Virus record (IMG/VR): IMGVR_UViG_3300045988_112808
Reading direction: 5' to 3' (one strand)
DNA length: 64,000 nt
DNA from: a virus
The notes under the pieces: model-generated
The model's database searches: none
What the model was told of the DNA's origin: nothing
Seen by the model: the letters and a program-made list of their open reading frames with translations, nothing else
Made by a program: the position numbers and the translations under genes
Part shown: positions 1-64,000 of the stretch, one piece after another
Numbering within the stretch: the stretch's first letter is position 1
Layout: each line of letters starts with the position of its first letter

Positions 1-11
1 AACTTATCAAT

Positions 12-3000
12 ATGGCATCTGAGGGAAGTTACAAAGCTGCGTTAAACACTAACATGGATAAGTTTGTAGGTGATCTTGACCAGCAAATAGACATGCTTCT
101 TCCCCATTATTACAAGAAAGAGGTAGAAGATTATAATTTCGGTCAGAAGCTTTTTAAGGATACCGGTAATTTCTTATGGAATGACGTCCTTGGTAATGGT
201 ATGTCTTTTACCGTAGGAGCCATGATATCAGCGTACATGACCGGAGGACTTGGGGTTGGATCATTGGGCAATATAGGCGCTAAATTAGGTGGAAGAATCG
301 GAGCTAAGTTGGCAGCAAGGCAAGCTGCCAATAGGGGCATAGGAAACCTTAAAAGCGTGTTTAACGACTATGTAAGAAAAGGAGTTGCCACCGGAAGAAA
401 TGTAGGGGAGGCGGCTAAGACCATGACGTTGCTGGCTACCAGTGCCGGATTCGAGTCATCGGTTGAAGCAAATTCTTTTATGAAGCAATCCGAGTCTGAT
501 TTCAAGGATTATTATCGTAAGATTTATGGTCGTGATCCCAATGCAGAGGAAATGGCTGTTTTTCGTAATTCTAATGCTGATGTAGGTAGTGCTATATTTG
601 CCGCCAATATGGGTATAGTAGGATTATCCAACTGGCTTCTTTTTGGTAAGTATATAGGGTTAGGAGGCAAGGCTATACCTGGTTTGGAAAAGAAGCTCAA
701 CAAGCATTTATTTGGATTAGGGACGGAAGTTGCGAAGCCGGGAGAGATGGCTATTAAAATAACCAATCCCAATATAGGACAGAAGATAGCAGGCAATGTT
801 TTCAATATCATGAAAAGACCGGTATCTGAAGGATTATGGGAAGAAGGATCTCAAGGTGCTGTCCAGAATACGGCTGAGGAATATGTTAAGTCAAGATATG
901 ACAATGTTGCTATGAACGGGGCCGTTGATGTTCTTGATGCTATTTCTGAAGGATTTAAAAAACAATATACGTCTAAAGAAGGATGGACTGAAATAGGAAT
1001 CGGTGCTATTATCGGTTCTTTGTTTGGTATGAGGGAAGGCCTCTTTGGAGTGAAAGAGTATAGTAATAATCAGATATTGCTGGAAAGGCAAGTAAATGAA
1101 TATAACAAAGCATCTTCTAATCTTAATACGGCGGCTTTGAATACGTTGAAAAAGTCAATGAGTTTAGGGCCTCAAGTTCGTTCCGATGCTCAGTCTATGA
1201 CCGGCAAGGAGCTTGATGATGCAATGTTTGAAAAGATGTCGATTGACAACCAAATGGGAACCTTAGAGGATTCGGCTGAAAATTTCAGGCAGATGGTTGA
1301 TATGATGCCTATTTCGGAAATAGCCGAAGCCAACGGAATGTCTTTGGAAGAGGCAAAGAAATACAAGGATTCTATTATTGATAATTATAATAATCGTCTT
1401 TCGGATTTCAGATCTGCCCAGAGTTTTGCCGAAGATCTTATAGGTGATGATTCTAAGATTGAGTTTAGAAAATACGTGGCTCGTAATGCTTTTCTTGGTC
1501 TTCAATCGGAATCAAGAATGAAAGACATAGCTTCTGTCATAGAAACGCTTTCGGGTCAGCCTCGCGTGGCATATGCACTAAGTACGTTCTCCCGGCTGTC
1601 GGACAGGGCAAGGGAGCGGGCGATGGCTATCCGTGGCATACGGTCAAGGATAGAAGAGCTTGAATCCGAAATAGAAGATCTTGCTACTCGTCCTCGTAAC
1701 GTAGATGGAAAAGACCCACAAGCTGAATCCATACAACGAAAAACCAAAGAATTGGAAGATCTTAGAACCAATTATAACAATTCGTTGTCTGAGTTATCAA
1801 CGTTAATAGGAAAAGAGTTTTCGATAGAAGAGTTGGTAAGTAAAACCGAATCTGTTTTATCATCGCCTCTTTCTCCCATAAGTTCACAAGATGTAATAGA
1901 AGCCTATGATACGCTTGTGGCTTTTGATGATTATTTTAATGTAAAATCAAGACAGGAAAAGAAGTTTACAGCCAAAGACAAAGCCATGAGATCCTTGGTA
2001 AATGAATACCGAAGGAGTTTGATGGACTATAGGAATATGAATAACTTCTTGTCTAAGATGCTTGATAAAAGATTCTTAGCTGAGGAAAACAGGGGATTTT
2101 CAAAAGCGCTGTCTTCTCTATGGTCTACTCCTTATAAGGGGGATGATAAGGTTCCTGATTTTGCAGAGCCTAATAAAGTTGGTGAATATGACACTGATGA
2201 GGTAGTAGATCAAGCTGTGTCAGAAGGTAAGATTTCGGAAGACGAAGCTTGGACTATCAAGGCTTTTATGCATGCTCTTGATAAAGTAAGGGAAGATAGG
2301 ATGAAGGAAGCAGAAGACGATATAAAAGAGTCACCGCTTACGGAGTCTGTATCGGATGAAGATTATGAGGCTGCTATGGATAATCCTATTATGGTTCCGG
2401 TTGTAAGGCAGTCTATAATTGATAAACTATATACAGGTAATGCCGATCTTCTTACTGCGAGAGAAAAAGATGTGTATGATAAATACAAACAAGATTTTGA
2501 TGATTATGTATCGTCTTTAGGTGATAGTCCTGTTAATCTCATTAAATCATTATCTGAAAAGGCTGACAGGCTTACAAGTCCGAGATCAGTATATGAGGAA
2601 AATAAAGCTATTATTGATATGGCTAAGTCTAATTTGGAGCCAGATCAAAGAAAGGAGCTTGATGATGCTATTTCTTCGTATGTTGATATAATGAACAGAC
2701 GGGATAAAGGGGAGAAGGTTGACGAAGATAAGCTTGCCGATTCGGTATTTACCATAGAAGATCTTGGCCAAGTTGGAAACATCACAGATCTCCTTCCTTA
2801 TATCGAACAAAACAGGATTATTGATAAAGGTCGTATTTCCGAATCTACGTTAAGTAATTTTGGGGAGGATGATGCTAATATAGATTCTCTTGTAAATGAG
2901 TTAGACGAATCTGATAATACACCTGGAGCTAACATAGATAGTGCCCAGAATCCAGAGACGTTGATGGTAAGAAGAATCTCCAATGATGGCAATGAAAGGT

Positions 3001-6000
3001 ATGAAATTGCAGGTCTTAGAGCTGATAAATTTATATCTTCTATAAAATCATTGGTTCCTATTCAAATAAGCTCTGAAACGAACGCTAATGGTACTAAAAG
3101 GTATTCTCTTAACATAGGTGGAGAAACGGCTACTATAATTGAACTGCCTTATCATGCGAGATGGTCTATAGACAAAGAATCGGCTCGTGTTCTTAACCGT
3201 TACACAGACGTGTCTATTCAGGACGTGGGTAATTCCTATTCTTTGGTTTATAAGCGTCTTGATTCAGATGAGTTGGTTCCGTACAGAACAGGTGTCGGAT
3301 TTGGAGAGAATGAGGTAGATAAAATAGATCAGGAAGCATTATCTTCTTTGAAAAAAGGAGATAAGGTTAATCTCGAAATAGATGTAAATGATACCTATAA
3401 TCAGTCTCTTTTTGCCGAATACAATGATGCTGTTCAGTCCGGAGATAAAAAAAGAATAGAATCTGCTGAAAATAAACTGGTATCCAATATGGTTATCAAG
3501 GTCATGAGTGGAAACAGATTCGTTTCTGTTGTAAAAGCTGACACAGGGGGCATAGATGGTATAAGTAAGATAAGAAGAGCGGCTTTCAACAAGTGGAAGA
3601 AGGACGCCGGCCGGTCGGCTACCATCGGCGTCGGCACGCATGTTGTTGCCCAGACCCTTCCCGGAAGACCGGTGTTTAACATGAAGGTAAACGGTCAAGG
3701 ATATGGCCAGGTAGAAAATCTCCCCATTACCGAAAAAGGTGCTGAAAAAGTATCTGATGTCGGATATGTATTAAATGGCAAAGTCGTGCTTAAGAACGGA
3801 TCTAAATACACAGGCTTCCCATTTGCTTATTCTATATTAAATGACAAGGGGAATAATTACAAAAATGTAAGAGTTCCGGTAGTTGTCATCAAAGGTAAAA
3901 ACGGTCTTAATTATCTTTTCCCAGTTAGTCTACGTTCTGTAGAATCAGAGGAAGGGCAGAAATGGATGTCTTTTATAGATATGCTACTTGAATCTGGTGA
4001 TTCTGAATTGCTACAGATGGGTCAAGATGATATACAAGATCTTAATGCGTATCTAACCAAGTTAGGTCTTGATCCGGCTTCGTATCAAGTATCGTATTTG
4101 AATCCTATTTCAGGTCTTAGAAAAGCTCGTGAGGCTATAGAAGAATTATCTACAGTTCCTGATGTTGTTAAGTGGGTAGAAGATGGAAGTAGGAGCGTGA
4201 AAGACATTGTGACGTCTGAAGTAGAATCTGGAATAGATTTCGAAGGTGAGATGTTTGTTGCTCCTAAGATCAGGATCCAGTTTGGTAAATCATCTTCAAG
4301 ACCTAAATCACTTATAGAGGATGATCTTCCTTTCTCTGATGAGGGTAAGACCGTTACTTCTAAGGAAGACGTGGAAGTTTATGAAGAGGAAATGCCAGAG
4401 GAAGGGGCTGCCCGGGAGACTCAGCCGGCGCCATTAGCTCAGCCGGCTCCTGCGGCACAAGATGCGCAGTCTTTACCTGGCAAGAAGCGTACCTCCAGGA
4501 AAAACTTCTCTCTTATGTTAAACGAAATAGAATCTCATATAGAAAAAGAGGGATTGCCGCCTTATGCTAATATTTTTGATTTTATAGCAAGGAAGATTGT
4601 AGGAGGTGATTTGAGGTTTCTTCGTGAGAGAGGTAATCCTAAAAGCCTTAAGGAGGAAATGGGATTAGAACCTAAAGGAACAGTAGGTGATAAAATATCC
4701 ACTCCTTCCGGTAAAGGTGGTAAGACTTTAGAAGAATACGTTTCTTGGCTTCGTTCTCAAACAGATCAGGTAGTCGAGGATTATGTTGGGCCAAGATCTG
4801 ACGAACAAATTATATCAGAGTTGAAAAACTTTTTGAAATATATTAATTTTGTTCCAAGCAAGGCTTTGAATTATTCTCTTAGAGTCAATGGCATGGATAC
4901 CCTAAAAGAATATGGCACAAAAGAGGAAGTAGAAAAAATGGAATCTGATATCAATAGTTTGGTTTCTAAAGTTTTGCCTACGATGGACAACCAAACTATA
5001 GAAGATGTTTCTACTGTAATAAAATCAAACAACTTGCCCGCCATATGGGGGCCCGTGGAAAGCCTTGATATGACAAACGAGGAAAAAATAGAGTTTTTGA
5101 ATAACGTAGCAGATTTCCTTAGCGGCATACCAGAGTATGATGCTGTCGTGGAGTCTATAGAGTCAGAATCAGATAATATTTTAAATGATGGAAAAGAAGG
5201 AAGTGCAGAAGGCGGTGCAGTACGCACTGAGGAAGATGGCGATAAAAAGGGAGATGGAGAAGGCAAAGGACAATCCAGAACAAATGTCGAAGTTGAAAGA
5301 AATGTCGAATTACCTGGATCTGAAGAAGGAAGAGTAGATAACTATAGGAAGAACGGAGATAAGTTCTCTGACATTGCTGAAGTTACTTTATGGCTACTTA
5401 GAAGGGCTGCCGGCATAACCTCTATCCCGGAAGGAGAAGAGGCTTATGTAGAGGGAGATGAGGTTAATAGTATTATGACCGATATGGAATCAAGGTATGG
5501 TATAGACACCATCAATCACTCGCATACGACTAAGGCTATAAGGGATCTTAACGGCGTATCAGGTTATAAAGTAGAATACGGCTTAACCTTTTTGACATAC
5601 GATCCTTTTATTAGAATATCCAATCTAAGGAAAGGATCTAAGGCTGCGAAAGACGAACCTCGTATATCCGAAGAGTCGCTTACTCACATATCAAGGGTGA
5701 CAACCCCTTATTTCCTGTACGGCGGCGATGAAGCATATACATCTGTTCCGGCTAAGGTAGAACCTATACCGGAGAAGATAATGGGTCGTAATGGCATTAA
5801 ATTTGGTATGAGTGTAGTCGAGTTAACCAAATTAGGGTACAAAAAAGCTGGTGGAAACTGGATATATAAATTCTATATGAACTCAGGTGTGTATGATTTG
5901 TATAATATCAGTACCGGTGAAGCGTTTAGGGCAAAACCGGATCTTGGAGTTAAGATAAGTTCCAGTGCATTCATCCGCTCTTTATCTCAATCTGGTAGAA

Positions 6001-6113
6001 AAATACAAAATATGATGAGTAACATGAGTCAGGAAGAGATAGATAGGAATAAGAATCTTGTAGAAGGTTCTGATAATTCGGATTCGATAAATGAGTTAAA
6101 TAAAGAGTGTTGA
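12..6113 (+). CDS. giant hypothetical protein (2033 aa), possibly virion/tail-associated; frame is open to window start so true 5' end may lie upstream
   Basis: uninterrupted 6.1-kb ORF; Gly-rich N-terminal segment; no recognisable catalytic motif. Confidence 0.8.
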   Translation: MASEGSYKAALNTNMDKFVGDLDQQIDMLLPHYYKKEVEDYNFGQKLFKDTGNFLWNDVLGNGMSFTVGAMISAYMTGGLGVGSLGNIGAKLGGRIGAKLAARQAANRGIGNLKSVFNDYVRKGVATGRNVGEAAKTMTLLATSAGFESSVEANSFMKQSESDFKDYYRKIYGRDPNAEEMAVFRNSNADVGSAIFAANMGIVGLSNWLLFGKYIGLGGKAIPGLEKKLNKHLFGLGTEVAKPGEMAIKITNPNIGQKIAGNVFNIMKRPVSEGLWEEGSQGAVQNTAEEYVKSRYDNVAMNGAVDVLDAISEGFKKQYTSKEGWTEIGIGAIIGSLFGMREGLFGVKEYSNNQILLERQVNEYNKASSNLNTAALNTLKKSMSLGPQVRSDAQSMTGKELDDAMFEKMSIDNQMGTLEDSAENFRQMVDMMPISEIAEANGMSLEEAKKYKDSIIDNYNNRLSDFRSAQSFAEDLIGDDSKIEFRKYVARNAFLGLQSESRMKDIASVIETLSGQPRVAYALSTFSRLSDRARERAMAIRGIRSRIEELESEIEDLATRPRNVDGKDPQAESIQRKTKELEDLRTNYNNSLSELSTLIGKEFSIEELVSKTESVLSSPLSPISSQDVIEAYDTLVAFDDYFNVKSRQEKKFTAKDKAMRSLVNEYRRSLMDYRNMNNFLSKMLDKRFLAEENRGFSKALSSLWSTPYKGDDKVPDFAEPNKVGEYDTDEVVDQAVSEGKISEDEAWTIKAFMHALDKVREDRMKEAEDDIKESPLTESVSDEDYEAAMDNPIMVPVVRQSIIDKLYTGNADLLTAREKDVYDKYKQDFDDYVSSLGDSPVNLIKSLSEKADRLTSPRSVYEENKAIIDMAKSNLEPDQRKELDDAISSYVDIMNRRDKGEKVDEDKLADSVFTIEDLGQVGNITDLLPYIEQNRIIDKGRISESTLSNFGEDDANIDSLVNELDESDNTPGANIDSAQNPETLMVRRISNDGNERYEIAGLRADKFISSIKSLVPIQISSETNANGTKRYSLNIGGETATIIELPYHARWSIDKESARVLNRYTDVSIQDVGNSYSLVYKRLDSDELVPYRTGVGFGENEVDKIDQEALSSLKKGDKVNLEIDVNDTYNQSLFAEYNDAVQSGDKKRIESAENKLVSNMVIKVMSGNRFVSVVKADTGGIDGISKIRRAAFNKWKKDAGRSATIGVGTHVVAQTLPGRPVFNMKVNGQGYGQVENLPITEKGAEKVSDVGYVLNGKVVLKNGSKYTGFPFAYSILNDKGNNYKNVRVPVVVIKGKNGLNYLFPVSLRSVESEEGQKWMSFIDMLLESGDSELLQMGQDDIQDLNAYLTKLGLDPASYQVSYLNPISGLRKAREAIEELSTVPDVVKWVEDGSRSVKDIVTSEVESGIDFEGEMFVAPKIRIQFGKSSSRPKSLIEDDLPFSDEGKTVTSKEDVEVYEEEMPEEGAARETQPAPLAQPAPAAQDAQSLPGKKRTSRKNFSLMLNEIESHIEKEGLPPYANIFDFIARKIVGGDLRFLRERGNPKSLKEEMGLEPKGTVGDKISTPSGKGGKTLEEYVSWLRSQTDQVVEDYVGPRSDEQIISELKNFLKYINFVPSKALNYSLRVNGMDTLKEYGTKEEVEKMESDINSLVSKVLPTMDNQTIEDVSTVIKSNNLPAIWGPVESLDMTNEEKIEFLNNVADFLSGIPEYDAVVESIESESDNILNDGKEGSAEGGAVRTEEDGDKKGDGEGKGQSRTNVEVERNVELPGSEEGRVDNYRKNGDKFSDIAEVTLWLLRRAAGITSIPEGEEAYVEGDEVNSIMTDMESRYGIDTINHSHTTKAIRDLNGVSGYKVEYGLTFLTYDPFIRISNLRKGSKAAKDEPRISEESLTHISRVTTPYFLYGGDEAYTSVPAKVEPIPEKIMGRNGIKFGMSVVELTKLGYKKAGGNWIYKFYMNSGVYDLYNISTGEAFRAKPDLGVKISSSAFIRSLSQSGRKIQNMMSNMSQEEIDRNKNLVEGSDNSDSINELNKEC

Positions 6114-6115
6114 GT

Positions 6116-6646
6116 ATGAGAAGGAGATTTTTTAATGCTGCGGATAATTTCGTGGGAGGATGTTATAATAAGTTATCTAATGAGGATATAAAAAGGCTTG
6201 GAGGGAAAAGACCTTATGTATGTCAGTTTAATAAAATTCATGTACATATAGGACCTGTGTTAAAAGATCATGATTCTGATGTTAGTTACATAATGTTTAA
6301 TAGTTATTGGAATCAGGGTGGTTATGAATCTATGGTTTATAATCATAGCAATAATGGTATTTTTATATTAGGTGAAAACAAAATTGGTAACATAGAAGAT
6401 CATATACAAGATCTAACATATTGGTACGAATATGATCCAAGCATTAATGAAAATTATTGTTATTTTTATTATGAGGCTAATAACAGCGGAAATGCTATCA
6501 AGTTGAATGGTGAGTTTGGTGAGACCAGTACTGTTTTCAACATTCCCAGCTTGGAAGTCACCACTCTTCGTGATGGCAGTTTGAGTTTTCCGGAGATTTA
6601 TATAGAAGGAATTTGGGATCCGTCATTGTATAAGTCGGTTTTATAA
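6116..6646 (+). CDS. hypothetical protein, MRRRF-N-terminus family member 1 (ATG at 6116 preferred over GTG at 6107)
   Basis: ORF starts 2 nt after giant ORF stop; N-terminus MRRRF shared with 20542 and 21164 genes. Confidence 0.65.
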   Translation: MRRRFFNAADNFVGGCYNKLSNEDIKRLGGKRPYVCQFNKIHVHIGPVLKDHDSDVSYIMFNSYWNQGGYESMVYNHSNNGIFILGENKIGNIEDHIQDLTYWYEYDPSINENYCYFYYEANNSGNAIKLNGEFGETSTVFNIPSLEVTTLRDGSLSFPEIYIEGIWDPSLYKSVL

Positions 6647-6670
6647 TTAACTTTGCAAAAAAGTTAATTA
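6644..6670. promoter_or_regulatory. 10-bp AT-rich inverted repeat (TAATTAACTT/AAGTTAATTA) containing TAACTTTG -7-like promoter element
   Basis: perfect palindrome between 6107 and 6673 genes; TAnnTTTG at 6648-6655, 18 nt before ATG. Confidence 0.35.
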
Positions 6671-6672
6671 CA

Positions 6673-8928
6673 ATGGGTGTCAAATGTCAGATAGAAAAAA
6701 AGGAAAATGAAATAAAACGGGTTAAGGCTCCTAACGGGGAGCCTTCCGTTCTTTACGAAAGTGCCTTAAAATTATTAGGAAACAGCGAGCGGGCTCTTCA
6801 GGTATGGGCTAAGGCTTACACTCTTGGTTTTTTGTCGTATTACGGTCATTGGAATAACCCGGCTCCAGGGGAGATGTTTAACACCGATCCCAATGGCGAA
6901 CCTCTTTTAGAAGACGTGCTGTCGTATATGAAGCGTCAGGCTTATTTTTCCGATCCCTTAACGGCTCAGGATGTTAAGGATGTAAGAGATGTTATGATAT
7001 CCAATTCCATATATAGCATACGATCTCTTATTAATAGAGTTAGAGGCTCTTTTTATGTGGATGGTAATCTTATCCTAAATGAAGAAAATCTAAGGAGATC
7101 CGGCTTGTACAATGAGACAGAGATAAGTAGGATATTAGATAATCCTTCTGTACTTAATGAGGTCAGCTCTTTTATGAGGTTATTATTAGATTATTCCAAT
7201 AACGAACACGATCTCGGGAAAGAGTCTTACTTCACAACCGTAGAAAAACCATACGGTCCTGTTGTGTATAAAAATGGCGTCTTCAATAAATTAGGAAAGA
7301 GAGCATCATATAATCCGGCTGAAGTTTACGAGGTTATAAAAAATACAGTAGGAGGTATTAGTGTTGCTTCAGAGTTTGATGCTGCTTTCGAATCTTTATC
7401 TGATTCATATCCGGAGTTAGTTGAAAGATATCAGTCGGATAAGAGTTTTGCCTTGTCGCTGTTCAACGAATTTTCGAATATGAACATCGTTCCGGTTGTG
7501 GCTTTAGAAGATAATAATATCGTAGAAGGGAAGAGACGGTCATTGTCAAAGTTGCAAGATTATGCTTATTATAGCCCTATTAATGCTGAGTCATTACGGG
7601 CTCGTATATCAGCCTTTCTAAATAGGGTTAATGCTGATACAGAAGAAGACCTTAGAAGTATGATATGGGACGTAGAAGAGGCTTGTGTAGGTCTTGGTAT
7701 AGATATCGTAGGGGCGTCTAAAGCATACGACGGAACAGAAGAATCGCTGAATAAAATTGATAGCTTGATGTTGGATCTCGATATTTATGTAGCAAGGCAC
7801 AACGATGACACTTATGCTCCTACCTTAGCTTCTGCTATTGATAATGTTCTTGGAGATAGCAGGGATCGCCGTGTTATGTTTCTGCCAGAGTATATGGATA
7901 ATATGAATATCGTTTATATGGAATCTGACATAGATCCGGTATCGGCATTTGAAAATCATTCTCTGCTTTATCTTGGTGGAAACCTATATCATAAGGTAGA
8001 AAGAGATAATTTAGGTGATTTGTACGATATAGCTGCCGAGCTTGCCAAGCGGAGTCTAACTTATTTCCCACCTGGTATCTATCCTGAATATTGTTTTAAG
8101 GATGGTGTTTTAGATAAGCGCCGCGTGGAAAACGTAGATAGTAAGGTCCTTGCTGATTCTATTAAAAAATACATCCTGTCTTATACCGATTCTCAGAATA
8201 CGGAAGAGATGAATGCTACCAGATTGGCGTTCGGTCATCTTGTTATTCCTGAAAGTCCGTATGTTAATGAAGAACGGGAGTTTAGCCGATACATAAACAG
8301 AAAGCAGGACAAAGAGAATCCTTTACTCTTATTCGATTTATACCAATCTTATCTTGAAAATAAGCTTCATAATACGGAAGTGTATGAAGGGGCATACAAG
8401 TATCTTGATTTCAAACCGGATCATTTGCTGGGTCTTACCGTTTCAGATCCGGATACGTTAAAACAAATTGAACTATCTTTGGCAGGTAATGATCGTGAGC
8501 AGTTATTTGAGTATAGCATGAGCAGCACCGATCCTTCTTTTACAGATCTGTTCTATTTGGATTATTATGATATGTTATATGCCGGTTCTGATTTCTATCA
8601 CGATCTTTTTACAAAACATCCTAATCTCTTAAATGAGGTTCGGGGTCATAACATAACTAATCAGGATGATAATGTTATCGTAGAAGGTTTGTATGATAAT
8701 TTTATCAGAATAGGAAACATAGTGTTCACTAAAGTCGGCGAAAGTAGTTCCGGCTCTATCTACCAAAATCTGACAGGAACCGAATCGGAGGTGAAATACG
8801 ATTCTACTCAGAAGGCTAAGACGGTAGAAACCGATTACGCTCCATACCAAAACAGATCTGGCTTGACGCAAGATATGATCGTAAGCAAGTCTGAATTGGA
8901 TGATCTTAACAAATTAGAATGCAAATAA
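6673..8928 (+). CDS. hypothetical protein (751 aa)
   Basis: long ORF, no recognised motif. Confidence 0.75.
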   Translation: MGVKCQIEKKENEIKRVKAPNGEPSVLYESALKLLGNSERALQVWAKAYTLGFLSYYGHWNNPAPGEMFNTDPNGEPLLEDVLSYMKRQAYFSDPLTAQDVKDVRDVMISNSIYSIRSLINRVRGSFYVDGNLILNEENLRRSGLYNETEISRILDNPSVLNEVSSFMRLLLDYSNNEHDLGKESYFTTVEKPYGPVVYKNGVFNKLGKRASYNPAEVYEVIKNTVGGISVASEFDAAFESLSDSYPELVERYQSDKSFALSLFNEFSNMNIVPVVALEDNNIVEGKRRSLSKLQDYAYYSPINAESLRARISAFLNRVNADTEEDLRSMIWDVEEACVGLGIDIVGASKAYDGTEESLNKIDSLMLDLDIYVARHNDDTYAPTLASAIDNVLGDSRDRRVMFLPEYMDNMNIVYMESDIDPVSAFENHSLLYLGGNLYHKVERDNLGDLYDIAAELAKRSLTYFPPGIYPEYCFKDGVLDKRRVENVDSKVLADSIKKYILSYTDSQNTEEMNATRLAFGHLVIPESPYVNEEREFSRYINRKQDKENPLLLFDLYQSYLENKLHNTEVYEGAYKYLDFKPDHLLGLTVSDPDTLKQIELSLAGNDREQLFEYSMSSTDPSFTDLFYLDYYDMLYAGSDFYHDLFTKHPNLLNEVRGHNITNQDDNVIVEGLYDNFIRIGNIVFTKVGESSSGSIYQNLTGTESEVKYDSTQKAKTVETDYAPYQNRSGLTQDMIVSKSELDDLNKLECK

Positions 8929-9068
8929 TTTTTGTACACATATATAGTTTTTTTATAATTACAATTTGGGAAGTGGGGCTTGTGAAAGTCTCACTTTTCT
9001 TATATATGCACGTATATCAATAACATACAAGAAAAGTTAGATTTTCATTGTTTATGAATTATTTTTGT

Positions 9069-9076
9069 TAAGTTTG
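9069..9076 (+). promoter_or_regulatory. TAAGTTTG -7-like promoter element (Bacteroidota type)
   Basis: perfect TAnnTTTG in intergenic region upstream of 9151 gene. Confidence 0.3.
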
Positions 9077-9150
9077 CAATATTAGTTTCAGGAAGGGATT
9101 ATGGAAATAAGGAAAAAGTAAGAACCGAACGTAACTAATAACAGTAGGAA

Positions 9151-9348
9151 ATGAGAATCAGTACCATCAAACGTAACAACAGCATTCATCTTATGTATAA
9201 AAACATTATGAATGATTTAGGTCAATTAAGAACTGTAGTTTCAAAATCCTATATTTATAATCTGATACAAAATCAAACCGGATTAAGTATCAGAACTATA
9301 TCCCATGTCTTGAATCACACAAAAGAACAGGATACAGATTCTTTGTGA
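9151..9348 (+). CDS. small helix-turn-helix DNA-binding protein
   Basis: motif TGLSIRTISHVLN resembles LacI/Xre-type HTH recognition helix. Confidence 0.5.
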   Translation: MRISTIKRNNSIHLMYKNIMNDLGQLRTVVSKSYIYNLIQNQTGLSIRTISHVLNHTKEQDTDSL

Positions 9349-9431
9349 AAGGCATACATTTTCCTACATTTGTGTGTTCTTTAGTTTTTAGATTTAAGTT
9401 TTTCATGGTATTAGTTTAGATTAGTGTAGAT

Positions 9432-9470
9432 CAGGGCTCGCAGTGATGCGGGCCCTGGTTTGATTTAAAA
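9432..9470 (+). terminator. intrinsic terminator
   Basis: CAGGGCTCGC/GCGGGCCCTG 10-bp stem then TTTGATTT. Confidence 0.6.
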
Positions 9471-9635
9471 AGTATTAAAATATTTGCTATTTAAAATCCT
9501 GTTCCTATCTTTGCTCCAGAAACAATGAACAACGAGATCCCACCTCTGGTTGTTTGATGTTGAAAGATATTTTTGGCTCATTAGGGTTTGTCATAGTGGG
9601 ATCTGACATTCTCTTTTGGGCCTATTTTTTTTATC

Positions 9636-10202
9636 ATGGATAAAGTTTCTGTTTTTGAAAGTTCGGATTTTGGAGAGCTTAGAATTATTGTAGATCCAAA
9701 AGGAGATGTTTGGTTTGTGGCGTCAGATGTGGCTAAATCTCTTGGATATATAAATGCTAAAGATGCGGTAAAAAGACATGTAGATGATGATGATTCTATG
9801 CTTTTGCAAGTATCTGATAATCAATGGGGCGTAAAACGATCTATATTGAAAACCAGATATATAGATAGTATAAGAATAATTAATGAATCTGGTTTATATT
9901 CTCTTATATTATCTTCAAAATTAGAGTCTGCTAAGAGATTTAAGAAATGGGTAACATCTGAGGTTCTTCCTTCTATTCGTAAAACAGGAGAATATAAAAC
10001 AAGTTCCGGTGGAAAGGGAATTTTGGTCCCTGACTTTTCTAATCCGGCAGATGCAGCAAGAGCCTGGGCTGATCAATATGAAGCTGCTCAAAAAGCTATA
10101 GCCGAAAAGTCGCAGGCAGAGGCAGAAGCCGGCGTTCTGATGGGACGTACATGGGGTACGGTGGTGGTATTTACGACCATTACGGTATGCATGAGAAGAT
10201 GA
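9636..10202 (+). CDS. Bro-N domain protein (phage antirepressor-like)
   Basis: N-terminal Bro-N signature (FGELRIIVDPKGDVWFVASDVAKSLGY...HVDDDD). Confidence 0.75.
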   Translation: MDKVSVFESSDFGELRIIVDPKGDVWFVASDVAKSLGYINAKDAVKRHVDDDDSMLLQVSDNQWGVKRSILKTRYIDSIRIINESGLYSLILSSKLESAKRFKKWVTSEVLPSIRKTGEYKTSSGGKGILVPDFSNPADAARAWADQYEAAQKAIAEKSQAEAEAGVLMGRTWGTVVVFTTITVCMRR

Positions 10203-10408
10203 AGGAAATGGAAGAGCGAGAAAACGAGCTGGAAGAAAGGGAAAGAAGGCTCGAAGAGCGCGAACGTCGTCATGAAATGGAAGACCGGGAATACCGGAGG
10301 ATGGGTTACGAATCCTACCCGACCGATTACTATGGAGACGACAGATACTACGGTGACGGACCTCAGATGCGCAGAGGTCGCGGACGTGGCAGAGGTCGTT
10401 CTTATTGA
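10151..10408 (+). CDS. low-complexity Glu/Arg- and Tyr/Gly-rich protein with RGRGRGRG tail; overlaps Bro gene 3' end in -1 frame
   Basis: ORF with ER-repeat coiled-coil and RG repeats. Confidence 0.45.
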   Translation: MGYGGGIYDHYGMHEKMKEMEERENELEERERRLEERERRHEMEDREYRRMGYESYPTDYYGDDRYYGDGPQMRRGRGRGRGRSY

Positions 10409-10501
10409 GGAGCAGACGCAGAGGATCCAGCTTATCAGAAATATGTAGATACTTACGGCTACCATTTTTCTAATGCTCTCGCTGATGAGGCGGTAAAGAA
10501 G

Positions 10502-10795
10502 ATGGTCAACGTCGATGGATCCAAGAGGATCTGGAAGCAGCCGGAAATAAAAGATATTTTTGAAAAGTGCGGAGCGAAGAAGCCGGATAAAGCGACATGG
10601 GGCGATGTCCAATATGTCTTTGCAATGTACTATTCGGATGGTTTTCCGAAGGTCTTCAAATGTGAGAACGAGTTGGTGAAAGCTACGTTAATGTATTTGG
10701 ATGATCCGGATGCTCCCGAAGGAGTAGCCTTTATAAGATGGCTTGCCGTGCAAGATTACCTCGGCGAAAAAATAAACTGGAAGGATCTGACCTGA
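10502..10795 (+). CDS. hypothetical protein; same frame as 10151 ORF and open upstream to the TGA at 10406
   Basis: ORF track; 31 sense codons between TGA and ATG. Confidence 0.55.
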   Translation: MVNVDGSKRIWKQPEIKDIFEKCGAKKPDKATWGDVQYVFAMYYSDGFPKVFKCENELVKATLMYLDDPDAPEGVAFIRWLAVQDYLGEKINWKDLT

Positions 10796-10897
10796 GATCC
10801 AGACCCAGGTCCTTCCGGTGGTGCGGGAGCCATAGTAAAAAATATGATTCCCGCATTCCCGTTTTTCCCGTTTGGAAAAAAAGAATAAAAATGTTAT

Positions 10898-10940
10898 ACC
10901 GGTCGGCGGGCAATAGAATACCCGTGGCCGGTTTGTTTCA
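10898..10940 (+). terminator. possible terminator (imperfect GC hairpin + TTTGTTT)
   Basis: CCGGTCGGCGGG...CCCGTGGCCGG then TTTGTTTCAC. Confidence 0.3.
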
Positions 10941-10957
10941 CATAACTTTTTTTTGAC

Positions 10958-11134
10958 ATGAATATAGCACACGAATCTAAATCGAATAAAACCCCATTGT
11001 ATTTAATAGGAGAGTTGATTGGCGTACCGAATACGGTTATGGACTCAGCATTGCATGAACTGAAAGATAGAATAGACAAAGACCCTAAATATAAAGATGT
11101 TAAAAATTGGCTCGAATCTTTACCCAAGATCTGA
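10958..11134 (+). CDS. small hypothetical protein (58 aa, MNIAHESKSNK...)
   Basis: ATG-initiated ORF below track cutoff, followed by strong terminator. Confidence 0.4.
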   Translation: MNIAHESKSNKTPLYLIGELIGVPNTVMDSALHELKDRIDKDPKYKDVKNWLESLPKI

Positions 11135-11155
11135 ACCTATTTTTCCCAATACCAG

Positions 11156-11191
11156 GCCCGATGCGATTTTAACGTATCGGGTTTTTATTTT
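11156..11191 (+). terminator. intrinsic terminator
   Basis: CCCGAT-loop-ATCGGG hairpin followed by TTTTTATTTT. Confidence 0.7.
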
Positions 11192-11236
11192 AATTCATAT
11201 TGTTTTATTTTAAATCTAATTAATTCATAAATGTCG

Positions 11237-11244
11237 TACATTTG
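11237..11244 (+). promoter_or_regulatory. TACATTTG -7-like promoter element
   Basis: perfect TAnnTTTG 17 nt upstream of ATG 11262, downstream of terminator. Confidence 0.3.
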
Positions 11245-11261
11245 TTGAAAAAGTATTCTAT

Positions 11262-11489
11262 ATGGAAAATAAGGAAGATTACGTTGGTTACGAAGATCAA
11301 GAACTGTGTAACCGGTATTACAAAGAGGCCGAAGCCATGAGGCAAAAGCAGGACTGGTATCGGCTTAGGGCTGTCCCTGCTCCGGCCAAGGGAACGCCAT
11401 CGCCCGGCTGGGGTCAGCTTGGACGTGGAAATGAAGTTCGTGTCAAGTACGTTAGCATCAATTCAGGATTAGGAGGGGACAGATTATGA
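11262..11489 (+). CDS. hypothetical protein
   Basis: ORF track; ATGA overlap with next gene. Confidence 0.6.
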   Translation: MENKEDYVGYEDQELCNRYYKEAEAMRQKQDWYRLRAVPAPAKGTPSPGWGQLGRGNEVRVKYVSINSGLGGDRL

Positions 11490-11701
11490 CCGTAGAAGAA
11501 TTGGCTAATAAAAGATACGGTGGCGAATTTGTTTTTATGCTTGGTCATTTGGAAGGTGTAACAAGATTCGTTTTTGAATGTTTCGATCCCAGACCTGATC
11601 ACGAAGGTAAAAATACTTATATGGTTTCCTATTTTGATAAGCGCATCCGTAGAAGAGATGTAGTAGATGTGCCATGTTATATGAGTGTTTTAGCAAAATA
11701 A
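11486..11701 (+). CDS. hypothetical protein
   Basis: ORF track. Confidence 0.6.
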   Translation: MTVEELANKRYGGEFVFMLGHLEGVTRFVFECFDPRPDHEGKNTYMVSYFDKRIRRRDVVDVPCYMSVLAK

Positions 11702-11721
11702 ATTAAAATATTGTAAATATC

Positions 11722-12243
11722 ATGGTTAGAATCGCATATTTCGGAACCGATGGCTGCCCCGGTCATCACGTTATTCCAATACGAGGTAAATTCACAGAAG
11801 AGGATATTAAGGTAATAGAATCTGTAGATTGTGATGATTTCTATAAGGTGTTTGACGTTATGCGTTTTAAGATAGCTGAGTTTAAAGGATGGACGATATT
11901 GGGAATCCCGGCAAGCTTAGACGATCATAGACCTGGGAGCAAAACCGTTATCTTCATAGAGGGTAAAGCTAACGAAGCTGATTTTATGGAAGTCATACAA
12001 GAGTATTCTTTTCTTAAAAATAAGGTAAAGAAACTTATCGAATTGTATCATGATGGAGAATGGCTTGCGACTGGTAAATTGAATCAAGATCCGCCTACTA
12101 ACAAGGAGCGGTTTCAATTTATGTTAGACAAGGATGATAAACTGGTGGTGGTTCCTGGAACGTGGCATGGTAGGTTCAAGAAAGAATGGCCTACTGAAGA
12201 AGAAAAGAAGCATATTGGTAAAAACGGTATTTTAAATTATTGA
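11722..12243 (+). CDS. hypothetical protein
   Basis: ORF track. Confidence 0.65.
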   Translation: MVRIAYFGTDGCPGHHVIPIRGKFTEEDIKVIESVDCDDFYKVFDVMRFKIAEFKGWTILGIPASLDDHRPGSKTVIFIEGKANEADFMEVIQEYSFLKNKVKKLIELYHDGEWLATGKLNQDPPTNKERFQFMLDKDDKLVVVPGTWHGRFKKEWPTEEEKKHIGKNGILNY

Positions 12244-12246
12244 TTT

Positions 12247-12552
12247 ATGTGTGATAAGGAAATTGTTGTATGCGCAGCTATATGGGTTCAAGATCACAAG
12301 AACAAGCCTCACGGTCCAGTAAACATACCATCCGGAACCGTATTTTGTGGATTGAGACATTGTTCCATAATATCTCAACTTGCGGCATACGGTATAGCCC
12401 ATAAAAACCGCAGTGTTCAAGGATTTTTGACGAGCAAGAACCGGTTTTTAACAAGAGAGGAAGCATCTGAACTTGTTAAGAGCAATAATCAGGAAATGGT
12501 AGTAGATAGGAGTGCTATTAGAGAACAATTGTATTCAGAAGATCTATATTAA
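12247..12552 (+). CDS. hypothetical protein
   Basis: ORF track. Confidence 0.6.
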   Translation: MCDKEIVVCAAIWVQDHKNKPHGPVNIPSGTVFCGLRHCSIISQLAAYGIAHKNRSVQGFLTSKNRFLTREEASELVKSNNQEMVVDRSAIREQLYSEDLY

Positions 12553-12570
12553 CTAAAAAAACAAAACAAC

Positions 12571-12924
12571 ATGGGGTTTAAAATCAAAAAGTCAATCACT
12601 TATGATATGATGGACGACAGTCGGGTAGAGTATGAATTTGATAATACCAATGATTTAAATCATATCATATTTAAAGGTAATTGTAGAGAACCTTTTTCAT
12701 TTAGCAGAGTACTTGTTGAAGAATTAATTAAGACATTTGAAACCATACGGGATAGATACTTTGATAATTATGAACTTAAGGTCTATCTTTACAATTGCAT
12801 AATTCAACTGAGCGTAAATCCAAAGGATCCCAGTGAATCCTTTTTTGGCGTATATGATAGAGATGAGATGAAATTGATATACGGAATAAAGATCAGTATT
12901 CTGAAAGGAATGTTTGGCATATGA
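12571..12924 (+). CDS. hypothetical protein
   Basis: ORF track; ATGATGA overlap with next gene. Confidence 0.6.
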   Translation: MGFKIKKSITYDMMDDSRVEYEFDNTNDLNHIIFKGNCREPFSFSRVLVEELIKTFETIRDRYFDNYELKVYLYNCIIQLSVNPKDPSESFFGVYDRDEMKLIYGIKISILKGMFGI

Positions 12925-13238
12925 TGACTAAACAAGATATACAAGCAGCGGCATCGTATATTTTCCGAAGCAGTTTTGTCTCGGAGGACCAGGCAAGGAA
13001 AGCAATGGTAAGAGCCGGCAATAACGCTACCAAGATCCTCGTCAAGACCTTTAGAGGCAAGTTGTTCAAGAAAGCTTTTGAAAGAGCCCGTAGAGGAAAG
13101 GATATCAGTTCTTTTGAAAAACAGGAAAAAGAAAGTGGTTTCAATTTTCTACATAATCCTAATAATGGTCGTATGCAAAGCGGTCATATTATAATAGATG
13201 GAATTGGTCTGTTTAAACAAATAATTCATGAAAGGTAA
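12921..13238 (+). CDS. hypothetical protein
   Basis: ORF track. Confidence 0.6.
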   Translation: MMTKQDIQAAASYIFRSSFVSEDQARKAMVRAGNNATKILVKTFRGKLFKKAFERARRGKDISSFEKQEKESGFNFLHNPNNGRMQSGHIIIDGIGLFKQIIHER

Positions 13239-13398
13239 AAAAGTTGATATTCGTTTAGGCAGAGGTCTGGCGAATCAGATTAAGATAAACAAAACCATCC
13301 CAGTGTCTCATAAACCAAAAGAAGAACGTCGAATGATGTTTATTTGTGGTGATGATATTGCTTCTCTTATAAAGCGGTTTGAAAACGAATCAAAGTAA
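13228..13398 (+). CDS. small hypothetical protein (56 aa, MKGKKVDIRLGRG...)
   Basis: ATG ORF below track cutoff overlapping 3' end of previous gene by 11 nt. Confidence 0.3.
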   Translation: MKGKKVDIRLGRGLANQIKINKTIPVSHKPKEERRMMFICGDDIASLIKRFENESK

Positions 13399-13411
13399 TA
13401 TAAAGTAGGAC

Positions 13412-13771
13412 ATGTATCTTGTCCGATTTTTTTTATATATTTGTGGCATGTCAAGAGGTTATTATTGGATACCACAAACAGATGAAACGTTAAATGGCAG
13501 AAGCTATTACGTGGCTAAGATAGTAGGAGATATCACGTTTGATACTAAACGAAAAAGAATCGTATTTCAAGCTGATAGGTATTTCCCTGTAGGATCTGTT
13601 TTCCATTTTACGCACAATTGCTTCAACTATATCATAACTTGCCGACTTCGCAAGCCGGGGCTTTGGTTTGAAGCCAGGAGAGAGGATTCAGGCCCTATTT
13701 GCCCTGAAGATATTGAGCGCTTTGAATCGGGAAGGTTTATACACCGAGATGGGTACATGCATTACATATAA
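13412..13771 (+). CDS. hypothetical protein (alternative start ATG 13448 just after TATATTTG motif at 13436-13443)
   Basis: ORF track. Confidence 0.6.
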   Translation: MYLVRFFLYICGMSRGYYWIPQTDETLNGRSYYVAKIVGDITFDTKRKRIVFQADRYFPVGSVFHFTHNCFNYIITCRLRKPGLWFEARREDSGPICPEDIERFESGRFIHRDGYMHYI

Positions 13772-13823
13772 GCTGAACTTGACGATTTTTCGTAAGATTA
13801 TAATTTTTTTTCATATTATTTTT

Positions 13824-13862
13824 AAGCCATCAGACTGAGAAGTTAGGTGGCTTTATTTTTTA
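13824..13862 (+). terminator. possible intrinsic terminator
   Basis: AAGCCA...TGGCTT stem followed by TATTTTTT. Confidence 0.4.
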
Positions 13863-13882
13863 TGATATGCTTGATTTTTAAC

Positions 13883-13890
13883 TACCTTTG
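13883..13890 (+). promoter_or_regulatory. TACCTTTG -7-like promoter element for giant ORF 2
   Basis: perfect TAnnTTTG 23 nt before ATG 13914. Confidence 0.35.
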
Positions 13891-13913
13891 TCTCATAACA
13901 AAAATGTTTTACT

Positions 13914-16900
13914 ATGACATCAGCGTGTATTATTAAAAGAGATAATAAAAAGAAAGTTGTTTCTGTCTCTACCATATCAGGGGACAGGTCTATGTTATTT
14001 GATAAAATAGCATCTATTCCTCTTATGGAGAACAGGGAACGGGCCACTACTGTTTTTAAAACCGTATTTTCTAATAAGTTCTTAAAGGCTTTTGGCGACT
14101 GGAGAAAGAGAGTGCCTATCAACAAACCGGCTTATAATAAGGTAAAATCCAACATCGATCTTATTCCGGAAGCCTATAGAGAAAGGGTGTTGGATAAGGC
14201 TTCTAAGATGAGTAATCCTGTTCTTGTGTCAAAATCAGATGTACCTTATGAAATCCAAGAATCGGGCTTTGGATTCTACAGCCAAAATCTGGGTGATAAT
14301 ATTATGTTGGTGGATGCTATGGTCCCGTCAAGTATTTCCGTACCGGAAGGACCGGGAATAGACGCCGGGCAGTATCTACAAGATGCTATATCTTCGGACT
14401 TCACTCCCGTATCTATGGTACAGGATAAGGGTGTTAATTATATGGTTATAAAAGATGGTCTTAAGATATTTAGCCCAGAGGAGTTACCAGAAACAGATTC
14501 TAATCCTGTGGGTGTAACGTATCAGACCGGAGAGCCTCGTTTGTTTTTCATGAACGATCGTAGTCAATTATTTGAAGATTACGGAGAAGCTCTTCGCTCT
14601 GGCGGGAATGATATTAGAATAGGGTTCTTATCAGGCACCGTTCAAGAATCTACCGTGGATGGCGTGGAAGACATTACTTACAAAGCTGGAAAGTATGTTC
14701 TTAATAATCCCAAGTCTTTTATACCGGTCATGACCGCGTCTGCTTCTACTTCTTTATCAACAAAAGGTGGTATAATTAACTACCTTATAAAGAAAGGTCT
14801 TTTGTCCGGATCTAAGATATTCGATCCTGAAACAAGAAGCTATTATCTTACAGGAGAAGGACATACAGGACAAATTAGACTTTTCAATTCAGCCTTATCC
14901 TACACCGAGCTCCGTAATCATTTTGGTTCCGATGTTTCCATGAACGACCAAGGTATGATAACCATAAGCTCGTTGGATAATAGTAAGGTAACTATGAGGC
15001 TCGCCACCGGAGGAACGGAAAGGGTTAGCAAAGAGCAGATAAAGAACGATCTTAAGTCAGGAAGATACAATGAATTGGACGCCAAGTACGATCATTTTGA
15101 TGCGCTTGTAGTTTCATTCATATTAGAAGACAACGATCTTTATGCTGATACTAAAGCTAAGATCGTATCAGATTATAGCAGGCAGGAACGTGATCAACGA
15201 AATTCTATTGTCGAGATACTGAAAACTCTTGGCGTTAGTGTCATAGGTATGACCGACTATATAGAGAAGTACCAAACCAAATACGGGCATGAACCTTCTG
15301 CTAAGGCATTGGCGGATATTGCCAATAACGTAATAGCAGTTGGTGAAGATGCTACTTTATCTGATTTAGTAGAAGAAACAGCCCACTTCCTTGTAGAGGC
15401 ATACAGAGATCAGAATGCCGTTGAGGCTGTTCTGCAAGATGTAGAAGGTACGGAAGAGTGGAACCAGTATGCAGGTCAGTATTATAATACATACGGTAAG
15501 GTATATGAAGGAGCTGAGCTTGATAATGCTGTTAGGAGAGAAATTCTTGGAAAGATCCTCGCCATGGAGATGCAGACCGGCACAGCACAGGCGCCGGTAG
15601 AGCCCACCTCCTTCCTGGGGCGCGTCCGGCAGCTTCTCTCTGGAATCGTAAGCTGGCTTAAATCAGCTTTATCAACCCAAAGACAAGATTTGAATAACGT
15701 TATTAAAAACATTCGTGATCTTGCCATTACTGACATAGATAAAGGATTTGACACTTCTCTGTTAAAGGATAATGACTTTACATTATACTCCCTTTCTTCT
15801 ATGAACAAGAACAAGTTTCTTGAGTCTAAGATCAGATCACTAAGAAAAACATTAAGAGACTTACGTCAGATAAGCTCTGATAGGGCTGTAACTACGTCTA
15901 TGACCCTTGCTCAGCTTAAGACCATAGAAGATAAGATAAATAAGGTAGAGACCGAAATAGACAAGAATGAGATGGCGGCTGCCATGAACAGCATGATCTC
16001 CACAGCCGAAGCTCAGGTTAGATACTTAAGTAATGTGGTGAACACCATCCTTCATGGTGATACCAAAGACGGTAAGCTTCACTTCAATACCAATGATCGA
16101 AAGAACGTAGATATTATCAACAATCAGGTTCTTCCGATCATGAACGATCTTCGAGGATATATCCGTAACAGAAGTACCGAATTTGATGAACGTGAAAAGC
16201 AGGATTATACAAATAGGATCAATACCGTCATTGCCGACATCAATGGTATTCAGTCTGATATTAAATCAGTACAAGACCTTGATGAAAGTACGTTGCTTGA
16301 TAAGTTAATGAACGAACTTCATGTGCCGGCAGATAAGGTAAAGAGAGTAAAAGAATTTTTTGACAAGGTTCAACACGATGTTTCTTGGATAAGTAGGTGG
16401 TTTGGTATATTAGAGCATTCTTCCAGCCCGTTCAATAACGCTCTTGGAGCTATGATTGCCAAAGACAATTACAATGCGATGGTGAATGCCCAGCCCGCCA
16501 TATCCGACTTCCTGGCATATGCTAAAAAGCATGGTTTTAACAAATCTGAATTTGAAAAACTGCTTCAGAAAGTAGACGGCAAAACTTCCAATTACCTTCG
16601 TAGTGCTCTTGATATGGCTAAATACGATCGTAATAAGAAGCTGGCGCAGATGCGAGCGTTTGCGACTGCCATGAACATAGAGATATCAGAAGAAGAAATT
16701 GGTGATGTGGTTGACAATAACCGTAATTACGTATTTAAAAGAGAAGTAGTTGACAAGGACGGAAATACGGTTACTGAAAACGCTAAATTTAAACCATCGT
16801 CCGATAGGGTTAATACCGATATTTTTACCATCGAGCAGGAAAAGATCTATACGGAGCAGATGGAAAAGTGGGATGCTGAAAATTCAGAATTGGAATTTAG

Positions 16901-19900
16901 TGAAAGTTATGCCACAAGAATGGAATCCATATACAAAAAGGCTGAAGAAGAATTAGGACATCCGGTTTCTCAAACAACCAAAGAATACCTTAATGCCTTA
17001 TCCCGGCAAAAACGGATATTGAGGCAGCCTTTTATTGATAGCGGTGGTAATTTTGATGAGGTTGCCTACTATAAGAGTAGTAACTACGAAGAAGAAGGAC
17101 TGCTTCGTAAACAACGTAAGGAGGCAGCTTCGGAATACATATATGTAGGAACCAGGAGAGTGGAAAAAACCGGCGACCAACTTAAGATGGCCAAAGAAAT
17201 ACAAGCCATAAATGAAGTTTGGAGAAAAGAATCAAATAATGCCACTAATGCCGTATCAGAATCGTTTTTGCAAAAATTAAGAACGATTCAGAGCGAGTCT
17301 GGAGGAGAAGCTGCGCTGAAGACGCTTATGTTGGGGGGTCACCTGTCATTCAACGATCGGTTTTGGAATGACGTAGAATCGGAACAGTCGGCGCGTACCG
17401 AATCAAATAACAAGGCTTCGTATCTTAAAATGGCGCATGATATCATTAGTTCTACGACAAGTGATAGAGATGCGACTGACGTGGACTCGATTGTAAAAGA
17501 TATAGAAAAAAATAAGGCCATTATCAAGGAAATAATCGGAAACAATCGCGATGTGGCTGATATCGGAGAAATCAATGAAGCGACATTTACCTCATCTGAA
17601 AGAGATGCTTTTAGGGCCGCATCTGAAGCTATTGAAGCCGATTACGCTATTTTGATAGATTATGCTAAGATGGTGGGTCTTGAAGATATTGATAAGTACC
17701 TTACTAAAAGCAGTAAGGCTGAAAACGAAGTAAATCAGTCTTATTTAAGTGCTCTTGCTGACTCTAAGGAAATTGAATGGCAGTTTGCACAGCGTCATAC
17801 TACTGCCAAAAAAGCCAAAAGGATTCAGGCTCTTAGAGATAAGTTATTCATGGCTCAAGATAACAGGTATATGTTTACCGTCTCTGAAACCAACTACTTG
17901 TCAGAAAAATTGGGAATAGATAAAAAGCTAGATCGTAGAGATTTTAGGAATGCGGTTAGAGCTAAGATGTCTGACATATTTGGACACGATAACGGAGTAG
18001 CTGAAGTGAACGATATCGTTAATGAATTTGCCAGGAGCCAGGTCTTTTCGTACTATAAACGCATGGCGCCTACCGGATATGCGGCTATGATCGACAAAAT
18101 CGGTCGAGGTGAGATAGATGTGGCGCAGATGGTTAAGGACGTACAAAACGGTACATCCACCCAAGATTATGGCATGGACATATCGTACCTGTCTTTCGAT
18201 CCTGCAAGGGCATGGGTGGCTGAATCTGAAGCCGAAAATAGCGGCCGTAATCCTGATTATGTAAAAGATCATGGGTATGGTCATCGCATGCCTAAGAAAA
18301 GCCTGTATCGTGATGAATCATATTTCAACGACTTCGGCATTAAGTATGATGCTGATGGTAATGAGGTTGCTACTAAAAACATAGAGCAGTGGAATATGAT
18401 TCAAAAACTCAAGGAAATAAAAAGACAATCCCTTGATCTATACAAAGAGCAGAGCCCGAACCTGTATGCTATTCCACAGATATCCAAACAAGATATAGAA
18501 CGTATAGAAGGGTTAGGTATCAGCCTTAAAAGTACGGTCAGGAACTTCGTATCCGACTTATGTCTTGACCGCGTAGATGACTCCCTGTATGGTAAAACAC
18601 GTCAGGGTGAGGTATATGATCCGGAAGATAGGGTTCGGTCCATACCTAAATACTACATATATGAATTAGAGAACCAAGATGATGTATCTCACGATTTTGG
18701 CTACTCTTATTCGATGCTTATGATGCAGTCATCGTTATATAACGAAAAGCAGAAGTCTATAGAGCTTGCCCAAGGACTGGAGCAGATGTTACTGAATAAA
18801 CAATTTGAGGGTGGTAAGAAGGCTGAAGCAACCCAAGCATATCAGATGTTCAGGGACTTCTTCAACGATCATTATTATGGCATTAGGATGAACACCAAAA
18901 AACTTACGGTGAACATCGGAGGATATACGGTAGACCTTACAAGAATTATGATGGCTGTTGAAAGGTTTATGTCGGTCATGAACTTGGCACTGTCTCCGTT
19001 TGTGGCAGCTACCGGCGCCCTTACCGGCCATATCAACCTCATCATGGAATCTGCCGTAGGACAGTATATAAGCAAAGACTCCCTTAAATACGCATCGGCT
19101 GAGTTTTCACGTCTTGCGCCATCTTGTATAGCAGAAACCGGAGACATAGATAGGAAAAGCAAATTATATGTCATAGGTGAGAGAATGGGGATATTCAATA
19201 TCCGAAATCGTATGTATGGTGCCGGATACAATAGAGCGGCCAGGACCTTAATGCGTTCGCCTATGTATGCTTTTATGGAAATCCTGAACTACCCTCTTGA
19301 TCCGCAGGTTATGATTGCTACTATGGACAATGTTCGTTATTACAAAGGCCGGTTCTACACGTTCCAAGATTTCAAGATGGAAAAAGAACGTAATAAAGAA
19401 CAGAGTACCATAAAAAGAGAATGGAATGCATTAAAAGATCGTACTTTATGGAGTATGGTAGACGTCGTGGATGGGAAGGTGGTTGTAAAGCCAGGATCGG
19501 GTGTTACTGTTGAGGAAGTTGAAACCCAGATGGCTATAACCAGAAATCAAGTTCGTAGCTTGTCGCAGATATGTAACGGATCTTTGAATGAAGAAAACCG
19601 AACTGCCGCATCGCGCAACTGGATAGCCAGGTTCATGACCGCCCACCGAGGATGGTTGGTGCTGGCGGCTCAACGTCTGTGGAAAAGACGTGGCTTCAAT
19701 TTCCAGACAATGCAAGAAGAGGAAGGACTGTCAATTACGTTAAAGAATATGATAGCCAAAACATTTAGCTTAGCTTCCGAGTCTGGTATGAAAAACATCA
19801 TAGATGCCTGGAACGAAAATAAAGACAATATGAATGAGGTAGAGAAAACCAATATAAAACGTCTCAGTGTCTATGCCGGCACGTTCCTTATCATGCAAGC

Positions 19901-20327
19901 CGTATCCATGCTTCTTGCCGGATGGCGTGATGATGATGAAAACGAAGAAAGTTGGCTTACTCAATTTGGATCCTATGTCGGATTCAGAACCATAAACGAA
20001 ATAGCTTCACAGATGCCGTTTATTATGGAGCTTAACGTTGTAGATATCATTAACGACCCGTTTGTCATGGGGCGGAAGTTGAAGGATCTTACTGATCTTA
20101 GGAATTACTCACTTGATAAAGTAACATCCGGCACATACAAAGGAGAGTTTAAGTTATTTAGGCAACTCGCCAAACAGACGTTTATCAAACAATGGTATAA
20201 TATCAAGACGCCGGAAGACGTAGCGCGCGCCTATAATTGGTGGCAGCAGACAAACAACAAGTCAATGATGTTCTTCATCGGCGCTACTCCTGATTCGGAA
20301 GGAGACGATGACGTTAGTTACAAATAG
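13914..20327 (+). CDS. giant hypothetical protein (2137 aa), possibly virion-packaged/ejected protein
   Basis: uninterrupted 6.4-kb ORF ending TAG; C-terminal hydrophobic segments; no DxDGD-type RNAP motif found. Confidence 0.85.
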   Translation: MTSACIIKRDNKKKVVSVSTISGDRSMLFDKIASIPLMENRERATTVFKTVFSNKFLKAFGDWRKRVPINKPAYNKVKSNIDLIPEAYRERVLDKASKMSNPVLVSKSDVPYEIQESGFGFYSQNLGDNIMLVDAMVPSSISVPEGPGIDAGQYLQDAISSDFTPVSMVQDKGVNYMVIKDGLKIFSPEELPETDSNPVGVTYQTGEPRLFFMNDRSQLFEDYGEALRSGGNDIRIGFLSGTVQESTVDGVEDITYKAGKYVLNNPKSFIPVMTASASTSLSTKGGIINYLIKKGLLSGSKIFDPETRSYYLTGEGHTGQIRLFNSALSYTELRNHFGSDVSMNDQGMITISSLDNSKVTMRLATGGTERVSKEQIKNDLKSGRYNELDAKYDHFDALVVSFILEDNDLYADTKAKIVSDYSRQERDQRNSIVEILKTLGVSVIGMTDYIEKYQTKYGHEPSAKALADIANNVIAVGEDATLSDLVEETAHFLVEAYRDQNAVEAVLQDVEGTEEWNQYAGQYYNTYGKVYEGAELDNAVRREILGKILAMEMQTGTAQAPVEPTSFLGRVRQLLSGIVSWLKSALSTQRQDLNNVIKNIRDLAITDIDKGFDTSLLKDNDFTLYSLSSMNKNKFLESKIRSLRKTLRDLRQISSDRAVTTSMTLAQLKTIEDKINKVETEIDKNEMAAAMNSMISTAEAQVRYLSNVVNTILHGDTKDGKLHFNTNDRKNVDIINNQVLPIMNDLRGYIRNRSTEFDEREKQDYTNRINTVIADINGIQSDIKSVQDLDESTLLDKLMNELHVPADKVKRVKEFFDKVQHDVSWISRWFGILEHSSSPFNNALGAMIAKDNYNAMVNAQPAISDFLAYAKKHGFNKSEFEKLLQKVDGKTSNYLRSALDMAKYDRNKKLAQMRAFATAMNIEISEEEIGDVVDNNRNYVFKREVVDKDGNTVTENAKFKPSSDRVNTDIFTIEQEKIYTEQMEKWDAENSELEFSESYATRMESIYKKAEEELGHPVSQTTKEYLNALSRQKRILRQPFIDSGGNFDEVAYYKSSNYEEEGLLRKQRKEAASEYIYVGTRRVEKTGDQLKMAKEIQAINEVWRKESNNATNAVSESFLQKLRTIQSESGGEAALKTLMLGGHLSFNDRFWNDVESEQSARTESNNKASYLKMAHDIISSTTSDRDATDVDSIVKDIEKNKAIIKEIIGNNRDVADIGEINEATFTSSERDAFRAASEAIEADYAILIDYAKMVGLEDIDKYLTKSSKAENEVNQSYLSALADSKEIEWQFAQRHTTAKKAKRIQALRDKLFMAQDNRYMFTVSETNYLSEKLGIDKKLDRRDFRNAVRAKMSDIFGHDNGVAEVNDIVNEFARSQVFSYYKRMAPTGYAAMIDKIGRGEIDVAQMVKDVQNGTSTQDYGMDISYLSFDPARAWVAESEAENSGRNPDYVKDHGYGHRMPKKSLYRDESYFNDFGIKYDADGNEVATKNIEQWNMIQKLKEIKRQSLDLYKEQSPNLYAIPQISKQDIERIEGLGISLKSTVRNFVSDLCLDRVDDSLYGKTRQGEVYDPEDRVRSIPKYYIYELENQDDVSHDFGYSYSMLMMQSSLYNEKQKSIELAQGLEQMLLNKQFEGGKKAEATQAYQMFRDFFNDHYYGIRMNTKKLTVNIGGYTVDLTRIMMAVERFMSVMNLALSPFVAATGALTGHINLIMESAVGQYISKDSLKYASAEFSRLAPSCIAETGDIDRKSKLYVIGERMGIFNIRNRMYGAGYNRAARTLMRSPMYAFMEILNYPLDPQVMIATMDNVRYYKGRFYTFQDFKMEKERNKEQSTIKREWNALKDRTLWSMVDVVDGKVVVKPGSGVTVEEVETQMAITRNQVRSLSQICNGSLNEENRTAASRNWIARFMTAHRGWLVLAAQRLWKRRGFNFQTMQEEEGLSITLKNMIAKTFSLASESGMKNIIDAWNENKDNMNEVEKTNIKRLSVYAGTFLIMQAVSMLLAGWRDDDENEESWLTQFGSYVGFRTINEIASQMPFIMELNVVDIINDPFVMGRKLKDLTDLRNYSLDKVTSGTYKGEFKLFRQLAKQTFIKQWYNIKTPEDVARAYNWWQQTNNKSMMFFIGATPDSEGDDDVSYK

Positions 20328-20464
20328 ACGAAGAATATCGGACTTGCATTGTTTTTGTATGATTCCAATATGTTATATTAGCATCGTCAAAGAGTAGATT
20401 GTACGTTTTTTTGTTCTTACTTGAAAGATTATGTAGGTTTAATTTTTTCTGAAATTGTTTTCTT

Positions 20465-20507
20465 ACCGGTTCTCAGTCAGAGATGATAGAGAACCGGTTT
20501 CTTTTAT
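20465..20507 (+). terminator. intrinsic terminator after giant ORF 2
   Basis: ACCGGTTCTC/GAGAACCGGT 10-bp stem then TTCTTTTAT. Confidence 0.7.
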
Positions 20508-20541
20508 GTTGTCAATTATTGCTATCTTGCAAACAAAAATC

Positions 20542-21159
20542 ATGAGACGAAGATTTCAAATAGGGATGGGGGTAAATCCCTCGCTTATAATCAATAAAGG
20601 CATATACATCCAACATGTAGATGGAGGATTATATACAAAAGAAAATTGGTCTAATAAAGGATATTCCAATGATCTATGCAATGGAATAGCTCTTGTAGAT
20701 AAAGTGTGTTTTGTTATAGCCACCGAATATATTGGCACATTTCGTTGGGGTAAGGATGGAAGAGTAGATAATGTATTTGCACAAAATAGTTCTTATATGG
20801 AGACCGTTAAAAAGGATTATTGGGGGCGTGAAAATCAGAATGCGTATCTTGAATATGATACCAGTAATGAAAATTACGCTTTTAATAAAGCTAATAGCTA
20901 TTTATTTAAAAATGGTCAAAATGGATATGTAGGTGGCGCCGGAGAGTTTTTTTTGATATCATTGTATGCGAATGAAATAAACGAATGCTTTTTAATGGTA
21001 GGAGGTACGATAATGAGTAATAAAATGTGGACATCCACTCAATCTACACAATTTACCTATTCGTGGTATTATGATATAAACATCCAAGGGGATCATTTGG
21101 ATACAAGTACAAGGAGTAATCCACGTTATGTCCGCCCCTTTACTGAATTAATTTTATGA
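20542..21159 (+). CDS. hypothetical protein, MRRRF family member 2 (start moved from 20455 to ATG 20542 downstream of terminator)
   Basis: ATGAGACGAAGATTT start; terminator hairpin lies inside the longer track ORF. Confidence 0.65.
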   Translation: MRRRFQIGMGVNPSLIINKGIYIQHVDGGLYTKENWSNKGYSNDLCNGIALVDKVCFVIATEYIGTFRWGKDGRVDNVFAQNSSYMETVKKDYWGRENQNAYLEYDTSNENYAFNKANSYLFKNGQNGYVGGAGEFFLISLYANEINECFLMVGGTIMSNKMWTSTQSTQFTYSWYYDINIQGDHLDTSTRSNPRYVRPFTELIL

Positions 21160-21163
21160 AATT

Positions 21164-21901
21164 ATGAGAAGAAGATTTGAAAATAATGCTAAACTATATG
21201 AGTATAAGATAGTTAGCGATTGTATAGGGGGGGAGGTAATCGTAGAAGGAAAGAAAGTAGGCACCATTCCACAGGGCGGGCAATTTATCTTTCTGTCTAA
21301 AAAAGAACGGCTGGATTCCATAAGTGTCCAAGGCGGTGTTCCAATGGAAGATAGGCAAGAGATCGATAATAGGGTTGATACGACAGAGGAATTGCTTGAA
21401 CAGGATTCGGTGGTTCTTGCTGTTGCTTTAACAACCTCTCCTTATTATGGATTTAGAGTAAGTGTGATAGCACCTGATGAGTTTACGCTAAGAACAACCA
21501 ATAGGATTAATAGAACCTTTTTAATAACAAGCTTTACTCCACCTGCTGCTATATACGGTGTAAACTTTAGTGATCCTATTGTCCTTAATTATGATAGTTA
21601 CCAATATAAGATGCCAGATCTTGTAATTGATGGACCTCATGATAGAATAGTTAGGGCAGATCCTAATTTTACTTGGACTACAAGATGTACAGATGCCGAC
21701 TTTACACCTTTGCCATATCCAGAATCATGGTCTGGCCAAGGTTTAAATTCTATGTTCTTATCAGAAATGAAACGTCTTACTCCTGGTGATCATCATGTAT
21801 CATATACAGCTTATATTAAATTGGACTTGATAGATGATGGCGGAAGTAAAGTTCATACTGAATATCTGGTATTAGAAAAAACACTTAATTTTACGATATG
21901 A
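21164..21901 (+). CDS. hypothetical protein, MRRRF family member 3
   Basis: ORF track; ATGAGAAGAAGATTT start. Confidence 0.7.
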   Translation: MRRRFENNAKLYEYKIVSDCIGGEVIVEGKKVGTIPQGGQFIFLSKKERLDSISVQGGVPMEDRQEIDNRVDTTEELLEQDSVVLAVALTTSPYYGFRVSVIAPDEFTLRTTNRINRTFLITSFTPPAAIYGVNFSDPIVLNYDSYQYKMPDLVIDGPHDRIVRADPNFTWTTRCTDADFTPLPYPESWSGQGLNSMFLSEMKRLTPGDHHVSYTAYIKLDLIDDGGSKVHTEYLVLEKTLNFTI

Positions 21902-21947
21902 CAACAATCCCCAACCGTACGCCTATTGTATGGTTGGGGATTGTTGT
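21901..21947. terminator. convergent-junction terminator hairpin
   Basis: perfect 16-bp stem ACAACAATCCCCAACC/GGTTGGGGATTGTTGT between plus and minus gene blocks. Confidence 0.65.
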
Positions 21948-21990
21948 AGTTACCATCTTTTCTTGTATAAGCAGAACATGAAATAAGTTT

Positions 21991-22479
21991 CTAAGCATTA
22001 ACTTCATGACCTCCCCTATCCGTGAAAACTAAACCAATACCTTCTATGATATGTCCTACTACAGGAGCTTTGTCAAATTCCTCCTTCGTAGCCCAAGTAG
22101 CATTATCAGGCATCAGATCCTTGAATGCGTCCGAAACATCACCTTGACACCAGCAGTTATTTGATGTAACAATGCCTTTCCCTTCGATATTGATATACAT
22201 TTTTCTTCCACCACATCCAAGGCTGTTCCATCCGCTCGGTACGTTTTCCACCATAGGCTTAAGCACCCAGCTTACACCGTCTATCCTAACCCATCCCGGA
22301 TCGTCTTTGTGCTTGTCGTACAAGTTTTGCCAAAAAGAGCATTCGTAGCACCATCCCTTGTCTTCCATGATAGTTCTTATCTCACACCTTTCAAATCCAT
22401 CTGCATCCAACGTGTGCGGAGAATGAGGCTGGTGAGGGGTGCCACATTTTGGACATACGAGTTTTAAATTATCTTTCAT
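21991..22479 (-). CDS. hypothetical zinc-ribbon protein
   Basis: N-terminal CPKCG...H..H motif. Confidence 0.7.
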   Translation of the reverse strand: MKDNLKLVCPKCGTPHQPHSPHTLDADGFERCEIRTIMEDKGWCYECSFWQNLYDKHKDDPGWVRIDGVSWVLKPMVENVPSGWNSLGCGGRKMYINIEGKGIVTSNNCWCQGDVSDAFKDLMPDNATWATKEEFDKAPVVGHIIEGIGLVFTDRGGHEVNA

Positions 22480-22684
22480 ATTGCTTTACTTTTACGATTT
22501 TAATAGAATCACCAATATTGTATTCTCCTTGGTATCCAACGAATTTTATAATTCTATTATTTTTAAATATTGAAACTCTTTCGTCTTCACCATAATATAT
22601 CACACGTCCACCATCTAAAGGAAGTAGATCATATATAACCCATCCTTCATTAACCTGATCATCAATAAAATAAAATACCTCATA
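22469..22684 (-). other. 71-codon open frame without start codon, in frame with upstream gene 22691..22882 across TGA-AAA-TAA
   Basis: protein-like translation (YEVFYFIDDQVNEGWVIYDLLPLDGGRVIYYGEDERVSIF...) with no ATG/GTG/TTG in first 28 codons. Confidence 0.3.
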
Positions 22685-22690
22685 TTATTT

Positions 22691-22882
22691 TCAACATAAA
22701 AATTTGTAACCTGGTTTTACTGCCTCTGCTTCTTCTTTTGTATCAAACATTAAGGTAGTGACAGCTCCTATGCCTTCACAAACGTAAGATACTTTTACCC
22801 ACCACCTGAAAATTCCCGATCCGTAATCATCATAATACGGCTCGGAAAGGACCTCTTCTACGTACCCATCTAAGTAATTCAT
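22691..22882 (-). CDS. hypothetical protein
   Basis: ORF track. Confidence 0.6.
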   Translation of the reverse strand: MNYLDGYVEEVLSEPYYDDYGSGIFRWWVKVSYVCEGIGAVTTLMFDTKEEAEAVKPGYKFLC

Positions 22883-23625
22883 GATCGCTCCTCCTTATTT
22901 TCAGATTCTGCCTCTTCGAGTATGCTGATCACCTTATCAACAATATCCGAATCAGACATTTTCTCAATAAAAACATCCATTGCCTTAGTTATGTCATTGG
23001 CTTCTTTTTCTTCAAGAGCAATCTCTCCACCGGTAATAGCATCAGATAATGATGTAGATAAGTGTCTTATCTTATCAATGCTCATAAACGTAAATGGATT
23101 ACCACCCCAGCCTCCACCCATTTCTTTCATAATCTGATATCCACCTGAAATAAGTCTGCCTGATGTCGTGGCCAAGGAGGATACGATTAGGGACAGCACC
23201 GCCACCTCCGTCCGCTCCTCCGACACGCCCTTCGACCACACGGCTGCCCTTATAGCGCCGGCCAGGTCGTCTATGTATGGCATGAGGCAATCTTCCATCG
23301 CTTGTGTTATATCAGCTATAACCTCACTACGCTCTTTATTTATGTAGTAGATAGAAGCATTGTACCTCTTTATCTCTTTGTCCATGTCATTTAAAAGACG
23401 CTTGATATTGTGCTTATACATAGGACTGGTTTTAATTACTTCCTTTAGCTTAAGAATGTAATTATAAGCCTGGTCGTTTACAAACAACGTCATGGTCTCA
23501 ACCGTTGAATGAAGCGTGTTAAGACTGTTAAGAATCTTATCGAAATTGTTTATCAAATAAGCTCTTATGGCTTTTGCTGCGTAGTTAATGTTATTAAAAT
23601 TATTCATTTTATTCATTAGATTCAA
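22879..23625 (-). CDS. hypothetical protein (248 aa)
   Basis: ORF track; starts 8 nt after tnpB-like stop. Confidence 0.65.
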   Translation of the reverse strand: MNLMNKMNNFNNINYAAKAIRAYLINNFDKILNSLNTLHSTVETMTLFVNDQAYNYILKLKEVIKTSPMYKHNIKRLLNDMDKEIKRYNASIYYINKERSEVIADITQAMEDCLMPYIDDLAGAIRAAVWSKGVSEERTEVAVLSLIVSSLATTSGRLISGGYQIMKEMGGGWGGNPFTFMSIDKIRHLSTSLSDAITGGEIALEEKEANDITKAMDVFIEKMSDSDIVDKVISILEEAESENKEERS

Positions 23626-23632
23626 CCTTATA

Positions 23633-24820
23633 TCACAAAATATTTATTCTAACCGGATTAAACACAAATCCACTATCGATTATCTTTCCAATGAAAGAAT
23701 CACCGATTACTTTTCTTGCTATTCCAATTGCTCCATTAATATCTGCATTGATCAGCTTCCCAATAGAACTTTGAAACAATCCGCGTTTCTTCCTTCTACC
23801 TAAGTAGGATTCTTGTTTCTTTAGAGGTTCAAAAGCAAGATGGTCAATCTTTGATGTGTAAGATTCCTCATGAGTAATTACCTCTATCCCTAAAAGATTT
23901 GCTTTGTAAACAATCTTATCAATCAATTTAGAATGAGGAATAGAAACAAAATGTTGGTTATTCCTTTTACCGATATTTATCTCGTTTTTCCATTCTTTGT
24001 TTAATCCAATGATGATTGTTCCTATATTGTTAGATTTACAAAAGTCTACAATGTATCTACTGATTTTATGCAATTTGTCTTCTATCCAACAATTTCTAAA
24101 CAAAGTAATTTTTCTTATTCTATTTGAAGTTCCCTTATTACCAACAAAAGACATCAACTTAGCTTTCTTCTTATTGTACCACTGATTTACTGATTTCATA
24201 ACCCGTCCGTTTATAATGAAAGAATTAACTACATTACTAATACATGAACATAAATTATTCAATCCTAAATCAATCGAAAGAAAATTGTCTTTGTTTAAAC
24301 CAAGATCAGTTTCCTTTCTTTCATAAACTACCTCTACTACATAACATGTAGCTTGAGGGATTATTCTAACTTGTTTTAGTTTGTCTTTCTTTACATTTGT
24401 TTTGATAGGTTTGATTATATCTTTAACAAAATAAATACAATTATCACCCTTTACCCTACAATTGCAGTTGGTGAAAACAACCATGTTTTGTTTCTTACCT
24501 TGTTTGTATGATGGAAGGTGAGGTCTATGATTTCCGTATTTAGAAGGATTCTTTTCAAAATCCTTCTTGAGTTTTATCCAGGATTTTATGTTTTTAAATA
24601 CCTGTTTAATCACCTGTTGGGATACATGATTAGGTAAATTCCTGAAATCGAATTGGTTTTCTTTGCAAAGTTTGTTTGATAAATCAAATTCCTTTAAATA
24701 GTTACCTGAAAAGATTCCTTGACGAATGTTGTAAAGAACATAATTATATAACAAGCCGGATTTGAAGCAAATATCCTCAAACCGGTTGTCTTTAACTATA
24801 TGCCTTTCAACTAATCTCAT
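23633..24820 (-). CDS. tnpB: TnpB-like RuvC-fold protein lacking the zinc finger
   Basis: Conserved LPNHVSQQVIKQVFKNIKSW helix; RuvC-I SIDLGLNN; RuvC-III NADINGAIGIA. No Cys-based zinc finger between RuvC-II and RuvC-III. Confidence 0.8.
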   Translation of the reverse strand: MRLVERHIVKDNRFEDICFKSGLLYNYVLYNIRQGIFSGNYLKEFDLSNKLCKENQFDFRNLPNHVSQQVIKQVFKNIKSWIKLKKDFEKNPSKYGNHRPHLPSYKQGKKQNMVVFTNCNCRVKGDNCIYFVKDIIKPIKTNVKKDKLKQVRIIPQATCYVVEVVYERKETDLGLNKDNFLSIDLGLNNLCSCISNVVNSFIINGRVMKSVNQWYNKKKAKLMSFVGNKGTSNRIRKITLFRNCWIEDKLHKISRYIVDFCKSNNIGTIIIGLNKEWKNEINIGKRNNQHFVSIPHSKLIDKIVYKANLLGIEVITHEESYTSKIDHLAFEPLKKQESYLGRRKKRGLFQSSIGKLINADINGAIGIARKVIGDSFIGKIIDSGFVFNPVRINIL

Positions 24821-24873
24821 TTGAATGATTTATATCGTAAATGTAATCGTTATTTGTAAAATAATCAAATTAT

Positions 24874-25416
24874 TCAATCATCGCATTCAAATTTTAGATT
24901 TTCAAGTTCGTGTATTTGTAACTTAAGAGACTTAATTAAATTCGTTCTCTGTTCCTCTGCATGTTTTAAAGCCTCTTCCTTGCTTTCAAAAGCACAATCC
25001 CCTATCTGATAAGGGGTGTAACGACCAGGAGTGTCGGCTAATAAAAGACCACCACAATCTTCTATTCTGGCTTTTACCTTTCTTATTTTCCCATCTTTTA
25101 GACACATGTCTGTAACCCATACGAATTTACCATATAATTTATCATACTCTTCTAATCTCTCTTCTTGCAATTCATACCATTTCGGCTTAGGAAATCTTAA
25201 TGTGAATTTAACCTCAGTATCTTTTTCTAAGACATTAATATCGTATGCTTCCGGCCACAGCTCTTTTATGCTGTCTTCGTCTTCGGCATACGCTACAAGT
25301 ATGAATGAATCATCGGATTCACCACTACACCAATATGGATATTTTATAGGCCATTTGACTGGACGGTAGTCGTTACCGCAGTCGGATTTTTTAATGTAAA
25401 ATCTTGCTCTAATCAT
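24874..25416 (-). CDS. hypothetical protein
   Basis: ORF track. Confidence 0.65.
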   Translation of the reverse strand: MIRARFYIKKSDCGNDYRPVKWPIKYPYWCSGESDDSFILVAYAEDEDSIKELWPEAYDINVLEKDTEVKFTLRFPKPKWYELQEERLEEYDKLYGKFVWVTDMCLKDGKIRKVKARIEDCGGLLLADTPGRYTPYQIGDCAFESKEEALKHAEEQRTNLIKSLKLQIHELENLKFECDD

Positions 25417-25423
25417 ATCGTTA

Positions 25424-25735
25424 TTAATCTAATAATTTTTCTATTTTAATTGATTTTGATGATAGATACATATTCCACGTTCCTCTGCCTCTATCACCTT
25501 TTTCGTTTTGTTTTTGGATTGTCAAGTACAGATCTCCGTCTTCACATACTTCAACTTTTTTCAAGAAGCCTATCATTTCATCTCCTGCTTCGTGTAAAAT
25601 ACGGATCTTATCTCCTTCTTTTAACCCATAATTGGAATCAAAATATTCTTTTTTGATTCTATCAATATTGTCTTTATGGTTTTTTATAGCATAAAGCTCT
25701 TTTCTTAATAAATAATTTAGTTGTTCTATTGTCAT
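25424..25735 (-). CDS. hypothetical protein
   Basis: ORF track. Confidence 0.6.
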   Translation of the reverse strand: MTIEQLNYLLRKELYAIKNHKDNIDRIKKEYFDSNYGLKEGDKIRILHEAGDEMIGFLKKVEVCEDGDLYLTIQKQNEKGDRGRGTWNMYLSSKSIKIEKLLD

Positions 25736-26289
25736 TTCTTTTCCTCCTTATTTAATGGCATTAACCCTTTTCCGTGCTTGTCATACCACAGCATAGCTAT
25801 GCAGTTCCATGCACATTGTGCAAGATGAAAACATCCTGTATCGGAATCCACTCTTTCCCCTTTCATGTATTCCATTAGGTGTCGAAACATCGCAGCACGG
25901 TACCGTTCAATGCCATTGTCAAGATTCTGCCAAGTATTAGGACCGTACTTTTTGGCTCCGGCATGATAGACTTTTACAATGTCCTCAATTTCTTCCATCG
26001 GAAGCAAATCCCATCGTAGTTTATCGTCAATGATGTCATTTTTCACCGATTTGTTTTCTCTGGATACTTTGACAGGAATAATACCCATAATGTCCGTTCC
26101 TACGATAAACGTCTCTCCATTGCAACAAACCTCCGCATATTCATCATCTACCTCTATGTCTGATACTGCCTCCACTATAGCTCCTCTGGCTATTTCTAAT
26201 TCGGAACTGATTACATCACTTTCCAACATGCGAAAAATAGATCCTTTTGGATAAAGGATGTTTTTAGTATTATTGTCCATCTTTTCCAT
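25732..26289 (-). CDS. protein with phage dATP/dGTP pyrophosphohydrolase-like domain
   Basis: C-terminal LLPMEEIEDIVKVYHAGAKKYGPNTWQNL...RYRAAMFRHL...HLAQCAWNCIAMLWY pattern. Confidence 0.45.
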   Translation of the reverse strand: MEKMDNNTKNILYPKGSIFRMLESDVISSELEIARGAIVEAVSDIEVDDEYAEVCCNGETFIVGTDIMGIIPVKVSRENKSVKNDIIDDKLRWDLLPMEEIEDIVKVYHAGAKKYGPNTWQNLDNGIERYRAAMFRHLMEYMKGERVDSDTGCFHLAQCAWNCIAMLWYDKHGKGLMPLNKEEKK

Positions 26290-26333
26290 TGTTTTATCGT
26301 TGTTTTAATCGCTTGATATAATAATATAATCCA

Positions 26334-26672
26334 TCATTCTCCTGTAAAGCGGTCAAATTCTTCTCCGCTCATGACAATGCGGTTAATGATAATTATGCCG
26401 TTATCGCTATAATCATCATCTTTAATTCCCATATCATCAAGCTCTTTCTTTAAGTCTTCAAATGTGGGACCTTTCTTGTCTTTAGAAAATAAAGTAGCAT
26501 GTACAACCTTTCCGTTGTTTAGTTTTACTCTCACGGTATAGAGATATCCTTTTTCTTCTTCATCCTTTTTATTGATACCATCAAGGATGCTATTTATCAT
26601 ATCCTTGTTCTCACGTGATAGGTTGGGTATAGCTATTTTGACCTTGAATCTAAATACTTCGTTTTCGTTCAT
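26334..26672 (-). CDS. hypothetical protein
   Basis: ORF track. Confidence 0.6.
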   Translation of the reverse strand: MNENEVFRFKVKIAIPNLSRENKDMINSILDGINKKDEEEKGYLYTVRVKLNNGKVVHATLFSKDKKGPTFEDLKKELDDMGIKDDDYSDNGIIIINRIVMSGEEFDRFTGE

Positions 26673-26956
26673 GACTTTCTGTTTTTATTGTTTTCAAAAT
26701 ATTGTCTTACGGCTTCTATGGCTTTATCATCATCAAAAACTTCTTCAAACTCCGTGTAGAACCTATCTCGCTCCATGCAGAATGTGTTTTTCCCTTCCGG
26801 TATAGGACGGAACACAACCATCCTCTCTTTGTCGTGATTGGTTCCTATTATGTTATTATCTAAGATAATAGAATACCTTCTTGAACTTTTGTTGATAACA
26901 ACATCATGTTGAAGACCATACAATTTAAGTATTTCCCTTAATTCATTTGTTTTCAT
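26669..26956 (-). CDS. hypothetical protein
   Basis: ORF track. Confidence 0.6.
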   Translation of the reverse strand: MKTNELREILKLYGLQHDVVINKSSRRYSIILDNNIIGTNHDKERMVVFRPIPEGKNTFCMERDRFYTEFEEVFDDDKAIEAVRQYFENNKNRKS

Positions 26957-27313
26957 TTATATTACTCCTTCCAAATTTACTTTAATAGAACCATTTATGG
27001 TTTTAATGCTCCCATCTATGGTTGAAATCACATCATCTATATCATTTATAATACTTTCCATGTCATCAACCACCTCCTCCATATCAGTTACAGCCTGATC
27101 TGATTCCCAATATCTTTCTGAGTCTTGTAACGATTCCGGTATATTATCTCTCGCCTCAGTCTCTTCGTCTAAAATCATATCAACATCATCTTTGGCTGAA
27201 TTTATGTTGCACTTCAACTCCGATAACTTTGATTTGATGTATTCAAAATCTGTTTTATACTTATTTACGTTGTTAATAACATCCGATATTTTTTTTCTTC
27301 TCTTGTTGTTCAT
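26957..27313 (-). CDS. hypothetical protein
   Basis: ORF track. Confidence 0.6.
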   Translation of the reverse strand: MNNKRRKKISDVINNVNKYKTDFEYIKSKLSELKCNINSAKDDVDMILDEETEARDNIPESLQDSERYWESDQAVTDMEEVVDDMESIINDIDDVISTIDGSIKTINGSIKVNLEGVI

Positions 27314-28731
27314 GCTTTTATCCTATTATAATATTCTATAACCTTTTCTTTTCTATCTCCTGGTTTTACTGCCATATTCTCAGCCAAGAACCTAAAATAC
27401 GACACCGGTATGTCCTTGAATCTAATTCCTTCATATTTTCCAAACCACATTATTATACTATCAAGATCGTCTTCTCTCCTACCATCTCCATTCACAGATT
27501 TAAGCGAGGCTGCCCGACGAAGGATCTCGTCTTTGGTAATAATATCACCCATCCTTATATTAGACAGAAGTTGATCGCCAGCAAACATACACCAGCCCTT
27601 AGAAGGGAATTGCTCGATTGTCAGGTCTTCTATCCGACCAAAGCGTCTCATGTTGTCGCAGCAATCAACTATCAGCGCCTCTTTCTTGTCAGGATGGATG
27701 CGGACGGCGCGGCCTAATATTTGGTAATAAGTTGAATATGAGAAAGTTGGTCGACCAAACATCACACAATCAAGTTCAGGAAAATCAAATCCGGTAGCAA
27801 GCGTTGAATAATTAAAAACCACCTTCAACTTACCTTCTTTGAAATCGGATATGATTTGCTCTCTTTTCTTTTTGGTTGTTAGCGATGTTACGACACCGGT
27901 TATGGCTCCCATCCTGGCATTCATGAACTCTGATATTCTATTACATGATTCGATAGAATCCATGCAAACCAAAATGGCTTTACGCTCGTTCATAAGTTGA
28001 AGAAGGCGCTTGTAGATAGAGTTGTTTAAGCCGTTTCGTACAATACTTTCTTTAATAGATTCGTTGGTGTATTCGGCTCCGGTACTGTTTAACATCAGAG
28101 CCGATTCATCAAACGACCATCGTTCGTACTTAAGTGGACACCAAAACCCTTGAGAAGTTAGTTCTTGTATTTGAGTCACATGAACTATTTTCTTGAAGAA
28201 GTTATGCTCGTCTTTCGTCAGCATATTGAGCTTGCTATAGTTCCCTTCCAGCATGGAACTGTAGGTTCGGAGGCGGCAGGGAGTGGCGGTGAAGCCCAGT
28301 ACCTTCGCCTCTGGGAACCTGTTCATAAACTCCATAAATTCAGAACCTTCTTCAGGAGAATATCCTGAATGACATTCGTCTATCAATAAGGTATCTATCC
28401 CTATATCCTTCAACCTCGCTACATCTTTCTTTATGCTCTTTAATGTTGCATAAGTCATAGCCGACAGCTCCTTTATACCACATGAAGCAGAATATATAGT
28501 AGGTTTAGAACCGAATGATACGGCCTTTGCATAATTCTGCTCCAGAATCTCTTTTGAGGGCTGTAATACTAATGTCGGTCTATTTATTTCATGTGCTATC
28601 TTGGATATCAGAAGGCTCTTTCCACATCCGCATGGGGCTACGATTATGCCAGGCTTCTTAGATCTTCCTGTAAGAAACTTAAGCCCGGCATCTACTGCTT
28701 CTTTTTGGTAAGGTCTAAGTTCAAAGCCCAT
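27310..28731 (-). CDS. SF2 DEAD/DEAH-box DNA helicase with C-terminal MWFGKYEG-type phage domain
   Basis: RPYQ, Walker A APCGCGKS, motif II LLIDECH. Confidence 0.8.
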   Translation of the reverse strand: MGFELRPYQKEAVDAGLKFLTGRSKKPGIIVAPCGCGKSLLISKIAHEINRPTLVLQPSKEILEQNYAKAVSFGSKPTIYSASCGIKELSAMTYATLKSIKKDVARLKDIGIDTLLIDECHSGYSPEEGSEFMEFMNRFPEAKVLGFTATPCRLRTYSSMLEGNYSKLNMLTKDEHNFFKKIVHVTQIQELTSQGFWCPLKYERWSFDESALMLNSTGAEYTNESIKESIVRNGLNNSIYKRLLQLMNERKAILVCMDSIESCNRISEFMNARMGAITGVVTSLTTKKKREQIISDFKEGKLKVVFNYSTLATGFDFPELDCVMFGRPTFSYSTYYQILGRAVRIHPDKKEALIVDCCDNMRRFGRIEDLTIEQFPSKGWCMFAGDQLLSNIRMGDIITKDEILRRAASLKSVNGDGRREDDLDSIIMWFGKYEGIRFKDIPVSYFRFLAENMAVKPGDRKEKVIEYYNRIKA

Positions 28732-29107
28732 CGCAATCTATTATATTATTTTTTGAAAGTTCTATTATCGCCTCTTTCAACATCTCCCTTGCTTTATTCT
28801 CATTATCTTCAAACAGGCATACACTGCATGTAGCACCTTTGGAGGGGTAGTCTCTGTAGGCTTCTGCTCTTTCTACAACGTACTCACAACAATAGTCGTG
28901 ACTCATGTCTTTTGCTATACTTATAAAATGATCTTCTCCATCCATCAACACGCAATATTCAGCATCGTTTTCGCATGCAATAACACCTTTGTTTTTTAAA
29001 ATGGATAGCACTTTATTTCCAAAAAGTCCAATATAGACCCATATATCTTTCCCTGCATTTTTGTAAAAAATATCCATTCCTTCTTTGATTGTGACTTTCT
29101 TTTCCAT
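28721..29107 (-). CDS. hypothetical Cys-containing protein
   Basis: ORF track. Confidence 0.6.
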   Translation of the reverse strand: MEKKVTIKEGMDIFYKNAGKDIWVYIGLFGNKVLSILKNKGVIACENDAEYCVLMDGEDHFISIAKDMSHDYCCEYVVERAEAYRDYPSKGATCSVCLFEDNENKAREMLKEAIIELSKNNIIDCDGL

Positions 29108-29113
29108 AATCCC

Positions 29114-29464
29114 TTATTTTATATCAGTAATTAAAACATATATTTTAGCAATATCTTCAAGACTCACAGAAGAACGTATATATAGTTTTTCTTCGTACTC
29201 ATATAGAGCGTACCCTTCTTTTATGTCTAATATCTTAATCACATGCTTGCCTCTTTCAAATGGATCCTCAAAGTAGCTCTTATGTTCGTATCTTTGACCT
29301 ACTTTGATTTTGTCAGTTTTCTTCTTCATCTTATAACGCTCTACTGCTCTACCTGTTTTTATGAAAGCTGTCGTGAGTAAGTATAATAAAACTAAATACA
29401 AAAGGATCGCTACTCCACATATTAGATCTTCTTTCATTACACTCCTTTTAAATAGTTGAACCAT
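29114..29464 (-). CDS. hypothetical membrane-anchored protein
   Basis: N-terminal hydrophobic helix. Confidence 0.6.
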   Translation of the reverse strand: MVQLFKRSVMKEDLICGVAILLYLVLLYLLTTAFIKTGRAVERYKMKKKTDKIKVGQRYEHKSYFEDPFERGKHVIKILDIKEGYALYEYEEKLYIRSSVSLEDIAKIYVLITDIK

Positions 29465-29603
29465 ATATCCTCCAGCTTCTCCTGAAGCTCAAACGCTTTC
29501 TTGAAATTCCCGCATCTTACAGCAACGTCTCTCATGTATTCTACGTTTATAACTTCCGGATCTTGCCGGTATTTCGTTCTTAACTTTTGAACATCCTCGT
29601 ATT

Positions 29604-30623
29604 TCATCGTTTTATCTTTTTAGACGGATCCCAATCTGAAGAGAAAGGGCATTCGTTTTTGTTATGTAATCCAAAGTCACAATAATAACACAGCGCCGAC
29701 GGGCAGGGTAGCTTGTTTTGCGAAACAGGCTGGCTTAGGGTGGCGCGCCGCTTGCTATACCTGGCTTCTTCTGCTCCCTGGATGTACGCTTGAAATGCTT
29801 TTACACTATTATCTTCAAAATCATACATTTTAGACAAAGTGTCATTTAGCATCTCTATAGATTTTGTTTTACGTTCCTCATCTACCTTAACCTTTTGGTA
29901 CTGTCTGGTCCTGGTAAAGAAATAGATGTTCATATCTGGCATAACTCCGCCATATCTTCTATAGATGTAAAATGAATATATAGGATGCTGTAAATTTGTT
30001 TCCAACTTCTTAGAGTCAAAAACCTTATTACCGGATTTCCAATCTATGACATAATGGTGAACTACGTTCTTGCTTTTTATAGCCAGATGAAGATCCACCG
30101 ATCCTACTATGTACACATGAGTATGAACGTCACCATTTATATCAACAGGCTTAGGAAGACGGTACGGCAGCACAAAATCTTCTTCGACTCCAACTATAGC
30201 GCCGTGTCTAATAAGTTTCTCACAGGGATTAAGATCACTATCAGCTATCATAAACCTATTCCCGTCTTTTTTAAATAGATCTACAATCCAAGCAAGAAGC
30301 TCTCCAGATTGCTTCATGGCTATCATCATATTTTCCGGTGATTGCCAAGGTATGTCTTCCTGGTAAGCATAGTAACTTATTGCTTCTCCAAGGTCTTTAC
30401 CAGAAGGCTGTCTTCCGTTCTTAAAAAAGTATTCCAGTGTCTTATGGATAACCGTACCATAAGACGTAGCTTCTTGTTTTTCCGTAGACCTTTTGCCCTC
30501 TACGTAAGTCTTATACCATTTCATTGGACAGGTAAGAAACGTATCTATCTGGGAATAAGATATGGCAAGACGTTTTACACCATTAAACTCCTTATATAGC
30601 AAATGCGTTTCCGGGACCATCAT
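29604..30623 (-). CDS. Cas4/RecB-like PD-(D/E)xK exonuclease with Fe-S cluster cysteines
   Basis: SYSQIDTFLTCPMKWY, VDLHL, IDWKSG, QHPIYSFY, C-terminal CPSALCYYC...C. Confidence 0.8.
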   Translation of the reverse strand: MMVPETHLLYKEFNGVKRLAISYSQIDTFLTCPMKWYKTYVEGKRSTEKQEATSYGTVIHKTLEYFFKNGRQPSGKDLGEAISYYAYQEDIPWQSPENMMIAMKQSGELLAWIVDLFKKDGNRFMIADSDLNPCEKLIRHGAIVGVEEDFVLPYRLPKPVDINGDVHTHVYIVGSVDLHLAIKSKNVVHHYVIDWKSGNKVFDSKKLETNLQHPIYSFYIYRRYGGVMPDMNIYFFTRTRQYQKVKVDEERKTKSIEMLNDTLSKMYDFEDNSVKAFQAYIQGAEEARYSKRRATLSQPVSQNKLPCPSALCYYCDFGLHNKNECPFSSDWDPSKKIKR

Positions 30624-30979
30624 AAGTCATTGTCTTTAAATCCTTCCGGGTAATATACGACATACTTCTTACCGTCTTCTGGTGTCATGGCAAACTGCAT
30701 GTAGTTATTACGATTACGATGCTTGCCATCTAATCCTCGCTTCCAATACAGAATCCCATCTATATCCACATAAGACCGTCCGCGTTCGGCTCTAACTACG
30801 TCCGTGTGTAGCAGATACCCGTCGGAAGACACGATCCACACTTTATCCCCTTTGTTTAAATAAGATATTCTTTTTCTTACAACAACCTTTTTCTTATTAT
30901 CTAATGCAAATTCCTCATCGGTCATACTCTTCATCCTCCTCTTCTTCTGTTTCAAAATCAATTCCATAACACTGATCAT
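30620..30979 (-). CDS. hypothetical protein
   Basis: ORF track. Confidence 0.6.
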   Translation of the reverse strand: MISVMELILKQKKRRMKSMTDEEFALDNKKKVVVRKRISYLNKGDKVWIVSSDGYLLHTDVVRAERGRSYVDIDGILYWKRGLDGKHRNRNNYMQFAMTPEDGKKYVVYYPEGFKDNDL

Positions 30980-31142
30980 AATGCTTGGTCAGTTCTTCTG
31001 GTTCTAAATCTTGTCCAAAATCCATGTTAAAAATATCGTAATTAGTAAAGCACTTAAAATCACTGTTCCCGCAGGCAGGAAATCTATGAATGCTGCTTTT
31101 ATTTCTTCAATTAGGCCCAAGTGTAACCTTGGGCCATTGTAT

Positions 31143-32843
31143 TTATTTTTTGTCATCTCCTTTTAATTTCTTTAAAGTATCTGCAATCGGAAGCTGATCA
31201 ATGACTCCCAATGCCGGAGCGACGGTCTTGACAACATTGTTAAGGAAATTACCGGTACTGTTCTGACCGCCGTCAAATACCGTGATATTTCCGAGATTAA
31301 TGTGCTCAAATGCTTTAACCTGTTCTCCAGCAATTTCTTTCCACTGATTAACCATCTTGTACTGGATGGCGATCTGAGGATTGGATTCTGCTGCTTCCAC
31401 CATAGCCTTAAATCCGTCGGCTTCTGCCATTAACGACTTTTTCTTACCTTCGGCTTCTGCCTCCAGCTTCATCTGAATAGCTTTTGCCTCTGCCTCAGCT
31501 TTTGCCAAATGTGCTGATGCCTCAGCCTCAGCCCGGCGTTTGATCTTCTCGGCCTCGGCATCAGCTTGCAAGATAGCCTCTTCCTTCTGGGTTTCAGCCG
31601 GCACAATCTTTTCAGCCTTAAGCGCAGCCTGAACTTTCTTAGCCTTAGCTTCTTCCACTTCTTTGTCTGCAAGCTCTTTTGCTGTTTTTACGGCCGCTTC
31701 CGATTTAACTTTTTCTTCTCCGGCCTTCTTTTCTGATTGAGCTTTGATAATCTGCAATTCTGATACTGACACAGCAACCTCCTTCTGGGCATTGTTGTAT
31801 CCTATAGACGCATTTTTCTCAGCCTCAGCCTTCTTAATCTGAGCTTCAGAGTTTTGTATTGCTATAGCTGCTTCCTTGTCAGCTTCAGCCTTGTTCTTTC
31901 CGACTTCTTCCATCCTTTCAGCCTCGGCTTTATTTACTTCAAGTTCTGCCTTAGATCTTACGATCGCCGATTCCTTGTCGGTTAAAGTTTTTGCGATAAC
32001 CGCAGCCCTATCTCTATCTGCTTGAGCTACACCAATCTGTTTTTCTTTATCGGTTAAAGCCAAAGCTATTTCTTTTTCTTTCTTCGTTTCAGCTACTATT
32101 GTTTCCTTTTCTTTTTCAGTACAAGCAATTTGAATCTCTTGTTCTTTTTTGGTATTAGCCACAGCCGTTTCTTTCTCCTTCTGCTGTACAGCAATCTTAA
32201 TAGCCCCCAGCTTCTCCTGTTCTTCGATATTAGCCTGTGCTTCGTTCAGAGCCCTACTTTCAGCCTCCTTACCAAGGTTCATAATATAACCGGCTTCGTC
32301 TCTAATGTCACTGATGTTGATGTTCAGGAGGTAAAGACCTAACTTGTTAAGCTCGTTATCAATGTTCTTTCTTGCCTTATCCAAAAACTCATCCCTGTCA
32401 GAATTAAGTTTTTCGATTGTCATTTCAGCAATAATCAAACGCATCTGACCGTAAACGATGTCCGTAATAAGATTTTCAGTAGATTCGGTATCCATTCCCA
32501 AAAGTCTTTCTGCCGCATTTTGCATGATCTCTGGATTTGTACTGATAGCTACTGTAATAGTCGTAGGAACATCTACTCTAATATTCTGAGATGACAAAGC
32601 ACCGGTAAGCTTGCAATCTATTTGCATAGGCTCCATTGACAAAACATCATAGCTTTGAATAATAGGCAAGACAAATGCCGCTCCACCATGATATAATTTC
32701 GCCGATTTCTTTTCCCCACCTGTCTTACCATAAACGACCAAGACCTGATTAGGCTTACATCTACGATACCTTGATAAGACTCCGATGATTGTCAAAATAA
32801 TCACTACAGCTAAGATAGCTGACACGTACATGATTGTTGTCAT
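31143..32843 (-). CDS. flotillin-like SPFH/Band-7 protein (YqiK-like) with long EA-rich coiled coil
   Basis: N-terminal TM helix, SPFH core, C-terminal KE/EA repeat coiled coil. Confidence 0.85.
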   Translation of the reverse strand: MTTIMYVSAILAVVIILTIIGVLSRYRRCKPNQVLVVYGKTGGEKKSAKLYHGGAAFVLPIIQSYDVLSMEPMQIDCKLTGALSSQNIRVDVPTTITVAISTNPEIMQNAAERLLGMDTESTENLITDIVYGQMRLIIAEMTIEKLNSDRDEFLDKARKNIDNELNKLGLYLLNINISDIRDEAGYIMNLGKEAESRALNEAQANIEEQEKLGAIKIAVQQKEKETAVANTKKEQEIQIACTEKEKETIVAETKKEKEIALALTDKEKQIGVAQADRDRAAVIAKTLTDKESAIVRSKAELEVNKAEAERMEEVGKNKAEADKEAAIAIQNSEAQIKKAEAEKNASIGYNNAQKEVAVSVSELQIIKAQSEKKAGEEKVKSEAAVKTAKELADKEVEEAKAKKVQAALKAEKIVPAETQKEEAILQADAEAEKIKRRAEAEASAHLAKAEAEAKAIQMKLEAEAEGKKKSLMAEADGFKAMVEAAESNPQIAIQYKMVNQWKEIAGEQVKAFEHINLGNITVFDGGQNSTGNFLNNVVKTVAPALGVIDQLPIADTLKKLKGDDKK

Positions 32844-32875
32844 AACTTTTAAAATTTAATTGTTGATAAAAAAAA

Positions 32876-33364
32876 TTAGATACTTAGTTCTCCTTCTTCG
32901 TATTTTATATTCACCTTGTCACCGTTTTTGTAAGTTTTTCCAGACAAGCATCTTACTCTCATTTGCTCCTGTCTTCCATTTTTCGAAATATTTACCATAT
33001 AATGATTCTTCCCTGATCTAAATACTATCTCCACCTCTCTGCCATTTAAATCTTCCGGACATTCGTACACCATTTCTTGCTTTAACTTAAGAAGTAACTT
33101 ATATACGTAAAACAAAACGATAAAGAAAAACGACCCTATCACAACCCCTACTAAATGAGAACCCGAAAAGTAGGTAGTCCAGCTATATCCAAGAATAAAA
33201 TGTGTTATACCCTTAAATGATATGATGTCTGATAAAGACATGCTTAAATCAGAAGCATTGTCAATATCCGTATCCAGATCAGATCCTAATATCGACAACA
33301 AAAACTGTATAACAAAAGCAAATGATGCTATTAAAGCCATGCATAAAATTATATCACTTCCCAT
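32876..33364 (-). CDS. NfeD-like membrane protein (YqiJ-like) with C-terminal OB-fold
   Basis: multi-TM N-terminus plus beta-rich C-terminus; immediately upstream of SPFH gene as in bacterial nfeD-flotillin operons. Confidence 0.6.
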   Translation of the reverse strand: MGSDIILCMALIASFAFVIQFLLSILGSDLDTDIDNASDLSMSLSDIISFKGITHFILGYSWTTYFSGSHLVGVVIGSFFFIVLFYVYKLLLKLKQEMVYECPEDLNGREVEIVFRSGKNHYMVNISKNGRQEQMRVRCLSGKTYKNGDKVNIKYEEGELSI

Positions 33365-33605
33365 ACCCTTCTGTTATTATTTTGTAAACAAGATCAGTCA
33401 TATCTTTGATGGTCTCCATATCATAATCAATAATAACAATATTGAATTTTTGTTCCACCATCACTTCCAGTTCAATTTGATCAACAGAATCTAATCCAAG
33501 TTCTTTAAACGTCACATCTTCTTCATGAACTATATCTATTTCCGAATTAAGAAACTGAGTAATAATTATATCCTCTATTATCTTTCTGATTCTTACTTTT
33601 TCCAT
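33354..33605 (-). CDS. acyl carrier protein
   Basis: LGLDSVDQIELEVMVEQKF phosphopantetheine-attachment motif; 83 aa, acidic. Confidence 0.7.
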   Translation of the reverse strand: MEKVRIRKIIEDIIITQFLNSEIDIVHEEDVTFKELGLDSVDQIELEVMVEQKFNIVIIDYDMETIKDMTDLVYKIITEGYGK

Positions 33606-34306
33606 TGCTTTCTAATTTTGTTAAATAAATACGTTTTTATGTTTTTCAATCGCTCTTTGTCTGTTTCAGAACTTCCGGTAAACAAATAATCCGGATTGCC
33701 TTTAGCTGGCGGCGTAGGCAATTTAGATACGGCAAACAACCAATCCATTTCCTTATTCTTCTTAGACTCCAAATAAGGCTCGGTAGCGATCTTAAATTTT
33801 TCAGCTATTAAGTCAAAGAGCTTTGAATTTTTAAGGTTCATATGAACTGAAAAAGCCTGAGAAGGCGGTTTCCATATGAAGTTGCATAAGCTCATTGTAT
33901 AATCTCCTGACTCTGCTATATAAGATTCCGTTACCTGAAGTATGACCTCTTTCTTGAATGAGGTGTTACCCATAAACCAACACAATCTGGATTCCGCTTC
34001 TTTTCTGCTGACACCTATGTCTTTTGAATATGATTCGTACATTCCTATCATAATCTTCAACGTTTCCAGAACCTCGTCTGTCATCTCCGGTGTCTCTATA
34101 TAATTCACAAAAGACGTTCCTTTGTTGGTCAATCTCATCACGCCTGATTTTAATTTCTCAACCAGGCCAAGCTCTATATACCTCCCAGCATCTTCTTCCG
34201 GCATGGCTTCGATCATAACCGAATCCTTCTGTCTTATGGCAAGAAGATTAGCAAGATCATTAGGAGTCATGTCTGATGCTGCAAGTTGTCTGAAATTGAT
34301 GTACAT
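33593..34306 (-). CDS. hypothetical protein
   Basis: ORF track. Confidence 0.6.
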   Translation of the reverse strand: MYINFRQLAASDMTPNDLANLLAIRQKDSVMIEAMPEEDAGRYIELGLVEKLKSGVMRLTNKGTSFVNYIETPEMTDEVLETLKIMIGMYESYSKDIGVSRKEAESRLCWFMGNTSFKKEVILQVTESYIAESGDYTMSLCNFIWKPPSQAFSVHMNLKNSKLFDLIAEKFKIATEPYLESKKNKEMDWLFAVSKLPTPPAKGNPDYLFTGSSETDKERLKNIKTYLFNKIRKQWKK

Positions 34307-34308
34307 TC

Positions 34309-34506
34309 TTAATCAGCTTTAATGAAAATAACATCCTTGTTATCTTGTCTATCAATATGTTCACATGGACCAATAATCATGTCTGTACATGAACAATAAT
34401 TGTATTTTTCAAATATACACCTATCGCATGTATCACCTTCCACACATTTTAATCTTACAAGTCCGGCAGTAAACACTTCTCCTACTTTAAATTCCTTCTT
34501 TTCCAT
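34309..34506 (-). CDS. small Cys-rich zinc-ribbon-like protein
   Basis: C...C..C..C pattern. Confidence 0.5.
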   Translation of the reverse strand: MEKKEFKVGEVFTAGLVRLKCVEGDTCDRCIFEKYNYCSCTDMIIGPCEHIDRQDNKDVIFIKAD

Positions 34507-34521
34507 ATTCCCTCCTTGTTT

Positions 34522-35124
34522 TTAACTGTTGTACCCTTCTTTAATAATCGAATTTCTACCGGTAGATACCGACTGTCGAAGATCGTCATGTACAGAATCT
34601 ACCGTAGAATACTTGTTTCTGGTTGTAAAAATCACTTCCAGCATCTCCTTGTAATCACCTAAAGCTACTTCGTATCTCGGATCTACTTTGGCTTTTCTTT
34701 CAGCCTCGGCATTACTTTTAGCCAGTTCTCGATCAAGAAGATCTTCTTTGATTCGGTCAGCAATCATATCAAGTTCTTTTTTAATAACTTCTCCTGCTGC
34801 CCGAAGTTGACCTTCTACGTCACCAAGCTGGTCTTGGACGGTTCCTATTTCTTTCTTTAGACGATCGTATTCGTTAATCATACCCATATCACCAGCATAG
34901 CCAGAAAAGTCCTTGATTATTCTGGTTCCTTCTTTAAGGAGCTCAATAACTCGTCTTTTACGTTCTCTGCTTATTAAAGACGGAAGACGATAATTCATAT
35001 CCGCCACCGCCTTATCATGTATGGAGTTGATTAAAAACATCTCTCTTTCATCCCCTGCAAACTCAGTAAGAACCAAAAGGAACTTACTTATCAGGTATTC
35101 GTTTTCTTCTACTGTTAGTCTCAT
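34522..35124 (-). CDS. hypothetical coiled-coil protein (helicase loader candidate by position only)
   Basis: ORF directly downstream of DnaB-like gene. Confidence 0.6.
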   Translation of the reverse strand: MRLTVEENEYLISKFLLVLTEFAGDEREMFLINSIHDKAVADMNYRLPSLISRERKRRVIELLKEGTRIIKDFSGYAGDMGMINEYDRLKKEIGTVQDQLGDVEGQLRAAGEVIKKELDMIADRIKEDLLDRELAKSNAEAERKAKVDPRYEVALGDYKEMLEVIFTTRNKYSTVDSVHDDLRQSVSTGRNSIIKEGYNS

Positions 35125-35139
35125 GGTTCTTATTTTTTT

Positions 35140-36267
35140 TTAATACAATGACTGTTCTTCTTTTGTCTCTTGTTCCTGATTGTCCGTAACGTCTTCCACA
35201 GTATAGAGCTTAGGCGGCGTCGGCGGCTGGTTGGGGTTCACGAACTTCGTCCCGCCCTCCCCGTACATCCATCCATGTCCCGGCAGTATCTCTGGGTGGA
35301 TTGTATTAGTAAGCTCTTCCATACTAACTTGCCTTACCTTCAGTATATGATGAAACACAAGTCCGGCTGTCCTGAATGATGTTTTGTTTTCAGTTTTAAA
35401 CCTATCAAGAGTCTGATACCAATCTTTCCCAAATATCATATACTTATCCAGCCCGTACCTACGAGGATTGTGCAAACCTATCATTAACGTACATAACTGA
35501 CCCAGCGTATCAGATTGGTAAAAATCAGAAAGACGCGGAGGTTGCTCTTGTGGGCTTTTTATCCTTCCTTCTATCTCTCTGTTGAATTGGGATATGATGA
35601 GGAAAAATATGTTTTTATATACTAATTTAGCTTCGTTCATAACCGCCACCAAATCATCTATAGCCGACTTAGGATCTAATCCCATTCTTTTTATCAAAGC
35701 AATATGATCGACTTTAAATATTATAAGACGTTTGTCTTTGTGTTTGGTAGCTATATGATACACAGCCGCCTCAAACTCTTTTACCGTACACGGAGCATCG
35801 ATGTATATTATATTATTCCTGATTTCACCTTGAAGGATTTCAAACATCCTCATCTCTTCTACTGTATTAGAATCTTGCCTTCTTAATATTTCAGGAGCTC
35901 GCTTTTTCATATCTTGGCTCATTCTACGAAGAAGAAGATCTTGAGGATTCATTTCGAACTCGCAATTAACAAGAAAATAATCTTCTGCTTGCGGGTTGAT
36001 CATCGGATTCATCACATTTTCCAATATCTTTTGGGCCACATACGATTTACCTACAGATGGCCGGGCTCCTATGGCAATAGCGTGCTGAGGAAAAATACCT
36101 CCAAGCAAAGCCTCATCAATATAATCGTATCCGGTTTTAGCGGGGATAGGCTCTCCCCGCCTGTATTTCAAGATATTCTCATACGCCTCTTCCATAACCT
36201 GTTTAGAGGTTTTGAATATCCTTCTTATATCTATTTTATTTTTCAGATCCTCTTGCATTTTTGTCAC
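35140..36267 (-). CDS. dnaB: DnaB-family replicative helicase (RecA-like C-terminal domain only)
   Basis: GYDYIDEALLGGI...IAIGARPSVGKS Walker A. Confidence 0.7.
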   Translation of the reverse strand: MTKMQEDLKNKIDIRRIFKTSKQVMEEAYENILKYRRGEPIPAKTGYDYIDEALLGGIFPQHAIAIGARPSVGKSYVAQKILENVMNPMINPQAEDYFLVNCEFEMNPQDLLLRRMSQDMKKRAPEILRRQDSNTVEEMRMFEILQGEIRNNIIYIDAPCTVKEFEAAVYHIATKHKDKRLIIFKVDHIALIKRMGLDPKSAIDDLVAVMNEAKLVYKNIFFLIISQFNREIEGRIKSPQEQPPRLSDFYQSDTLGQLCTLMIGLHNPRRYGLDKYMIFGKDWYQTLDRFKTENKTSFRTAGLVFHHILKVRQVSMEELTNTIHPEILPGHGWMYGEGGTKFVNPNQPPTPPKLYTVEDVTDNQEQETKEEQSLY

Positions 36268-36514
36268 CTTTCGTATCCGATTTGGATCCCCTATTAGCTT
36301 TTACTGATTTATACCTAAGACCGTTCTTGGTATGAGAACAATCCTTTCCTTTTCTCCAGCCCTTACCCTTCTTCTTGTCCGTTTCGTAGTTTTTACGACC
36401 AAGCTCTCGGCGTTTGGCTTTCTGTTCCGGTCTGGCATTTATCTCCTTGTCCTTTTTAGCCTTTTTCTTCCTGGCTTCGGGATGAGTCCTGTAGTACTCT
36501 GTCGATCTACCCAT
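36236..36514 (-). CDS. highly basic Lys/Arg-rich small protein
   Basis: 92 aa, about 40 percent K/R. Confidence 0.5.
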   Translation of the reverse strand: MGRSTEYYRTHPEARKKKAKKDKEINARPEQKAKRRELGRKNYETDKKKGKGWRKGKDCSHTKNGLRYKSVKANRGSKSDTKGDKNARGSEK

Positions 36515-36566
36515 GTGCTTATATTTTTTTTGATTAATAATAGCACAAAGATAGGCAATTCACGCC

Positions 36567-37133
36567 CTATTTCAACCTGCCGTAGCTCATATCAGGATCA
36601 CACCAGACATACCCGTCTTTCTCATCATGAAGATACTCAGGACATCCTCTACATGCGCTACTGCCTGACACTATTTGATTGTTTTTATTAGGGCACTTAT
36701 CTCCAGGTTTATGCCATTCTATTCTCGAACCTGATCGTTCTTTGTTTACATGACAGAACTGAAAGACTTTTCCCATCGTCTTCTCGCCAAACATACCTAT
36801 ATGTGTGTACTCTTCCGGTATAAAGAGAAATTCAGATAAATCTTTATACATCCTTTTCCGTTCCTCCGGCGTAGACCATAGTCTATCAAGTTCGGCATGG
36901 ACTCTTATCTTAAGAGACCTCAGTGATGGCCCCGCAAGCCGGCCTTTAGCTTTTCCCTTATTCGGCCCTGATTCATGAACACCGACATAAGCATTGCATG
37001 GTTTACACATCATAACCATCCCTAAGCCTTTTCTGCTATATATTTTATCGGCATTAACCAGCTCAGTTTCTCTTCCGCAATAAGGGCAAATTTCGCCTCT
37101 TAAAACCCGTTGTTGCCGCTCATTAAGTTCCAT
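36567..37133 (-). CDS. zinc-ribbon domain protein (DUF3268-like)
   Basis: CPYCG...C..C.AYVGVH pattern. Confidence 0.55.
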   Translation of the reverse strand: MELNERQQRVLRGEICPYCGRETELVNADKIYSRKGLGMVMMCKPCNAYVGVHESGPNKGKAKGRLAGPSLRSLKIRVHAELDRLWSTPEERKRMYKDLSEFLFIPEEYTHIGMFGEKTMGKVFQFCHVNKERSGSRIEWHKPGDKCPNKNNQIVSGSSACRGCPEYLHDEKDGYVWCDPDMSYGRLK

Positions 37134-37375
37134 ACCCTATTCTTTTGTTTTTCTTTAAACTTTTCATACAAACTGCTTTCAGTTTCCATTTCTGAGATCT
37201 CTACCTCTACGTCCTCTCTTTTGAAAATTACTTTCTTGACTGTCGGATACGCGCATTTAGAGATACGAATAGCATTACGAATAGCGTAAACAAAATACGT
37301 TTCTGGTGACGATTCGATCACCACTACCTCGTTTAAAGTGTTTTTGTAATTTTCCATATTATCTACTTGCTTCAA
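37100..37375 (-). CDS. hypothetical protein
   Basis: ORF track. Confidence 0.5.
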   Translation of the reverse strand: MKQVDNMENYKNTLNEVVVIESSPETYFVYAIRNAIRISKCAYPTVKKVIFKREDVEVEISEMETESSLYEKFKEKQKNRVWNLMSGNNGF

Positions 37376-37712
37376 TTATATAACCCGGATGATCTTCACA
37401 CGCCTCTTTGTATTTGATAAGAAACTTAAGAAATGAATCATAAGACCCCCATCCGTTTTCCGGCTCGTATCTCAAAAGACTTTTTCTCTTAGAGATCATA
37501 ATACATATACCTTTTGTAAGTACATTCTTCATCTCATTGGTATATATTTCTTTATACAATTCTTCTGGTCTCCAAACATAATCGTACAGCGTTTCTTTAT
37601 TTTCCGATACGAATATTCTTTGTGCCATCTTGTTCATGTTGTGGGTGATGTTTGCAACCCATTCACGATCCTCTTCTTTCTTCTTGTTCTTAATATAAAC
37701 ATCCAGGCTCAT
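37359..37712 (-). CDS. hypothetical protein
   Basis: ORF track. Confidence 0.55.
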   Translation of the reverse strand: MSLDVYIKNKKKEEDREWVANITHNMNKMAQRIFVSENKETLYDYVWRPEELYKEIYTNEMKNVLTKGICIMISKRKSLLRYEPENGWGSYDSFLKFLIKYKEACEDHPGYIIEASR

Positions 37713-38703
37713 GATATTTTTCTTTTATCTTGTTACTAATTATCAAATCTGCCACATCATCTCCGTCTCCTACATTTTCAACATTTTGAAGATAGTCCGA
37801 TACTTTTATCCTTGACTTCATCATCATCTCATCTATCTTTTTACTCCATGTCTCAAATGCTCGTCCTTTGTCCGGAAAAGCTACAGTCTTTCTATCTTTT
37901 AAAACATCTATCACTTCCGGCCTTAGATTCTGCAACCCTCCGGTGGCCACAAATAATTCATCTGGTTTATTCACAGCGCATATAATAGCCGTCTTTTCTG
38001 ATTCCACCAGATTAACCACCTTATCCGGATACTGGCTTAGAAGATGCTCCCCGAACAGGCATTGTCTAAACAAGAAGTCCCTTGCATGCAACGAGTGATA
38101 AAACATAACATGAGGCCGCTCATTGTCACCGTCTTTTTCTTTCACTCTTTTTACATCAATCTCATTCCCCTGGCTGTCGGTCTTTATACAAAAGTCCATG
38201 ATCTTGCCGGTTCTGCATACAAAATCTTTGTCTATCTGCCAGAATATACAACACCCTTTCCATCCCCATAAGTCCATTGTTCCGACATGATACCTTCTGA
38301 ACACATCAGATACCCTTTCTTTTCCCCATAGAGACGATAAAAATCTAAATACGGTGTTTCTATCGTCTGGAACCACAGTCCTCTCAAACTCGCTAAAAGG
38401 TATGTAATTTACAACGTCAGGATTTACAGGAGGACGATAAGCTCTTATACACTTGTTTCCCGAAATCCAAAGATCTTTGTCACCTACATCCTTGCCGGTA
38501 GGTCGTTTATCGTAACCGCAAGTCCGTTCATGATCGCATCTTCCGAACTCGTTTCCAACAACCTGACCTGTTGCCACATCAATATAAGGGGTGAGGCACC
38601 GGCTTTTCCCGCAGGCCGGGCAGGTTAGCTTCAGCCGGCTCCTGCCGGGTCTGCGGTCAAGTTGAAACCGGGGTACGTTTTCGTATTTTCTAAAATCAAG
38701 CAT
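37690..38703 (-). CDS. putative DNA primase (zinc ribbon + Toprim-like)
   Basis: CPACG...C.H...C ribbon; LVESEKTAII / FVATGG / AFPDKGRAFE Toprim-like. Confidence 0.55.
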   Translation of the reverse strand: MLDFRKYENVPRFQLDRRPGRSRLKLTCPACGKSRCLTPYIDVATGQVVGNEFGRCDHERTCGYDKRPTGKDVGDKDLWISGNKCIRAYRPPVNPDVVNYIPFSEFERTVVPDDRNTVFRFLSSLWGKERVSDVFRRYHVGTMDLWGWKGCCIFWQIDKDFVCRTGKIMDFCIKTDSQGNEIDVKRVKEKDGDNERPHVMFYHSLHARDFLFRQCLFGEHLLSQYPDKVVNLVESEKTAIICAVNKPDELFVATGGLQNLRPEVIDVLKDRKTVAFPDKGRAFETWSKKIDEMMMKSRIKVSDYLQNVENVGDGDDVADLIISNKIKEKYHEPGCLY

Positions 38704-39046
38704 TTTTAACTCCTCTCATTGCCTCTATGACTCTATCTGCTATAGTTATAGACCATGACACCACATCTGGTACATATACTCCGCAATCTATTTCACCTTT
38801 TCTATTTTGTGCTTTAACAAACTCAATAGAATAAGCCTTAATAAGATCGAATCTACGTTGCTCCCAGTCTACATCTTTGTTTTCGTCATTTACAGGAAGG
38901 GTATCGAGATAAAAATTTAAACTCTCACTTATCACATTCCCATTATCACCATAGAACTGTATTCTGTCATGGTCGCTTCTTGTAGTTGAGCTACTGAAAG
39001 TGATTACGTCTATTATCTCTCCTGTTCTTCTAATTTTTCTTTTCAT
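38696..39046 (-). CDS. hypothetical protein
   Basis: ORF track. Confidence 0.55.
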   Translation of the reverse strand: MKRKIRRTGEIIDVITFSSSTTRSDHDRIQFYGDNGNVISESLNFYLDTLPVNDENKDVDWEQRRFDLIKAYSIEFVKAQNRKGEIDCGVYVPDVVSWSITIADRVIEAMRGVKNA

Positions 39047-39276
39047 ACTCTTCTTGTATTTCTGACCAATATAGGCATTATTATTTCGATGGTCTTGCCA
39101 TATTTCTTATGAGATGCAAGTACACATATTGCATATTTATCTCCTATTTTCAAATCTTTCGATAATCTTAATCTCGAACCCCTTTTGATGTTAATAAAAT
39201 AATAACCAAAAGGATTGATGCATATCGGTTTTACGATTTCTATATAATCTCCTTCAGGAATAACAATATCGTTCAT
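39043..39276 (-). CDS. hypothetical protein
   Basis: ORF track. Confidence 0.5.
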   Translation of the reverse strand: MNDIVIPEGDYIEIVKPICINPFGYYFINIKRGSRLRLSKDLKIGDKYAICVLASHKKYGKTIEIIMPILVRNTRRV

Positions 39277-40592
39277 ATTATGAATCTTTTAGACATTTCC
39301 TCTGCAATATCATACACGACCGTATGATCCTCTTCATTGTACGGCTTATTGATATTCAGCACTCCTTTTCTCACTTTGAACTTCTTATCTTTTCTAAGGT
39401 GATTCAACATACCTTGTTGGAACACGCAGTCCGCTTTCTCCATAGCAGCATTTTTATCAGACCATTCTTTTAGCGTATAACCTTTACTGTTCGTGCTTTT
39501 TGGAGAAAAATTCATAATACGTGCATCAATTCCGTACCAGTTTTTAACCATTCTTCTTTCAGCCTCCAATTGAAAAGCGTGTTCATTTCGTATGTCACCT
39601 GATTTAAAATCTAAGATAACAATCTCTTCTTTCTCCACTTCTCTCACTTCCTTCTTCGGATCACCTTTTTTGAACTGCCCTGTGGCCCTTTGATACACGG
39701 CTCCAAAATAACCTTCTTCTTTGTATTTGAATGTCATTTCAACCATCGCATCTATCGGCGTAGCTACCAAATAGTCCTCTAATGACAATATTCTTTCAAT
39801 CATCATCGGCTTAACCTTATACTCCGAACAAAACTTAGCAAACTTCATAACTCTGACAATCATATCATCAAGATCATCTATGCTACCAAAGAATTTGTCA
39901 AGATTCTTTTTTGATATTTTAAGCTTGCCTTCTTGCACTGTCTTAACTATAAAACTTCGATTTAAGACCATATCTCTACCTGTCAAGTACAATCCGTATA
40001 GGTAGTGCATGATCGTTCCTTTATCTGCATCATATTCTGATACTTCTTCCGGATTGCGACCAATCATCCTCATCTCCTGTCTCCATTCTTGAAGAGCCGT
40101 CTTGTCATCTACGAATCCGTCTCTGATCATGGTTGTTACCGAGGCGTATATCTTGGCTGTCCCATCGTCCATCTTTCTTACATAAAAACGATTACCGTCT
40201 AATGTCAATCTTACGAATTTGGGAGTCTCGATCTTCTTTAACTCATCACAGATATAAAACGGTTCTAACGTTTCCTGATTTTCTGTAAACGGATTCGAAT
40301 CCTCTTCTCCAGGGTTAGGAGCGGCTTCCTCCGCCGGAGCTTCCGGTTCCTCCTTCTGGGCCTGCTCTGGCTCAGGCGCCGGCTCTTCAACTACTGGAAC
40401 CTGTCCACCTCTTTCCGCTATGTCTCTGTTCTTTATTAAAGACATAACCTCCTTCTTCAACTGCTCCGGTGTTTGATTAGGATCTGACACCGACATCACA
40501 ACATCGTTCATTCTAAACAACGTATTTCCTTTTCCCTCCACCATAGGTACAAACCCTAAATCTGTCAATATTTTTATTTTCTGTTCTATCAT
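39273..40592 (-). CDS. protein with C-terminal PD-(D/E)xK (RecB/YqaJ-like) nuclease domain and Pro/Glu-rich linker
   Basis: PIDAMVEM, VILDFKSG, QLEAER motifs. Confidence 0.5.
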   Translation of the reverse strand: MIEQKIKILTDLGFVPMVEGKGNTLFRMNDVVMSVSDPNQTPEQLKKEVMSLIKNRDIAERGGQVPVVEEPAPEPEQAQKEEPEAPAEEAAPNPGEEDSNPFTENQETLEPFYICDELKKIETPKFVRLTLDGNRFYVRKMDDGTAKIYASVTTMIRDGFVDDKTALQEWRQEMRMIGRNPEEVSEYDADKGTIMHYLYGLYLTGRDMVLNRSFIVKTVQEGKLKISKKNLDKFFGSIDDLDDMIVRVMKFAKFCSEYKVKPMMIERILSLEDYLVATPIDAMVEMTFKYKEEGYFGAVYQRATGQFKKGDPKKEVREVEKEEIVILDFKSGDIRNEHAFQLEAERRMVKNWYGIDARIMNFSPKSTNSKGYTLKEWSDKNAAMEKADCVFQQGMLNHLRKDKKFKVRKGVLNINKPYNEEDHTVVYDIAEEMSKRFII

Positions 40593-40674
40593 CGCAATTT
40601 CTCAATTAATTCCTCTTTAACATAATACAACACAGTTACAGTCTCATCAATATCTGTGGCTGCTTTCTCAAATA

Positions 40675-41196
40675 CTATTTGGGGTTATATCTGTCAATTA
40701 TTTCAATAATCAACCTACCTCTTTCTTTAATCATTCCCCTGCTTTCCATATCCAGTACCTTCTTTACCGCATATTTCCACACAAAAGGAAATTCTGTTTC
40801 AAGTTTATCAAATTCTATCCGGTCAAGATACATGTCGAATACCGTATGCTCCGATTCATGTAGAAAAACTATATTATCTCTGCAAGTGGCAACCGACTTA
40901 TATATCCTTTTCGGAAGTATGTGACATACGTTACATACTGTAGGAAAATGAATAGCCCTACCAGTCATAGACATCCGAATACTATTTAGCTCTTCCAGCA
41001 TAAGACGAAAAAACCCGGATAAATCCGGGCTCTCTAACTTTTTCTTCTTGCTGCTGTTTTTAATGGATGTAATTCTGTTTTTCTTCTTCGGAGTCAACTC
41101 TTTGCTCCTGCAAGCCTGGCATAAGCCATGACTTCTTATCATCACTTTTCGTCCGCATCGTTCGCAGACGTATAGCTTCTTTTCCTTGCTTTCCAT
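40675..41196 (-). CDS. HNH-like endonuclease with N-terminal zinc ribbon (NinG/Rap-like?)
   Basis: CERCGRK...C..C; CNVCHILPK...RDNIVFLHESEH. Confidence 0.45.
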   Translation of the reverse strand: MESKEKKLYVCERCGRKVMIRSHGLCQACRSKELTPKKKNRITSIKNSSKKKKLESPDLSGFFRLMLEELNSIRMSMTGRAIHFPTVCNVCHILPKRIYKSVATCRDNIVFLHESEHTVFDMYLDRIEFDKLETEFPFVWKYAVKKVLDMESRGMIKERGRLIIEIIDRYNPK

Positions 41197-41381
41197 TCGA
41201 ATAATAATGATATTATTGAAAAGAACAATCCCGCTGAAGCCAGTAGATAAGGTACGTTCATTAATAATTTAGATACCTCGTCTGTCTTAATCACTATCAA
41301 AAGGAAAGCGCCTGCTGAAAGCAATGATATTATCGCCACAACAAGCGCTATGTTGGAAACTACATCAGCCTTACTCTTCAC
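41142..41381 (-). CDS. small two-TM membrane protein
   Basis: two hydrophobic helices. Confidence 0.5.
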   Translation of the reverse strand: MKSKADVVSNIALVVAIISLLSAGAFLLIVIKTDEVSKLLMNVPYLLASAGLFFSIISLLFEWKARKRSYTSANDADEK

Positions 41382-41841
41382 TCTTCTTCTCGCCTAATTT
41401 TTCAGCTCCCTTCTGAAGATCGTATTTGAATACGTCAATGATCTTCGTTTCAGCAATAGCTTCGCAATTCCAGTCTCCTAACGTGCCCTGCATACCTTTA
41501 GTTAACACAGCCTCAGCGTCTTTCGGATTGCCGGCCTGGACATACATATAGCATGGCGTTTTCTTTTCTTTACCTTTCTTTTCATCCAGTGTAATGTAAT
41601 TCACCTTACACTTATACCAGTACTCAGCTTCTCCGTTGAAGAAGATTTCCGACACTTTAATAGGATTTATTTTAATAATGTCGAACACTTGAAATAAATC
41701 CTTGAAAATCTCTAAAGATCTTGATTCTGCCTCTGTATAAGACAAGGCATCTACCAAATACTTTTCAGTTACTTTCTTTTTTTTGCCGTTCTCGATATTA
41801 TCAATCTCGGCTTTTACCGTAATTTCAAACCAGCGATTCAT
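41371..41841 (-). CDS. hypothetical protein
   Basis: ORF track. Confidence 0.6.
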   Translation of the reverse strand: MNRWFEITVKAEIDNIENGKKKKVTEKYLVDALSYTEAESRSLEIFKDLFQVFDIIKINPIKVSEIFFNGEAEYWYKCKVNYITLDEKKGKEKKTPCYMYVQAGNPKDAEAVLTKGMQGTLGDWNCEAIAETKIIDVFKYDLQKGAEKLGEKKSEE

Positions 41842-41852
41842 TGTATTAATAT

Positions 41853-42107
41853 TTAATTAGTTGATTTCTTTCCTTTCTCTATACTATTTTTAAATCTTTC
41901 AGAACACCACTGCAAAACATCCATCATCATCATCTCATTATTAGATAAGATGCCTTTTATAATTAACGCCAATTGATGCTGTGACATTCTTAGGCTCATA
42001 TCAAATCTTCTTTCCTCTTCATTTACTATCGTGGCTACGAAATACTTACACCCCTCTAAGTGCGTCAGGGCTTCAATCATAGCTTCTTTTATCTCTTTTT
42101 CTTCCAT
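41853..42107 (-). CDS. hypothetical protein
   Basis: ORF track. Confidence 0.55.
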   Translation of the reverse strand: MEEKEIKEAMIEALTHLEGCKYFVATIVNEEERRFDMSLRMSQHQLALIIKGILSNNEMMMMDVLQWCSERFKNSIEKGKKSTN

Positions 42108-42183
42108 TCTGTTTGTTTTTTGGACAAAGATATGTCTTTTGATAATAAAAAAAGATTCAAAATGATTTAATTTAGCTTAATTA

Positions 42184-42849
42184 CTACTCTTTTGATTCGT
42201 CCGGCATAGGCATGTCAAACTTTTTCCTGATAAACGATTCTGTTTCTTCATTGAATGGATAGGCCTCCTTAATAAAATTCATAGCTACCTCCATATCACC
42301 GTCTGCTATATCTTTATACCTTTCAAAGATACCAACCAGGTCATTGTTATATGAACGCTCTTGTTTTATGTTGTACACGTATCTCAACACCCTGTCTTTA
42401 ATTTCATTGGCTTTTTTCACAGTATCATTGAAGGAATTTATACTTTCCAATTCTGGATCTTTGCTTTCCTTGTTTACCTTATCAAACTCTTCTTTGCTAT
42501 ACCCCGCTTCCCCTTTAATAGCCGGGCAAACACTTTCTTTTATGATCCAAAACTGTTCATACGATCCTGTCAGAAACCTTGATTTTATTTTAAATGCATT
42601 ATATTTAACAAGCAAATTAGCCACCTCAGTTGCACCTTCTATGGTTCTAAAACCGATGCCGATATCTTCTAACATAAATACTGGAACTCCAGTTCTTGGA
42701 TACACGACTTCTTTTTTGTTCTTTATATTCCAGTTTTTAGCTTCAATTGGAATACCTTTACCAGCAAGCTCTTTGTCTATATACAGACTTATCTCTTCGT
42801 CTGTCAATGCCACAATCTCATCTCTGCTTAAATCAAAAACTGTTTTCAT
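42184..42849 (-). CDS. hypothetical protein
   Basis: ORF track. Confidence 0.65.
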   Translation of the reverse strand: MKTVFDLSRDEIVALTDEEISLYIDKELAGKGIPIEAKNWNIKNKKEVVYPRTGVPVFMLEDIGIGFRTIEGATEVANLLVKYNAFKIKSRFLTGSYEQFWIIKESVCPAIKGEAGYSKEEFDKVNKESKDPELESINSFNDTVKKANEIKDRVLRYVYNIKQERSYNNDLVGIFERYKDIADGDMEVAMNFIKEAYPFNEETESFIRKKFDMPMPDESKE

Positions 42850-43049
42850 TTCTTTTTATTTATTAAATTAAACAATCTACCTCTTTGTTCAGGCTCCGTA
42901 TATTCTACCCATATATCGGCTGCCACATTTCTAAGAAATTCCATAAAGTCTTGATGATCCCTGTATTCAGCAGAATCAACTTTTCTCACAAAACTTAGAA
43001 TTTCCTTTAACATCTTATTGTTTTCTTCAAGAAGTTCTCTGTCGGTCAT
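42846..43049 (-). CDS. hypothetical protein
   Basis: ORF track. Confidence 0.55.
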   Translation of the reverse strand: MTDRELLEENNKMLKEILSFVRKVDSAEYRDHQDFMEFLRNVAADIWVEYTEPEQRGRLFNLINKKK

Positions 43050-43055
43050 AACCTT

Positions 43056-43304
43056 TCAAATTTTCTTCTTATGGTGTTGATTCTTTACCGCTCTGGCTAC
43101 CTCCGACAACTCCACGTCCCTTTCCATTGTTACCCGAAAATCTTCTTCTGTTAAAGAAAAAGACATAGTTAATGTAGGAGTATCCTTAAAATACCAATCA
43201 CATAATTCTTTTAACTCTTTACGTTCATCCTAGTTTTTACATTTATGAATGGTAAGGTAATTCATTCTTTCCTCTTTTTCTTTGTCTGTTAAATCTTTTT
43301 TCAT
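43056..43304 (-). other. 82-codon frame with single in-frame TAG (43230-43232): either a TAG-interrupted gene or two micro-ORFs
   Basis: translation MKKDLTDKEKEERMNYLTIHKCKN*DERKELKELCDWYFKDTPTLTMSFSLTEEDFRVTMERDVELSEVARAVKNQHHKKKI. Confidence 0.3.
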
Positions 43305-43337
43305 AATTCTAACTTTTAAAATTGAGTATATAATTAC

Positions 43338-43604
43338 CTAAGGTAATAGATCATCCAAATAAGCCCATGATTCCATTTCATCTAATCTGCATAAAATACA
43401 TCCTGGACGGCTGGATATAAAAGTTCTGTTCTCTTCCAATATACCCATAATTGGATTCTTTGATCCTATTGTTGATTTCTTAGGGAGAAACACAATAAAA
43501 CGGTGGCAATCTGGAATTACTGTTATAGAATGCCACACGCTGTTAATGCGCCATTCTGCACCAGCTTTAAAAAGAGGAACAGCAAATTCTATATCTTGTT
43601 TCAT
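43338..43604 (-). CDS. hypothetical protein
   Basis: ORF track. Confidence 0.55.
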   Translation of the reverse strand: MKQDIEFAVPLFKAGAEWRINSVWHSITVIPDCHRFIVFLPKKSTIGSKNPIMGILEENRTFISSRPGCILCRLDEMESWAYLDDLLP

Positions 43605-43648
43605 GTCTTATTATTGTTTAATTAATTTAAATATTTTTAGTTTTGAAA

Positions 43649-43894
43649 TTATTTAATATGCTTATCGGCTGGATTGATTATCAATCCATCGTCACATGAA
43701 GGGAATGATATGTTAGATTCTCCATTATCAAGATTAGTCAGTTTAACCGTTCCAGCATATTCATCATCCACAAAAAACAATTGACCCGAAGAAACCACAA
43801 ACCTGCATTGATATGCATTCATCATTGCTCCAAGTTGTCTAATCTTAGTTTTAATCTCTAAAAGTTGAGCGTTGTTGATTATATTCTTATTCAT
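43649..43894 (-). CDS. hypothetical protein
   Basis: ORF track. Confidence 0.55.
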   Translation of the reverse strand: MNKNIINNAQLLEIKTKIRQLGAMMNAYQCRFVVSSGQLFFVDDEYAGTVKLTNLDNGESNISFPSCDDGLIINPADKHIK

Positions 43895-43900
43895 ATTTTA

Positions 43901-44041
43901 TTAAAGTTTATCTATTATTTTGTCACCCATTTCCTGCCATTCATCACTCACGCTTATAACCAATCCTATGACAGTTGATGATAATAACAATGTAAAAATA
44001 AGCCATAACAGAAAGCAGATAAAAACACATACATACCTCAT
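43901..44041 (-). CDS. small single-TM membrane peptide (46 aa)
   Basis: ATG ORF below cutoff: MRYVCVFICFLLWLIFTLLLSSTVIGLVISVSDEWQEMGDKIIDKL. Confidence 0.45.
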   Translation of the reverse strand: MRYVCVFICFLLWLIFTLLLSSTVIGLVISVSDEWQEMGDKIIDKL

Positions 44042-44047
44042 GATTTT

Positions 44048-44794
44048 TTAGTTGTTAGATAAAAGCAAAATCGGTTCATTTGACTCCGCAATTGCTTTTA
44101 TTTGTTCTGGATTGACAAAACTCTTAACTTGTTCGCTTATATTACAAATGGACTTGATCATATCAACGAATAATTTCGAGGTACATTCGTTACACTCCAC
44201 TTCCATTACCTGTTTATGTCTATTGTATGATATGCTCGTTACACAATTCAGCCAGTGCGCATAAGTTCCTTTTTCTGTATTTAACCTGCCGTATTCTACT
44301 TTTGTCTCTCCATTTCCATATTCAATTACTCTTTTTAGAAATGGTTTTGCATAAACACTAAAACCGAAAGGTTGGGTGTTTAAGGCATCTAAACGGGAAG
44401 TTCCATCTCTCCATTTTCCATTTTCATCGCCTCCTGTCCATTCCTTAGAGGGGTTAGGGACAATATTTCCGTTTTTGTCATAGGAAAACGTGCAATTCGT
44501 TTCCAGTTGATACTTAATAACAGGCACTTCTTCTACTATTTTATAACTCAAACATCTCTTCAGAACTTCCCTGATTTGACTTTCCAAATCAGAAAGTGCT
44601 ATACTATTGAAATATCCTTCGTTGCCTAATCTGTTTGTAGGTAATTTGATCCCATAAGAATGAATCTTGTCCACATCTTCTTTTGACAAGGTAGTGGTAA
44701 ACACTCCTTCTTTGGTGACATTCACTTTAACAGTTACAGACAAACTGTTATTAGCGTTCTTTTCCGTTATATTTAGTGTTGTTAATGCTGCCAT
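44048..44794 (-). CDS. hypothetical protein
   Basis: ORF track. Confidence 0.65.
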   Translation of the reverse strand: MAALTTLNITEKNANNSLSVTVKVNVTKEGVFTTTLSKEDVDKIHSYGIKLPTNRLGNEGYFNSIALSDLESQIREVLKRCLSYKIVEEVPVIKYQLETNCTFSYDKNGNIVPNPSKEWTGGDENGKWRDGTSRLDALNTQPFGFSVYAKPFLKRVIEYGNGETKVEYGRLNTEKGTYAHWLNCVTSISYNRHKQVMEVECNECTSKLFVDMIKSICNISEQVKSFVNPEQIKAIAESNEPILLLSNN

Positions 44795-44900
44795 AATCAG
44801 ATCTTTTTAAAATCAATTCGAATAAATATAATACATTCCTGCTTCATATACCTTATGTACATCAGGGTCATTCTTGTCTTCCGGTTCCAATTCACTCTCT

Positions 44901-45059
44901 TCACAAGTATAATTCAGAGTTGTAGTACATATCCTCGTCTGTTTTCTCCAAGGAACAATCTTTCATTAGATTCATATTTTCTCCCCATACTGCAACTTCT
45001 TGTCGTTGCTCTTCTTCTGTCATAAGGGATATTTTGTCTTTTAATTCTTTCCAGGTCAT
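44901..45059 (-). CDS. small hypothetical protein (52 aa)
   Basis: ATG ORF below cutoff filling gap. Confidence 0.4.
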   Translation of the reverse strand: MTWKELKDKISLMTEEEQRQEVAVWGENMNLMKDCSLEKTDEDMYYNSELYL

Positions 45060-45083
45060 GATTTCTAAAATATGATCAATAAT

Positions 45084-45467
45084 TCATTCTACATCAAAAA
45101 GTTGATCTAACACCAATAATTCGGCATCCATGTCTTCATCTTTCGGGAAACGAACTTTTATGTTTCCGAACTTAGATGTCTTAAACAAGATATAGGGGTT
45201 CATATCTTCGGCAGTCACCGGCTTATACTCCTTAACTTCCGACATCTTGAGATACCAGTCACCTATTTTTACAAACCCCGAAAAGATAGAACACAGATGC
45301 GCTTTCACGGACAGTATTTCCCTTTTATCTTTAAGGGGTATAATTTCCTCCTTCCCTCTTATCCTGATTGACAGGAAAGGACGAATGTTGTCTGTTTCAT
45401 TTTGGAATCTGAAGCCTGTTATGGCTTGCTTGGGGATTCTTCTTCCCATTAATATAAAATAGCTCAT
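45084..45467 (-). CDS. hypothetical protein
   Basis: ORF track. Confidence 0.6.
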   Translation of the reverse strand: MSYFILMGRRIPKQAITGFRFQNETDNIRPFLSIRIRGKEEIIPLKDKREILSVKAHLCSIFSGFVKIGDWYLKMSEVKEYKPVTAEDMNPYILFKTSKFGNIKVRFPKDEDMDAELLVLDQLFDVE

Positions 45468-45469
45468 TG

Positions 45470-45811
45470 TTATAAGTGATTTTGTTTTATATCAGGTAAG
45501 TAATTTGTAATAACATCAAGTGATATCCATAACTCTGGCTCTATGCTGTTTTTTATTCTATCACTAAAAAGCGAATTATCATCACAATCACAATGAGAGA
45601 TTGTGATATAACAATCTTGATAATCCCACCAATGAGCCGATTTAAAATCGTCCCCTCCATTCCAGAATCCTATTCTTATACCTCTTGGGTTGAAATCTTC
45701 ATCTATCCAACTTGGATGATAAGCCAACACTTCTTCTCCCTCTGGAGGTTTTTCCTCTTTGTATTTCTTCCAGTTCATATCACTTTTAATTAGTTGGACA
45801 CAAATGTACAA
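45470..45811 (-). CDS. hypothetical protein (DUF551-like N-terminus?)
   Basis: MNWKKYKEEKPPEGEEVLAY resembles phage DUF551 start. Confidence 0.45.
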   Translation of the reverse strand: MYICVQLIKSDMNWKKYKEEKPPEGEEVLAYHPSWIDEDFNPRGIRIGFWNGGDDFKSAHWWDYQDCYITISHCDCDDNSLFSDRIKNSIEPELWISLDVITNYLPDIKQNHL

Positions 45812-46590
45812 ATTTTATTAAGATACCCTTCTGTCATCTCTATGAAATTCACACAATCTAATTTGCTTAACTTGTAAATCAATGCCGGATTGTGTACTAT
45901 GGCTATAATTTGTGTTTGTGGTTTATGGAATGACAATACATTATAAATTTGCATTATGTTGTCAATGTCAAGATTCCTGTCTGGCTCATCCATGAGAACC
46001 GTGTATTCAAAACTGCTTTCTGTTAATGTTATGCGGTTTCTTTCATAATACTTCAACAGGTTATCAATTCTTTTAATCCAAAACGCATTTGATTTTTTCT
46101 TGTATTCTACAAGATCTTGTATTGGAAATGTATAATCCTTTTGACCGAACATTAAATTGAAAAGTGATTCCAATGACAACACCACTTTCTCTCCATAAGA
46201 TCTTCGAATATTATTCACATACAAATCTAAGTTGCTGATGTTTTTCAATACGCTATCTCGATTCATCTCCGCCGATGGCAATAAACGGAATACTTTCCCT
46301 GCATAATCGGATGATATGTCAATCCCATCAAGAACCTTGTCATCATCATCATCAAATATAGGTGGAAAATCCAGTGCCTCGATCGGTATTTCAGAACACA
46401 TGGATTTCTCACATAACGCATACATTGATATGATGTTAAGCAAGGTTGATTTTCCACTACCGTTTTTACCTATAATTACATTCACTCCTGGCTTGAAAAT
46501 AAATTCTCTGCCATTTTCAAATGCTTCTATATTAGAAACGTATTCAAATGGAGTTTTTGTATTGTCTTTTATTTTTACCGATGTTATCAT
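45790..46590 (-). CDS. ABC/AAA_21-like ATPase
   Basis: Walker A GKNGSGKSTLL; Walker B VLMDEPDRNLD; H-loop-like IVHNP. Confidence 0.7.
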   Translation of the reverse strand: MITSVKIKDNTKTPFEYVSNIEAFENGREFIFKPGVNVIIGKNGSGKSTLLNIISMYALCEKSMCSEIPIEALDFPPIFDDDDDKVLDGIDISSDYAGKVFRLLPSAEMNRDSVLKNISNLDLYVNNIRRSYGEKVVLSLESLFNLMFGQKDYTFPIQDLVEYKKKSNAFWIKRIDNLLKYYERNRITLTESSFEYTVLMDEPDRNLDIDNIMQIYNVLSFHKPQTQIIAIVHNPALIYKLSKLDCVNFIEMTEGYLNKICTFVSN

Positions 46591-46602
46591 ATGTAATCCT
46601 TT

Positions 46603-47442
46603 TTAAAAATCAATTACCGCCCGAACCCTGTAACTATTGTACTCAATGTTGCTGTGCGTGCCGCCAATGGAGAAGCTCACGAACCATGCGCTGACCTTGC
46701 TGTACTCGGTACTGGACCAATACCGCGCCGAGGAGAGGGGAGATGCCGAAACATAAGCGAATGCTTTGTTTAGTTCGTCCATATGATGGGCCATTAAATT
46801 TAATTGACCAAGAGATGGTATATACTCGTCATCTTCCAGCAGATTTCTCAATTTTGGATTTCTGGCTACAAGGCGTTCCGTATTGCCGCGTCCGTCAATA
46901 TCAAACAGCGCATCACATTCACGTTCGTAATATGTCTCACTTCCGGATTCTTTACGGCTATCATTGTCAAGCAACCGTACACTATCATGCTCCTCCAGCG
47001 AGATAGCAAACGATACGTCTTTGTGTTTTAATCCGATATAACGCACATTCTCTTTAATATTCTCTCCAGTAAACGGCTCAGCGTGTCCGTTTCCGTAGAT
47101 TAGATACAAACCATCTTTTCTTGATGGTACTCTATTTTCACATACACATCTTTCATTTTTGGGACTTACAATTATGTTCAACTCATTCAACACATGATCT
47201 TTTATAACCTCCTTACATATTTTACCTACAAAACCATAGCCTTCTTTTTGTTTAAGTTCGTCATTCACCATACATCTAATCCAATGCTCTATCTGATTGT
47301 TTCCTCCGTATGTATTAAGCATACACTGTTTTACGAGTTTTTCCAATAATGGCTCTATGTTTTTGATTATATCTTCTTTGGTAAGGTGAAGTTCATTTAA
47401 TATGCAGATCCTTACCGCCTTGTATTCTTTACTTGCGCTCAT
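46603..47442 (-). CDS. hypothetical protein (279 aa) upstream partner of ATPase; GC-rich 3' end
   Basis: ORF track. Confidence 0.65.
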   Translation of the reverse strand: MSASKEYKAVRICILNELHLTKEDIIKNIEPLLEKLVKQCMLNTYGGNNQIEHWIRCMVNDELKQKEGYGFVGKICKEVIKDHVLNELNIIVSPKNERCVCENRVPSRKDGLYLIYGNGHAEPFTGENIKENVRYIGLKHKDVSFAISLEEHDSVRLLDNDSRKESGSETYYERECDALFDIDGRGNTERLVARNPKLRNLLEDDEYIPSLGQLNLMAHHMDELNKAFAYVSASPLSSARYWSSTEYSKVSAWFVSFSIGGTHSNIEYNSYRVRAVIDF

Positions 47443-47449
47443 AATATAT

Positions 47450-47602
47450 CTACTTAATACTGTGAATTATATTTTTTTTCTCTCTCCCACTATCTTCCCC
47501 TATAGGATTATTCCATCCGTATTTTACAGCCGTAGCTTTAAATAGAGGAAGTCTATAAAATCTATAATCATTCTCAAGATGAGTATATACTGTTGATTTC
47601 AT
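47450..47602 (-). CDS. small hypothetical protein (50 aa), ATGA overlap with methyltransferase stop
   Basis: ATG ORF below cutoff. Confidence 0.4.
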   Translation of the reverse strand: MKSTVYTHLENDYRFYRLPLFKATAVKYGWNNPIGEDSGREKKNIIHSIK

Positions 47603-48261
47603 TTCAGTTCTTTAATTAAAGCATCCGCATATATTACAGCTAATTCAGCCGCCTTATCACACGCTTCCAATATTAATTCACCGTGAGGTCCACGTCCCGA
47701 TACGGATGTGATCGGAAGTATGGTTTTTGCTATCTCGTATCTACGTTGTTCCCAATCTACATGGGTGTTACACGGTTCTTGATTGACCTGTATATATCTT
47801 CCTTCAATATTAGAAGATCTTAATGTTTCCGCATTCTCTTCGCCGAATGCAACCAGAATAGACCCACATCCTGGACTTTCACCTATTGTTCCATCTTCTC
47901 TGTGGAATTTTATCCTTCCTTTCATGAACAATATACCTTTTGCTTTCGGGAATACAACATTCTGAAACATCTTATTGTCAAGACGATTAAAAAGAAGAGC
48001 TATTCCATTATTGTGCTCTACCATACGAGTAATAAAATGCTCTATAGTCGGTCTTGAATAAGGTGGGTTTAACCATACCCTTCCTTCCCATTTTTGTTTT
48101 AATCCATCTTGCTCTTTGTTATACATAACCCTGGCTGTCCTCCATAACGGACGCATAGGCGCACATGGATCTAAATCAAATTCCCCTAAAGCGTCTATAA
48201 TTTCTTTAGGTGTGTACCATTCATCTGTACTGTTTTTAGATTTCTCAAATGATGTATTCAT
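47599..48261 (-). CDS. dam: phage Dam-type DNA N6-adenine methyltransferase
   Basis: DEWYTPKEIIDALGEFDLDPCA and WLNPPYS motifs. Confidence 0.8.
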   Translation of the reverse strand: MNTSFEKSKNSTDEWYTPKEIIDALGEFDLDPCAPMRPLWRTARVMYNKEQDGLKQKWEGRVWLNPPYSRPTIEHFITRMVEHNNGIALLFNRLDNKMFQNVVFPKAKGILFMKGRIKFHREDGTIGESPGCGSILVAFGEENAETLRSSNIEGRYIQVNQEPCNTHVDWEQRRYEIAKTILPITSVSGRGPHGELILEACDKAAELAVIYADALIKELK

Positions 48262-48279
48262 ATATCTATGTTTTATAAG

Positions 48280-48942
48280 TTAATCCCATCCTCCAGTAGT
48301 GTACAAAGATACATCTTCCTCCTCTACGTTTACCCCTTTAATAGCCTGTAGAAGTTTTTTCTTTGTCTCCCGGCACATATTGTAACCATATCCTTTATAC
48401 CGATATGAGCGCTCCCATGTGCTTACTGGAAAAGGAATATTTTCGTCAATGACCAGCCTCTTCATATGAAGATGTTCGAAGAATTTCTCATGATAGAGTA
48501 GTTTGTACTCGTATGCTACTATGCTTGCGGATGAGAATGGAAAATAATCATCTTCTTTTTCTTCGTATTTGGGCTCCTTATAGTAAGCCATTTTTGTCAC
48601 AGTAAAATCGAAGCTTCTAAGAATCTCTTTCGGCTTTCCAAACTCTGACTCTATGAACTCTATCCATACCTTTTCTCCCTCTTTCTGGAACGCACATACC
48701 TTCTCATTTCTGTACTTAAATTTCCATCCTTCTTTCTGATGTTTTTCATCATTGAACGAATCAATAGCCTCCTGAAAATCGCTTTCACTTTCAAAGAAAA
48801 TATCAATGTCTTTTACTCTTTCTCCGGAAAGGATATTTTTAAAACATCCACCAGCTATGAATCCTTTGTGGCCTTCCATATACTTGTCAAGCCATCTTAT
48901 TTGCCAGAAATTATCTGGAGTATCTATTACAAAATTATTCAT
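48280..48942 (-). CDS. Pol-beta superfamily nucleotidyltransferase (CCA-adding/polyA-polymerase-like head)
   Basis: GFIAGGCFKNILSGERVKDIDIFF = GG...R..L.G...DID motif. Confidence 0.55.
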   Translation of the reverse strand: MNNFVIDTPDNFWQIRWLDKYMEGHKGFIAGGCFKNILSGERVKDIDIFFESESDFQEAIDSFNDEKHQKEGWKFKYRNEKVCAFQKEGEKVWIEFIESEFGKPKEILRSFDFTVTKMAYYKEPKYEEKEDDYFPFSSASIVAYEYKLLYHEKFFEHLHMKRLVIDENIPFPVSTWERSYRYKGYGYNMCRETKKKLLQAIKGVNVEEEDVSLYTTGGWD

Positions 48943-48960
48943 ATTGTTTATGTTTTGCCG

Positions 48961-49215
48961 TTACCAAGCGAGATAAAAATTCCGCTTCACAATAATACAA
49001 TGAGTGTAATTACTCAGGTCGATTCCGTTGTCCGTAAATGCATCCAGGACCCGTTTTTCCACGTATTTGAGTTTTACTGTTATCCCCTTCTTAAACACTT
49101 CTATTAACTTCTCATTGCACTCAATAGGTCCAATAAGACAGTATCTATTCGAAGGACTGTCTGATATACAATATGTCTGACATCCTAACATGTTGCTTAA
49201 AATTACTTCGTTCAT
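48961..49215 (-). CDS. hypothetical protein
   Basis: ORF track. Confidence 0.55.
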   Translation of the reverse strand: MNEVILSNMLGCQTYCISDSPSNRYCLIGPIECNEKLIEVFKKGITVKLKYVEKRVLDAFTDNGIDLSNYTHCIIVKRNFYLAW

Positions 49216-49222
49216 AATTTCT

Positions 49223-49699
49223 CTATGATTCTAATATGGTGTCTACAAACTCCGTTATTTTATCAACGGATTCTTTTGATAAGGTATATCTTCTCCAATC
49301 CCATCTAAAATGCGCTTTTGGGAGATTTTTAGTAGAATATTTTTCATTTCCGTCCTTGTTAGTCCATTCGTAATTATCCTCTGGATCCGCCACTTTTATC
49401 CCCGATTTAGGTCCGTTACGAAAGCTATATAGCATTCTTATAACCGATTCAAAATCCGAACCTATATCAAATAGCATATGATACGCCTTGTTTATTAAAG
49501 CCCTATCAGCTTGTTCCAAGTCTTCACCAAACAACTCTCTTACACTCCAATTTTTCATTTCTGAATAACGAATGAAATTAAGTTTCCCTTTTTCTATATT
49601 AGGATTTTTTCTTGATAATACAAGCTCCAAATCTTTCACAAATGATTCTTTTAGCTTCTGTTGTCCTAACAAGGCGGTGTATTTACTTACTATATCCAT
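49223..49699 (-). CDS. hypothetical protein
   Basis: ORF track. Confidence 0.6.
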   Translation of the reverse strand: MDIVSKYTALLGQQKLKESFVKDLELVLSRKNPNIEKGKLNFIRYSEMKNWSVRELFGEDLEQADRALINKAYHMLFDIGSDFESVIRMLYSFRNGPKSGIKVADPEDNYEWTNKDGNEKYSTKNLPKAHFRWDWRRYTLSKESVDKITEFVDTILES

Positions 49700-49965
49700 T
49701 ATCCAAAGTTTTTTAATATTACTCCAAACGAATCATATTTAACCCCTAATATATCATGTGCCTTTTGGGATCCACATTCACATTTTCCTACCTTCTGTCC
49801 TGATCCACACCCGCATAAGCCTATTCCCCAATGGTTGATACAGTGGTCGCAGCAGTAGGACTGGTGAAGCCATGTGGCATCACCAGTATCCAAATCCAAT
49901 TTTTTCAAATGTTTCCCAAAACATGCTATTCGAAGCACTATTATCAAATCTGATAGTGACTGCAC
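49699..49965 (-). CDS. Cys-rich metal-binding small protein
   Basis: CCDHC...CGCGSGQKVGKCECG. Confidence 0.55.
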   Translation of the reverse strand: MQSLSDLIIVLRIACFGKHLKKLDLDTGDATWLHQSYCCDHCINHWGIGLCGCGSGQKVGKCECGSQKAHDILGVKYDSFGVILKNFG

Positions 49966-50059
49966 CGCATTTACATTTTTGTATGTATTCTATTTTCATA
50001 TATGTTCCATTTTCAAAATATCTGGGGACAGATATTCTTGCAACTCCAATTTGCGTACA

Positions 50060-50791
50060 TTAAAGCGCCTCATCAGTTCCTAAAAGATGCTCGTTACCCT
50101 CAAAATGAATACAATAATCCCATAATGTTCCATTGGAACATTCGTACTTATAAGGCAATCCATTATAATCGTCCACAATTTCCCTTGCAAACAAACTGAT
50201 ATTCCATTTTTTATTTCCTTCTTTTCTTACCAGCACTTTATCAAACGGCTTAAACTCATATTTCGGTTTTTCTTCAATCCCGAAGAAGCGTTTCAGATAC
50301 TCTTTAGCTTCAGGTTCTTTGCTTGCCTTTAATGCGTCAACCAACTTTTGTCTTTCGGACTCAGTGGCAAATCTGTATTTTTCTATCTGATTTTCCCAAG
50401 CAGATAAACCATCTTCTATTTTAAGAATACCTTTTTGATTTAAAGAGGCATAAAAAGACGTTAAATATTTCCCATGTGTATTTAAAATAAAGATATAGCT
50501 ACCATCTTTATTACTTAACACCTCTCCATCTTTAAATGTAATATATTCTGGAACTTCAAGAAGGAGGCGATTTTCGCTGCTAAGTGCTTTTCCTGTAGCA
50601 GAAAACCAATCTGCCGATACAGAAATCGAATGAATTACAACCAATAACGGACAATTTGACGAATTGTCTTCATATACGATTTCTGCTCTATTTTGTCCTT
50701 TCTCTGTCACAATCCGACCTGCTATTTCCCCTATGTTTATTTTTTTCGCCATTTCTAAATCAAACGGAATTGTTACTGTTTTCTGTTCCAT
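50060..50791 (-). CDS. hypothetical protein, tandem paralog A
   Basis: shares IPFDL..A.KI..GEI, FKPF.+VLVR, CI.+EGNEHLLGT with neighbour. Confidence 0.65.
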   Translation of the reverse strand: MEQKTVTIPFDLEMAKKINIGEIAGRIVTEKGQNRAEIVYEDNSSNCPLLVVIHSISVSADWFSATGKALSSENRLLLEVPEYITFKDGEVLSNKDGSYIFILNTHGKYLTSFYASLNQKGILKIEDGLSAWENQIEKYRFATESERQKLVDALKASKEPEAKEYLKRFFGIEEKPKYEFKPFDKVLVRKEGNKKWNISLFAREIVDDYNGLPYKYECSNGTLWDYCIHFEGNEHLLGTDEAL

Positions 50792-50795
50792 AATC

Positions 50796-51536
50796 TTATT
50801 TGTTTTTATTAGTTCCTAAAAGATGTTCGTTCCCTTCGTATGGGATACACTGACTAAATCCTACCCCTCCTAAGCATTCGTATTTATTATCTCCTACTGA
50901 TTCTCTGGAAAATAGATGCAATTTCCACCTCTCTTGGTTAGTTCTTCTCACCAGCACTCGTTCAAATGGTTTGAAGTCGCGTTTCGGCATCTCATCTAAT
51001 AGATACTCATATTCACTTAAATATCGTTTTATTATATCTATTTTTCTACTGTCTTCCGCTTTTATAATCTTTTCTGCTAAAAATTTCTTCTCTTCCTCTA
51101 TAGCCTTTCTTACATGCCGTTTTTTATCTTCATCATACACATCAGTCCATAATCCGCTATGATCAAACTCAATATCTCCAGATGTTACCATTCCACATAT
51201 ACTTCCCATTACCCCTTTGGTAATAAGTCCATCATATATAAATTGACATCCTTTAGTGCTTGTTAATACATCTCCTTTCTTAAAATACGCTCCAGCCTCT
51301 ACCCTCAATTCCAGAGTGGCGTCAGCAAAAGTACAACCTTCTGTGTTAGCATATATAGCACTTATCCCATATCCATCTTTTTTTACAAAAAGTAAATTAT
51401 AAGGACTTGTACAGTCTTTCGACTCATATACAAATTCTATTTCAATATCATTAATTAATACCGAACCTTCTATTTCTCCGCTTTTAATTTTTCTCGCCGT
51501 ATTTAAATCAAACGGAACAATAATTGGATTTTCCAT
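50796..51536 (-). CDS. hypothetical protein, tandem paralog B
   Basis: see paralog A. Confidence 0.65.
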   Translation of the reverse strand: MENPIIVPFDLNTARKIKSGEIEGSVLINDIEIEFVYESKDCTSPYNLLFVKKDGYGISAIYANTEGCTFADATLELRVEAGAYFKKGDVLTSTKGCQFIYDGLITKGVMGSICGMVTSGDIEFDHSGLWTDVYDEDKKRHVRKAIEEEKKFLAEKIIKAEDSRKIDIIKRYLSEYEYLLDEMPKRDFKPFERVLVRRTNQERWKLHLFSRESVGDNKYECLGGVGFSQCIPYEGNEHLLGTNKNK

Positions 51537-51565
51537 ATCTTTTCGTTTTTAATTGTTATAAAACA

Positions 51566-51588
51566 GGATGGGTTACTTACGCCCATCC
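51566..51588 (-). terminator. possible intrinsic terminator
   Basis: GGATGGG/CCCATCC stem; on minus strand followed by TGTTTTAT. Confidence 0.45.
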
Positions 51589-51616
51589 CAGTTGTTTCGC
51601 AATACTTTCCATCTCG

Positions 51617-52630
51617 CTATATGCAATCCGGTGGCATCCAGCGGTTAACAAATCGTTTTCGTACCGATTTAGACTCCACTGGTGGCCGGTGACGTCCTCC
51701 ACCAGACCGTGCCGAAACTCGGCGCATTGCCGACACAGCCCGCCACAGTTTTCTGGCTTCTGCTATTCCAATCTTTATCTGTTTACTTGTCTCAATAATA
51801 TTTCCTTTTATACGAATCCAGGCGTTAGGTTTTTCACCAGGAATATAGAAAGGTGTATTCAAGAAATTGATTTCTCCTGACTTCCACTCTTCCAGTTTTT
51901 CATCAAAATCCTTGTAACGGGCTTCTTCTTCCTTTCTTAATCTCTCTAATTTTATTCTTTCTCTTTCTTCCTCACCCTTTCTCCATCTTTCAGATCTTTC
52001 TGAATACTTAATCCATGTACCTTCCCCGCAAACTTCATCAACAATCACATTTACGGTCCCTAACACTTTTAATCCTTGATGATCTAATAAAATTTGAAAG
52101 ATGCGTTTTAATTCATGTACGTGCTTACGCTTGATACTATCTCCGCTCTTGGATAATTCATGATTGGTTCCAAGCCAATCATTAGCACTCTTTTTAAGGA
52201 TACTCTTAGCAGTCCCCATGTTAAAGAACTGAATGTAATCCATCATATTCCCAAAAGCGCCCCAAATATCTGTATAAGATAATTCTGTTTTAGCTCTTTT
52301 GTATTTTTCAATAGACTTCTTAATTGATTCCAGTTTGCTGGCAACAAACCTCATATTACCAGTATCCGATATATTATCCCCTACACTGAAAACCATTGCC
52401 CAAGTTGGTATCGCATTACGAACATAGCATTGATGTTTGCTCGTAGTAGCAGAATAATAATCTTCATTTATCAGGTATGCTTTCTTCCCTTGTTTGTTTT
52501 TTACTATTCTCCCGACTTCAAAGTGATGCCCATAAGAATAAATACTTGTACCTTCAAAGAAGAAATTGCTCCCTGATGCTGATTCTTCTTGTTCATGAGC
52601 CCACAAGTGAGCGACCATTGAATTGTTCAT
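51617..52630 (-). CDS. hypothetical protein with Glu/Arg-rich coiled-coil; C-terminal 35 aa encoded by GC-rich island
   Basis: ORF track. Confidence 0.65.
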   Translation of the reverse strand: MNNSMVAHLWAHEQEESASGSNFFFEGTSIYSYGHHFEVGRIVKNKQGKKAYLINEDYYSATTSKHQCYVRNAIPTWAMVFSVGDNISDTGNMRFVASKLESIKKSIEKYKRAKTELSYTDIWGAFGNMMDYIQFFNMGTAKSILKKSANDWLGTNHELSKSGDSIKRKHVHELKRIFQILLDHQGLKVLGTVNVIVDEVCGEGTWIKYSERSERWRKGEEERERIKLERLRKEEEARYKDFDEKLEEWKSGEINFLNTPFYIPGEKPNAWIRIKGNIIETSKQIKIGIAEARKLWRAVSAMRRVSARSGGGRHRPPVESKSVRKRFVNRWMPPDCI

Positions 52631-52642
52631 ATAAATATCTTT

Positions 52643-53050
52643 TTAATTGTTTAACTTACCTTTATCATATGACATTCTCTTTTCGTATTTTTCAATACGT
52701 TCGGTTATCATATCGCAGAAGACTTGCCCCTCTTTTTCGGAACCTCTGAAGTAACCAACCATCTTCAGGATATTTCCGTCAAATTCATGGACAAACTTGT
52801 TATAATAATGTTCACCCATTACCCGTCCGTATTTTTCTACGAACAAATCCTTGTCCAGTGATTCATCCTTAAAGCAACGGTTGTAATCCCATCTTACGAT
52901 ACGAAACAATGTTTCAAAATTCAATCTTTCCATATCTTGTATTTTATGGATTTCCTCACATTCTTCATCCGTTAATCCAGTGTAATCATCATTGATTAAC
53001 GGACAAGCCCAACAAGATGGCAACCTGTATCTTATTACTTTTATGCTCAT
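52643..53050 (-). CDS. hypothetical protein
   Basis: ORF track. Confidence 0.6.
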   Translation of the reverse strand: MSIKVIRYRLPSCWACPLINDDYTGLTDEECEEIHKIQDMERLNFETLFRIVRWDYNRCFKDESLDKDLFVEKYGRVMGEHYYNKFVHEFDGNILKMVGYFRGSEKEGQVFCDMITERIEKYEKRMSYDKGKLNN

Positions 53051-53496
53051 AGTTTTATTAATCTACAGTTACTATCTTCAAATACCGGAACCTTCCCTTG
53101 TTCTCTAAAATAAGCAGTGGCCACCTTGAAAGCATAAAGCGGATTTACTTTCTGGATTTCTTGTTGTGATTTATAGAAAGATACTGGCTGGCATACATAG
53201 AAATTTTCATTGCCAAGGCAACCGAAAAGCCAATCCATATCGGATCCACCGCAATTAGTACCTCCAAGTACGATTATATCGCACCCGGTCTTTCTTGTTC
53301 CCAAAATAAATGTCTTGTTCTTATTCTCTGGCTGCATAAATATCTCCCTGTCGATTATAAACCAGTCACTCTGGCAGCTCTCTACATCCCGGCGAACGAT
53401 TTCGTCAATTTCATGGGCATATTCTTCTTGTGTTTTCATAAGATATGTTATTAAAAAATGATAACTGAATGTATTTCTTAAAAGAAACTCCAACAA
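53047..53496 (-). CDS. hypothetical protein (likely true start ATG at 53439, MKTQEEY)
   Basis: track ORF starts with non-ATG codon. Confidence 0.55.
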   Translation of the reverse strand: MLEFLLRNTFSYHFLITYLMKTQEEYAHEIDEIVRRDVESCQSDWFIIDREIFMQPENKNKTFILGTRKTGCDIIVLGGTNCGGSDMDWLFGCLGNENFYVCQPVSFYKSQQEIQKVNPLYAFKVATAYFREQGKVPVFEDSNCRLIKL

Positions 53497-53548
53497 AATG
53501 TTACGATAAATTCTCCCATCCCGTATTCAGCAAGTTGCTTAAATGATT

Positions 53549-53890
53549 CTATCCCATTACAATAATAAAAACATCATCATTATCATCATCGTTGATACTC
53601 AGCGATAGTTTGATTGTCGCTCTTTTATCGTCTCCTGTCTCCTTCCATACAATCTGACATTCTACGTATTCAGGCTCCTTACCTGTTCTTTCTACAAATT
53701 CATGAAATCTTAAATCAATTTCATGTTTGACTTCTTCAACGTTAGATATTATTACCTCATTTTCACAATCCCCGCAAATAGCATGCGCGAAAGATCCATC
53801 AAAATAATCTATTATTTCTCTGGTATTCGGATTTACTATGGCTTCACAAGCAACCTTTGTTCCACCACATCTTGTACATATATATCCCAT
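53549..53890 (-). CDS. zinc-ribbon protein
   Basis: CTRCGG...C...CGDC. Confidence 0.55.
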   Translation of the reverse strand: MGYICTRCGGTKVACEAIVNPNTREIIDYFDGSFAHAICGDCENEVIISNVEEVKHEIDLRFHEFVERTGKEPEYVECQIVWKETGDDKRATIKLSLSINDDDNDDVFIIVMG

Positions 53891-53935
53891 AATTATCTTC
53901 TTTTAAAATGTTCAATAATTTCATCTACTGTAACC

Positions 53936-54088
53936 TTACGCCATGTGATGCAGCCCGCGTCTCCCCTGAACCGGAGCTCTTCGCACTTTACCCCACCTGT
54001 CTCCTGTGGCGTCCGTCACTATCAGCCGTTGACCTGAATCAGTATTATTTGTAATTCTTTGGTGTTCTTTCTGATAATACACCCTCAT
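53936..54088 (-). CDS. possible small basic protein (50 aa) encoded across GC-rich island, with GGGGAG Shine-Dalgarno
   Basis: ATG ORF MRVYYQKEHQRITNNTDSGQRLIVTDATGDRWGKVRRAPVQGRRGLHHMA. Confidence 0.3.
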   Translation of the reverse strand: MRVYYQKEHQRITNNTDSGQRLIVTDATGDRWGKVRRAPVQGRRGLHHMA

Positions 54089-54103
54089 GATCTCCCCATC
54101 TCC

Positions 54104-54904
54104 TTATTCTTTCAAGTTATGTTTTTTCATTATTTCTTCTATCAATTCGTCTGTTTCCATATAATAATCCCAACAGGAATCAACCTCTTCCCATTCTTCT
54201 CCCTCTTCATCCTCCCTGGATTCATCTTTGTATTTCTTGACAAATTTCACTTTCTTTTCAAGCACATACCCCTTTACATCTCCCCACATCCACATACCTA
54301 TGAATTTCACTTCATCATCAATCAATTTGTCAATTTGGGTTTTCCAATCGGAAGTATTATTACTAACCATTTTTGTGTACCTCTCCTTTGTACAGAAAGC
54401 TATACCTTTAACATAATCCCATTGACTGTATCCTGTTGTGGACCATTCTTTGACAAATATATCTTTGCCTAAGTCTGAAAGAATCTGAATCAATTCTTTA
54501 CATCCTAAGTCTTCTATAAATTCATACGTATAATCATACGTGTAAAGATCTGATGGAGAAATGCTAAAAATTTCTTTATAATACCACATTTTATCATGGT
54601 TATCATATCTCAGTTGATAACCGTCAATCTTGCCTTTCTTAAAATAATTCAGCAAGTCTTTCCATTTAACATATTTACTAATAAGTTTATGTAGTGCATC
54701 TATAAGCGAGTGTCGACTATCTCCGTATTTACCAAATACTTCTCTCCAATCGCACACATCTTGCAGTTGGTATGAATCGCTATATTCCCATAAGAAATAT
54801 GCTGCCATATCCCAACTTTCACAAGGACATATACTGTCAGTATCATAGTATATTTTTATACGATAATTCCCTACTTCTTTTGTTGTAATAAGTCTGTCTT
54901 CCAT
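54104..54904 (-). CDS. hypothetical protein
   Basis: ORF track. Confidence 0.65.
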   Translation of the reverse strand: MEDRLITTKEVGNYRIKIYYDTDSICPCESWDMAAYFLWEYSDSYQLQDVCDWREVFGKYGDSRHSLIDALHKLISKYVKWKDLLNYFKKGKIDGYQLRYDNHDKMWYYKEIFSISPSDLYTYDYTYEFIEDLGCKELIQILSDLGKDIFVKEWSTTGYSQWDYVKGIAFCTKERYTKMVSNNTSDWKTQIDKLIDDEVKFIGMWMWGDVKGYVLEKKVKFVKKYKDESREDEEGEEWEEVDSCWDYYMETDELIEEIMKKHNLKE

Positions 54905-54917
54905 GTTTTTTTATATT

Positions 54918-55370
54918 TTAAATAGTTTTTAACTTCTCATCAATAAATGCATCTATTACATCATAGTATGAACCATTAAAATCATAATTTTCATATTTTT
55001 CCGTAAACTCTTTAGCCCACTCTCGAATGATGTTAAATGCCTGTTCCCTGCTATATTCTTTTGGTCCTGTTAGATACTCCACAGCTTCCACCGATAACTC
55101 TTGCAGATTTCGTAAGTAATTTAAACCAATGCTATATGGTAGCTTACCTACTTCTATACATACATGATGATCTTGTTTAAAGGCGTCCTGCAAGTCTTCA
55201 GGACTCTCTATCAATGACTCAGACTCATCATCTACCCTCACCTTGTATAACTCAAAATCTTCATTTTCTGCCGACACCCATATCTTGTAGGCTTTTTCGT
55301 TGGACAATCTTTTCCAAACAAATCCGTCGCTGAATACAATCAGGCTACCTGTTACTATCGTTCCTTTCAT
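54918..55370 (-). CDS. hypothetical protein
   Basis: ORF track. Confidence 0.6.
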   Translation of the reverse strand: MKGTIVTGSLIVFSDGFVWKRLSNEKAYKIWVSAENEDFELYKVRVDDESESLIESPEDLQDAFKQDHHVCIEVGKLPYSIGLNYLRNLQELSVEAVEYLTGPKEYSREQAFNIIREWAKEFTEKYENYDFNGSYYDVIDAFIDEKLKTI

Positions 55371-55651
55371 TTTTCTTCCTCCTCATTATCCCATCCTAAA
55401 CAAGAATCTAAATGTGAAATAAAAATTGTAGCTCCCTTATTTTCTTCCACAGTAGGATACTCTACCTCATAATAGTCAAATTCAGAGCTCTCTAATCCGA
55501 CCCTATCTTCATCCCATCCATTTTTGGTTCCATCCTCTGCCATTTCTTTAAGCTTTTCCAAAGCCTCTTCTGGTGTTTCTGCTTCAATGGATAATCTATC
55601 TTTCATCCATCCATAAACTCTTCTTTCTACTTCAAATATAAATTCTTTCAT
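55367..55651 (-). CDS. hypothetical acidic protein
   Basis: ORF track. Confidence 0.55.
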   Translation of the reverse strand: MKEFIFEVERRVYGWMKDRLSIEAETPEEALEKLKEMAEDGTKNGWDEDRVGLESSEFDYYEVEYPTVEENKGATIFISHLDSCLGWDNEEEEK

Positions 55652-55691
55652 TTCGCTATTTTTTTTTGTTTATTATATTTCACATCTTGTA

Positions 55692-56012
55692 TCAAATAAC
55701 CTCCTTGGAAGCATTATTTAATGGTGATTCCTTCAATCTCTTTAGATTAAATCCTATCATATTCCCACACTGTGGACACTTAAAACCATAAGGTTCACTA
55801 ACCATCCTGTCACTTCTGTTGCACATCATACAGTATGGTCGCCATCCGTCATACCATGTCCCTCCCTTGGCTTCCTTCAATCTTCTCAACTTTTCTTTTT
55901 CTGGAAGATCTATATTCTGTTTTAGTGTTTCCATTAATCTGTTGTTTACCGTGATAATATCAATATCTGAGACATCAAAACATAATACGGCTATTTTGAT
56001 TTTCGCTTCCAT
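55692..56012 (-). CDS. zinc-ribbon protein
   Basis: CMMC...CPQCG. Confidence 0.55.
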   Translation of the reverse strand: MEAKIKIAVLCFDVSDIDIITVNNRLMETLKQNIDLPEKEKLRRLKEAKGGTWYDGWRPYCMMCNRSDRMVSEPYGFKCPQCGNMIGFNLKRLKESPLNNASKEVI

Positions 56013-56018
56013 GATTGT

Positions 56019-56198
56019 TTATTGTTCTACATCAATAATCCCATACTCTGCTACTTCCAACACATCCTGCACTATTTCCGGATAGTCAGTCGTATCTAAC
56101 GAAGCATCTTGAACGTATGCTTCCGCTAATTTCTTGGCTTCTTCAAACGATTCGGCTTGTATATATAAATCAAGCGTCAATGAAAACGGATATAACAT
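56019..56198 (-). CDS. small acidic hypothetical protein (59 aa)
   Basis: ATG ORF one codon below cutoff. Confidence 0.45.
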   Translation of the reverse strand: MLYPFSLTLDLYIQAESFEEAKKLAEAYVQDASLDTTDYPEIVQDVLEVAEYGIIDVEQ

Positions 56199-56200
56199 AG

Positions 56201-56515
56201 CTAATCTGTTATTCTGTAATAATAATCAAGTTCTTCTCCCTTAAAGTTGTTCATGGCATACTCGTCAGCTTCCCGCCACAACCGGTCATACAATGCAGCC
56301 AGTTCACGATTGCTTTTATAATGTTGCCAGATTTTATGATTCAATACCAGCGTCAATTCTGTAAAGAACTTATAATCGTCTTTCCATTCGCTGAACGCAC
56401 GTTTGTAGGTATCTTTGACACCTGCTATACCATACTTGTCGGCTATGCTGAAATCTTCCCAAAAGGTAGTTATCAGGTCATAGCCATTCTCCTGCATAAA
56501 TTCTCGAAATGTCAT
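56201..56515 (-). CDS. hypothetical protein
   Basis: ORF track. Confidence 0.6.
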   Translation of the reverse strand: MTFREFMQENGYDLITTFWEDFSIADKYGIAGVKDTYKRAFSEWKDDYKFFTELTLVLNHKIWQHYKSNRELAALYDRLWREADEYAMNNFKGEELDYYYRITD

Positions 56516-56522
56516 ATCCTAA

Positions 56523-57218
56523 CTATTTAAAGGCAATTCCATAATTACTCCAAAACTTTACTTGTTGAGACAAATTCCACGGCATAGTGTTGTATGCTTG
56601 AAAATATTCCCACTCGATTTTATCCTCAAAGCCGGGACAATGATGTTTGACGTAAGCATAAAACTCATCATGCTTCTGTTTTGCAAAATCATCCCCTTCT
56701 TCATCCAGCATGACAATTTTTGGTTTGTTTGCCTCCCGACATTGTTTTGCGGTTTGATAGAATCGCCGAAAGTGTTCGGCATAATACTCGTTTCCGCTAT
56801 AATCAACGAAGGTAACTTTACCTCCATAAATTTTGCAAACCCTTAAAGGTTCCCGTGTTGCTCTCTTTACCGGTCTTGAACCATCCCATAGCCAACCACA
56901 GAACTGTATGCCATCCCAGACAAGATACGGTAAGTATTTTAAAGAAAAAGACTCTATATTCAACACCTCATATTGTACAGGATTAGTTTCTTGTGCTGCA
57001 TCTTCAGCGGTTTTGTATATGGGCATACTTACCTTAAATTTTTCCTCTCCCAATTTGCTGCCAAACCAAAAGATATGTTCGGTATCCACGTTGTTTCCAC
57101 AAATACCGGTATCTTTTATTCTCATGCCGCGATATTCTGCTTCACGAATCACTCCGTTTCTGTGCATAAATACCCTTGTTCCAAAGGGGAACGGGTAAAC
57201 TGATACTTTTCTTTCCAT
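56523..57218 (-). CDS. hypothetical protein
   Basis: ORF track. Confidence 0.65.
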   Translation of the reverse strand: MERKVSVYPFPFGTRVFMHRNGVIREAEYRGMRIKDTGICGNNVDTEHIFWFGSKLGEEKFKVSMPIYKTAEDAAQETNPVQYEVLNIESFSLKYLPYLVWDGIQFCGWLWDGSRPVKRATREPLRVCKIYGGKVTFVDYSGNEYYAEHFRRFYQTAKQCREANKPKIVMLDEEGDDFAKQKHDEFYAYVKHHCPGFEDKIEWEYFQAYNTMPWNLSQQVKFWSNYGIAFK

Positions 57219-57268
57219 ATTGTTTTATTTATAAATTAAAATTCAGCAATATAACTATATACATAATT

Positions 57269-58024
57269 TTATTTTCCCCAGCACCAAAAATTTACAGCGT
57301 ATTTCCCGGTAGTTATAAATATCTTACCTCCTCCTATCTCCGCAAGTATGTTCTTTCCAAATATCCTTGTAAGAAGCGGTATATACTTTGCATCTATAGG
57401 TAAATCCTGGATTTCTTTTATAGGTCTATATGGCACAAACGCTTTGTTCTCATATACCATCTCAATATACAATCCATCCGGTGATTCAAACACGTCTTTC
57501 CCTTTCTGTCTCATCCCAGATCGTATTATCCGTTCTTTCCAAGATTGAATATATGATTTTCTAAGGGTCTCATTTATCTTATTAATGACCTCTTCCTTAA
57601 ATTCGTAATACTCATATATACGACCTTTGTAGTCAGCTATCATTTCTTCAATCTTACTTTCGGATGCCCATAATCCATAATACACATAGCAATCCAATAA
57701 TCTATCTACTGAAGAAACACCAATCAGTACCATTTTAGAAAGTGGATTTCCCTCTTTTTCCAATTCTTCTCTTGCTCTGTCTGTCACCGCATCCCACCAT
57801 TGCCCTTCACACTTCTCTATCTCCCCGTTGTCAAGTACGATATCGAACTTTCTACCTCCGAAAGCTTCTCTTCTCTCATTTCTCTTTGCAAGGAAATCAT
57901 AGAATACACCTCCTATCCTTCCAATAATGGTATCATCTCCGTACTTTGTGCTAATTTTATCAGGCATTTCGTCGAAGACAAGAAACTTCGATTTTCCTGA
58001 TTCTACTAAGTATAATAGCTTCAT
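57269..58024 (-). CDS. hypothetical protein
   Basis: ORF track. Confidence 0.65.
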   Translation of the reverse strand: MKLLYLVESGKSKFLVFDEMPDKISTKYGDDTIIGRIGGVFYDFLAKRNERREAFGGRKFDIVLDNGEIEKCEGQWWDAVTDRAREELEKEGNPLSKMVLIGVSSVDRLLDCYVYYGLWASESKIEEMIADYKGRIYEYYEFKEEVINKINETLRKSYIQSWKERIIRSGMRQKGKDVFESPDGLYIEMVYENKAFVPYRPIKEIQDLPIDAKYIPLLTRIFGKNILAEIGGGKIFITTGKYAVNFWCWGK

Positions 58025-58035
58025 GATTTATCTCT

Positions 58036-58515
58036 TTAGATGTAAGTTATGCTGCCAACATTAATCTGCATTATATCGTTTTCCAGCGTAATGAAATTAT
58101 TTTGTTTTATGGGTCCAAACATCAATCCATATACACTTACTGTATTAAACAGCCTAACAGTGTGAAAATCTTCATTTAGCTCTACCCTGTTTTTATCCCA
58201 ATATCCCAAATCGTTGATAGTTGCCGGGAATCCTCCTACGTCGTTATGCCTGTAGTAATCGTTTTTATTGAAAACGATTCCCTTTATTAACAGGTTACCG
58301 ATGCTTTTCATGTTGAATCCGGACAACGCGATCTGCTCTGAGATATAACTAATCAAACAGTTATGATACGTGTTTGGCCTATCTCCTCTCTCGTTAATAA
58401 TTTTCTTCCATTTCTTCGTTAATGGAACCCTAATATCCATATATGTACCAAATACGACTATGTTAGGACATTCTCCTTCAAACTTCGTTAAATCTTCTAC
58501 TTTCATAATTAACAA
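58036..58515 (-). CDS. hypothetical protein
   Basis: ORF track. Confidence 0.6.
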   Translation of the reverse strand: MLIMKVEDLTKFEGECPNIVVFGTYMDIRVPLTKKWKKIINERGDRPNTYHNCLISYISEQIALSGFNMKSIGNLLIKGIVFNKNDYYRHNDVGGFPATINDLGYWDKNRVELNEDFHTVRLFNTVSVYGLMFGPIKQNNFITLENDIMQINVGSITYI

Positions 58516-58608
58516 ACATTTGTATTGTTTTCGTTGTTCACTATCTGATTAATGTATGATCCTGGCCACGAACAGCCAGGCTGACCTCATAGCAGGACGG
58601 GCGCTGCC

Positions 58609-58797
58609 CTACTCTAGCTGTTCTACCCACTCTCTGTACCCTACGTTAAAACCAATAGGATCATACCTTTTGATCATAGTACCATAATTCTCTCTACCGC
58701 AATACCTGTTTTTTCCTCCAATAATCCATCTCTCATCGTCTCTATCTGGAGATATGGAGTTAAGATACTTTTCATAATCCTTTCTACTCTTTCCCAT
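58609..58797 (-). CDS. hypothetical protein
   Basis: ORF track. Confidence 0.5.
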   Translation of the reverse strand: MGKSRKDYEKYLNSISPDRDDERWIIGGKNRYCGRENYGTMIKRYDPIGFNVGYREWVEQLE

Positions 58798-59143
58798 CTT
58801 TGTCTTGATTTAAACAATAGTTAATAAAATAAGCAACCTGTTCATTTTCCCCTGTATTATCAAAATCACCTAAAGTCATATCATCATAATCCAGCAGAAC
58901 CATACGAAAACCGTTTTTTTTGACATACACCTCCGTTAAAAACATAGGAATCCCAGCAATTTCTATTATCACCGGAAACTGATCATCAAAGTCAAACGCA
59001 TTATTATCTTCTCCCCATTTTTTAAATTTTAGCTTTATACTTCCACCGTTCTCCACTAATGCCTCTTTGATGTACTTTAATCTTTTTGCATTCAGATCAA
59101 TCTCTGCTTTTTCTATTTCTTTGTACAATTCATTCAGATCCAT
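58784..59143 (-). CDS. hypothetical protein
   Basis: ORF track. Confidence 0.6.
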   Translation of the reverse strand: MDLNELYKEIEKAEIDLNAKRLKYIKEALVENGGSIKLKFKKWGEDNNAFDFDDQFPVIIEIAGIPMFLTEVYVKKNGFRMVLLDYDDMTLGDFDNTGENEQVAYFINYCLNQDKDGKE

Positions 59144-59645
59144 ATTCCACTATATTTATGTTGTCAAATTTTTCTTTTATAACATCCAAGGCTCCACACT
59201 CGTTTGTTATCATAGCATGCATCCCTGGCTTCATTCTCCACAGATTAAAATACCTTGTCACATTCATAGTGGCATTAAATAATGATATTTCATATCTTGT
59301 GTTTCCATTTTTATCACGCCCTATGTTTTTAATATAACATATGTCTGGCTTGTATTTGAAATAATTAAAAAGCCTATACCATCCCTTCCCGTTACATGTT
59401 TCACGATTCCATATTCCAGCAAGCTTCCTATATCCCCTTACTGGTATTTTCTTTATTTCTTTTGGTACGATCTTGACATACTTTCCTTCTCCGATTGGTA
59501 TGGTCATATTACCTGCCTCTTCAGTACAAAAGTATTCTATTTCAGATGCCATTCCTTTATACACATAGAACCGGTATAAGTTCCCGTCAGGGTCTACCCG
59601 ATCCATGTAATATAATATCACTTTGTCTACTTTTATCTTTTTCAT
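59130..59645 (-). CDS. hypothetical protein
   Basis: ORF track. Confidence 0.6.
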   Translation of the reverse strand: MKKIKVDKVILYYMDRVDPDGNLYRFYVYKGMASEIEYFCTEEAGNMTIPIGEGKYVKIVPKEIKKIPVRGYRKLAGIWNRETCNGKGWYRLFNYFKYKPDICYIKNIGRDKNGNTRYEISLFNATMNVTRYFNLWRMKPGMHAMITNECGALDVIKEKFDNINIVEYGSE

Positions 59646-59893
59646 TCCTTTATTCTACTTATCTTTAAATTGTTATTCCCACAGTATTCCTTCAGCCAAC
59701 TATCCGTTAGATAACGATTAACTCTATCGTATTTCTTTTTCGGACCCTTGCTCCAGAATTTCCATTCGTTTGTGATATTGTACCCATATTTATCAAACCA
59801 ATAGATATAATACACTACGTTACCATATAAATCCACTCTTTTTCTTTCCTGTATGACTACCTCGTAAGGTATCTTCTTGTCTCTTTTCTCCAT
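59642..59893 (-). CDS. hypothetical protein with strong AAGGAGG Shine-Dalgarno
   Basis: ORF track; SD 6 nt upstream of ATG. Confidence 0.6.
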   Translation of the reverse strand: MEKRDKKIPYEVVIQERKRVDLYGNVVYYIYWFDKYGYNITNEWKFWSKGPKKKYDRVNRYLTDSWLKEYCGNNNLKISRIKE

Positions 59894-59911
59894 CTTTGTC
59901 CTCCTTTATTG

Positions 59912-59950
59912 AATAAAAAAACGGCACCTATCTTCGCAGACCAGTGCCGG
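59912..59950 (-). terminator. intrinsic terminator (minus strand)
   Basis: CGGCAC/GTGCCG stem with inner TCT/AGA pairing, then TTTTTTTATT on minus strand. Confidence 0.6.
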
Positions 59951-59970
59951 CAACTAACTTACATGGAAAA

Positions 59971-60381
59971 CTACTTAACCTCAACTAATTCTACAGAGCC
60001 GTAGAATTTAGTGAAGCTACCAACAAATTCTCTTATATTTTTATATTCTTCTGGTCGTTTTCTGTTACCATCTTTTATATAATTCACCCACAGTCTATCC
60101 TCTATGTTCTTAATCGCATTCTCTATCGTAAATTCGTCGCTGACGCTCATTAAACACGAAGACCCGGTTTTCTTATGTGGTTTATATATCCTTGAAAAAG
60201 ACCACATTTTTATTCTATCATATATATATCCGTTGTTGGGATAAACGAATCCTATCCGGCTGTCACCTTCTTTAGCGTAAAACACACCTGGCTCCTTCCC
60301 GCCCTTTCTATATACTACAAATCCTTTTTCTTTTAGGATATTAACCACTTTATCTAATTTATTTTCTACGTTCATTTTCAT
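59971..60381 (-). CDS. hypothetical protein
   Basis: ORF track. Confidence 0.6.
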   Translation of the reverse strand: MKMNVENKLDKVVNILKEKGFVVYRKGGKEPGVFYAKEGDSRIGFVYPNNGYIYDRIKMWSFSRIYKPHKKTGSSCLMSVSDEFTIENAIKNIEDRLWVNYIKDGNRKRPEEYKNIREFVGSFTKFYGSVELVEVK

Positions 60382-60832
60382 GCAAAAATTTAAAAACGAC
60401 TCTCATTATAGTTGCGAAGTTCTCTACCTTAATCCACTCATGAGCTACTGCTCTAAGTACAGACGTTTCATATGTTGGAATATTGTCTTCTTCAAGCACC
60501 TTACAAGAAGCCAGAACTCCTTCGGTCGGCTTTAGTCCACGGTCATGCAGCTCGCAGAGACCGTCTGGCCGGCGGAATGCGCACCACCCGTCTTTCTCTG
60601 TCGGCTGGATCATCGCTATTGGTTTTTCCTTCACTGCAAGATACCCTACCATCCACATTGTTTCTTTTAACCTATCAGCGTATCCGGCATCTATGATAGC
60701 CTCTATGTCTTTTGGCGTACCAATACAAGGAACCTTACACATGTTCTTGCATTTATCACATGTACAAGGTTGCTCCCATCTATTATGATCTATGCCTACC
60801 AACTTCTTTATCCGTTCTACTTCCTCTTTCAT
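60359..60832 (-). CDS. YkgJ-like putative Fe-S/zinc-chelating Cys-cluster protein
   Basis: CTCDKCKNMCKVPC plus GWCAFRRPDGLCELHDRGLKP. Confidence 0.45.
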   Translation of the reverse strand: MKEEVERIKKLVGIDHNRWEQPCTCDKCKNMCKVPCIGTPKDIEAIIDAGYADRLKETMWMVGYLAVKEKPIAMIQPTEKDGWCAFRRPDGLCELHDRGLKPTEGVLASCKVLEEDNIPTYETSVLRAVAHEWIKVENFATIMRVVFKFLHENERRK

Positions 60833-60833
60833 G

Positions 60834-61115
60834 TCACACTTCTTTCGTTAGTTTATCATAATATGCTTTCAATTCCGGTGAAGCATATTCCATAAATGCC
60901 TCAAATAAACATAGTACTTCTACTATCGCGTATATAGCGCACCCTTTCATCGTTGAAAGCTGTTCAAGATCATTACTGTACAGGCACGTAACATAAGCAC
61001 CTACATTAAATACATGTAAATCTATCCTTACGTATTCCATACATAAAGATAATGACTTAAACAAATCCTTTACATCATTCTTATCAAAGAGTTCTACAAA
61101 TTCTCTCAATTTCAT
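60834..61115 (-). CDS. hypothetical protein
   Basis: ORF track. Confidence 0.55.
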   Translation of the reverse strand: MKLREFVELFDKNDVKDLFKSLSLCMEYVRIDLHVFNVGAYVTCLYSNDLEQLSTMKGCAIYAIVEVLCLFEAFMEYASPELKAYYDKLTKEV

Positions 61116-61495
61116 CTTACTACCCTTTCCACGTGTTTAATTAATACTACTGCCATCCCTTTGCCGGTTTTTATCGCACATTCCGATCCTTTTATCCATT
61201 CTACACATCCTACATACTTTTCTGTAGAATGAAAACCTGGATTGTATTTCCCGGATGTACTAAACTCTACCGTATCCCCTACCTTCAGATCCTCAAAAGC
61301 AATAGCCCATGTGGTCCAAATTCTATCATGTCTTCCAGGCTGAATGGCTCCGATTACGCCTTTCTTACGACCGTTTTTTATTGCCTTTAGTATTATCTTT
61401 CTATCACCTTCAATAAGGCTGCAAAAACACCCATAAAAGGTCAAATCAACCTGTTTTCCTCCTATTTCTTCTCTTATTTTTGTTATTCTGTTCAT
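61112..61495 (-). CDS. hypothetical protein
   Basis: ORF track. Confidence 0.6.
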   Translation of the reverse strand: MNRITKIREEIGGKQVDLTFYGCFCSLIEGDRKIILKAIKNGRKKGVIGAIQPGRHDRIWTTWAIAFEDLKVGDTVEFSTSGKYNPGFHSTEKYVGCVEWIKGSECAIKTGKGMAVVLIKHVERVVR

Positions 61496-61739
61496 TTTCT
61501 GATTTTGTTTTATTTTTTTCTTTGTTTTTTCTATCTTCTATAGAAGATGATAATAACATTATCTTTTCTATGTTACTTTTTGACTGTAAAAAAGAATCGC
61601 ATTTCATTACTACTACGATCTTCTTAAGTTCCCCATTATCATACAGCGATACACGCATCATGTTTTGCGCCTCGTCCACTATCAGACCTGGAGTAGTCTT
61701 AGCCATTTTGCGTAGCTTATTATACTCCGGTCTTTCCAT
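61446..61739 (-). CDS. hypothetical protein; low-complexity Lys/Asn-rich tail may be spurious extension into AT-rich spacer
   Basis: ORF track; 50-nt overlap with next gene. Confidence 0.35.
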   Translation of the reverse strand: MERPEYNKLRKMAKTTPGLIVDEAQNMMRVSLYDNGELKKIVVVMKCDSFLQSKSNIEKIMLLSSSIEDRKNKEKNKTKSENEQNNKNKRRNRRKTG

Positions 61740-62004
61740 TTCCTCTGTTTATTACTCTATAGTATTTATCTTTATCTCCCTCTTCCAACTTCTCCAAATA
61801 GAAAATTCCATCATGCAAATGAGACAAACAAAACCTGTATCCGTATTTCTGCGTTCTTCTTACATGATCCCGCAATCTTATCTCTTCACTTTTGTCTTGT
61901 ACTTTGATTTTAATACTGTCTCCTTCTTTGATTGTGTATAAAATAGTTTGAATCTCTTCTTTTTTCATCTTATAAAATATTTTAACGGCAGCACCTATAC
62001 TCAC
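61720..62004 (-). CDS. hypothetical protein
   Basis: ORF track. Confidence 0.55.
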   Translation of the reverse strand: MSIGAAVKIFYKMKKEEIQTILYTIKEGDSIKIKVQDKSEEIRLRDHVRRTQKYGYRFCLSHLHDGIFYLEKLEEGDKDKYYRVINRGNGKTGV

Positions 62005-62031
62005 GCACCACTACTGCCTTATGTTTAACAA

Positions 62032-62841
62032 TTAAATACTTAACTCTTCAATGGTCAAGCCTTTTTCTTTTGCCCATTTTAACATCGAGCATAATTCTGT
62101 TTCTGATTTATATTTCGGATCACGCCACGCCCATCCGAATTTATCCAGGACATGATGATATAATTCGTCGGCCTTTGCCGTGTAAATGTCTTTGAATAAA
62201 TGCTCCGAACCTTCCGGTATAAGCATCTCTGTTGTTGCAAAATCGGAATACGATAAACATCCGTAAGCATATTCTGTTATTTCACTCCACGCTTCTCCGG
62301 CTTTAAATCCAAATTCTTTTACAAAAGCCAAAGTTAGATACATATTTAATAATATTGTTACATCATATCCCGAATCTGACTTTCTTTCTATTATTTTCTT
62401 TTCAAATTCCTTTAAATCTTCAGGTCCTAAAAAGATGTATCCTGATACCGACCGATAATTAGCCTCCGCATACTTCTTGCATTTATCATCATTAACAATC
62501 TTACCAATGTTAGATAACATCTTTTGCCTCCATTCATCACAAAACTCTACCTCTACGTTTATCCAATCGGTACCATAATTGTATTCTTTTGGATGTCCGA
62601 CCGATATTACCTTTATGTTATTCACACCATATTCATAAAGGCGTTCGCCCACCTTATTCGCCCATTCCTGTACAAAAGGAATAAACTTATTGCAATAAGA
62701 ATCAAAATCAAAATCTAATTCCTCCTCATATTCCGGCATCTCTTCATAATCTTGTTCAAAGAAATAGCGAGGATCTGCTATTGTTTCATAGAAACTTACG
62801 TTAATGAAACAAAACTCGTTGGTTGTCGTTTTTAATATCAT
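62032..62841 (-). CDS. hypothetical acidic protein (269 aa)
   Basis: ORF track. Confidence 0.65.
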   Translation of the reverse strand: MILKTTTNEFCFINVSFYETIADPRYFFEQDYEEMPEYEEELDFDFDSYCNKFIPFVQEWANKVGERLYEYGVNNIKVISVGHPKEYNYGTDWINVEVEFCDEWRQKMLSNIGKIVNDDKCKKYAEANYRSVSGYIFLGPEDLKEFEKKIIERKSDSGYDVTILLNMYLTLAFVKEFGFKAGEAWSEITEYAYGCLSYSDFATTEMLIPEGSEHLFKDIYTAKADELYHHVLDKFGWAWRDPKYKSETELCSMLKWAKEKGLTIEELSI

Positions 62842-63092
62842 AGCTTTTTGTATTTACGTACATTTTTCTTGCCATAGAATCTACACATGGCACGAATCTG
62901 ACTATAAAATACTTTTGTCCTCCTGGCCTCAAAGTATTTAAACATTTCTTCATTCTTTGTTTCCCACACGTAATCCGTTTGAGAACTCATGTGATTTTTG
63001 TCCTTGCGTGAATAATGGTAATATGATACCACAACACGTTTCGCACCATTCTTTACAGGTACGATATTCACATCTATGTTATTATCTGTCAT
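62838..63092 (-). CDS. hypothetical protein
   Basis: ORF track; TATAAT-like box upstream. Confidence 0.55.
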   Translation of the reverse strand: MTDNNIDVNIVPVKNGAKRVVVSYYHYSRKDKNHMSSQTDYVWETKNEEMFKYFEARRTKVFYSQIRAMCRFYGKKNVRKYKKL

Positions 63093-63124
63093 ATTATTAT
63101 CGTTTTATATATTATACAAATACA

Positions 63125-63158
63125 AAGAGCGCATACCTTCACAGGCCGGCGCTCTTTT
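63125..63158 (-). terminator. possible terminator hairpin flanked by A/T tracts
   Basis: AGAGCGC/GCGCTCT 8-bp stem, 16-nt loop. Confidence 0.45.
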
Positions 63159-63211
63159 CAATAAAAATGAAAAAACTAACATTACATAAACATATTGTTT
63201 TCTGCTCTTTA

Positions 63212-63445
63212 TTACAATACTTTTGTCCCACAATTGTTATATCGTCCGTACTCTTTTTTCGTATCATTCAAGATTTCAAACACCATCTTCTTATGATCTT
63301 TGTTTGGTAACTTGTCTTTAACAGCCGATATCACGCTCGCTATAGACGTAAAGCCTGAATCTGTTATTGAACACAACAACAAACCTCTGTCGTCGTCTGT
63401 GCTTATCGCTGACGCCTTTATAATATCATTCCTATATATTCTCAT
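63212..63445 (-). CDS. hypothetical protein
   Basis: ORF track. Confidence 0.55.
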   Translation of the reverse strand: MRIYRNDIIKASAISTDDDRGLLLCSITDSGFTSIASVISAVKDKLPNKDHKKMVFEILNDTKKEYGRYNNCGTKVL

Positions 63446-63623
63446 AATCTTTCGTTTTATTGTCTACAAACTTATCTATATCGTCTCTTATTCTTTTTAG
63501 CACTCCGGCTATAATTTCCGGCATCTCTCCTTCGGTACGGTTCAGAGTTTCTATCACCCCATCAATCCTACCAATTTGACGCCATAAGAAATTGGCGTCT
63601 TTCGCATTAAATTCCCTCATCAT
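63432..63623 (-). CDS. hypothetical protein
   Basis: ORF track. Confidence 0.55.
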   Translation of the reverse strand: MMREFNAKDANFLWRQIGRIDGVIETLNRTEGEMPEIIAGVLKRIRDDIDKFVDNKTKDYENI

Positions 63624-63729
63624 GTCTTATTTTACAGTAAACAACTTGCTTTTTTAAGCACCAGTCTTGCGATTCTGAGAGTGAACACCGTTCGGAGTTG
63701 TTAAAAAATATACAATCTTTGCAGAACAT
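63607..63729 (-). CDS. possible 40-aa Cys-rich micro-protein overlapping start of next gene
   Basis: MFCKDCIFFNNSERCSLSESQDWCLKKQVVYCKIRHDEGI; frame open a further 26 codons upstream without ATG. Confidence 0.25.
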   Translation of the reverse strand: MFCKDCIFFNNSERCSLSESQDWCLKKQVVYCKIRHDEGI

Positions 63730-64000
63730 AAGAGGATCTTCGTCGTCACCAACTACTTTGACATCATACTCTATACCATACAATTTTAATCTAAATACAT
63801 CTCCTGTTTTTTAGAAGACAAATCCATGTTCGGACCGAATGTTATTACTTCCATATAATTATGTTTTATTGTTTGTGAGATGCCCAGAATCGAACCAGGA
63901 CCGGCACATACATACCGGCACGCCGCGCCATCCCTCTATGATACACAAATAGACATGCCTATTCTCACGAACCGACATGCCAAAACCCAAAACTTAATTT

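Follow-up and report, generated by a model that had tools for sequence, protein, structure and literature searches.

Does the TnpB-like gene carried by this crAss-like phage encode a domesticated RNA-guided regulator, or is it the cargo of a transposon? The DNA analysed here, referred to as the window, is a 64,000-nucleotide stretch of viral DNA (IMG/VR record IMGVR_UViG_3300045988_112808). An earlier note on it had favoured domestication and compared the protein with the nuclease-attenuated TldRs, a proposal at odds with the transposon ends, the presence/absence polymorphism, the TnpA-bearing relatives, the conserved D/E/D residues and the clade-wide nature of the protein's oddities, all described below. 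We consider it probable (about 0.8) that positions 24876-23588 on the minus strand represent a non-autonomous insertion of the IS607 family, comprising an Ealt TnpB and its omega-RNA in an epsilon crAss-like gut phage.

The TnpB protein and its predicted catalytic residues

The window contains one TnpB copy, encoded by a continuous ORF of 395 aa (23633..24820, minus strand), and its length and the places of the SIDLG, IIIGLNKEW and NADINGAIGIA motifs are as in the earlier note. The NCBIfam profile guided_TnpB (NF040570) matched residues 18-370 of the product with 156.6 bits (cut-off 100), PF01385 scored 65.9 bits, and the TNB domain (PF07282) was still scored by Pfam in the absence of its cysteines, at 32.7 bits (cut-off 26.3). 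An alignment-based AF2 model, used in place of the single-sequence model (pLDDT 35.6), reached a pLDDT of 93.6 and a pTM of 0.88 and adopts the TnpB/Cas12f fold, with Foldseek matches to AsCas12f (E 1e-16), ISFba1 TnpB, ISDra2 TnpB (8h1j, TMt 0.67) and Fanzor2. A phmmer search of the PDB returned Cas12f only, weakly, and ISDra2 TnpB was reached by profile search. The codons of the residues discussed below are located as follows.

24271-24269, minus strand: D184, RuvC-I motif SIDLG
24007-24005, minus strand: Gly272, at the canonical RuvC-II position, within IIIGLNKEW (269-277)
23866-23864, minus strand: E319, the alternative Glu, motif EESYTSK
23743-23741, minus strand: D360, RuvC-III motif NADINGAIGIA

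Comparison with the 133 nearest 50%-cluster representatives showed D184, G272 and D360 to be present in all of them and E319 in 132. The suspicion that the canonical RuvC-II Glu is missing was correct, the position being occupied by Gly272. Judged from this alignment, the predicted catalytic D/E/D set is kept in the window TnpB, with the Glu probably relocated to E319. The reported lack of a zinc finger also holds: the TNB domain contains no C4 zinc finger, no Cys occurring from residue 296 to the C-terminal residue 395, and there is no CxxC between YTSK and NAD in any of the 133 relatives. A frameshift hiding a zinc finger, which the earlier note had listed among the refuting findings, does not account for this, as the ORF is uninterrupted and the Cys-less TNB domain is conserved in all relatives. 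E319 lies six residues before position 325, which corresponds to the first zinc-finger Cys and is a Cys in 86/133 relatives. In Fanzors, a Glu six residues ahead of the zinc-finger position is catalytically competent, and the same relocation is known from prokaryotic TnpB lineages of the RIIr or pro-Fanzor type (PMC10711439, PMC13565253, PMC10691335). Considering that some TnpB branches have lost the zinc finger, C4 is not an absolute requirement of TnpB (PMC10691335), although the PNAS paper mentions such loss for no more than 'some large branches' and for RIIIr-4 (PMC10691335).

Across the alignment, the absent zinc finger and the Gly at RuvC-II are clade-wide traits, not peculiarities of the window protein, which by its residues belongs to the published "alternative Glu" (RIIr/Ealt) type of TnpB. 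It shares the RuvC-II Gly with RIIr-5 (Altae-Tran et al. 2023), E319 with the Ealt proteins and the RuvC-III motif NADxN with 'derived' TnpBs (PMC10691335, PMC10711439, PMC13565253). The RIIr-5 consensus and the Fanzors keep the C4 zinc finger, however, whereas the window TnpB has lost all of it. It also differs from Fanzors and pro-Fanzors in that its RuvC-I motif is D-L-G (IDLG) rather than DPG, Pro being found at that motif in only 4/133 relatives, and it falls outside the regular expression of PMC10711439, with Ealt present and the zinc finger absent. For a large TnpB clade that has been described before, it is ordinary to have no zinc finger, a relocated Glu and no TnpA. The dN/dS of tnpB is 0.08-0.13 at dS values up to ~1.9, with 79 intact ORFs out of 82 and frameshifts in L002, L029 and L045. 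These values (dN/dS ~0.1) indicate purifying selection on TnpB. The window protein most probably cuts DNA as an RNA-guided nuclease.

Boundaries of the insertion and the neighbouring genes

The earlier note had seen no room for transposon ends around the gene. In the related phage crAssE-Sib, the flanks are contiguous (by blastn, window 21974-23610 aligns with L001 3001-4674 and window 24876-25416 with L001 4648-5188), and empty alleles define a left end (LE) of 56 nt and a right end (RE) of 45 nt, indicating that both ends fit. The parts are arranged as follows.

23588..24876, minus strand: whole insertion, 1,289 bp with its terminal AT (blastn against crAssE-Sib, junction alignment)
24877..24882, minus strand: left flank GATGAT, candidate TAM or target motif ...GAT (empty allele GATGAT followed by TAATTAC)
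24821..24876, minus strand: LE, 56 nt, TGAATAATTTG...CATTCAA (conserved at ~15 insertion sites)
23633..24820, minus strand: tnpB CDS, 395 aa (NF040570, Pfam, AF2, relatives)
23588..23632, minus strand: RE, 45 nt after the tnpB stop, ending ...AATAATTTTAATAACAT (conserved at all sites)
24874..25416, minus strand: upstream phage gene, 180 aa, outside the element (98.7% identical to crAssE-Sib L001 4648-5188)
22879..23616, minus strand: downstream phage gene, ~245 aa from ATG 23616, outside the element (crAssE-Sib homologue WOZ57330)

On the right-hand side, the sequence shared with L002, a copy from a different site, runs out at 23588, and the similarity of the RE among sites ends at ...AAC(A/G)T. 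When the junctions were compared with empty alleles (window, L021), only AT was shared and there were no terminal inverted repeats; the AT at 24878-24877, at the end of the left flank, recurs as the final two bases of the RE. The left-junction crossover is ambiguous by 2-3 nt owing to an ATT common to both sides. A crossover model with a 2-bp 'core' accounts for the window, L021 and L053, yet L075, L062 and L064 conform to it only if later mutation is assumed. A second, weak RE-like match with 2 mismatches, at 15697-15713, is in keeping with chance. The LE, which is also conserved upstream of tnpA in autonomous copies, presumably carries the tnpB promoter and 5' UTR; RNAalifold found no conserved LE hairpin in 15 LE variants on either strand.

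The element is tightly packed between its neighbours. The upstream gap of 53 nt to the 180-aa gene is as the earlier note gave it, and the downstream gap, to the TTG-start ORF (22879..23625), is 7 nt and not 8 nt. The 180-aa gene terminates at a TGA formed by LE bases 24876-24874, in place of a TAA in the empty allele. On the other side, in-frame ATGs of the RE at 23616 and 23607 now start the downstream gene (MNKMNNFNN-INYAAKA...), the first 9 codons of which come from the RE, whereas its homologue WOZ57330 in crAssE-Sib has 237 aa, starts MINYAAKA and overlaps the upstream gene in ATGATTAA. The insertion therefore appears to be translationally harmless, with the LE supplying the upstream gene with a stop and the RE supplying the downstream gene with starts.

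Occupied sites, empty sites and autonomous relatives

At the window locus, at least 117 IMG/VR contigs are empty and ~21 are occupied, and crAssE-Sib is empty as well. A search for the gene at IS-like loci elsewhere, which the earlier note had suggested, was productive: relatives with 69-93% amino acid identity and the same LE and RE occur at ~25 other sites, giving, with the window site, ~26 distinct genomic contexts in which the neighbours are unrelated genes. Empty alleles were found for 5 further sites, two of them inside the window. At ~19 inspected sites with a right end ...AACAT, including six of the autonomous element, GAT stands directly 5' of the LE, with the exception of L034 (AAT), and at 7/7 inspected ...AACGT sites it is TAT. 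Flanking ends with a target motif, named in the earlier note as evidence for an IS element, are thus present at ~25 other sites beside ...(G/T)AT, but the hairpin expected there has no conserved counterpart in the LE. The 'empty' alleles of L078 and L050 (TAT-CGTG) were considered as excision footprints and set aside, as they are indistinguishable from a native GTG start.

The lack of an accompanying TnpA, noticed before, was confirmed by tblastn over the 64-kb window. In the relative L044, a TnpA (3417-4001) with HTH_17 and Resolvase (72 bits) domains lies directly upstream of a tnpB whose product is 77% identical to the window TnpB, between ends of the same LE and RE types, and the serine-recombinase TnpA is also present in L088-L094; because tnpA is absent from the window copy and present in these, we regard that copy as a non-autonomous derivative. 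The autonomous element occupies 6 different sites with a TnpA identity of 99-100%. TnpA-less copies from different sites diverge by at least 7%, which makes it improbable that the window copy has moved of its own accord in recent times. The judgement that this is not a live IS element is accordingly right insofar as the copy is non-autonomous and TnpA-less copies are diverged, and wrong insofar as the ends are discrete and the insertion is polymorphic. A genome contig scan returned no close bacterial relatives, the best match being a Heimdallarchaeota MAG at 41%, and no host-borne autonomous copy. Distant relatives in Helicobacter phages adjoin a 'resolvase'. Epsilon crAss-like phages were already known to contain TnpB genes (PMC11054128).

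Several features resemble IS607 (e.g. H. pylori IS607, ISXfa1): an N-terminal HTH and serine-recombinase TnpA upstream of, and overlapping, tnpB in the autonomous relatives, an element without terminal inverted repeats or real target duplication but with a dinucleotide common to both junctions, and a predicted guide RNA encoded at the tnpB 3' end and RE. The IS607-like TnpBs of Helicobacter phages, 42-45% identical, also show G-x-N-x-x-W-K and NADxN and no zinc finger. The differences are that tnpA is missing from the window copy (56 nt from junction to tnpB ATG), that its host replicon is a crAss-like phage, that its RNA matches neither RAGATH-18, which is associated with IS607, nor another Rfam family, and that its target is AT/(G/T)AT, the flanks ending in GAT or TAT and the RE in CAT or CGT, whereas most IS607 members have GG termini and G-rich TAMs, AGGAG or GAGGG (PMC13565253).

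A TnpB-only element of the IS200/IS605 type, moved by a Y1 HUH TnpA through single-strand 'peel and paste', would account for part of these observations. Target duplication does not exceed 2 nt, TnpB-only is the commonest IS200/605 form (PMC10691335), and the AT-rich 5' motif agrees with the AT-rich preference of IS200/IS605 (PMC13565253). ISDra2 TnpB, the reference among RNA-guided TnpBs, resembles the window system in its size of ~400 aa, the overall fold, an omega-RNA overlapping the tnpB 3' end, a guide taken from the flank and homing as the proposed role. The TAM of ISDra2 is TTGAT, so that both 5' motifs end in GAT. ISDra2, however, combines hairpin ends and a Y1 TnpA partner with a TnpB that retains both the canonical Glu and a C4 zinc finger, and the only autonomous relatives that we found, with the same LE and RE types, have a serine recombinase directly upstream of tnpB. 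The 'resolvase' beside the Helicobacter-phage relatives and the missing LE hairpin argue in the same direction, as does the lack of a Y1 TnpA match in the window or the loci, although this is a weak test. We therefore consider an IS200/IS605 origin unlikely and prefer the IS607 assignment.

Predicted omega-RNA and guide, and a proposed mode of spread

Conservation at the 3' end of tnpB delineates a putative guide RNA.

23588..23706, minus strand: predicted omega-RNA (reRNA) scaffold, five helices, ~120 nt (conservation, RNAalifold covariation)
23570..23587, minus strand: predicted guide TAACTACGCAGCAAAAGC, in the flank directly 3' of the RE (codons 2-7 of the ancestral downstream gene)

The scaffold covers the last 74 nt of tnpB, stop codon included, and the entire RE. 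The expectation that a scaffold would have to overlap coding sequence was sound: the predicted scaffold overlaps the tnpB 3' end, and the RE extends into what is now the 5' end of the downstream ORF. The DNA of this region is near-invariant, wobble positions included, and more conserved than the remainder of tnpB. In the RNAalifold consensus, 97.9% of cells are paired, compared to 34-52% in slid controls, and 9 pairs show compensatory changes, with 0/500 shuffles performing as well; the single-sequence fold has z = -1.97. Rfam at E<=1 over 23300-25100 gave nothing, neither RAGATH-18 nor the IS605-orfB motif, a group I intron or an IStron. For the stems in the RE, omega-RNA is a better explanation than transposon hairpins. 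The guide sequence is unique within the window, and 20/117 natural empty alleles carry the identical 20-mer immediately after GATGAT. The element thus constitutes a cleanly delimited TnpB/omega-RNA unit of 1.29 kb with perfectly matching natural empty targets.

The same data bear on whether the element is an inert, decaying relic that persists by linkage and has no current RNA-guided activity. It is non-autonomous, recent transposition of TnpA-less copies was not seen, and a few copies are frameshifted; still, the low dN/dS maintained up to high dS, the prevalence of intact ORFs, and an omega-RNA region that outdoes the rest of the gene in conservation and carries compensatory changes make this the least probable of the explanations considered, and a very improbable one.

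The guide also allows the domesticated regulator to be weighed. In this scenario, a nuclease-attenuated, TldR-like protein would bind where the downstream 245-aa gene begins, or at a different target, and regulate it to the advantage of the phage. As with TldRs, the window gene is TnpB-derived, has no TnpA and adjoins a co-oriented gene matched by the guide, although the match to the 5' end of that gene arises by construction; the TnpA-less copies, with their divergence between sites, look resident, and neither a zinc finger nor a Glu at the canonical RuvC-II position is present. Both losses, however, are common to transposase-associated relatives. Catalytic residues and the C-terminus are missing from TldRs, which keep a stable association with particular genes, whereas here the predicted catalytic set and the full TnpB length are conserved and the neighbours vary over ~25 sites. 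Most related phages do without the gene at this locus, and once the element is in place, ...AACAT from the end of the RE, and not ...GAT, stands before the target, so self-binding is unexpected. Such a role is hence improbable, though somewhat less so than a relic and about on a par with, or slightly below, an IS200/IS605 origin.

For the IS607-type insertion that we favour, the following mode of spread can be envisaged. The omega-RNA would read through the RE into ~16-20 nt of flanking phage DNA (TAACTACGCAGCAAAAGC...), and the TnpB-omega-RNA complex would cut genomes in which the guide sequence directly follows ...GAT, i.e. GATGAT-TAACTACGCAGCAAAAGCCA. Its targets would be alleles free of the element, whether in related phages infecting the same cell or following excision, and repair by recombination from occupied genomes would copy the element in, a form of homing or of marker exclusion. 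To enter new sites, the element would require the serine-recombinase TnpA in trans from autonomous relatives. Homing driven by TnpB is known, and in plasmid populations it includes spread that does not depend on TnpA (PMC10055086, PMC13565253); for the window element, it is solely the presence/absence polymorphism that points to homing between phages. A comparable arrangement is that of the free-standing homing endonucleases Seg and Mob of T4, also small selfish nuclease genes between conserved phage genes, present or absent among close relatives, with the element-free allele of co-infecting phages as the predicted target (PMC13565253); the window system differs in having transposon ends and in that it would recognise its target by a flank-copied guide RNA and not by protein. 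With its perfectly matching empty targets in what is the most abundant human gut phage group, the element offers a natural system in which to test for TnpB homing between co-infecting phages, and the family of ~395-aa zinc-finger-less Ealt nucleases, with many diverged members and paired scaffolds, is a possible source of a miniature editor.

The position of the guide within the first codons of a gene suggests a more specific possibility, which we put forward tentatively and hold to be somewhat less than an even bet: the lineage may be adapted to dense phage operons, inserting or surviving at RTG starts, with the first downstream codons as guide and TnpB-omega-RNA as a homing or competition nuclease. 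The junction dinucleotide would make up bases one and two of the start codon, so that joining to the RE would restore this codon; at sites where it does not, the one in the window among them, the in-frame ATGs of the RE would add a short MN(K)MNNFNN leader, and the opening stop codons of the LE, (A)TAG-TTGA-ATAA, would terminate the upstream ORF. With the start regenerated or replaced and the stops provided by the LE, the element would be translationally neutral. We did not find insertion that preserves start codons described in the literature searched. The right end meets a long downstream ORF in frame at 16/26 sites, implying that the start codon is preserved by insertion there, an unexpected and useful feature of these elements.

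Delimitation of the element

The 395-aa protein scored 156.6 bits against the NCBIfam model NF040570 'guided_TnpB' (curated cut-off 100), 65.9 bits against Pfam OrfB_IS605 and 32.7 bits against the Pfam Cas12f1-like TNB model (cut-off 26.3), and fell into PHROG 506 'transposase'. It carries the motifs named in the earlier note, SIDLG (D184), IIIGLNKEW (269–277) and NADINGAIGIA (D360). Neither a second TnpB nor any TnpA is present in the 64-kb window. TnpB genes in epsilon crAss-like phages had already been noted (PMC11054128). The closest sequenced phage, the epsilon crAss-like crAssE-Sib (OR575929; PMC11054128), is 90–99% identical on both flanks and lacks tnpB; its homologues of the two tnpB neighbours overlap (ATGATTAA). 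In gene orientation, the junction of this empty allele reads ...TACGATGAT|TAATTACGCGG, and the window reads ...TGCGATGAT|TGAATAATTTG...[tnpB]...AATAATTTTAATAACAT|TAACTACGCAGC, with AT common to the left flank and the terminus of the right end (RE).

Features of the element
24876..23588, minus strand: inserted element, 1,289 bp, relative to the empty allele
56 nt upstream of tnpB, minus strand: left end (LE), from comparison with the empty allele
23633..24820, minus strand: tnpB coding sequence, 395-aa uninterrupted ORF
45 nt past the tnpB stop codon, minus strand: RE, from comparison with the empty allele
23587–23570, minus strand: predicted guide TAACTACGCAGCAAAAGC, in the flank past the RE, unique in the window

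The earlier note had argued that the gene spacing leaves no space for transposon ends, which fails because the ends, 56 nt and 45 nt, are very short and overlap the stop and start signals of the neighbours. The upstream 180-aa gene does end 53 nt before the tnpB ATG; the downstream TTG-start ORF begins 7 nt, not 8, past the tnpB stop. The stop of the upstream gene is now TGA, the first LE triplet, and the downstream gene is now started by in-frame ATGs of the RE (23616, 23607), giving MNKMNNFNN-INYAAKA... versus MINYAAKA... in the empty allele. A second presence/absence cassette adjoins the site: crAssE-Sib has a 1.1-kb DNA (cytosine-5)-methyltransferase gene (L001, the crAssE-Sib region, 5185–6312) between its homologues of the 180-aa and 103-aa genes, which lie 7 nt apart in the window (25416–25424). 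A weak match to the RE terminus with two mismatches, AATGTTTTTAATAACGT (15697–15713, minus strand), falls within the 2137-aa gene and probably arose by chance.

TnpB and its zinc-finger-less clade

From residue 296 onwards the protein is free of cysteine, confirming the reported absence of a CxxC...CxxC finger. In an alignment-based AF2 model (pLDDT 93.6, pTM 0.88), which matches Cas12f, ISDra2 TnpB, ISFba1 TnpB and mimivirus Fanzor2 full-length, the TNB region forms short beta-strands without metal ligands. We compared residues in the 133 best full-length representatives, 36–50% identical, of 50%-identity clusters (1,101 clusters at E≤1e-30).

Residues in the 133 relatives
D184: invariant
G272 (canonical RuvC-II position): Gly, invariant
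K278: invariant
E319 (EESYTSK): 132/133
CxxC between YTSK and NAD: 0/133
Position 325: lone vestigial Cys in 86/133
D360: invariant

The earlier note suggested that the catalytic Glu may be replaced by Asn or shifted; the canonical position does lack Glu, the residue there is Gly272, and E319, six residues before position 325, lies exactly at the 'alternative Glu' (Ealt) of Fanzors, pro-Fanzors and RIIr (RuvC-II-rearranged) TnpB clades (PMC10691335, PMC10711439, PMC13565253). Such clades have another residue in place of the canonical Glu, Gly in the case of RIIr-5, and their models and structures point to an active site that is rearranged yet functional (PMC10691335, PMC10711439, PMC13565253). 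NADxN at RuvC-III marks the 'derived' TnpBs, and zinc-finger loss has been noted for some large TnpB branches (PMC10691335). Helicobacter-phage IS607-like TnpBs share the same motifs. The tnpB gene is under strong purifying selection, with dN/dS of 0.08–0.13 against relatives (dS up to ~1.9) and 79/82 ORFs intact. Because of the clade-wide conservation, Ealt and this selection, the absent finger and 'missing' Glu characterise the lineage of a nuclease that is apparently functional, with a presumed D184/E319/D360 geometry, and are not signs of attenuation or domestication. A domesticated, TldR-like regulator of the nuclease-attenuated kind that the earlier note envisaged is very unlikely, since the catalytic residues are conserved, the element is polymorphic for presence and absence, and its neighbours vary between sites where the same ends recur. 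A second TnpB of the same zinc-finger-less, Gly/Ealt type, 45% identical, occurs in crAssE-Sib (64190–65413; L086 3001–4224) at an unrelated locus upstream of the gene for a 'muzzle protein'; nothing equivalent is present in the window.

Predicted omega-RNA, transposase type and proposed mechanism

Over its final ~170 nt the element hardly varies between copies, even at wobble positions, whereas the remaining DNA of the same copies is only ~80% identical. RNAalifold on 25 diverse copies predicted five helices in alignment columns 151–243 (window 23706–23614), with 97.9% of cells paired versus 34–52% when partners were slid by 1–3 columns, and nine pairs with compensatory double changes versus 1–4 in the slid controls; 0/500 shuffles reached the observed values. 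Folded by itself, the window sequence forms helices one and two (z = −1.97). This conserved RNA is the predicted omega-RNA scaffold, overlapping the tnpB 3' end and stopping at the RE boundary. An inert relic is very unlikely, since the protein and the RNA are both under selection. Of the 117 natural empty alleles listed, 20 have exactly this guide 20-mer directly following GATGAT; therefore, perfect targets exist in the population.

In IMGVR_UViG_3300045988_093114 (L044), a 194-aa TnpA (HTH_17 and Resolvase, 72 bits) abuts a TnpB 77% identical to the window protein, with the same LE type upstream of tnpA and the same RE downstream. Distant relatives in Helicobacter phages likewise adjoin a 'resolvase'. 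From this serine-recombinase partnership, the family is IS607-type and the window copy a TnpA-less derivative. The element differs from typical IS607 in its junctions, AT/(G/T)AT rather than GG with G-rich TAMs (target motifs; PMC13565253), in its RNA, which matches neither RAGATH-18 nor any other Rfam family, and in its LE, which has no conserved hairpin. The missing hairpins also argue against an IS200/IS605-type element, which is very unlikely given the serine recombinase of the autonomous relatives. We assign a probability of about 0.8 to a non-autonomous IS607-family TnpB/omega-RNA element, whose nuclease would cut alleles free of the element (…GAT plus guide match), be it in relatives that co-infect the cell or once the element has been excised, whereupon recombination would copy the element back into the cut allele; insertion at new sites would require TnpA in trans. 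The features reported earlier are real but were over-read: the element is of an ordinary kind, although its setting is newly characterised. It is of interest as a compact, fully delimited unit, for the population of natural targets among crAss-like phages and for its start-codon-preserving insertion pattern.

Sites and mobility across phages

A protein-guided IMG/VR scan recovered 80 loci (TnpB 69–99% identical), all except L009 sharing an RE that ends ...TTTTAATAAC(A/G)T, past which the sequences split into 26 distinct right flanks. Full-length LE is common to ~15 sites, and a few copies have a 5'-truncated LE. Left flank GAT pairs with RE ...CAT and TAT with ...CGT. The window's own site is uninterrupted in at least 117 IMG/VR contigs and occupied in ~21. 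Empty alleles were seen for five further sites, two of them in this window (~9392–9396 and ~12509–12547; occupied by related TnpB elements in L021/L042 and L024–L028, respectively), which therefore contains sites that sister elements could target. Because a search of 185,579 species genomes of bacteria and archaea turned up no close relative, the lineage appears phage-restricted.

The autonomous TnpA+TnpB unit occupies six different sites in seven phage contigs with TnpA 99–100% identical, which indicates that it is transposing currently. Between different sites, the DNA of TnpA-less copies diverges by at least 7% (never >93% identical), and each copy appears to represent a lineage long resident at its own site, without a recent jump. 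This contrast, seen across L003–L082 and L088–L094, suggests that only the TnpA-bearing form transposes now and that TnpB-only copies persist as site-resident lineages. On L044 (3417–8035), the autonomous unit is followed 1.7 kb downstream by a separate TnpB-only element, and the gene between them starts MNNFNNM..., an RE-encoded N-terminus.

If the RE-terminal codon, (A/G)T|N, is taken to set the reading frame, that frame stays open for ≥60 codons at 16/26 sites (64–1,318 codons), compared with 2/26 in the +1 and 0/26 in the +2 frame. Where empty alleles were at hand (L075, L050), insertion splits the ATG of the downstream gene after AT, and RE...GT plus the target's G regenerates a GTG start. 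REs of the ...CAT type carry an in-frame ATG 18 nt upstream, giving M(N/S)NFNN; the window junction, one codon inside the downstream gene, is rescued by such an ATG. LEs commonly begin (A)TAGTTGAATAA, with stop codons in all three frames. Either TnpA or TnpB may choose such targets, or in a genome this dense in genes only such insertions may survive. At the L053 site, the empty alleles (L078 and L050, ~933–948) read ...TAT-CGTG-CAAAC, with C before the GTG start as in the RE terminus ...AACGTG; either a footprint left by excision or a GTG start native to the gene could account for this. L025 shares the insertion of L024, with a 100% identical element, and lacks 35 nt of right flank beside the RE; this deletion ends at another GAT|T, removes the ATG of the downstream gene and may reflect a one-ended or abortive recombination event. 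A 413-bp stretch of the window (43531–43942), containing an 81-aa ORF (43649..43894, minus strand), is 99.8% identical to 7954–8366 of the otherwise diverged gut phage contig MT835500.1 (L002), which also has a frameshifted copy of the TnpB element; the stretch looks like a small, recently exchanged gene cassette.

Follow-up and report, generated by a model that had tools for sequence, protein, structure and literature searches.

An apparently host-derived NfeD-like/flotillin gene pair and an ACP-like neighbour in the replication region of epsilon crAss-like phages

The window, a stretch of 64,000 nucleotides from the viral record IMGVR_UViG_3300045988_112808, shares 97.3% identity with OR575929, the published epsilon crAss-like phage crAssE-Sib. 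At positions 31143–33605 it carries three neighbouring open reading frames (ORFs), adjacent and co-oriented as the initial annotation had described them, all on the minus strand and in the order ACP-like gene, NfeD-like membrane protein gene and flotillin gene. The genes lie inside a long minus-strand block of replication and early genes, with DnaB, primase, exonuclease and helicases surrounding them in OR575929, and the "early" timing of the block is suggested by gene position. The ACP-like gene shares 13 nt with the upstream gene for a 237-aa protein and 11 nt with the downstream NfeD-like gene, while an A/T-rich spacer of 32 nt (32844–32875, minus strand) separates the NfeD-like stop from the flotillin start. 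In >160 independent viral contigs, drawn from many samples, and in one published complete genome, the trio occupies an identical position. Among viral loci anchored on the flotillin the position is the same in all 80, and a second phage lineage, L085, preserves both the position and the gene order. This fixed position, together with dN/dS values well below 1, indicates that the three ORFs are real genes and not chance occurrences. GC content and GC skew across the trio show no break from the flanks and the GC3 of the flotillin/partner pair is phage-like, which, with the >160 viral contigs sharing the site, rules out the chimeric assembly or host contamination that had been raised as a possible source of the block.

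A candidate gene of 50 aa with one hydrophobic helix (31004–31156, minus strand) overlaps the flotillin stop by 14 nt. Its positional counterpart in L085 (52 aa) is 34% identical with a dN/dS of ~0.9, no family in Pfam or PHROG matched it and no counterpart was found at bacterial flotillin operons. A promoter and terminator scan of the locus returned nothing above chance, the promoter model being one for sigma-70, with Bacteroidetes promoters outside its coverage.

The flotillin gene (31143–32843, minus strand) encodes a protein of 566 aa with two domains above their Pfam cut-offs, Band_7 (PF01145; E 7.6e-26, 91.7 bits against a cut-off of 23.6; residues 30–211, nt 32211–32756) and Flot (PF15975; E 9.4e-10, 39.1 bits against 27; residues 450–559, nt 31167–31496). 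The SPFH and Flot domains are joined by a long helical region rich in Glu, Ala and Lys, and a hydrophobic N-terminal anchor, conserved in bacterial homologues, can be read from the translation at residues 5–23. The protein aligns collinearly with the human flotillin-1/2 chains in the PDB and with E. coli YqiK, in agreement with the earlier description of a full-length flotillin-like Band-7 protein. The NCBIfam FloT equivalog model NF058507 matched only partially and scored 146 bits, far under its cut-off of 700; the phage protein belongs to the flotillin family but lies outside the equivalog group of B. subtilis FloT.

Directly upstream of the flotillin is the NfeD-like partner gene (32876–33364, minus strand; 162 aa), for which the initial call of NfeD is upheld by fold and profile evidence and not by Pfam. 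The Pfam NfeD model (PF01957) did not match the phage protein even at an E-value of 10, nor did it match the Bacteroides partner protein, and it recognized just one of 66 family members (6e-5); searches of Pfam, PHROG and NCBIfam at permissive E-values returned only noise. A family profile, and likewise an AF2 model of high confidence built from a 66-sequence alignment, best match the C-terminal domains of solved NfeD proteins. The model predicts three transmembrane (TM) helices (residues 2–25, 50–67 and 70–93), in hydrophobic segments conserved throughout the family. An acidic DxDxD loop is also present, and residues ~107–162 (nt 32879–33046) are modelled as a C-terminal beta-barrel of the OB type found in solved NfeD domains. 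An earlier model from a shallow 5-sequence alignment (pLDDT 62), with Foldseek matches to weak generic OB folds, was superseded. No protease domain is present. Aligned by hhalign, the family profile and E. coli YqiJ (DUF1449) place TM3 and the beta domain in register at a level that is not significant (E 0.017, probability 2.7%). On the strength of the profile and the model, the previously unannotated partner family of ~165 aa is likely of NfeD type.

The ACP-like gene (33354–33605, minus strand) encodes 83 aa and matches Pfam PP-binding (PF00550; 26.7 bits against a cut-off of 20.8), PHROG 5934 'acyl carrier protein' (E 2e-8) and 116 ACP chains in the PDB at E ≤ 1 (best, 7.7e-6). The motif LGLD-S40-VD, whose Ser40 codon is at 33486–33488, falls opposite the DSLD site in alignments with solved ACPs, so that the DSV phosphopantetheine site noted at the outset (D39-S40-V41) is indeed present in the window. 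At the equivalog level the protein falls short, the best NCBIfam ACP model scoring ~30 bits against cut-offs of 65–146. Like PHROG 5934 and the ACP of the Yersinia jumbo phage fHe-Yen9-04, it is a small phage PP-binding protein of the moron or auxiliary class, to which it is very distantly related (41% identity over 49 residues, E 2e-3); unlike the known phage ACPs, its attachment serine is polymorphic and partner enzymes are not encoded alongside it.

The NfeD-like/flotillin pair has its counterpart in a two-gene operon conserved on the chromosomes of Bacteroides, Parabacteroides, Phocaeicola and Prevotella, in which the 165-aa partner lies immediately upstream of the flotillin at 79 of 80 Bacteroidales loci. 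The proposed analogy with nfeD-flotillin operons of the yqiJ/yqiK type holds. Bacteroidales genomes yielded 107 matches to the phage flotillin with tblastn identities of 62–67%. Phage and Bacteroidales proteins share 67–70% identity for the flotillin and 33–44% for the partner, L085 and the window share 82% and 62%, respectively, and identity matrices show that the two proteins co-diverge. No bacterial sequence closer than ~70% to the phage flotillin was found. As in B. thetaiotaomicron, B. xylanisolvens, Parabacteroides goldsteinii and Phocaeicola vulgatus, the phage pair has the two-gene order and a short spacer (~40 nt in the bacterial operon), a flotillin collinear with the bacterial protein of ~550 aa and a membrane partner with a common TM / acidic loop / TM / TM / beta-barrel layout. 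The operon is also present on two metagenomic bacterial contigs, where housekeeping genes flank it. The phage copy differs from the Bacteroidales operon in its replication-operon setting, its upstream ACP-like gene (no ACP gene was found beside the Bacteroidales operon), its downstream small TM ORF, its phage-like GC3 and its variable presence among strains. From these sequence comparisons, an epsilon crAss-like phage of the crAssE-Sib lineage appears to have acquired the pair from a Bacteroidales host, and the GC3 of the pair has ameliorated to phage values.

Relative to the nfeD-flotillin operons of E. coli (yqiJ-yqiK) and B. subtilis (yuaF-floT), the phage partner is set apart by the absence of a significant relationship to YqiJ or a Pfam NfeD match. 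In the solved SPFH-NfeD set (E. coli QmcA-YbbJ, 8z5g; Pyrococcus stomatin/PH1510; NfeD domains 3cp0, 3wwv and 2exd), the SPFH protein alongside NfeD is of the stomatin type and some of the NfeD proteins include a ClpP-like protease, whereas the phage partner accompanies a flotillin-type SPFH protein. HflK/C act with FtsH and stomatin with NfeD proteases, and these precedents raise the prospect of a device for protease control, in which the scaffold would sequester or modulate a host membrane protease (e.g., FtsH), stabilize phage regulators and sway the lytic/persistent decision. This seems quite improbable, as the phage protein is of the flotillin type (YqiK/FloT-like) and not the HflK/C type, and its short NfeD-like partner has no protease of its own. 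Band_7 proteins have also been noted in lytic phages, namely the 'flotillin family protein' of Vibrio phage KIT04 and the SPFH lipoprotein of phage GIB1 (PMC13239085); these share only ~30% identity with the phage flotillin over the SPFH half and have no recognizable NfeD partner, Flot C-terminal match or ACP neighbour.

Both the flotillin and the NfeD-like gene have a dN/dS of 0.035 in pairwise, non-independent comparisons, indicative of strong purifying selection and within the 0.005–0.07 of the replication genes. Of 78 informative loci, anchored on the neighbouring gene for the 237-aa protein, 54 have an intact flotillin gene, 6 have an interrupted one and 18 have lost it by deletion (~31% deleted or interrupted). 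The deletions have at least six different junctions. The most common (32873|31031), in ATTTTT microhomology with its left edge within the spacer, removes the interval 31032–32872, and with it the 50-aa ORF, and is shared by 15 loci, of which the unbiased IMG/VR sample supplied 14; at least five other junctions arose independently. The NfeD-like gene is intact in 16 of the 18 deletions, and in 15 flotillin-less genomes it contains zero stops and has a pairwise dN/dS of 0.085. Purifying selection on the partner in such genomes suggests that it may function with the host flotillin, though recombination may have spread the common deletion, which weakens the case for selection after flotillin loss. 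Three of the interrupted alleles, on four contigs, carry TAG at Gln codons, in each case replacing CAG. Recoding of TAG to Gln is less probable, as no suppressor tRNA was found in OR575929 and the other genes at these loci have no in-frame stops; the alleles are probably nonsense alleles, though they could be read through instead of null.

This polymorphism bears on two further accounts of the pair. That the block is chimeric host DNA, or a recent acquisition decaying in the phage without function, would fit both the 67–70% identity to host genes and the frequency of deletion and nonsense alleles. It is essentially refuted by the single insertion site with common flanks across the viral contigs and the published complete genome, by base composition together with a nearest bacterial sequence at ~70%, by the dN/dS of 0.035 and by the retention of the pair in L085. 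Superinfection exclusion by a moron, or a defence-type role, in which the scaffold would alter the inner membrane and block the entry or replication of competitor DNA, could explain the presence/absence polymorphism, since genes in conflict are typically polymorphic in this way and the flotillin has been deleted several times independently. The flotillin is also a membrane protein encoded within an early-region operon, and the phage, with its repressor and anti-repressors, is possibly temperate or persistent (PMC11054128). Against exclusion, none of the three proteins matched a PADLOC defence model at E ≤ 0.1, the flotillin where present is under strong purifying and not diversifying selection, and the nearest homologues sit in a core chromosomal, housekeeping context and not in defence islands. 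We know of no superinfection-exclusion system with an SPFH protein, and on balance consider this account unlikely.

The ACP-like gene has followed a different course from the pair. Its identity between the two phage lineages is 38%, compared with 82% for the flotillin, its dN/dS is 0.29–0.49 against 0.035 for the flotillin (~8× at a value of ~0.3), nonsense alleles segregate among viral contigs and the gene is still in place where the flotillin, or the flotillin and its partner, have been deleted. In an alignment of 122 sequences, made up of the 120 nearest database variants plus those of the window and L085, the pantetheine-site serine at position 40 is retained in 90 and replaced in 32 (F in 16, P in 13, Y in 2, A in 1); the F and P variants occur on 18 and 20 contigs, respectively. 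The frequency of this loss suggests that any role of the protein is not strictly dependent on the prosthetic group. The diversity-generating retroelement of the phage was rejected as the source of the hypervariability, with no template-repeat-like copy found genome-wide and changes that are not adenine-specific. Positive selection on helix II was likewise unsupported, as synonymous and nonsynonymous variants are both enriched there (17N:8S, versus 35N:12S elsewhere), a pattern more consistent with relaxed constraint.

These observations speak against the initial annotation's central proposal, an integrated three-gene system for membrane or lipid remodelling in which acyl groups carried by the ACP would build or modify microdomains organized by NfeD and flotillin, for example as a replication or assembly compartment. 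The proposal draws on the adjacency, shared orientation and partial overlap of the genes, on an order retained in the second lineage, on the position of the block among replication genes and on a DS motif present in the window and in most of the abundant variants. Overlapping genes are usual throughout this phage operon, so the overlap is not specific evidence for coupling, while adjacency in two phage lineages may reflect a functional link between the ACP-like gene and the pair. The host operon lacks an ACP, the ACP-like gene outlasts flotillin loss and diverges fast, and its attachment site and reading frame are themselves polymorphic. Further, no phosphopantetheinyl transferase (PPTase), acyltransferase, ketosynthase, AMP-ligase or other ACP-dependent enzyme was detected in the OR575929 annotation or, by Pfam, among 62 unannotated early ORFs, so the search for a phage ACP synthase or acyltransferase proposed with the claim came back empty. 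Coupling of the three genes is accordingly very unlikely, and the ACP-like gene appears, from its pattern of variation, to be a separate, fast-evolving accessory gene that lies upstream by happenstance. If it acts as a carrier at all, it would depend on the host AcpS and host enzymes.

The explanation that we consider the most probable, with reasonable confidence, is a host-derived two-gene membrane-scaffold pair serving as a phage accessory module, with an independent ACP-like neighbour. Building on the demonstrated gene identities, host origin, selection and presence/absence polymorphism, we infer a mechanism in which the NfeD-like protein would span the inner membrane with three helices and expose a small OB-type beta-barrel to the cytoplasm, and the flotillin would be held in the membrane by its N-terminal hydrophobic segment. 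Solved SPFH assemblies suggest, by analogy, that the flotillin could use its SPFH, coiled-coil and Flot domains to assemble into a large oligomeric ring or dome on the membrane, with which the NfeD partner would associate. During infection the phage copies may supplement, or co-assemble with, the closely related flotillin system of the host, and the resulting change in inner-membrane organization or integrity would favour the phage. Since ~30% of natural genomes have a deleted or interrupted flotillin, the module would be beneficial but dispensable. A bolder variant, to which we give a small chance, makes the NfeD-like protein the main tool of the phage, plugging into the host flotillin scaffold to control Bacteroidales microdomains (for persistence or a carrier state, competitor exclusion or the siting of replication), with the phage flotillin as an optional co-assembling booster and the ACP-like protein as a pantetheine-independent binding factor with a variable helix-II surface.

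The impression that such genes were uncharacterized in phages is correct for the literature searched (crAss flotillin, phage NfeD-flotillin, anti-phage roles of SPFH proteins and phage ACP), which held no characterization of a module of this kind. The flotillin and ACP genes are, however, already named in OR575929 and in Table S1 of the accompanying paper, without discussion in its text (PMC11054128). The locus represents an optional accessory module and no new three-part kind of system, the proposed ACP link being weak. The ~165-aa flotillin-partner family of Bacteroides, Parabacteroides, Phocaeicola and Prevotella now has a likely NfeD-type identity, and the natural polymorphism offers ready comparison strains with flotillin-plus, flotillin-minus and fusion alleles. 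Phages of the crAss-like group count among the most abundant viruses in the human gut, and the function of bacterial flotillins is still debated. That a widespread epsilon crAss-like lineage maintains a host-derived flotillin/NfeD pair under strong purifying selection suggests manipulation of bacterial membrane organization by the phage, and bears on the question of how crAss-like phages coexist for so long with their Bacteroidales hosts.

The virus sequence shares 97.3% identity with GenBank OR575929 ('phage csAssE-Sib', 151 kb, human gut), the crAssE-Sib genome of an epsilon crAss-like phage in the proposed genus Epsilonunovirus, which has predicted hosts in the Bacteroidia and carries repressor and anti-repressor genes (PMC11054128). 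That record and Table S1 of the study already list a 'flotillin family protein' and an 'acyl carrier protein', with the gene between them given as hypothetical or transmembrane, and the text mentions none of the three (PMC11054128). The initial annotation knew of no characterisation of this trio in phages, and the literature searched contained no work on an NfeD-flotillin module in phages and treats the SPFH genes of other phages simply as unexplained (PMC13239085).

As initially described, the block consists of three adjacent, co-oriented ORFs, all on the minus strand and, in transcription order, encoding an ACP-like protein (33354-33605; 83 aa), a membrane protein (32876-33364; 162 aa), and a flotillin (31143-32843; 566 aa). 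The ACP-like gene shares 13 nt with the 237-aa ORF upstream of it and 11 nt with the membrane protein gene; the flotillin follows a 32-nt A/T-rich spacer, and its stop is overlapped by a 50-aa ORF (31004-31156, minus strand) that has a single hydrophobic helix. The block has a DnaB-type helicase (35140-36267) and a PD-(D/E)XK exonuclease (29604-30623) as neighbours. An assembly artefact, in which host DNA had entered a chimeric contig, is the only rival explanation refuted outright, as GC content and GC skew run through the block without a break, GC3 is phage-like, and a second phage lineage (L085) has the same arrangement.

Elsewhere in the window, GC skew flips from positive to negative at ~22000, matching the point where the late/structural genes of the plus strand give way to the long early/replication block on the minus strand, in which the trio lies. 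The part of the window with the lowest GC (0.29) contains a 395-aa ORF (23633-24820, minus strand) resembling an IS605-type TnpB, with a RuvC-like 'EESYTSK' motif, and the absence of segment 23611-24875 from a related contig (L087) suggests an insertion polymorphism. A ResIII/Helicase_C helicase of L087 (10882-13335) is 817 aa long with a Hom_end_hint (intein-type) domain, and its L085 counterpart has 472 aa.

At the sequence level, the flotillin assignment is unambiguous. Pfam gathering scores are exceeded by Band_7 (E 7.6e-26) as well as Flot (E 9.4e-10), the NCBIfam FloT model matches in part, the only PDB sequence matches are to human flotillin-1/2, and E. coli YqiK aligns end to end. Close relatives (P0049-P0168) range from ~410 to 660 aa through in-frame gain or loss inside the Glu/Ala/Lys-rich helical region (P0147 lacks ~85 residues), and internal duplications seem to be present in a few of the bacterial entries (P0158, P0168).

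The middle protein had no match in Pfam, PHROGs, NCBIfam or PADLOC, although the NfeD-like identity initially proposed for it was supported by profile and structure prediction. HMMER, run in full against 1.84 billion representatives, retrieved a coherent 239-member protein family (~150-190 aa) with a shared layout of TM1, an acidic DxDxD loop, SFKGxxHF-TM2, TM3, LVGR, and a beta domain. This family is linked to NfeD by a 66-member profile whose best PDB sequence, covering the whole soluble domain, is YuaF (2k14, E 0.016), the NfeD protein that partners FloT in B. subtilis, by one member matching Pfam NfeD (6e-5), and by an AF2 model from the 66-member alignment (pLDDT 88.9) with three TM helices and a small beta-barrel. 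The ~165-aa flotillin partners of Bacteroides, Parabacteroides, Phocaeicola and Prevotella (L090-L169, e.g., L107 3471-3965) lack Pfam coverage and appear to constitute an unrecognised NfeD-like family. In the 448-aa P0252, a region of >300 residues is joined to a C-terminal segment matching the family's TM2/TM3 and beta domain; it is probably, by length, the one member of the scanned set matching DPPIV_N, and could represent a gene fusion or an artefact of gene calling.

Among the most distant flotillin homologues from the protein search, two lie on bacterial contigs amid housekeeping genes, and ahead of each is a 165-aa gene whose product shares 36-40% identity with the phage membrane protein. 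When one genome was scanned for each species, 107 flotillin relatives emerged (62-67% identity), and the 80 retrieved were all from Bacteroidales (Bacteroides, Parabacteroides, Phocaeicola, Prevotella, and allies) or unnamed MAGs. Two MAGs (HGM04771 and SRR15730521_bin.29) each hold two paralogous flotillin loci. The partner gene is immediately upstream of the flotillin in 79 of these 80 loci, the remaining one being cut by a contig end. The two proteins co-diverge, with global identities between phage and bacteria of 67-70% (flotillin) and 33-44% (partner), against 70-89% and 42-62% among bacterial genera. In L085, identity is 82% for the flotillin, 62% for the partner, and only 38% for the ACP. 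Co-divergence, phage-like GC3 (0.40 and 0.34, versus 0.42-0.53 in bacterial flotillins), and the arrangement kept in L085 indicate an old capture of a two-gene host operon, and on these comparisons the host origin of the pair is established.

The ACP-like protein exceeds the PP-binding threshold (26.7 vs 20.8 bits), matches PHROG 5934, and has an LGLD-S40-VD that lines up with the DSLD of ACPs of known structure. Its score falls far short of every curated ACP equivalog. In an alignment of 122 sequences (the window, L085, and the 120 closest variants in the database, P0310-P0429, each >=92% identical; loci L170-L177), the phosphopantetheine-site serine (codon 40, 33486-33488) is kept in 90 and replaced in 32 (F 16, P 13, Y 2, A 1). 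The F alleles occur on 18 contigs and the P alleles on 20, from different studies and in otherwise normal genomes. Remaining variation falls mostly at the beginning of helix II (residues 41-48), where synonymous and nonsynonymous variants are both enriched, and other positions are nearly invariant; the site variation may reflect relaxed constraint or a surface under conflict. A DGR origin was ruled out, as no DGR template exists in the genome. No PPTase or ACP-dependent enzyme was found among the genome annotations or the 62 unannotated early-region ORFs, and the 80 bacterial loci lack any homologue of this phage protein within 4 kb. An integrated ACP-lipid system of the three genes, as initially envisaged, is disfavoured.

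Against 80 flotillin-anchored IMG/VR loci, dN/dS was 0.035 for both the flotillin and its partner, 0.005-0.07 for replication genes, and 0.29 for the ACP-like gene. The flotillin is dispensable, and in an unbiased sample taken with the neighbouring 237-aa gene as anchor (199 relatives, 80 retrieved, 78 informative) it was intact in 54 loci, interrupted in 6, and deleted in 18. Fourteen of the 18 deletions share the junction 32873|31031, or 15 loci in all with L177, which came from the look-up of Ser-to-Pro alleles (L177, L179, L186, L191, L198, L200, L203, L206-L208, L212, L244, L246, L247, L253); this deletion (31032-32872), with ATTTTT microhomology at the junction, takes out precisely the flotillin and the bulk of the 50-aa ORF. 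Five or more further junctions occur (L087, L187, L216, L217, L252), and some deletions fuse the partner N-terminus in frame to the flotillin C-terminus (P0033, P0028, P0046, P0047). The partner is intact in 16 of the 18 deletions, and in 15 flotillin-less genomes it has zero stops and a pairwise dN/dS of 0.085. Among ~160 loci, in-frame stops occur only in the ACP (codons 22, 43, 52) and the flotillin (codons 405, 490, 527), with none in seven neighbouring genes. All three stops in otherwise full-length flotillin genes (L237/L051, L185/L079, L188/L080, L196) are TAG in place of CAG (Gln), which either plain nonsense mutation or amber read-through/recoding could explain; the reference genome yielded no suppressor tRNA.

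The identity of each part and the pattern of selection are firm, and the data best support a host-derived NfeD-like/flotillin accessory operon beside an independent ACP-like neighbour. The initial observation stands, and its interpretation is supported in part. Superinfection exclusion and protease control are rival ideas for the operon's role. By analogy with solved SPFH assemblies and bacterial flotillin biology, the flotillin and its partner would form a membrane-bound oligomeric scaffold that would modify inner-membrane organisation during infection. The SPFH and C-terminal segments of the phage flotillin are near-identical to those of host flotillins, which, with the partner kept where the phage flotillin is lost, suggests cooperation with host flotillin. 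The nfeD-flotillin operon has a new carrier in an epsilon crAss-like phage, annotated in the public record and previously unanalysed.

Follow-up and report, generated by a model that had tools for sequence, protein, structure and literature searches.

The stretch of DNA analysed here, a 64,000-nt window from the AT-rich genome of a gut Epsilon crAss-like phage, carries a minus-strand gene block in which an earlier note had singled out five GC-rich islands at gene ends or in intergenic spacers. The islands are present at roughly the positions given, with 50-54% GC as originally delimited and 50-56% overall, against a window mean of 37.5%. Specifically, their 100-nt GC peaks reach 0.61 (island 1, 46650-46749), 0.59 (island 2, 51650-51749), 0.57 (island 3, 53950-54049), 0.54 (island 4, 58550-58649) and 0.48 (island 5, 63900-63999). 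The features in and around them are the following.

46603..47442, minus strand: gene of 279 aa with island 1 at its 3' end (ORF list; crAssE-Sib homologue WOZ57377.1)
46616..46736, minus strand: island 1 core, a predicted diversity-generating retroelement (DGR) variable region (VR) of 121 nt, allele 'cluster 2' (full-length alignment to the template repeat of contig L059)
46617..46628, minus strand: GGGTTCGGGCGG, the G+C-rich 3' end of the VR and putative retained first half of a segment resembling an initiation of mutagenic homing (IMH) site (conserved in nearly all VR alleles and the L059 template repeat)
51577..52630, minus strand: gene holding island 2, present in the window as two pieces, ORF 51617..52630 and the true C-terminal ORF 51577..51702 (alignment with 10 relatives; ORF list)
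51725..51726, minus strand: site of an 8-nt deletion (GCACCGGG; alignment with relatives)
51558..51588, minus strand: predicted intrinsic terminator, GGGAUGGG, a 9-nt loop, CCCAUCC, then UGUUUUAU (perfect 7-nt inverted repeat)
53922..54027, minus strand: island 3, a putative non-coding element of about 105 nt attached to the 5' side of gene 53549..53890 (related sequences, consensus fold)
54016..54023, minus strand: copy of GATAGTGA at the 5' edge of island 3, partner of 58538-58545 in deletion variants
54104..58515, minus strand: hyperplastic gene-cassette region between islands 4 and 3, about 10 small ORFs in the window (comparison of 39 contigs)
58538..58608, minus strand: island 4, two hairpins right after the stop codon of the 62-aa ORF 58609..58797, then GATAGTGA (58538-58545)
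58591-58608, minus strand: island 4 hairpin GGCAG/CUGCU
about 58557-58587, minus strand: island 4 hairpin GGUC..CCUGGC/GCCAGG..AUC
63875..63981, minus strand: island 5, a putative non-coding element of about 107 nt (related sequences, consensus fold)
63952-63981, minus strand: 5' hairpin of island 5, 30 nt
63883-63899, minus strand: T-arm-like hairpin CCUGG-UUCGAUU-CUGGG, part of the three-way-junction domain of island 5

Islands 3, 4 and 5 appear to be three different intercistronic elements read in the direction of the genes, and are taken as non-coding because their indels are not divisible by three and start codons are lost. The micro-ORFs that had been read on islands 3 (50 aa) and 5 (43 aa) do not survive this comparison, as they suffer 1-nt indels or loss of the start codon in relatives. 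Island 3 is present as a single copy in each of 71 related sequences, 29 of them distinct and with 1-nt indels among them, behind at least five different upstream contexts, island 4 is fixed to its upstream gene with at least four downstream contexts, and island 5 is found in 123 related sequences (55 distinct, again with 1-nt indels) with at least two downstream contexts. Islands 4 and 3 lie on either side of a cassette region in which genes come and go. Across 39 contigs, the stretch between them ranges from 85 to 4608 nt, the window being the longest, and forms 27 length classes; in three contigs it is wholly deleted, with the two islands fused at the 8-mer GATAGTGA that both contain, and most of 53663-59458 is absent from crAssE-Sib. 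The suggestion that the islands are recombination hotspots thus holds in part for islands 3, 4 and 5, with their multiple contexts, length classes and fusions, and for these three alone.

Structured RNA, also proposed earlier, is plausible for islands 3-5, where substitutions mostly keep base pairs on the gene-sense strand; islands 1 and 2 are protein-coding. The consensus fold of island 3 (24 pairs) leaves 97.8% of cells paired, with one-sided changes only, and this value falls to 31-53% when the partner columns are slid. In island 5, the 33-pair fold has just two unpaired cells in 52 sequences, of 11 informative transitions in paired columns, 10 leave the pair intact against an expectation of about half, and many G-U pairs are valid solely on the minus strand. 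The outer stem of island 4 shows one U-A to C-G change, with exceptions. Such relatives are close (87-100% identity), so that conservation alone says little, and compensatory double substitutions are absent from islands 3 and 5. Island 5 also holds a T-arm-like motif, GGUUCGAUUC; ARAGORN, applied to the window and 15 relatives, calls no tRNA. In the transcript, islands 3-5 may fold and serve as processing, stabilising, termination or 5'-leader signals.

It is somewhat unlikely that islands 3-5 have no RNA-structure function and are instead decaying remnants of GC-richer sequence, such as pseudogene fragments or, for island 5, a former tRNA, seen in relatives too close to display the erosion. 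Their folding energies are no better than those of shuffled sequences (z -1.1, -1.4 and 0.0), Rfam holds no matching family, island 5 has its T-arm-like motif, and in some relatives island 5 persists despite a duplication of 22 nt, loss of the T-loop-like hairpin through a deletion of 11 nt, or a different sequence in place of its 5' half. However, the pairing-preserving transitions of island 5, the collapse of island 3 pairing with slid columns, the absence of an ARAGORN call and the fact that these elements stay attached to one neighbouring gene through many rearrangements argue against this reading.

Island 2, in turn, appears to be ordinary coding sequence ending in a predicted intrinsic terminator. 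The gene that holds it matches phrog_7247 (function unknown), and the 8 nt GCACCGGG are kept in 45 related sequences and missing from the window alone. The odd C-terminal extension noted earlier is therefore out of frame, since this window-private deletion shifts the reading frame; the other supposed extension, at island 1, is the genuine end of a conserved domain. The terminator (-13.3 kcal/mol, z -1.6) overlaps the true-frame stop codon and is kept in all relatives aligned.

Island 2 is GC-rich in most relatives and AT-richer and much diverged in crAssE-Sib, a pattern that could also be expected if all the GC-rich patches were traces of DNA received from GC-richer genomes by horizontal transfer or gene conversion, marking places of recombination and not functional elements. 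Within islands, each of the three codon positions has elevated GC (GC3 0.54 versus 0.34 outside), and island 1 comes from a DGR family with a wide distribution. Yet any selection of windows by GC will of itself push up GC at all codon positions, protein segments rich in Ala, Gly, Pro and Arg account for many islands, and no donor sequences were found, GenBank phages yielding crAssE-Sib only, which makes this explanation improbable.

Island 1 is predicted to encode the ligand-binding tip of a C-type-lectin-like domain of the Lcl_C/DUF1566 type. The crAssE-Sib homologue WOZ57377.1 is annotated as a DUF3988 domain protein, and residues 235-276 match positions 78-116 of the 117-position Pfam profile Lcl_C (PF07603, formerly DUF1566) at E 6.6e-4, which lies under the curated cut-off; many of the 598 homologues carry a precomputed PF07603 match. 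The AlphaFold model has a pLDDT of 46, too low to support a C-type-lectin-like fold. In the protein alignment, variation is restricted to the final ~35 residues. Likewise, the flanks of the VR are ~97-99% identical to crAssE-Sib, while between them a stretch of about 100 nt varies at the first and second codon positions.

Judged from these alignments, island 1 is best described as a DGR variable region, a relic of a hypervariable protein tip. The VR, with 56% GC versus 38% in the remainder of the gene, aligns end-to-end with the template repeat (TR) of the related contig L059 (9390-9510). Of 22 mismatches, 13 fall at TR adenines, which make up 36 of 121 positions (Fisher p 0.0017); because the other nine lie at non-adenines, L059 is not the exact template of the window VR. 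Additionally, L059 carries an RVT_1 reverse transcriptase (E 6e-11) and two VRs, VRa within a 1132-aa Lcl_C target and VRb within the homologue of the window gene, ~9 kb from the DGR, both of which differ from the TR almost solely at adenines. TR-VR homology in L059 extends through GGTGGCAGCAT, where the window has AATTGATTTTTAA instead. Members of this DGR family are spread over otherwise unrelated phage contigs.

In relatives such as L059, the reverse transcriptase would copy the TR with errors at adenines, and the mutated copy would be written into the 121-nt VR; this adenine-targeted copying would deplete adenines and raise the G+C content, and VRs are indeed GC-richer than the TR (59% versus 52%). 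No copy of a matching TR is present in the 64 kb of the window, out of a genome of roughly 150 kb, or in the complete 151-kb genome of the close relative crAssE-Sib, whose own annotated TR is unrelated to the island 1 VR. The 93 contigs with the window-type 3' context form seven VR clusters, three of them major, and contig pairs with at most three flank differences in 612 nt are never more than 3 nt apart in the VR. Alleles are common unchanged to many contigs and co-segregate with their flanks, and the window copy therefore looks frozen. With its matching template apparently missing and the 3' homing segment half replaced, the VR of this lineage would thus be inherited as one of about three frozen alleles.

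Alternatively, island 1 might be a live, non-adjacent DGR target whose TR and reverse transcriptase lie elsewhere in the phage genome or are supplied in trans by the host or a co-resident phage, and still diversify it. Non-adjacent targets are known (Wu et al. 2018, PMC5758913), L059 shows the same gene targeted from a distance, at least seven VR clusters exist in the window-type context, the G+C-rich GGGTTCGGGCGG is kept, and the remainder of the genome could hold a TR. We nevertheless regard a live target as very improbable: the syntenic, complete crAssE-Sib genome offers no matching TR, contigs recovered by TR pattern scans in IMG/VR do not exceed 96 kb whereas window-type-VR contigs of this genome type reach 140-155 kb, alleles stay unchanged across many contigs together with their flanks, and a different sequence takes the place of the homing segment's second half.

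As a set, the five islands are a selection and not peculiar to the minus-strand block. With 80-nt windows and a GC threshold of 0.53, the whole 64 kb contains 34 islands, most of them within ORFs on either strand, and the same block has two more that had gone unlisted (49787-49887 and 60484-60650). The words said to be shared do exist, offset by 1-20 nt from the coordinates given for them (CTCACGAACC at 46676 and 63964, CACGAAC at 58567, GAGATGCC at 46740 and 63877, GCCGAAAC at 46745 and 51711), and their lengths are within chance, as the longest word common to any island pair, 10 nt, is matched by 67 of 300 dinucleotide shuffles. Shared 8-mers number 12 versus 5.8 +/- 3.1 in shuffles, a count reached by 14 of 300. 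All-vs-all blastn-short among the 34 islands returns 10-15-nt words only and no alignable similarity, and the covariance model of island 3 finds island 3 alone (126.6 bits; the runner-up, an unrelated site, scores 11.6 bits, E 0.25). Short perfect hairpins, ascribed earlier to every island, are confined at a length of at least 6 nt to island 2 (GGATGGG/CCCATCC and CTGGTGG/CCACCAG) and island 4 (CCTGGC/GCCAGG), with none in islands 1, 3 and 5.

MITE/REP elements, the GC clusters of yeast mitochondria and Rickettsia palindromic elements are the kinds of miniature repeats to which such islands might be likened. That the islands are diverged copies of one such element inserting at gene ends, sometimes in frame, is barely credible: all are ~100-150 nt long, GC-rich in an AT-rich genome, located at gene ends or between genes, and share a 10-mer, several 7-8-mers and marginally more 8-mers than shuffles, but they share only chance-level words pairwise, are not linked by the island 3 covariance model, which finds no other island, are each single-copy in every related contig, show no terminal inverted repeats or target duplications, and include two stretches of conserved protein-coding sequence (islands 1 and 2) with homologues of their own. 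The earlier observation is thus partly confirmed and its repeat-element reading rejected; the explanations it listed included neither a DGR variable region nor a gene end that is frameshifted and carries a terminator. Taken together, the sequences point to five unrelated things with high G+C as their sole common trait, and we consider it probable that island 1 is a frozen DGR VR, island 2 a frameshifted gene end with a terminator, and islands 3-5 distinct non-coding elements.

PeSL cassettes (promoter-early stem-loops), reportedly described by Arbiol and colleagues in 2010, are said to flank genes in the hyperplastic regions of T4-type phages. They are near-identical repeats around each ORF, promoter included. 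Islands 3 and 4 resemble them in being intergenic, in carrying hairpins and in enclosing a region where genes are rapidly gained and lost; unlike PeSLs, they share one 8-mer only, no sequence recurs from one internal cassette to another, and a search for a promoter identified none. T7-like phages have intercistronic RNase III processing hairpins, and intrinsic terminators are likewise GC-rich stem-loops. The islands resemble both as predicted GC-rich sense-strand stem-loops between cistrons; islands 3-5, in contrast to intrinsic terminators, have no U-tract, whereas the hairpin and U-tract of island 2 fit one.

Island 1 resembles the DUF1566/Lcl_C-type ('CLec2', category d) DGR targets, such as Legionella LdtA (Wu et al. 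2018, PMC5758913), in that its VR forms the last ~40 codons of an Lcl_C-like domain, varies at AAC-type codons and is rich in G+C at its 3' end. Two-target DGRs are known from phages (Baykov et al. 2023, PMC10743442), and L059, with its TR, reverse transcriptase and second, larger Lcl_C target, is similar. Unlike the known DUF1566/Lcl_C systems, island 1 has no matching TR or reverse transcriptase in the window or the complete relative genome, its homing segment is truncated and its alleles are frozen, and its gene sits in a minus-strand block of small, mostly non-structural genes rather than in a tail module. CrAssE-Sib and other Epsilonunovirus phages have an annotated DGR, and in many members the reverse transcriptase genes are fragmented or missing (Babkin et al. 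2024, Viruses 16:513, PMC11054128); that study makes no mention of DUF3988 or a second VR. The crAssE-Sib DGR is the same kind of element in the same phage group; it targets a receptor-binding protein, with a TR unrelated to island 1, and the island 1 VR belongs to a different DGR family.

The 44-64 kb block of the window, a series of small minus-strand genes of mostly unknown function, does contain GC-rich islands, with 100-nt peaks of 0.48-0.61 against a window mean of 0.375. The analysis assigns the five islands that the earlier note had proposed as a possible repeat element, recombination hotspots or structured RNAs, and the stretch between two of them, as follows:

Island 1, 46603-46760, minus strand: 3' end of the 279-aa ORF 46603..47442
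Island 2, 51560-51790, minus strand: coding end plus intrinsic terminator
Island 3, 53922-54027, minus strand: non-coding element of ~105 nt
Cassette region, 54104-58515: hyperplastic stretch between islands 4 and 3
Island 4, 58540-58630, minus strand: two hairpins that begin right behind the stop codon of ORF 58609..58797 (62 aa)
Island 5, 63880-63990, minus strand: non-coding element

These five are a hand-picked subset. The whole window holds 34 islands on both strands (80-nt threshold, GC 0.53), mostly within ORFs, and the same block has unlisted ones at 49787-49887 and 60484-60650. Many GC islands encode Ala/Gly/Pro/Arg/Glu-rich protein stretches. Two GC-rich stretches that seemed non-coding are small plus-strand ORFs: 10151-10408 encodes 85 aa of low complexity, rich in Glu, Arg and Gly and with RGRGRGRGRSY as C-terminus, and 11262-11489 a 75-aa protein with a Pro/Ala/Gly-rich stretch. 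The short words said to recur among the five islands are present, at positions 1-20 nt away from those first assigned. The longest word common to two islands is 10 nt, a length matched by 67 of 300 dinucleotide shuffles, and the islands have 12 8-mers in common against 5.8 +/- 3.1, a number attained in 14 of the 300. All-vs-all alignment (blastn-short) yields words of 10-15 nt at most; without significant pairwise similarity beyond GC content, the repeat-element reading falls. Of the perfect hairpins claimed for every island, inverted repeats of at least 6 nt exist in islands 2 and 4 only, not in 1, 3 and 5. Run on the window, a covariance model of island 3 scores 126.6 bits on island 3 and 11.6 bits on the next match, giving no paralogue. 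Every island is single-copy per contig, and alignable copies, terminal inverted repeats and target-site duplications, the marks of MITE- or REP-like elements, are not found among the islands. The recurrent element is thus not real.

Searches for known RNAs were likewise negative. Rfam 15 gave no gathering-score match in the window and no match with E <=5 on any island, and ARAGORN predicted 0 genes in the window and 15 related loci. A weak Rfam match to Gut-1 RNA at 48777-48841 on the minus strand, within ORF 48280..48942, is probably chance, with 25.9 bits (gathering score 50) and E 0.24. With islands 3, 4 and 5 as queries, distant blastn against GenBank phages returned crAssE-Sib alone, and that for island 5 alone. 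A consensus scan for promoters and terminators was uninformative on the islands, promoter-like sites being no commoner than in shuffles.

Island 1 is of a different kind. Positions 85929-148694 of OR575929.1 ('csAssE-Sib', 151,256 bp, human gut) are syntenic with the window at 82-97% nucleotide identity; a literature search found no paper using that spelling, and the record corresponds to crAssE-Sib, an Epsilon crAss-like phage that Babkin et al. 2024 (PMC11054128) described. The flanks of island 1 are nearly identical in the two phages, and one third of the ~100 nt between them differ, mostly in the first two codon positions, C being retained in the third, until identity returns at GGTTCGGGCGGTAATTGA. 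In IMG/VR, more than 116 contigs have a single copy of a 19-mer that lies just upstream, and among them the 100 nt downstream of it show this codon-wise variation too. Exactly the residues that the variable stretch encodes (235-276) match the end of the Pfam family Lcl_C, formerly DUF1566, at E 6.6e-4 and 20.4 bits, below the 34.9-bit cut-off, and many homologues of the 279-aa protein carry PF07603. A PDB sequence search with this protein gave no match, and its AlphaFold2 model (32-sequence alignment) reached pLDDT 46, too poor for a fold search.

A related IMG/VR contig, L059, has three copies of this sequence type: a template repeat (TR) and two variable regions (VRs).

L059 TR, 9390-9510: AAC-codon-rich, with an RVT_1 reverse transcriptase (RT) directly after it (E 6.1e-11)
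L059 VRa: end of an Lcl_C protein of 1132 aa, which passes the cut-off with 36.9 bits
L059 VRb: within a gene homologous to that of island 1 in the window, a second target ~9 kb away
L059 diversity-generating retroelement (DGR), 8103-13498 and 11-271: 1132-aa target with VRa, 154-aa ORF, TR, RT and second target

Of the 11 differences between VRa and the TR, 10 fall on TR adenines, and those of VRb do so throughout (read from the alignment); the 154-aa ORF between the 1132-aa target and the TR has no Pfam match. L059 therefore has all parts of a DGR. It is of another family than the DGR annotated in crAssE-Sib and belongs to the DUF1566/'CLec2' class (Wu et al. 2018, PMC5758913). The window VR, 46616-46736, aligns with the L059 TR along 121 nt, and 13 of its 22 mismatches fall at adenines, which make up 36 of the 121 positions (Fisher p 0.0017). 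Since non-A differences remain, the L059 TR is not the exact template of the window. Base composition follows the same pattern: GC is 52% in the L059 TR and 59% in the L059 VRs, and 56% in the window VR against 38% in the remainder of the gene, so that island 1 is GC-rich because A-to-N mutagenesis depletes A. Together, these data show that island 1 derives from a DGR variable region.

Whether this VR is still being diversified is a separate question. A search for a TR found no second copy of island 1 in the 64-kb window, in the 19-kb locus or in the complete crAssE-Sib genome. The annotated TR and VR of crAssE-Sib are both unrelated to it, and that TR does not align with island 1. The DGR of crAssE-Sib aims at the receptor-binding protein; it is the only DGR described in the crAssE-Sib paper, where the island 1 gene and a second VR go unmentioned (PMC11054128). 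The RT-TR pair was found only in L059, and the crAssE-Sib segment syntenic with the window has no annotated RT. Pattern scans of IMG/VR retrieved TRs from 13-96-kb contigs alone, none of the 140-155-kb genome type, and the TR-family contigs other than L059 have no other DNA in common with crAssE-Sib. The segment resembling an initiation of mutagenic homing (IMH) site has also changed: GGGTTCGGGCGG is kept in the window, and the adjoining GGTGGCAGCAT, common to the L059 TR and VRs, is replaced. In L059, TR-VR homology runs past GGTTCGGGCGG through GGTGGCAGCAT, where the window has AATTGATTTT instead.

Population data agree with a halt. Clustering the VRs of the 93 contigs whose 3' end is of the window type gives 7 groups, of which two are singletons that look like recombinants; three major alleles account for 65, 14 and 10 contigs, the last of them being that of the window. 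In 55 contig pairs with <=3 differences in the 612-nt flanks, the VRs never differ by more than 3 nt, and different VRs on otherwise identical backbones, the sign of ongoing diversification, were not seen in those pairs. At the protein level, 278-aa homologues on ~145-155-kb contigs form large 90% clusters (362 and 410 members), and 280-aa homologues (P0026-P0084) on ~100-107-kb contigs are nearly all singletons. This suggests that a separate phage lineage, that of the 280-aa forms, actively diversifies the VR, in contrast to the large clonal clusters of the ~150-kb lineage. Two bolder readings, that the orphan VR is rewritten in trans and that islands 3-5 are undescribed intercistronic RNA elements bordering cassette exchange and controlling message processing, we regard as decidedly improbable. 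Rewriting in trans would mean that DGRs of the same TR family, in co-infecting phages or in the host, occasionally rewrite the orphan VR of Epsilon crAss-like phages, and it would account for the at least 7 allele clusters in genomes without a template. As far as the visible 64 kb of its genome go, the window VR looks like a fossil, inherited as a few frozen alleles, and is presumably no longer rewritten in this lineage.

The remaining islands have other origins. Islands 3-5 are shown to be non-coding, single-copy and mutually unrelated, and to lie at mosaic junctions. The 50-aa micro-ORF of island 3 is not conserved, relatives having ACG for ATG and 1-nt indels. The element occurs as one copy in each of 71 related sequences, nearly always joined to the downstream 113-aa gene 53549..53890 and preceded by at least five upstream contexts. 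Conversely, island 4 is fixed to its upstream gene and has at least four downstream contexts. Across the 39 contigs with both islands, the stretch from island 4 to island 3 comes in 27 different lengths of between 85 and 4608 nt, the longest being that of the window. Small ORFs in this stretch (104, 150, 156, 251, 266-269 aa and others) are gained and lost as modules, with the largest set in the window. The two borders have only GATAGTGA in common, at 58538-58545 in island 4 and at 54016-54023 in island 3, and three contigs are without the whole intervening stretch, their junction lying exactly on this 8-mer. As a recurrent site, GATAGTGA is rejected (5 matches in the window against 2.6 expected); because it is not otherwise enriched, microhomology-mediated deletion suffices for the fused contigs. 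With its fixed borders, the region clearly qualifies as a hotspot of cassette exchange and may be of interest for accessory-gene work in crAss-like phages.

Consensus folding gives a mixed picture of these elements as RNAs. For island 3, RNAalifold finds four nested helices with 24 pairs and 97.8% of cells paired, against 31-53% in slid controls; its variation is entirely one-sided (10 one-sided pair types, 0 double changes), with an energy z-score of -1.1. In island 4, with a z-score of -1.4, haplotypes differ in the outer stem by a single change of U-A to C-G, to which there are exceptions. Island 5 folds into a 30-nt hairpin and a three-way junction with CCUGG-UUCGAUU-CUGGG, comprising 33 pairs with just two unpaired cells in 52 distinct sequences. 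Changes are again all one-sided, with no double compensatory change in the 52 sequences and an energy z-score of 0.0; none of the three z-scores is significant. By our own count, 10 of 11 informative transitions lead from Watson-Crick to wobble pairs, where about half are expected (binomial p about 0.006), and many invariant G-U pairs, possible on the minus strand only, point to a gene-sense RNA. Among island 5 homologues, L227, L183 and L196 are variants in which the 5' hairpin arm has a 22-nt tandem duplication, the T-loop-like hairpin has an 11-nt deletion or the 5' half is replaced, so that an intact element is not strictly required. Its downstream context has at least two alternative forms. 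Island 5 is rejected as a class II tRNA remnant: its match to the acceptor, D and anticodon arms is poor, and none of the tools backs such a reading. The 43-aa micro-ORF of island 5, a CDS in crAssE-Sib, is interrupted by 1-nt indels among relatives. WOZ57404.1 of crAssE-Sib sits on the element (16732-16890 of the crAssE-Sib locus L001; OR575929.1 148558-148716) and, given these indels, is probably not a gene.

Islands 3-5 may fold in the transcript and serve as intercistronic signals. Islands 4 and 5, joined to the upstream gene, would then act in 3'-end stabilisation, processing or termination, and island 3, joined to the downstream gene, as a 5' leader. On the second of the improbable readings above, the three elements, one of them tRNA-like, would mark fixed borders of cassette exchange and control the processing of flanking messages. 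Canonical-looking minus-strand intrinsic terminators lie in two intergenic spacers, at 59894-59970 (GGCAC...GUGCC followed by UUUUUUU) and 63093-63211 (AGAGCGC...GCGCUCU followed by UUGUAUUUG). As both spacers have them, U-run terminators do occur in the block, unlike at islands 3-5.

Island 2 is shown to be the end of a coding sequence, frameshifted and carrying a terminator. An alignment with 10 relatives reveals that 8 nt (GCACCGGG) are missing from the window between 51726 and 51725. They are kept in 45 of 45 other sequences, and their loss puts the tail of ORF 51617..52630 (...RAVSAMRRVSARSGGGRHRPPVESKSVRKRFVNRWMPPDCI) out of frame. What had been taken for an odd C-terminal extension is this out-of-frame read, and the conserved C-terminus (...EDVTGHQWSLNRYENDLLTAGCHRIAYSEMESIAKQLGWA) persists as ORF 51577..51702. 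The terminator at 51558-51588 consists of GGGAUGGG, a 9-nt loop, CCCAUCC and then UGUUUUAU, and is kept in 10 relatives. Programmed frameshifting is rejected, as 45 of 45 relatives are in frame. The window has a second private frameshift, which calls for caution over whether the 8-nt deletion is genuine: gene 63432..63854 is broken into three ORFs by a homopolymer at 63807-63812 that is A6 in the window and A7 (in frame), A8 or A9 in relatives. For both changes, the choice is between true inactivating mutations and assembly artefacts.

Apart from island 1, the islands are ordinary phage genome furniture, and the findings are useful in practice mainly as a correction: GC-rich patches alone, in a phage genome that is AT-rich, are no evidence of a repeat family. 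In the PeSL cassettes of T4-type phages, near-identical units of stem-loop and promoter surround each cassette ORF. Unlike these, islands 3 and 4 have a single 8-mer in common, and promoter-like sites do not exceed their shuffle frequency. DGRs are marked by a TR in the same genome that differs from the VR at adenines, a nearby RT, a C-type-lectin-like target end and an IMH shared with the TR. The closest known counterpart of island 1 is the VR of DUF1566/Lcl_C-class DGRs, for which non-adjacent or multiple targets are known (PMC5758913, PMC10743442); unlike those VRs, island 1 appears to be missing its template and RT and to be frozen. Epsilon crAss-like phages have a second, unannotated VR, from a DGR family other than their own. 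Since adenine mutagenesis depletes A, a DGR VR is visible as a GC island, and such islands offer a cheap way to find live or fossil VRs where RT and TR are gone or elsewhere.
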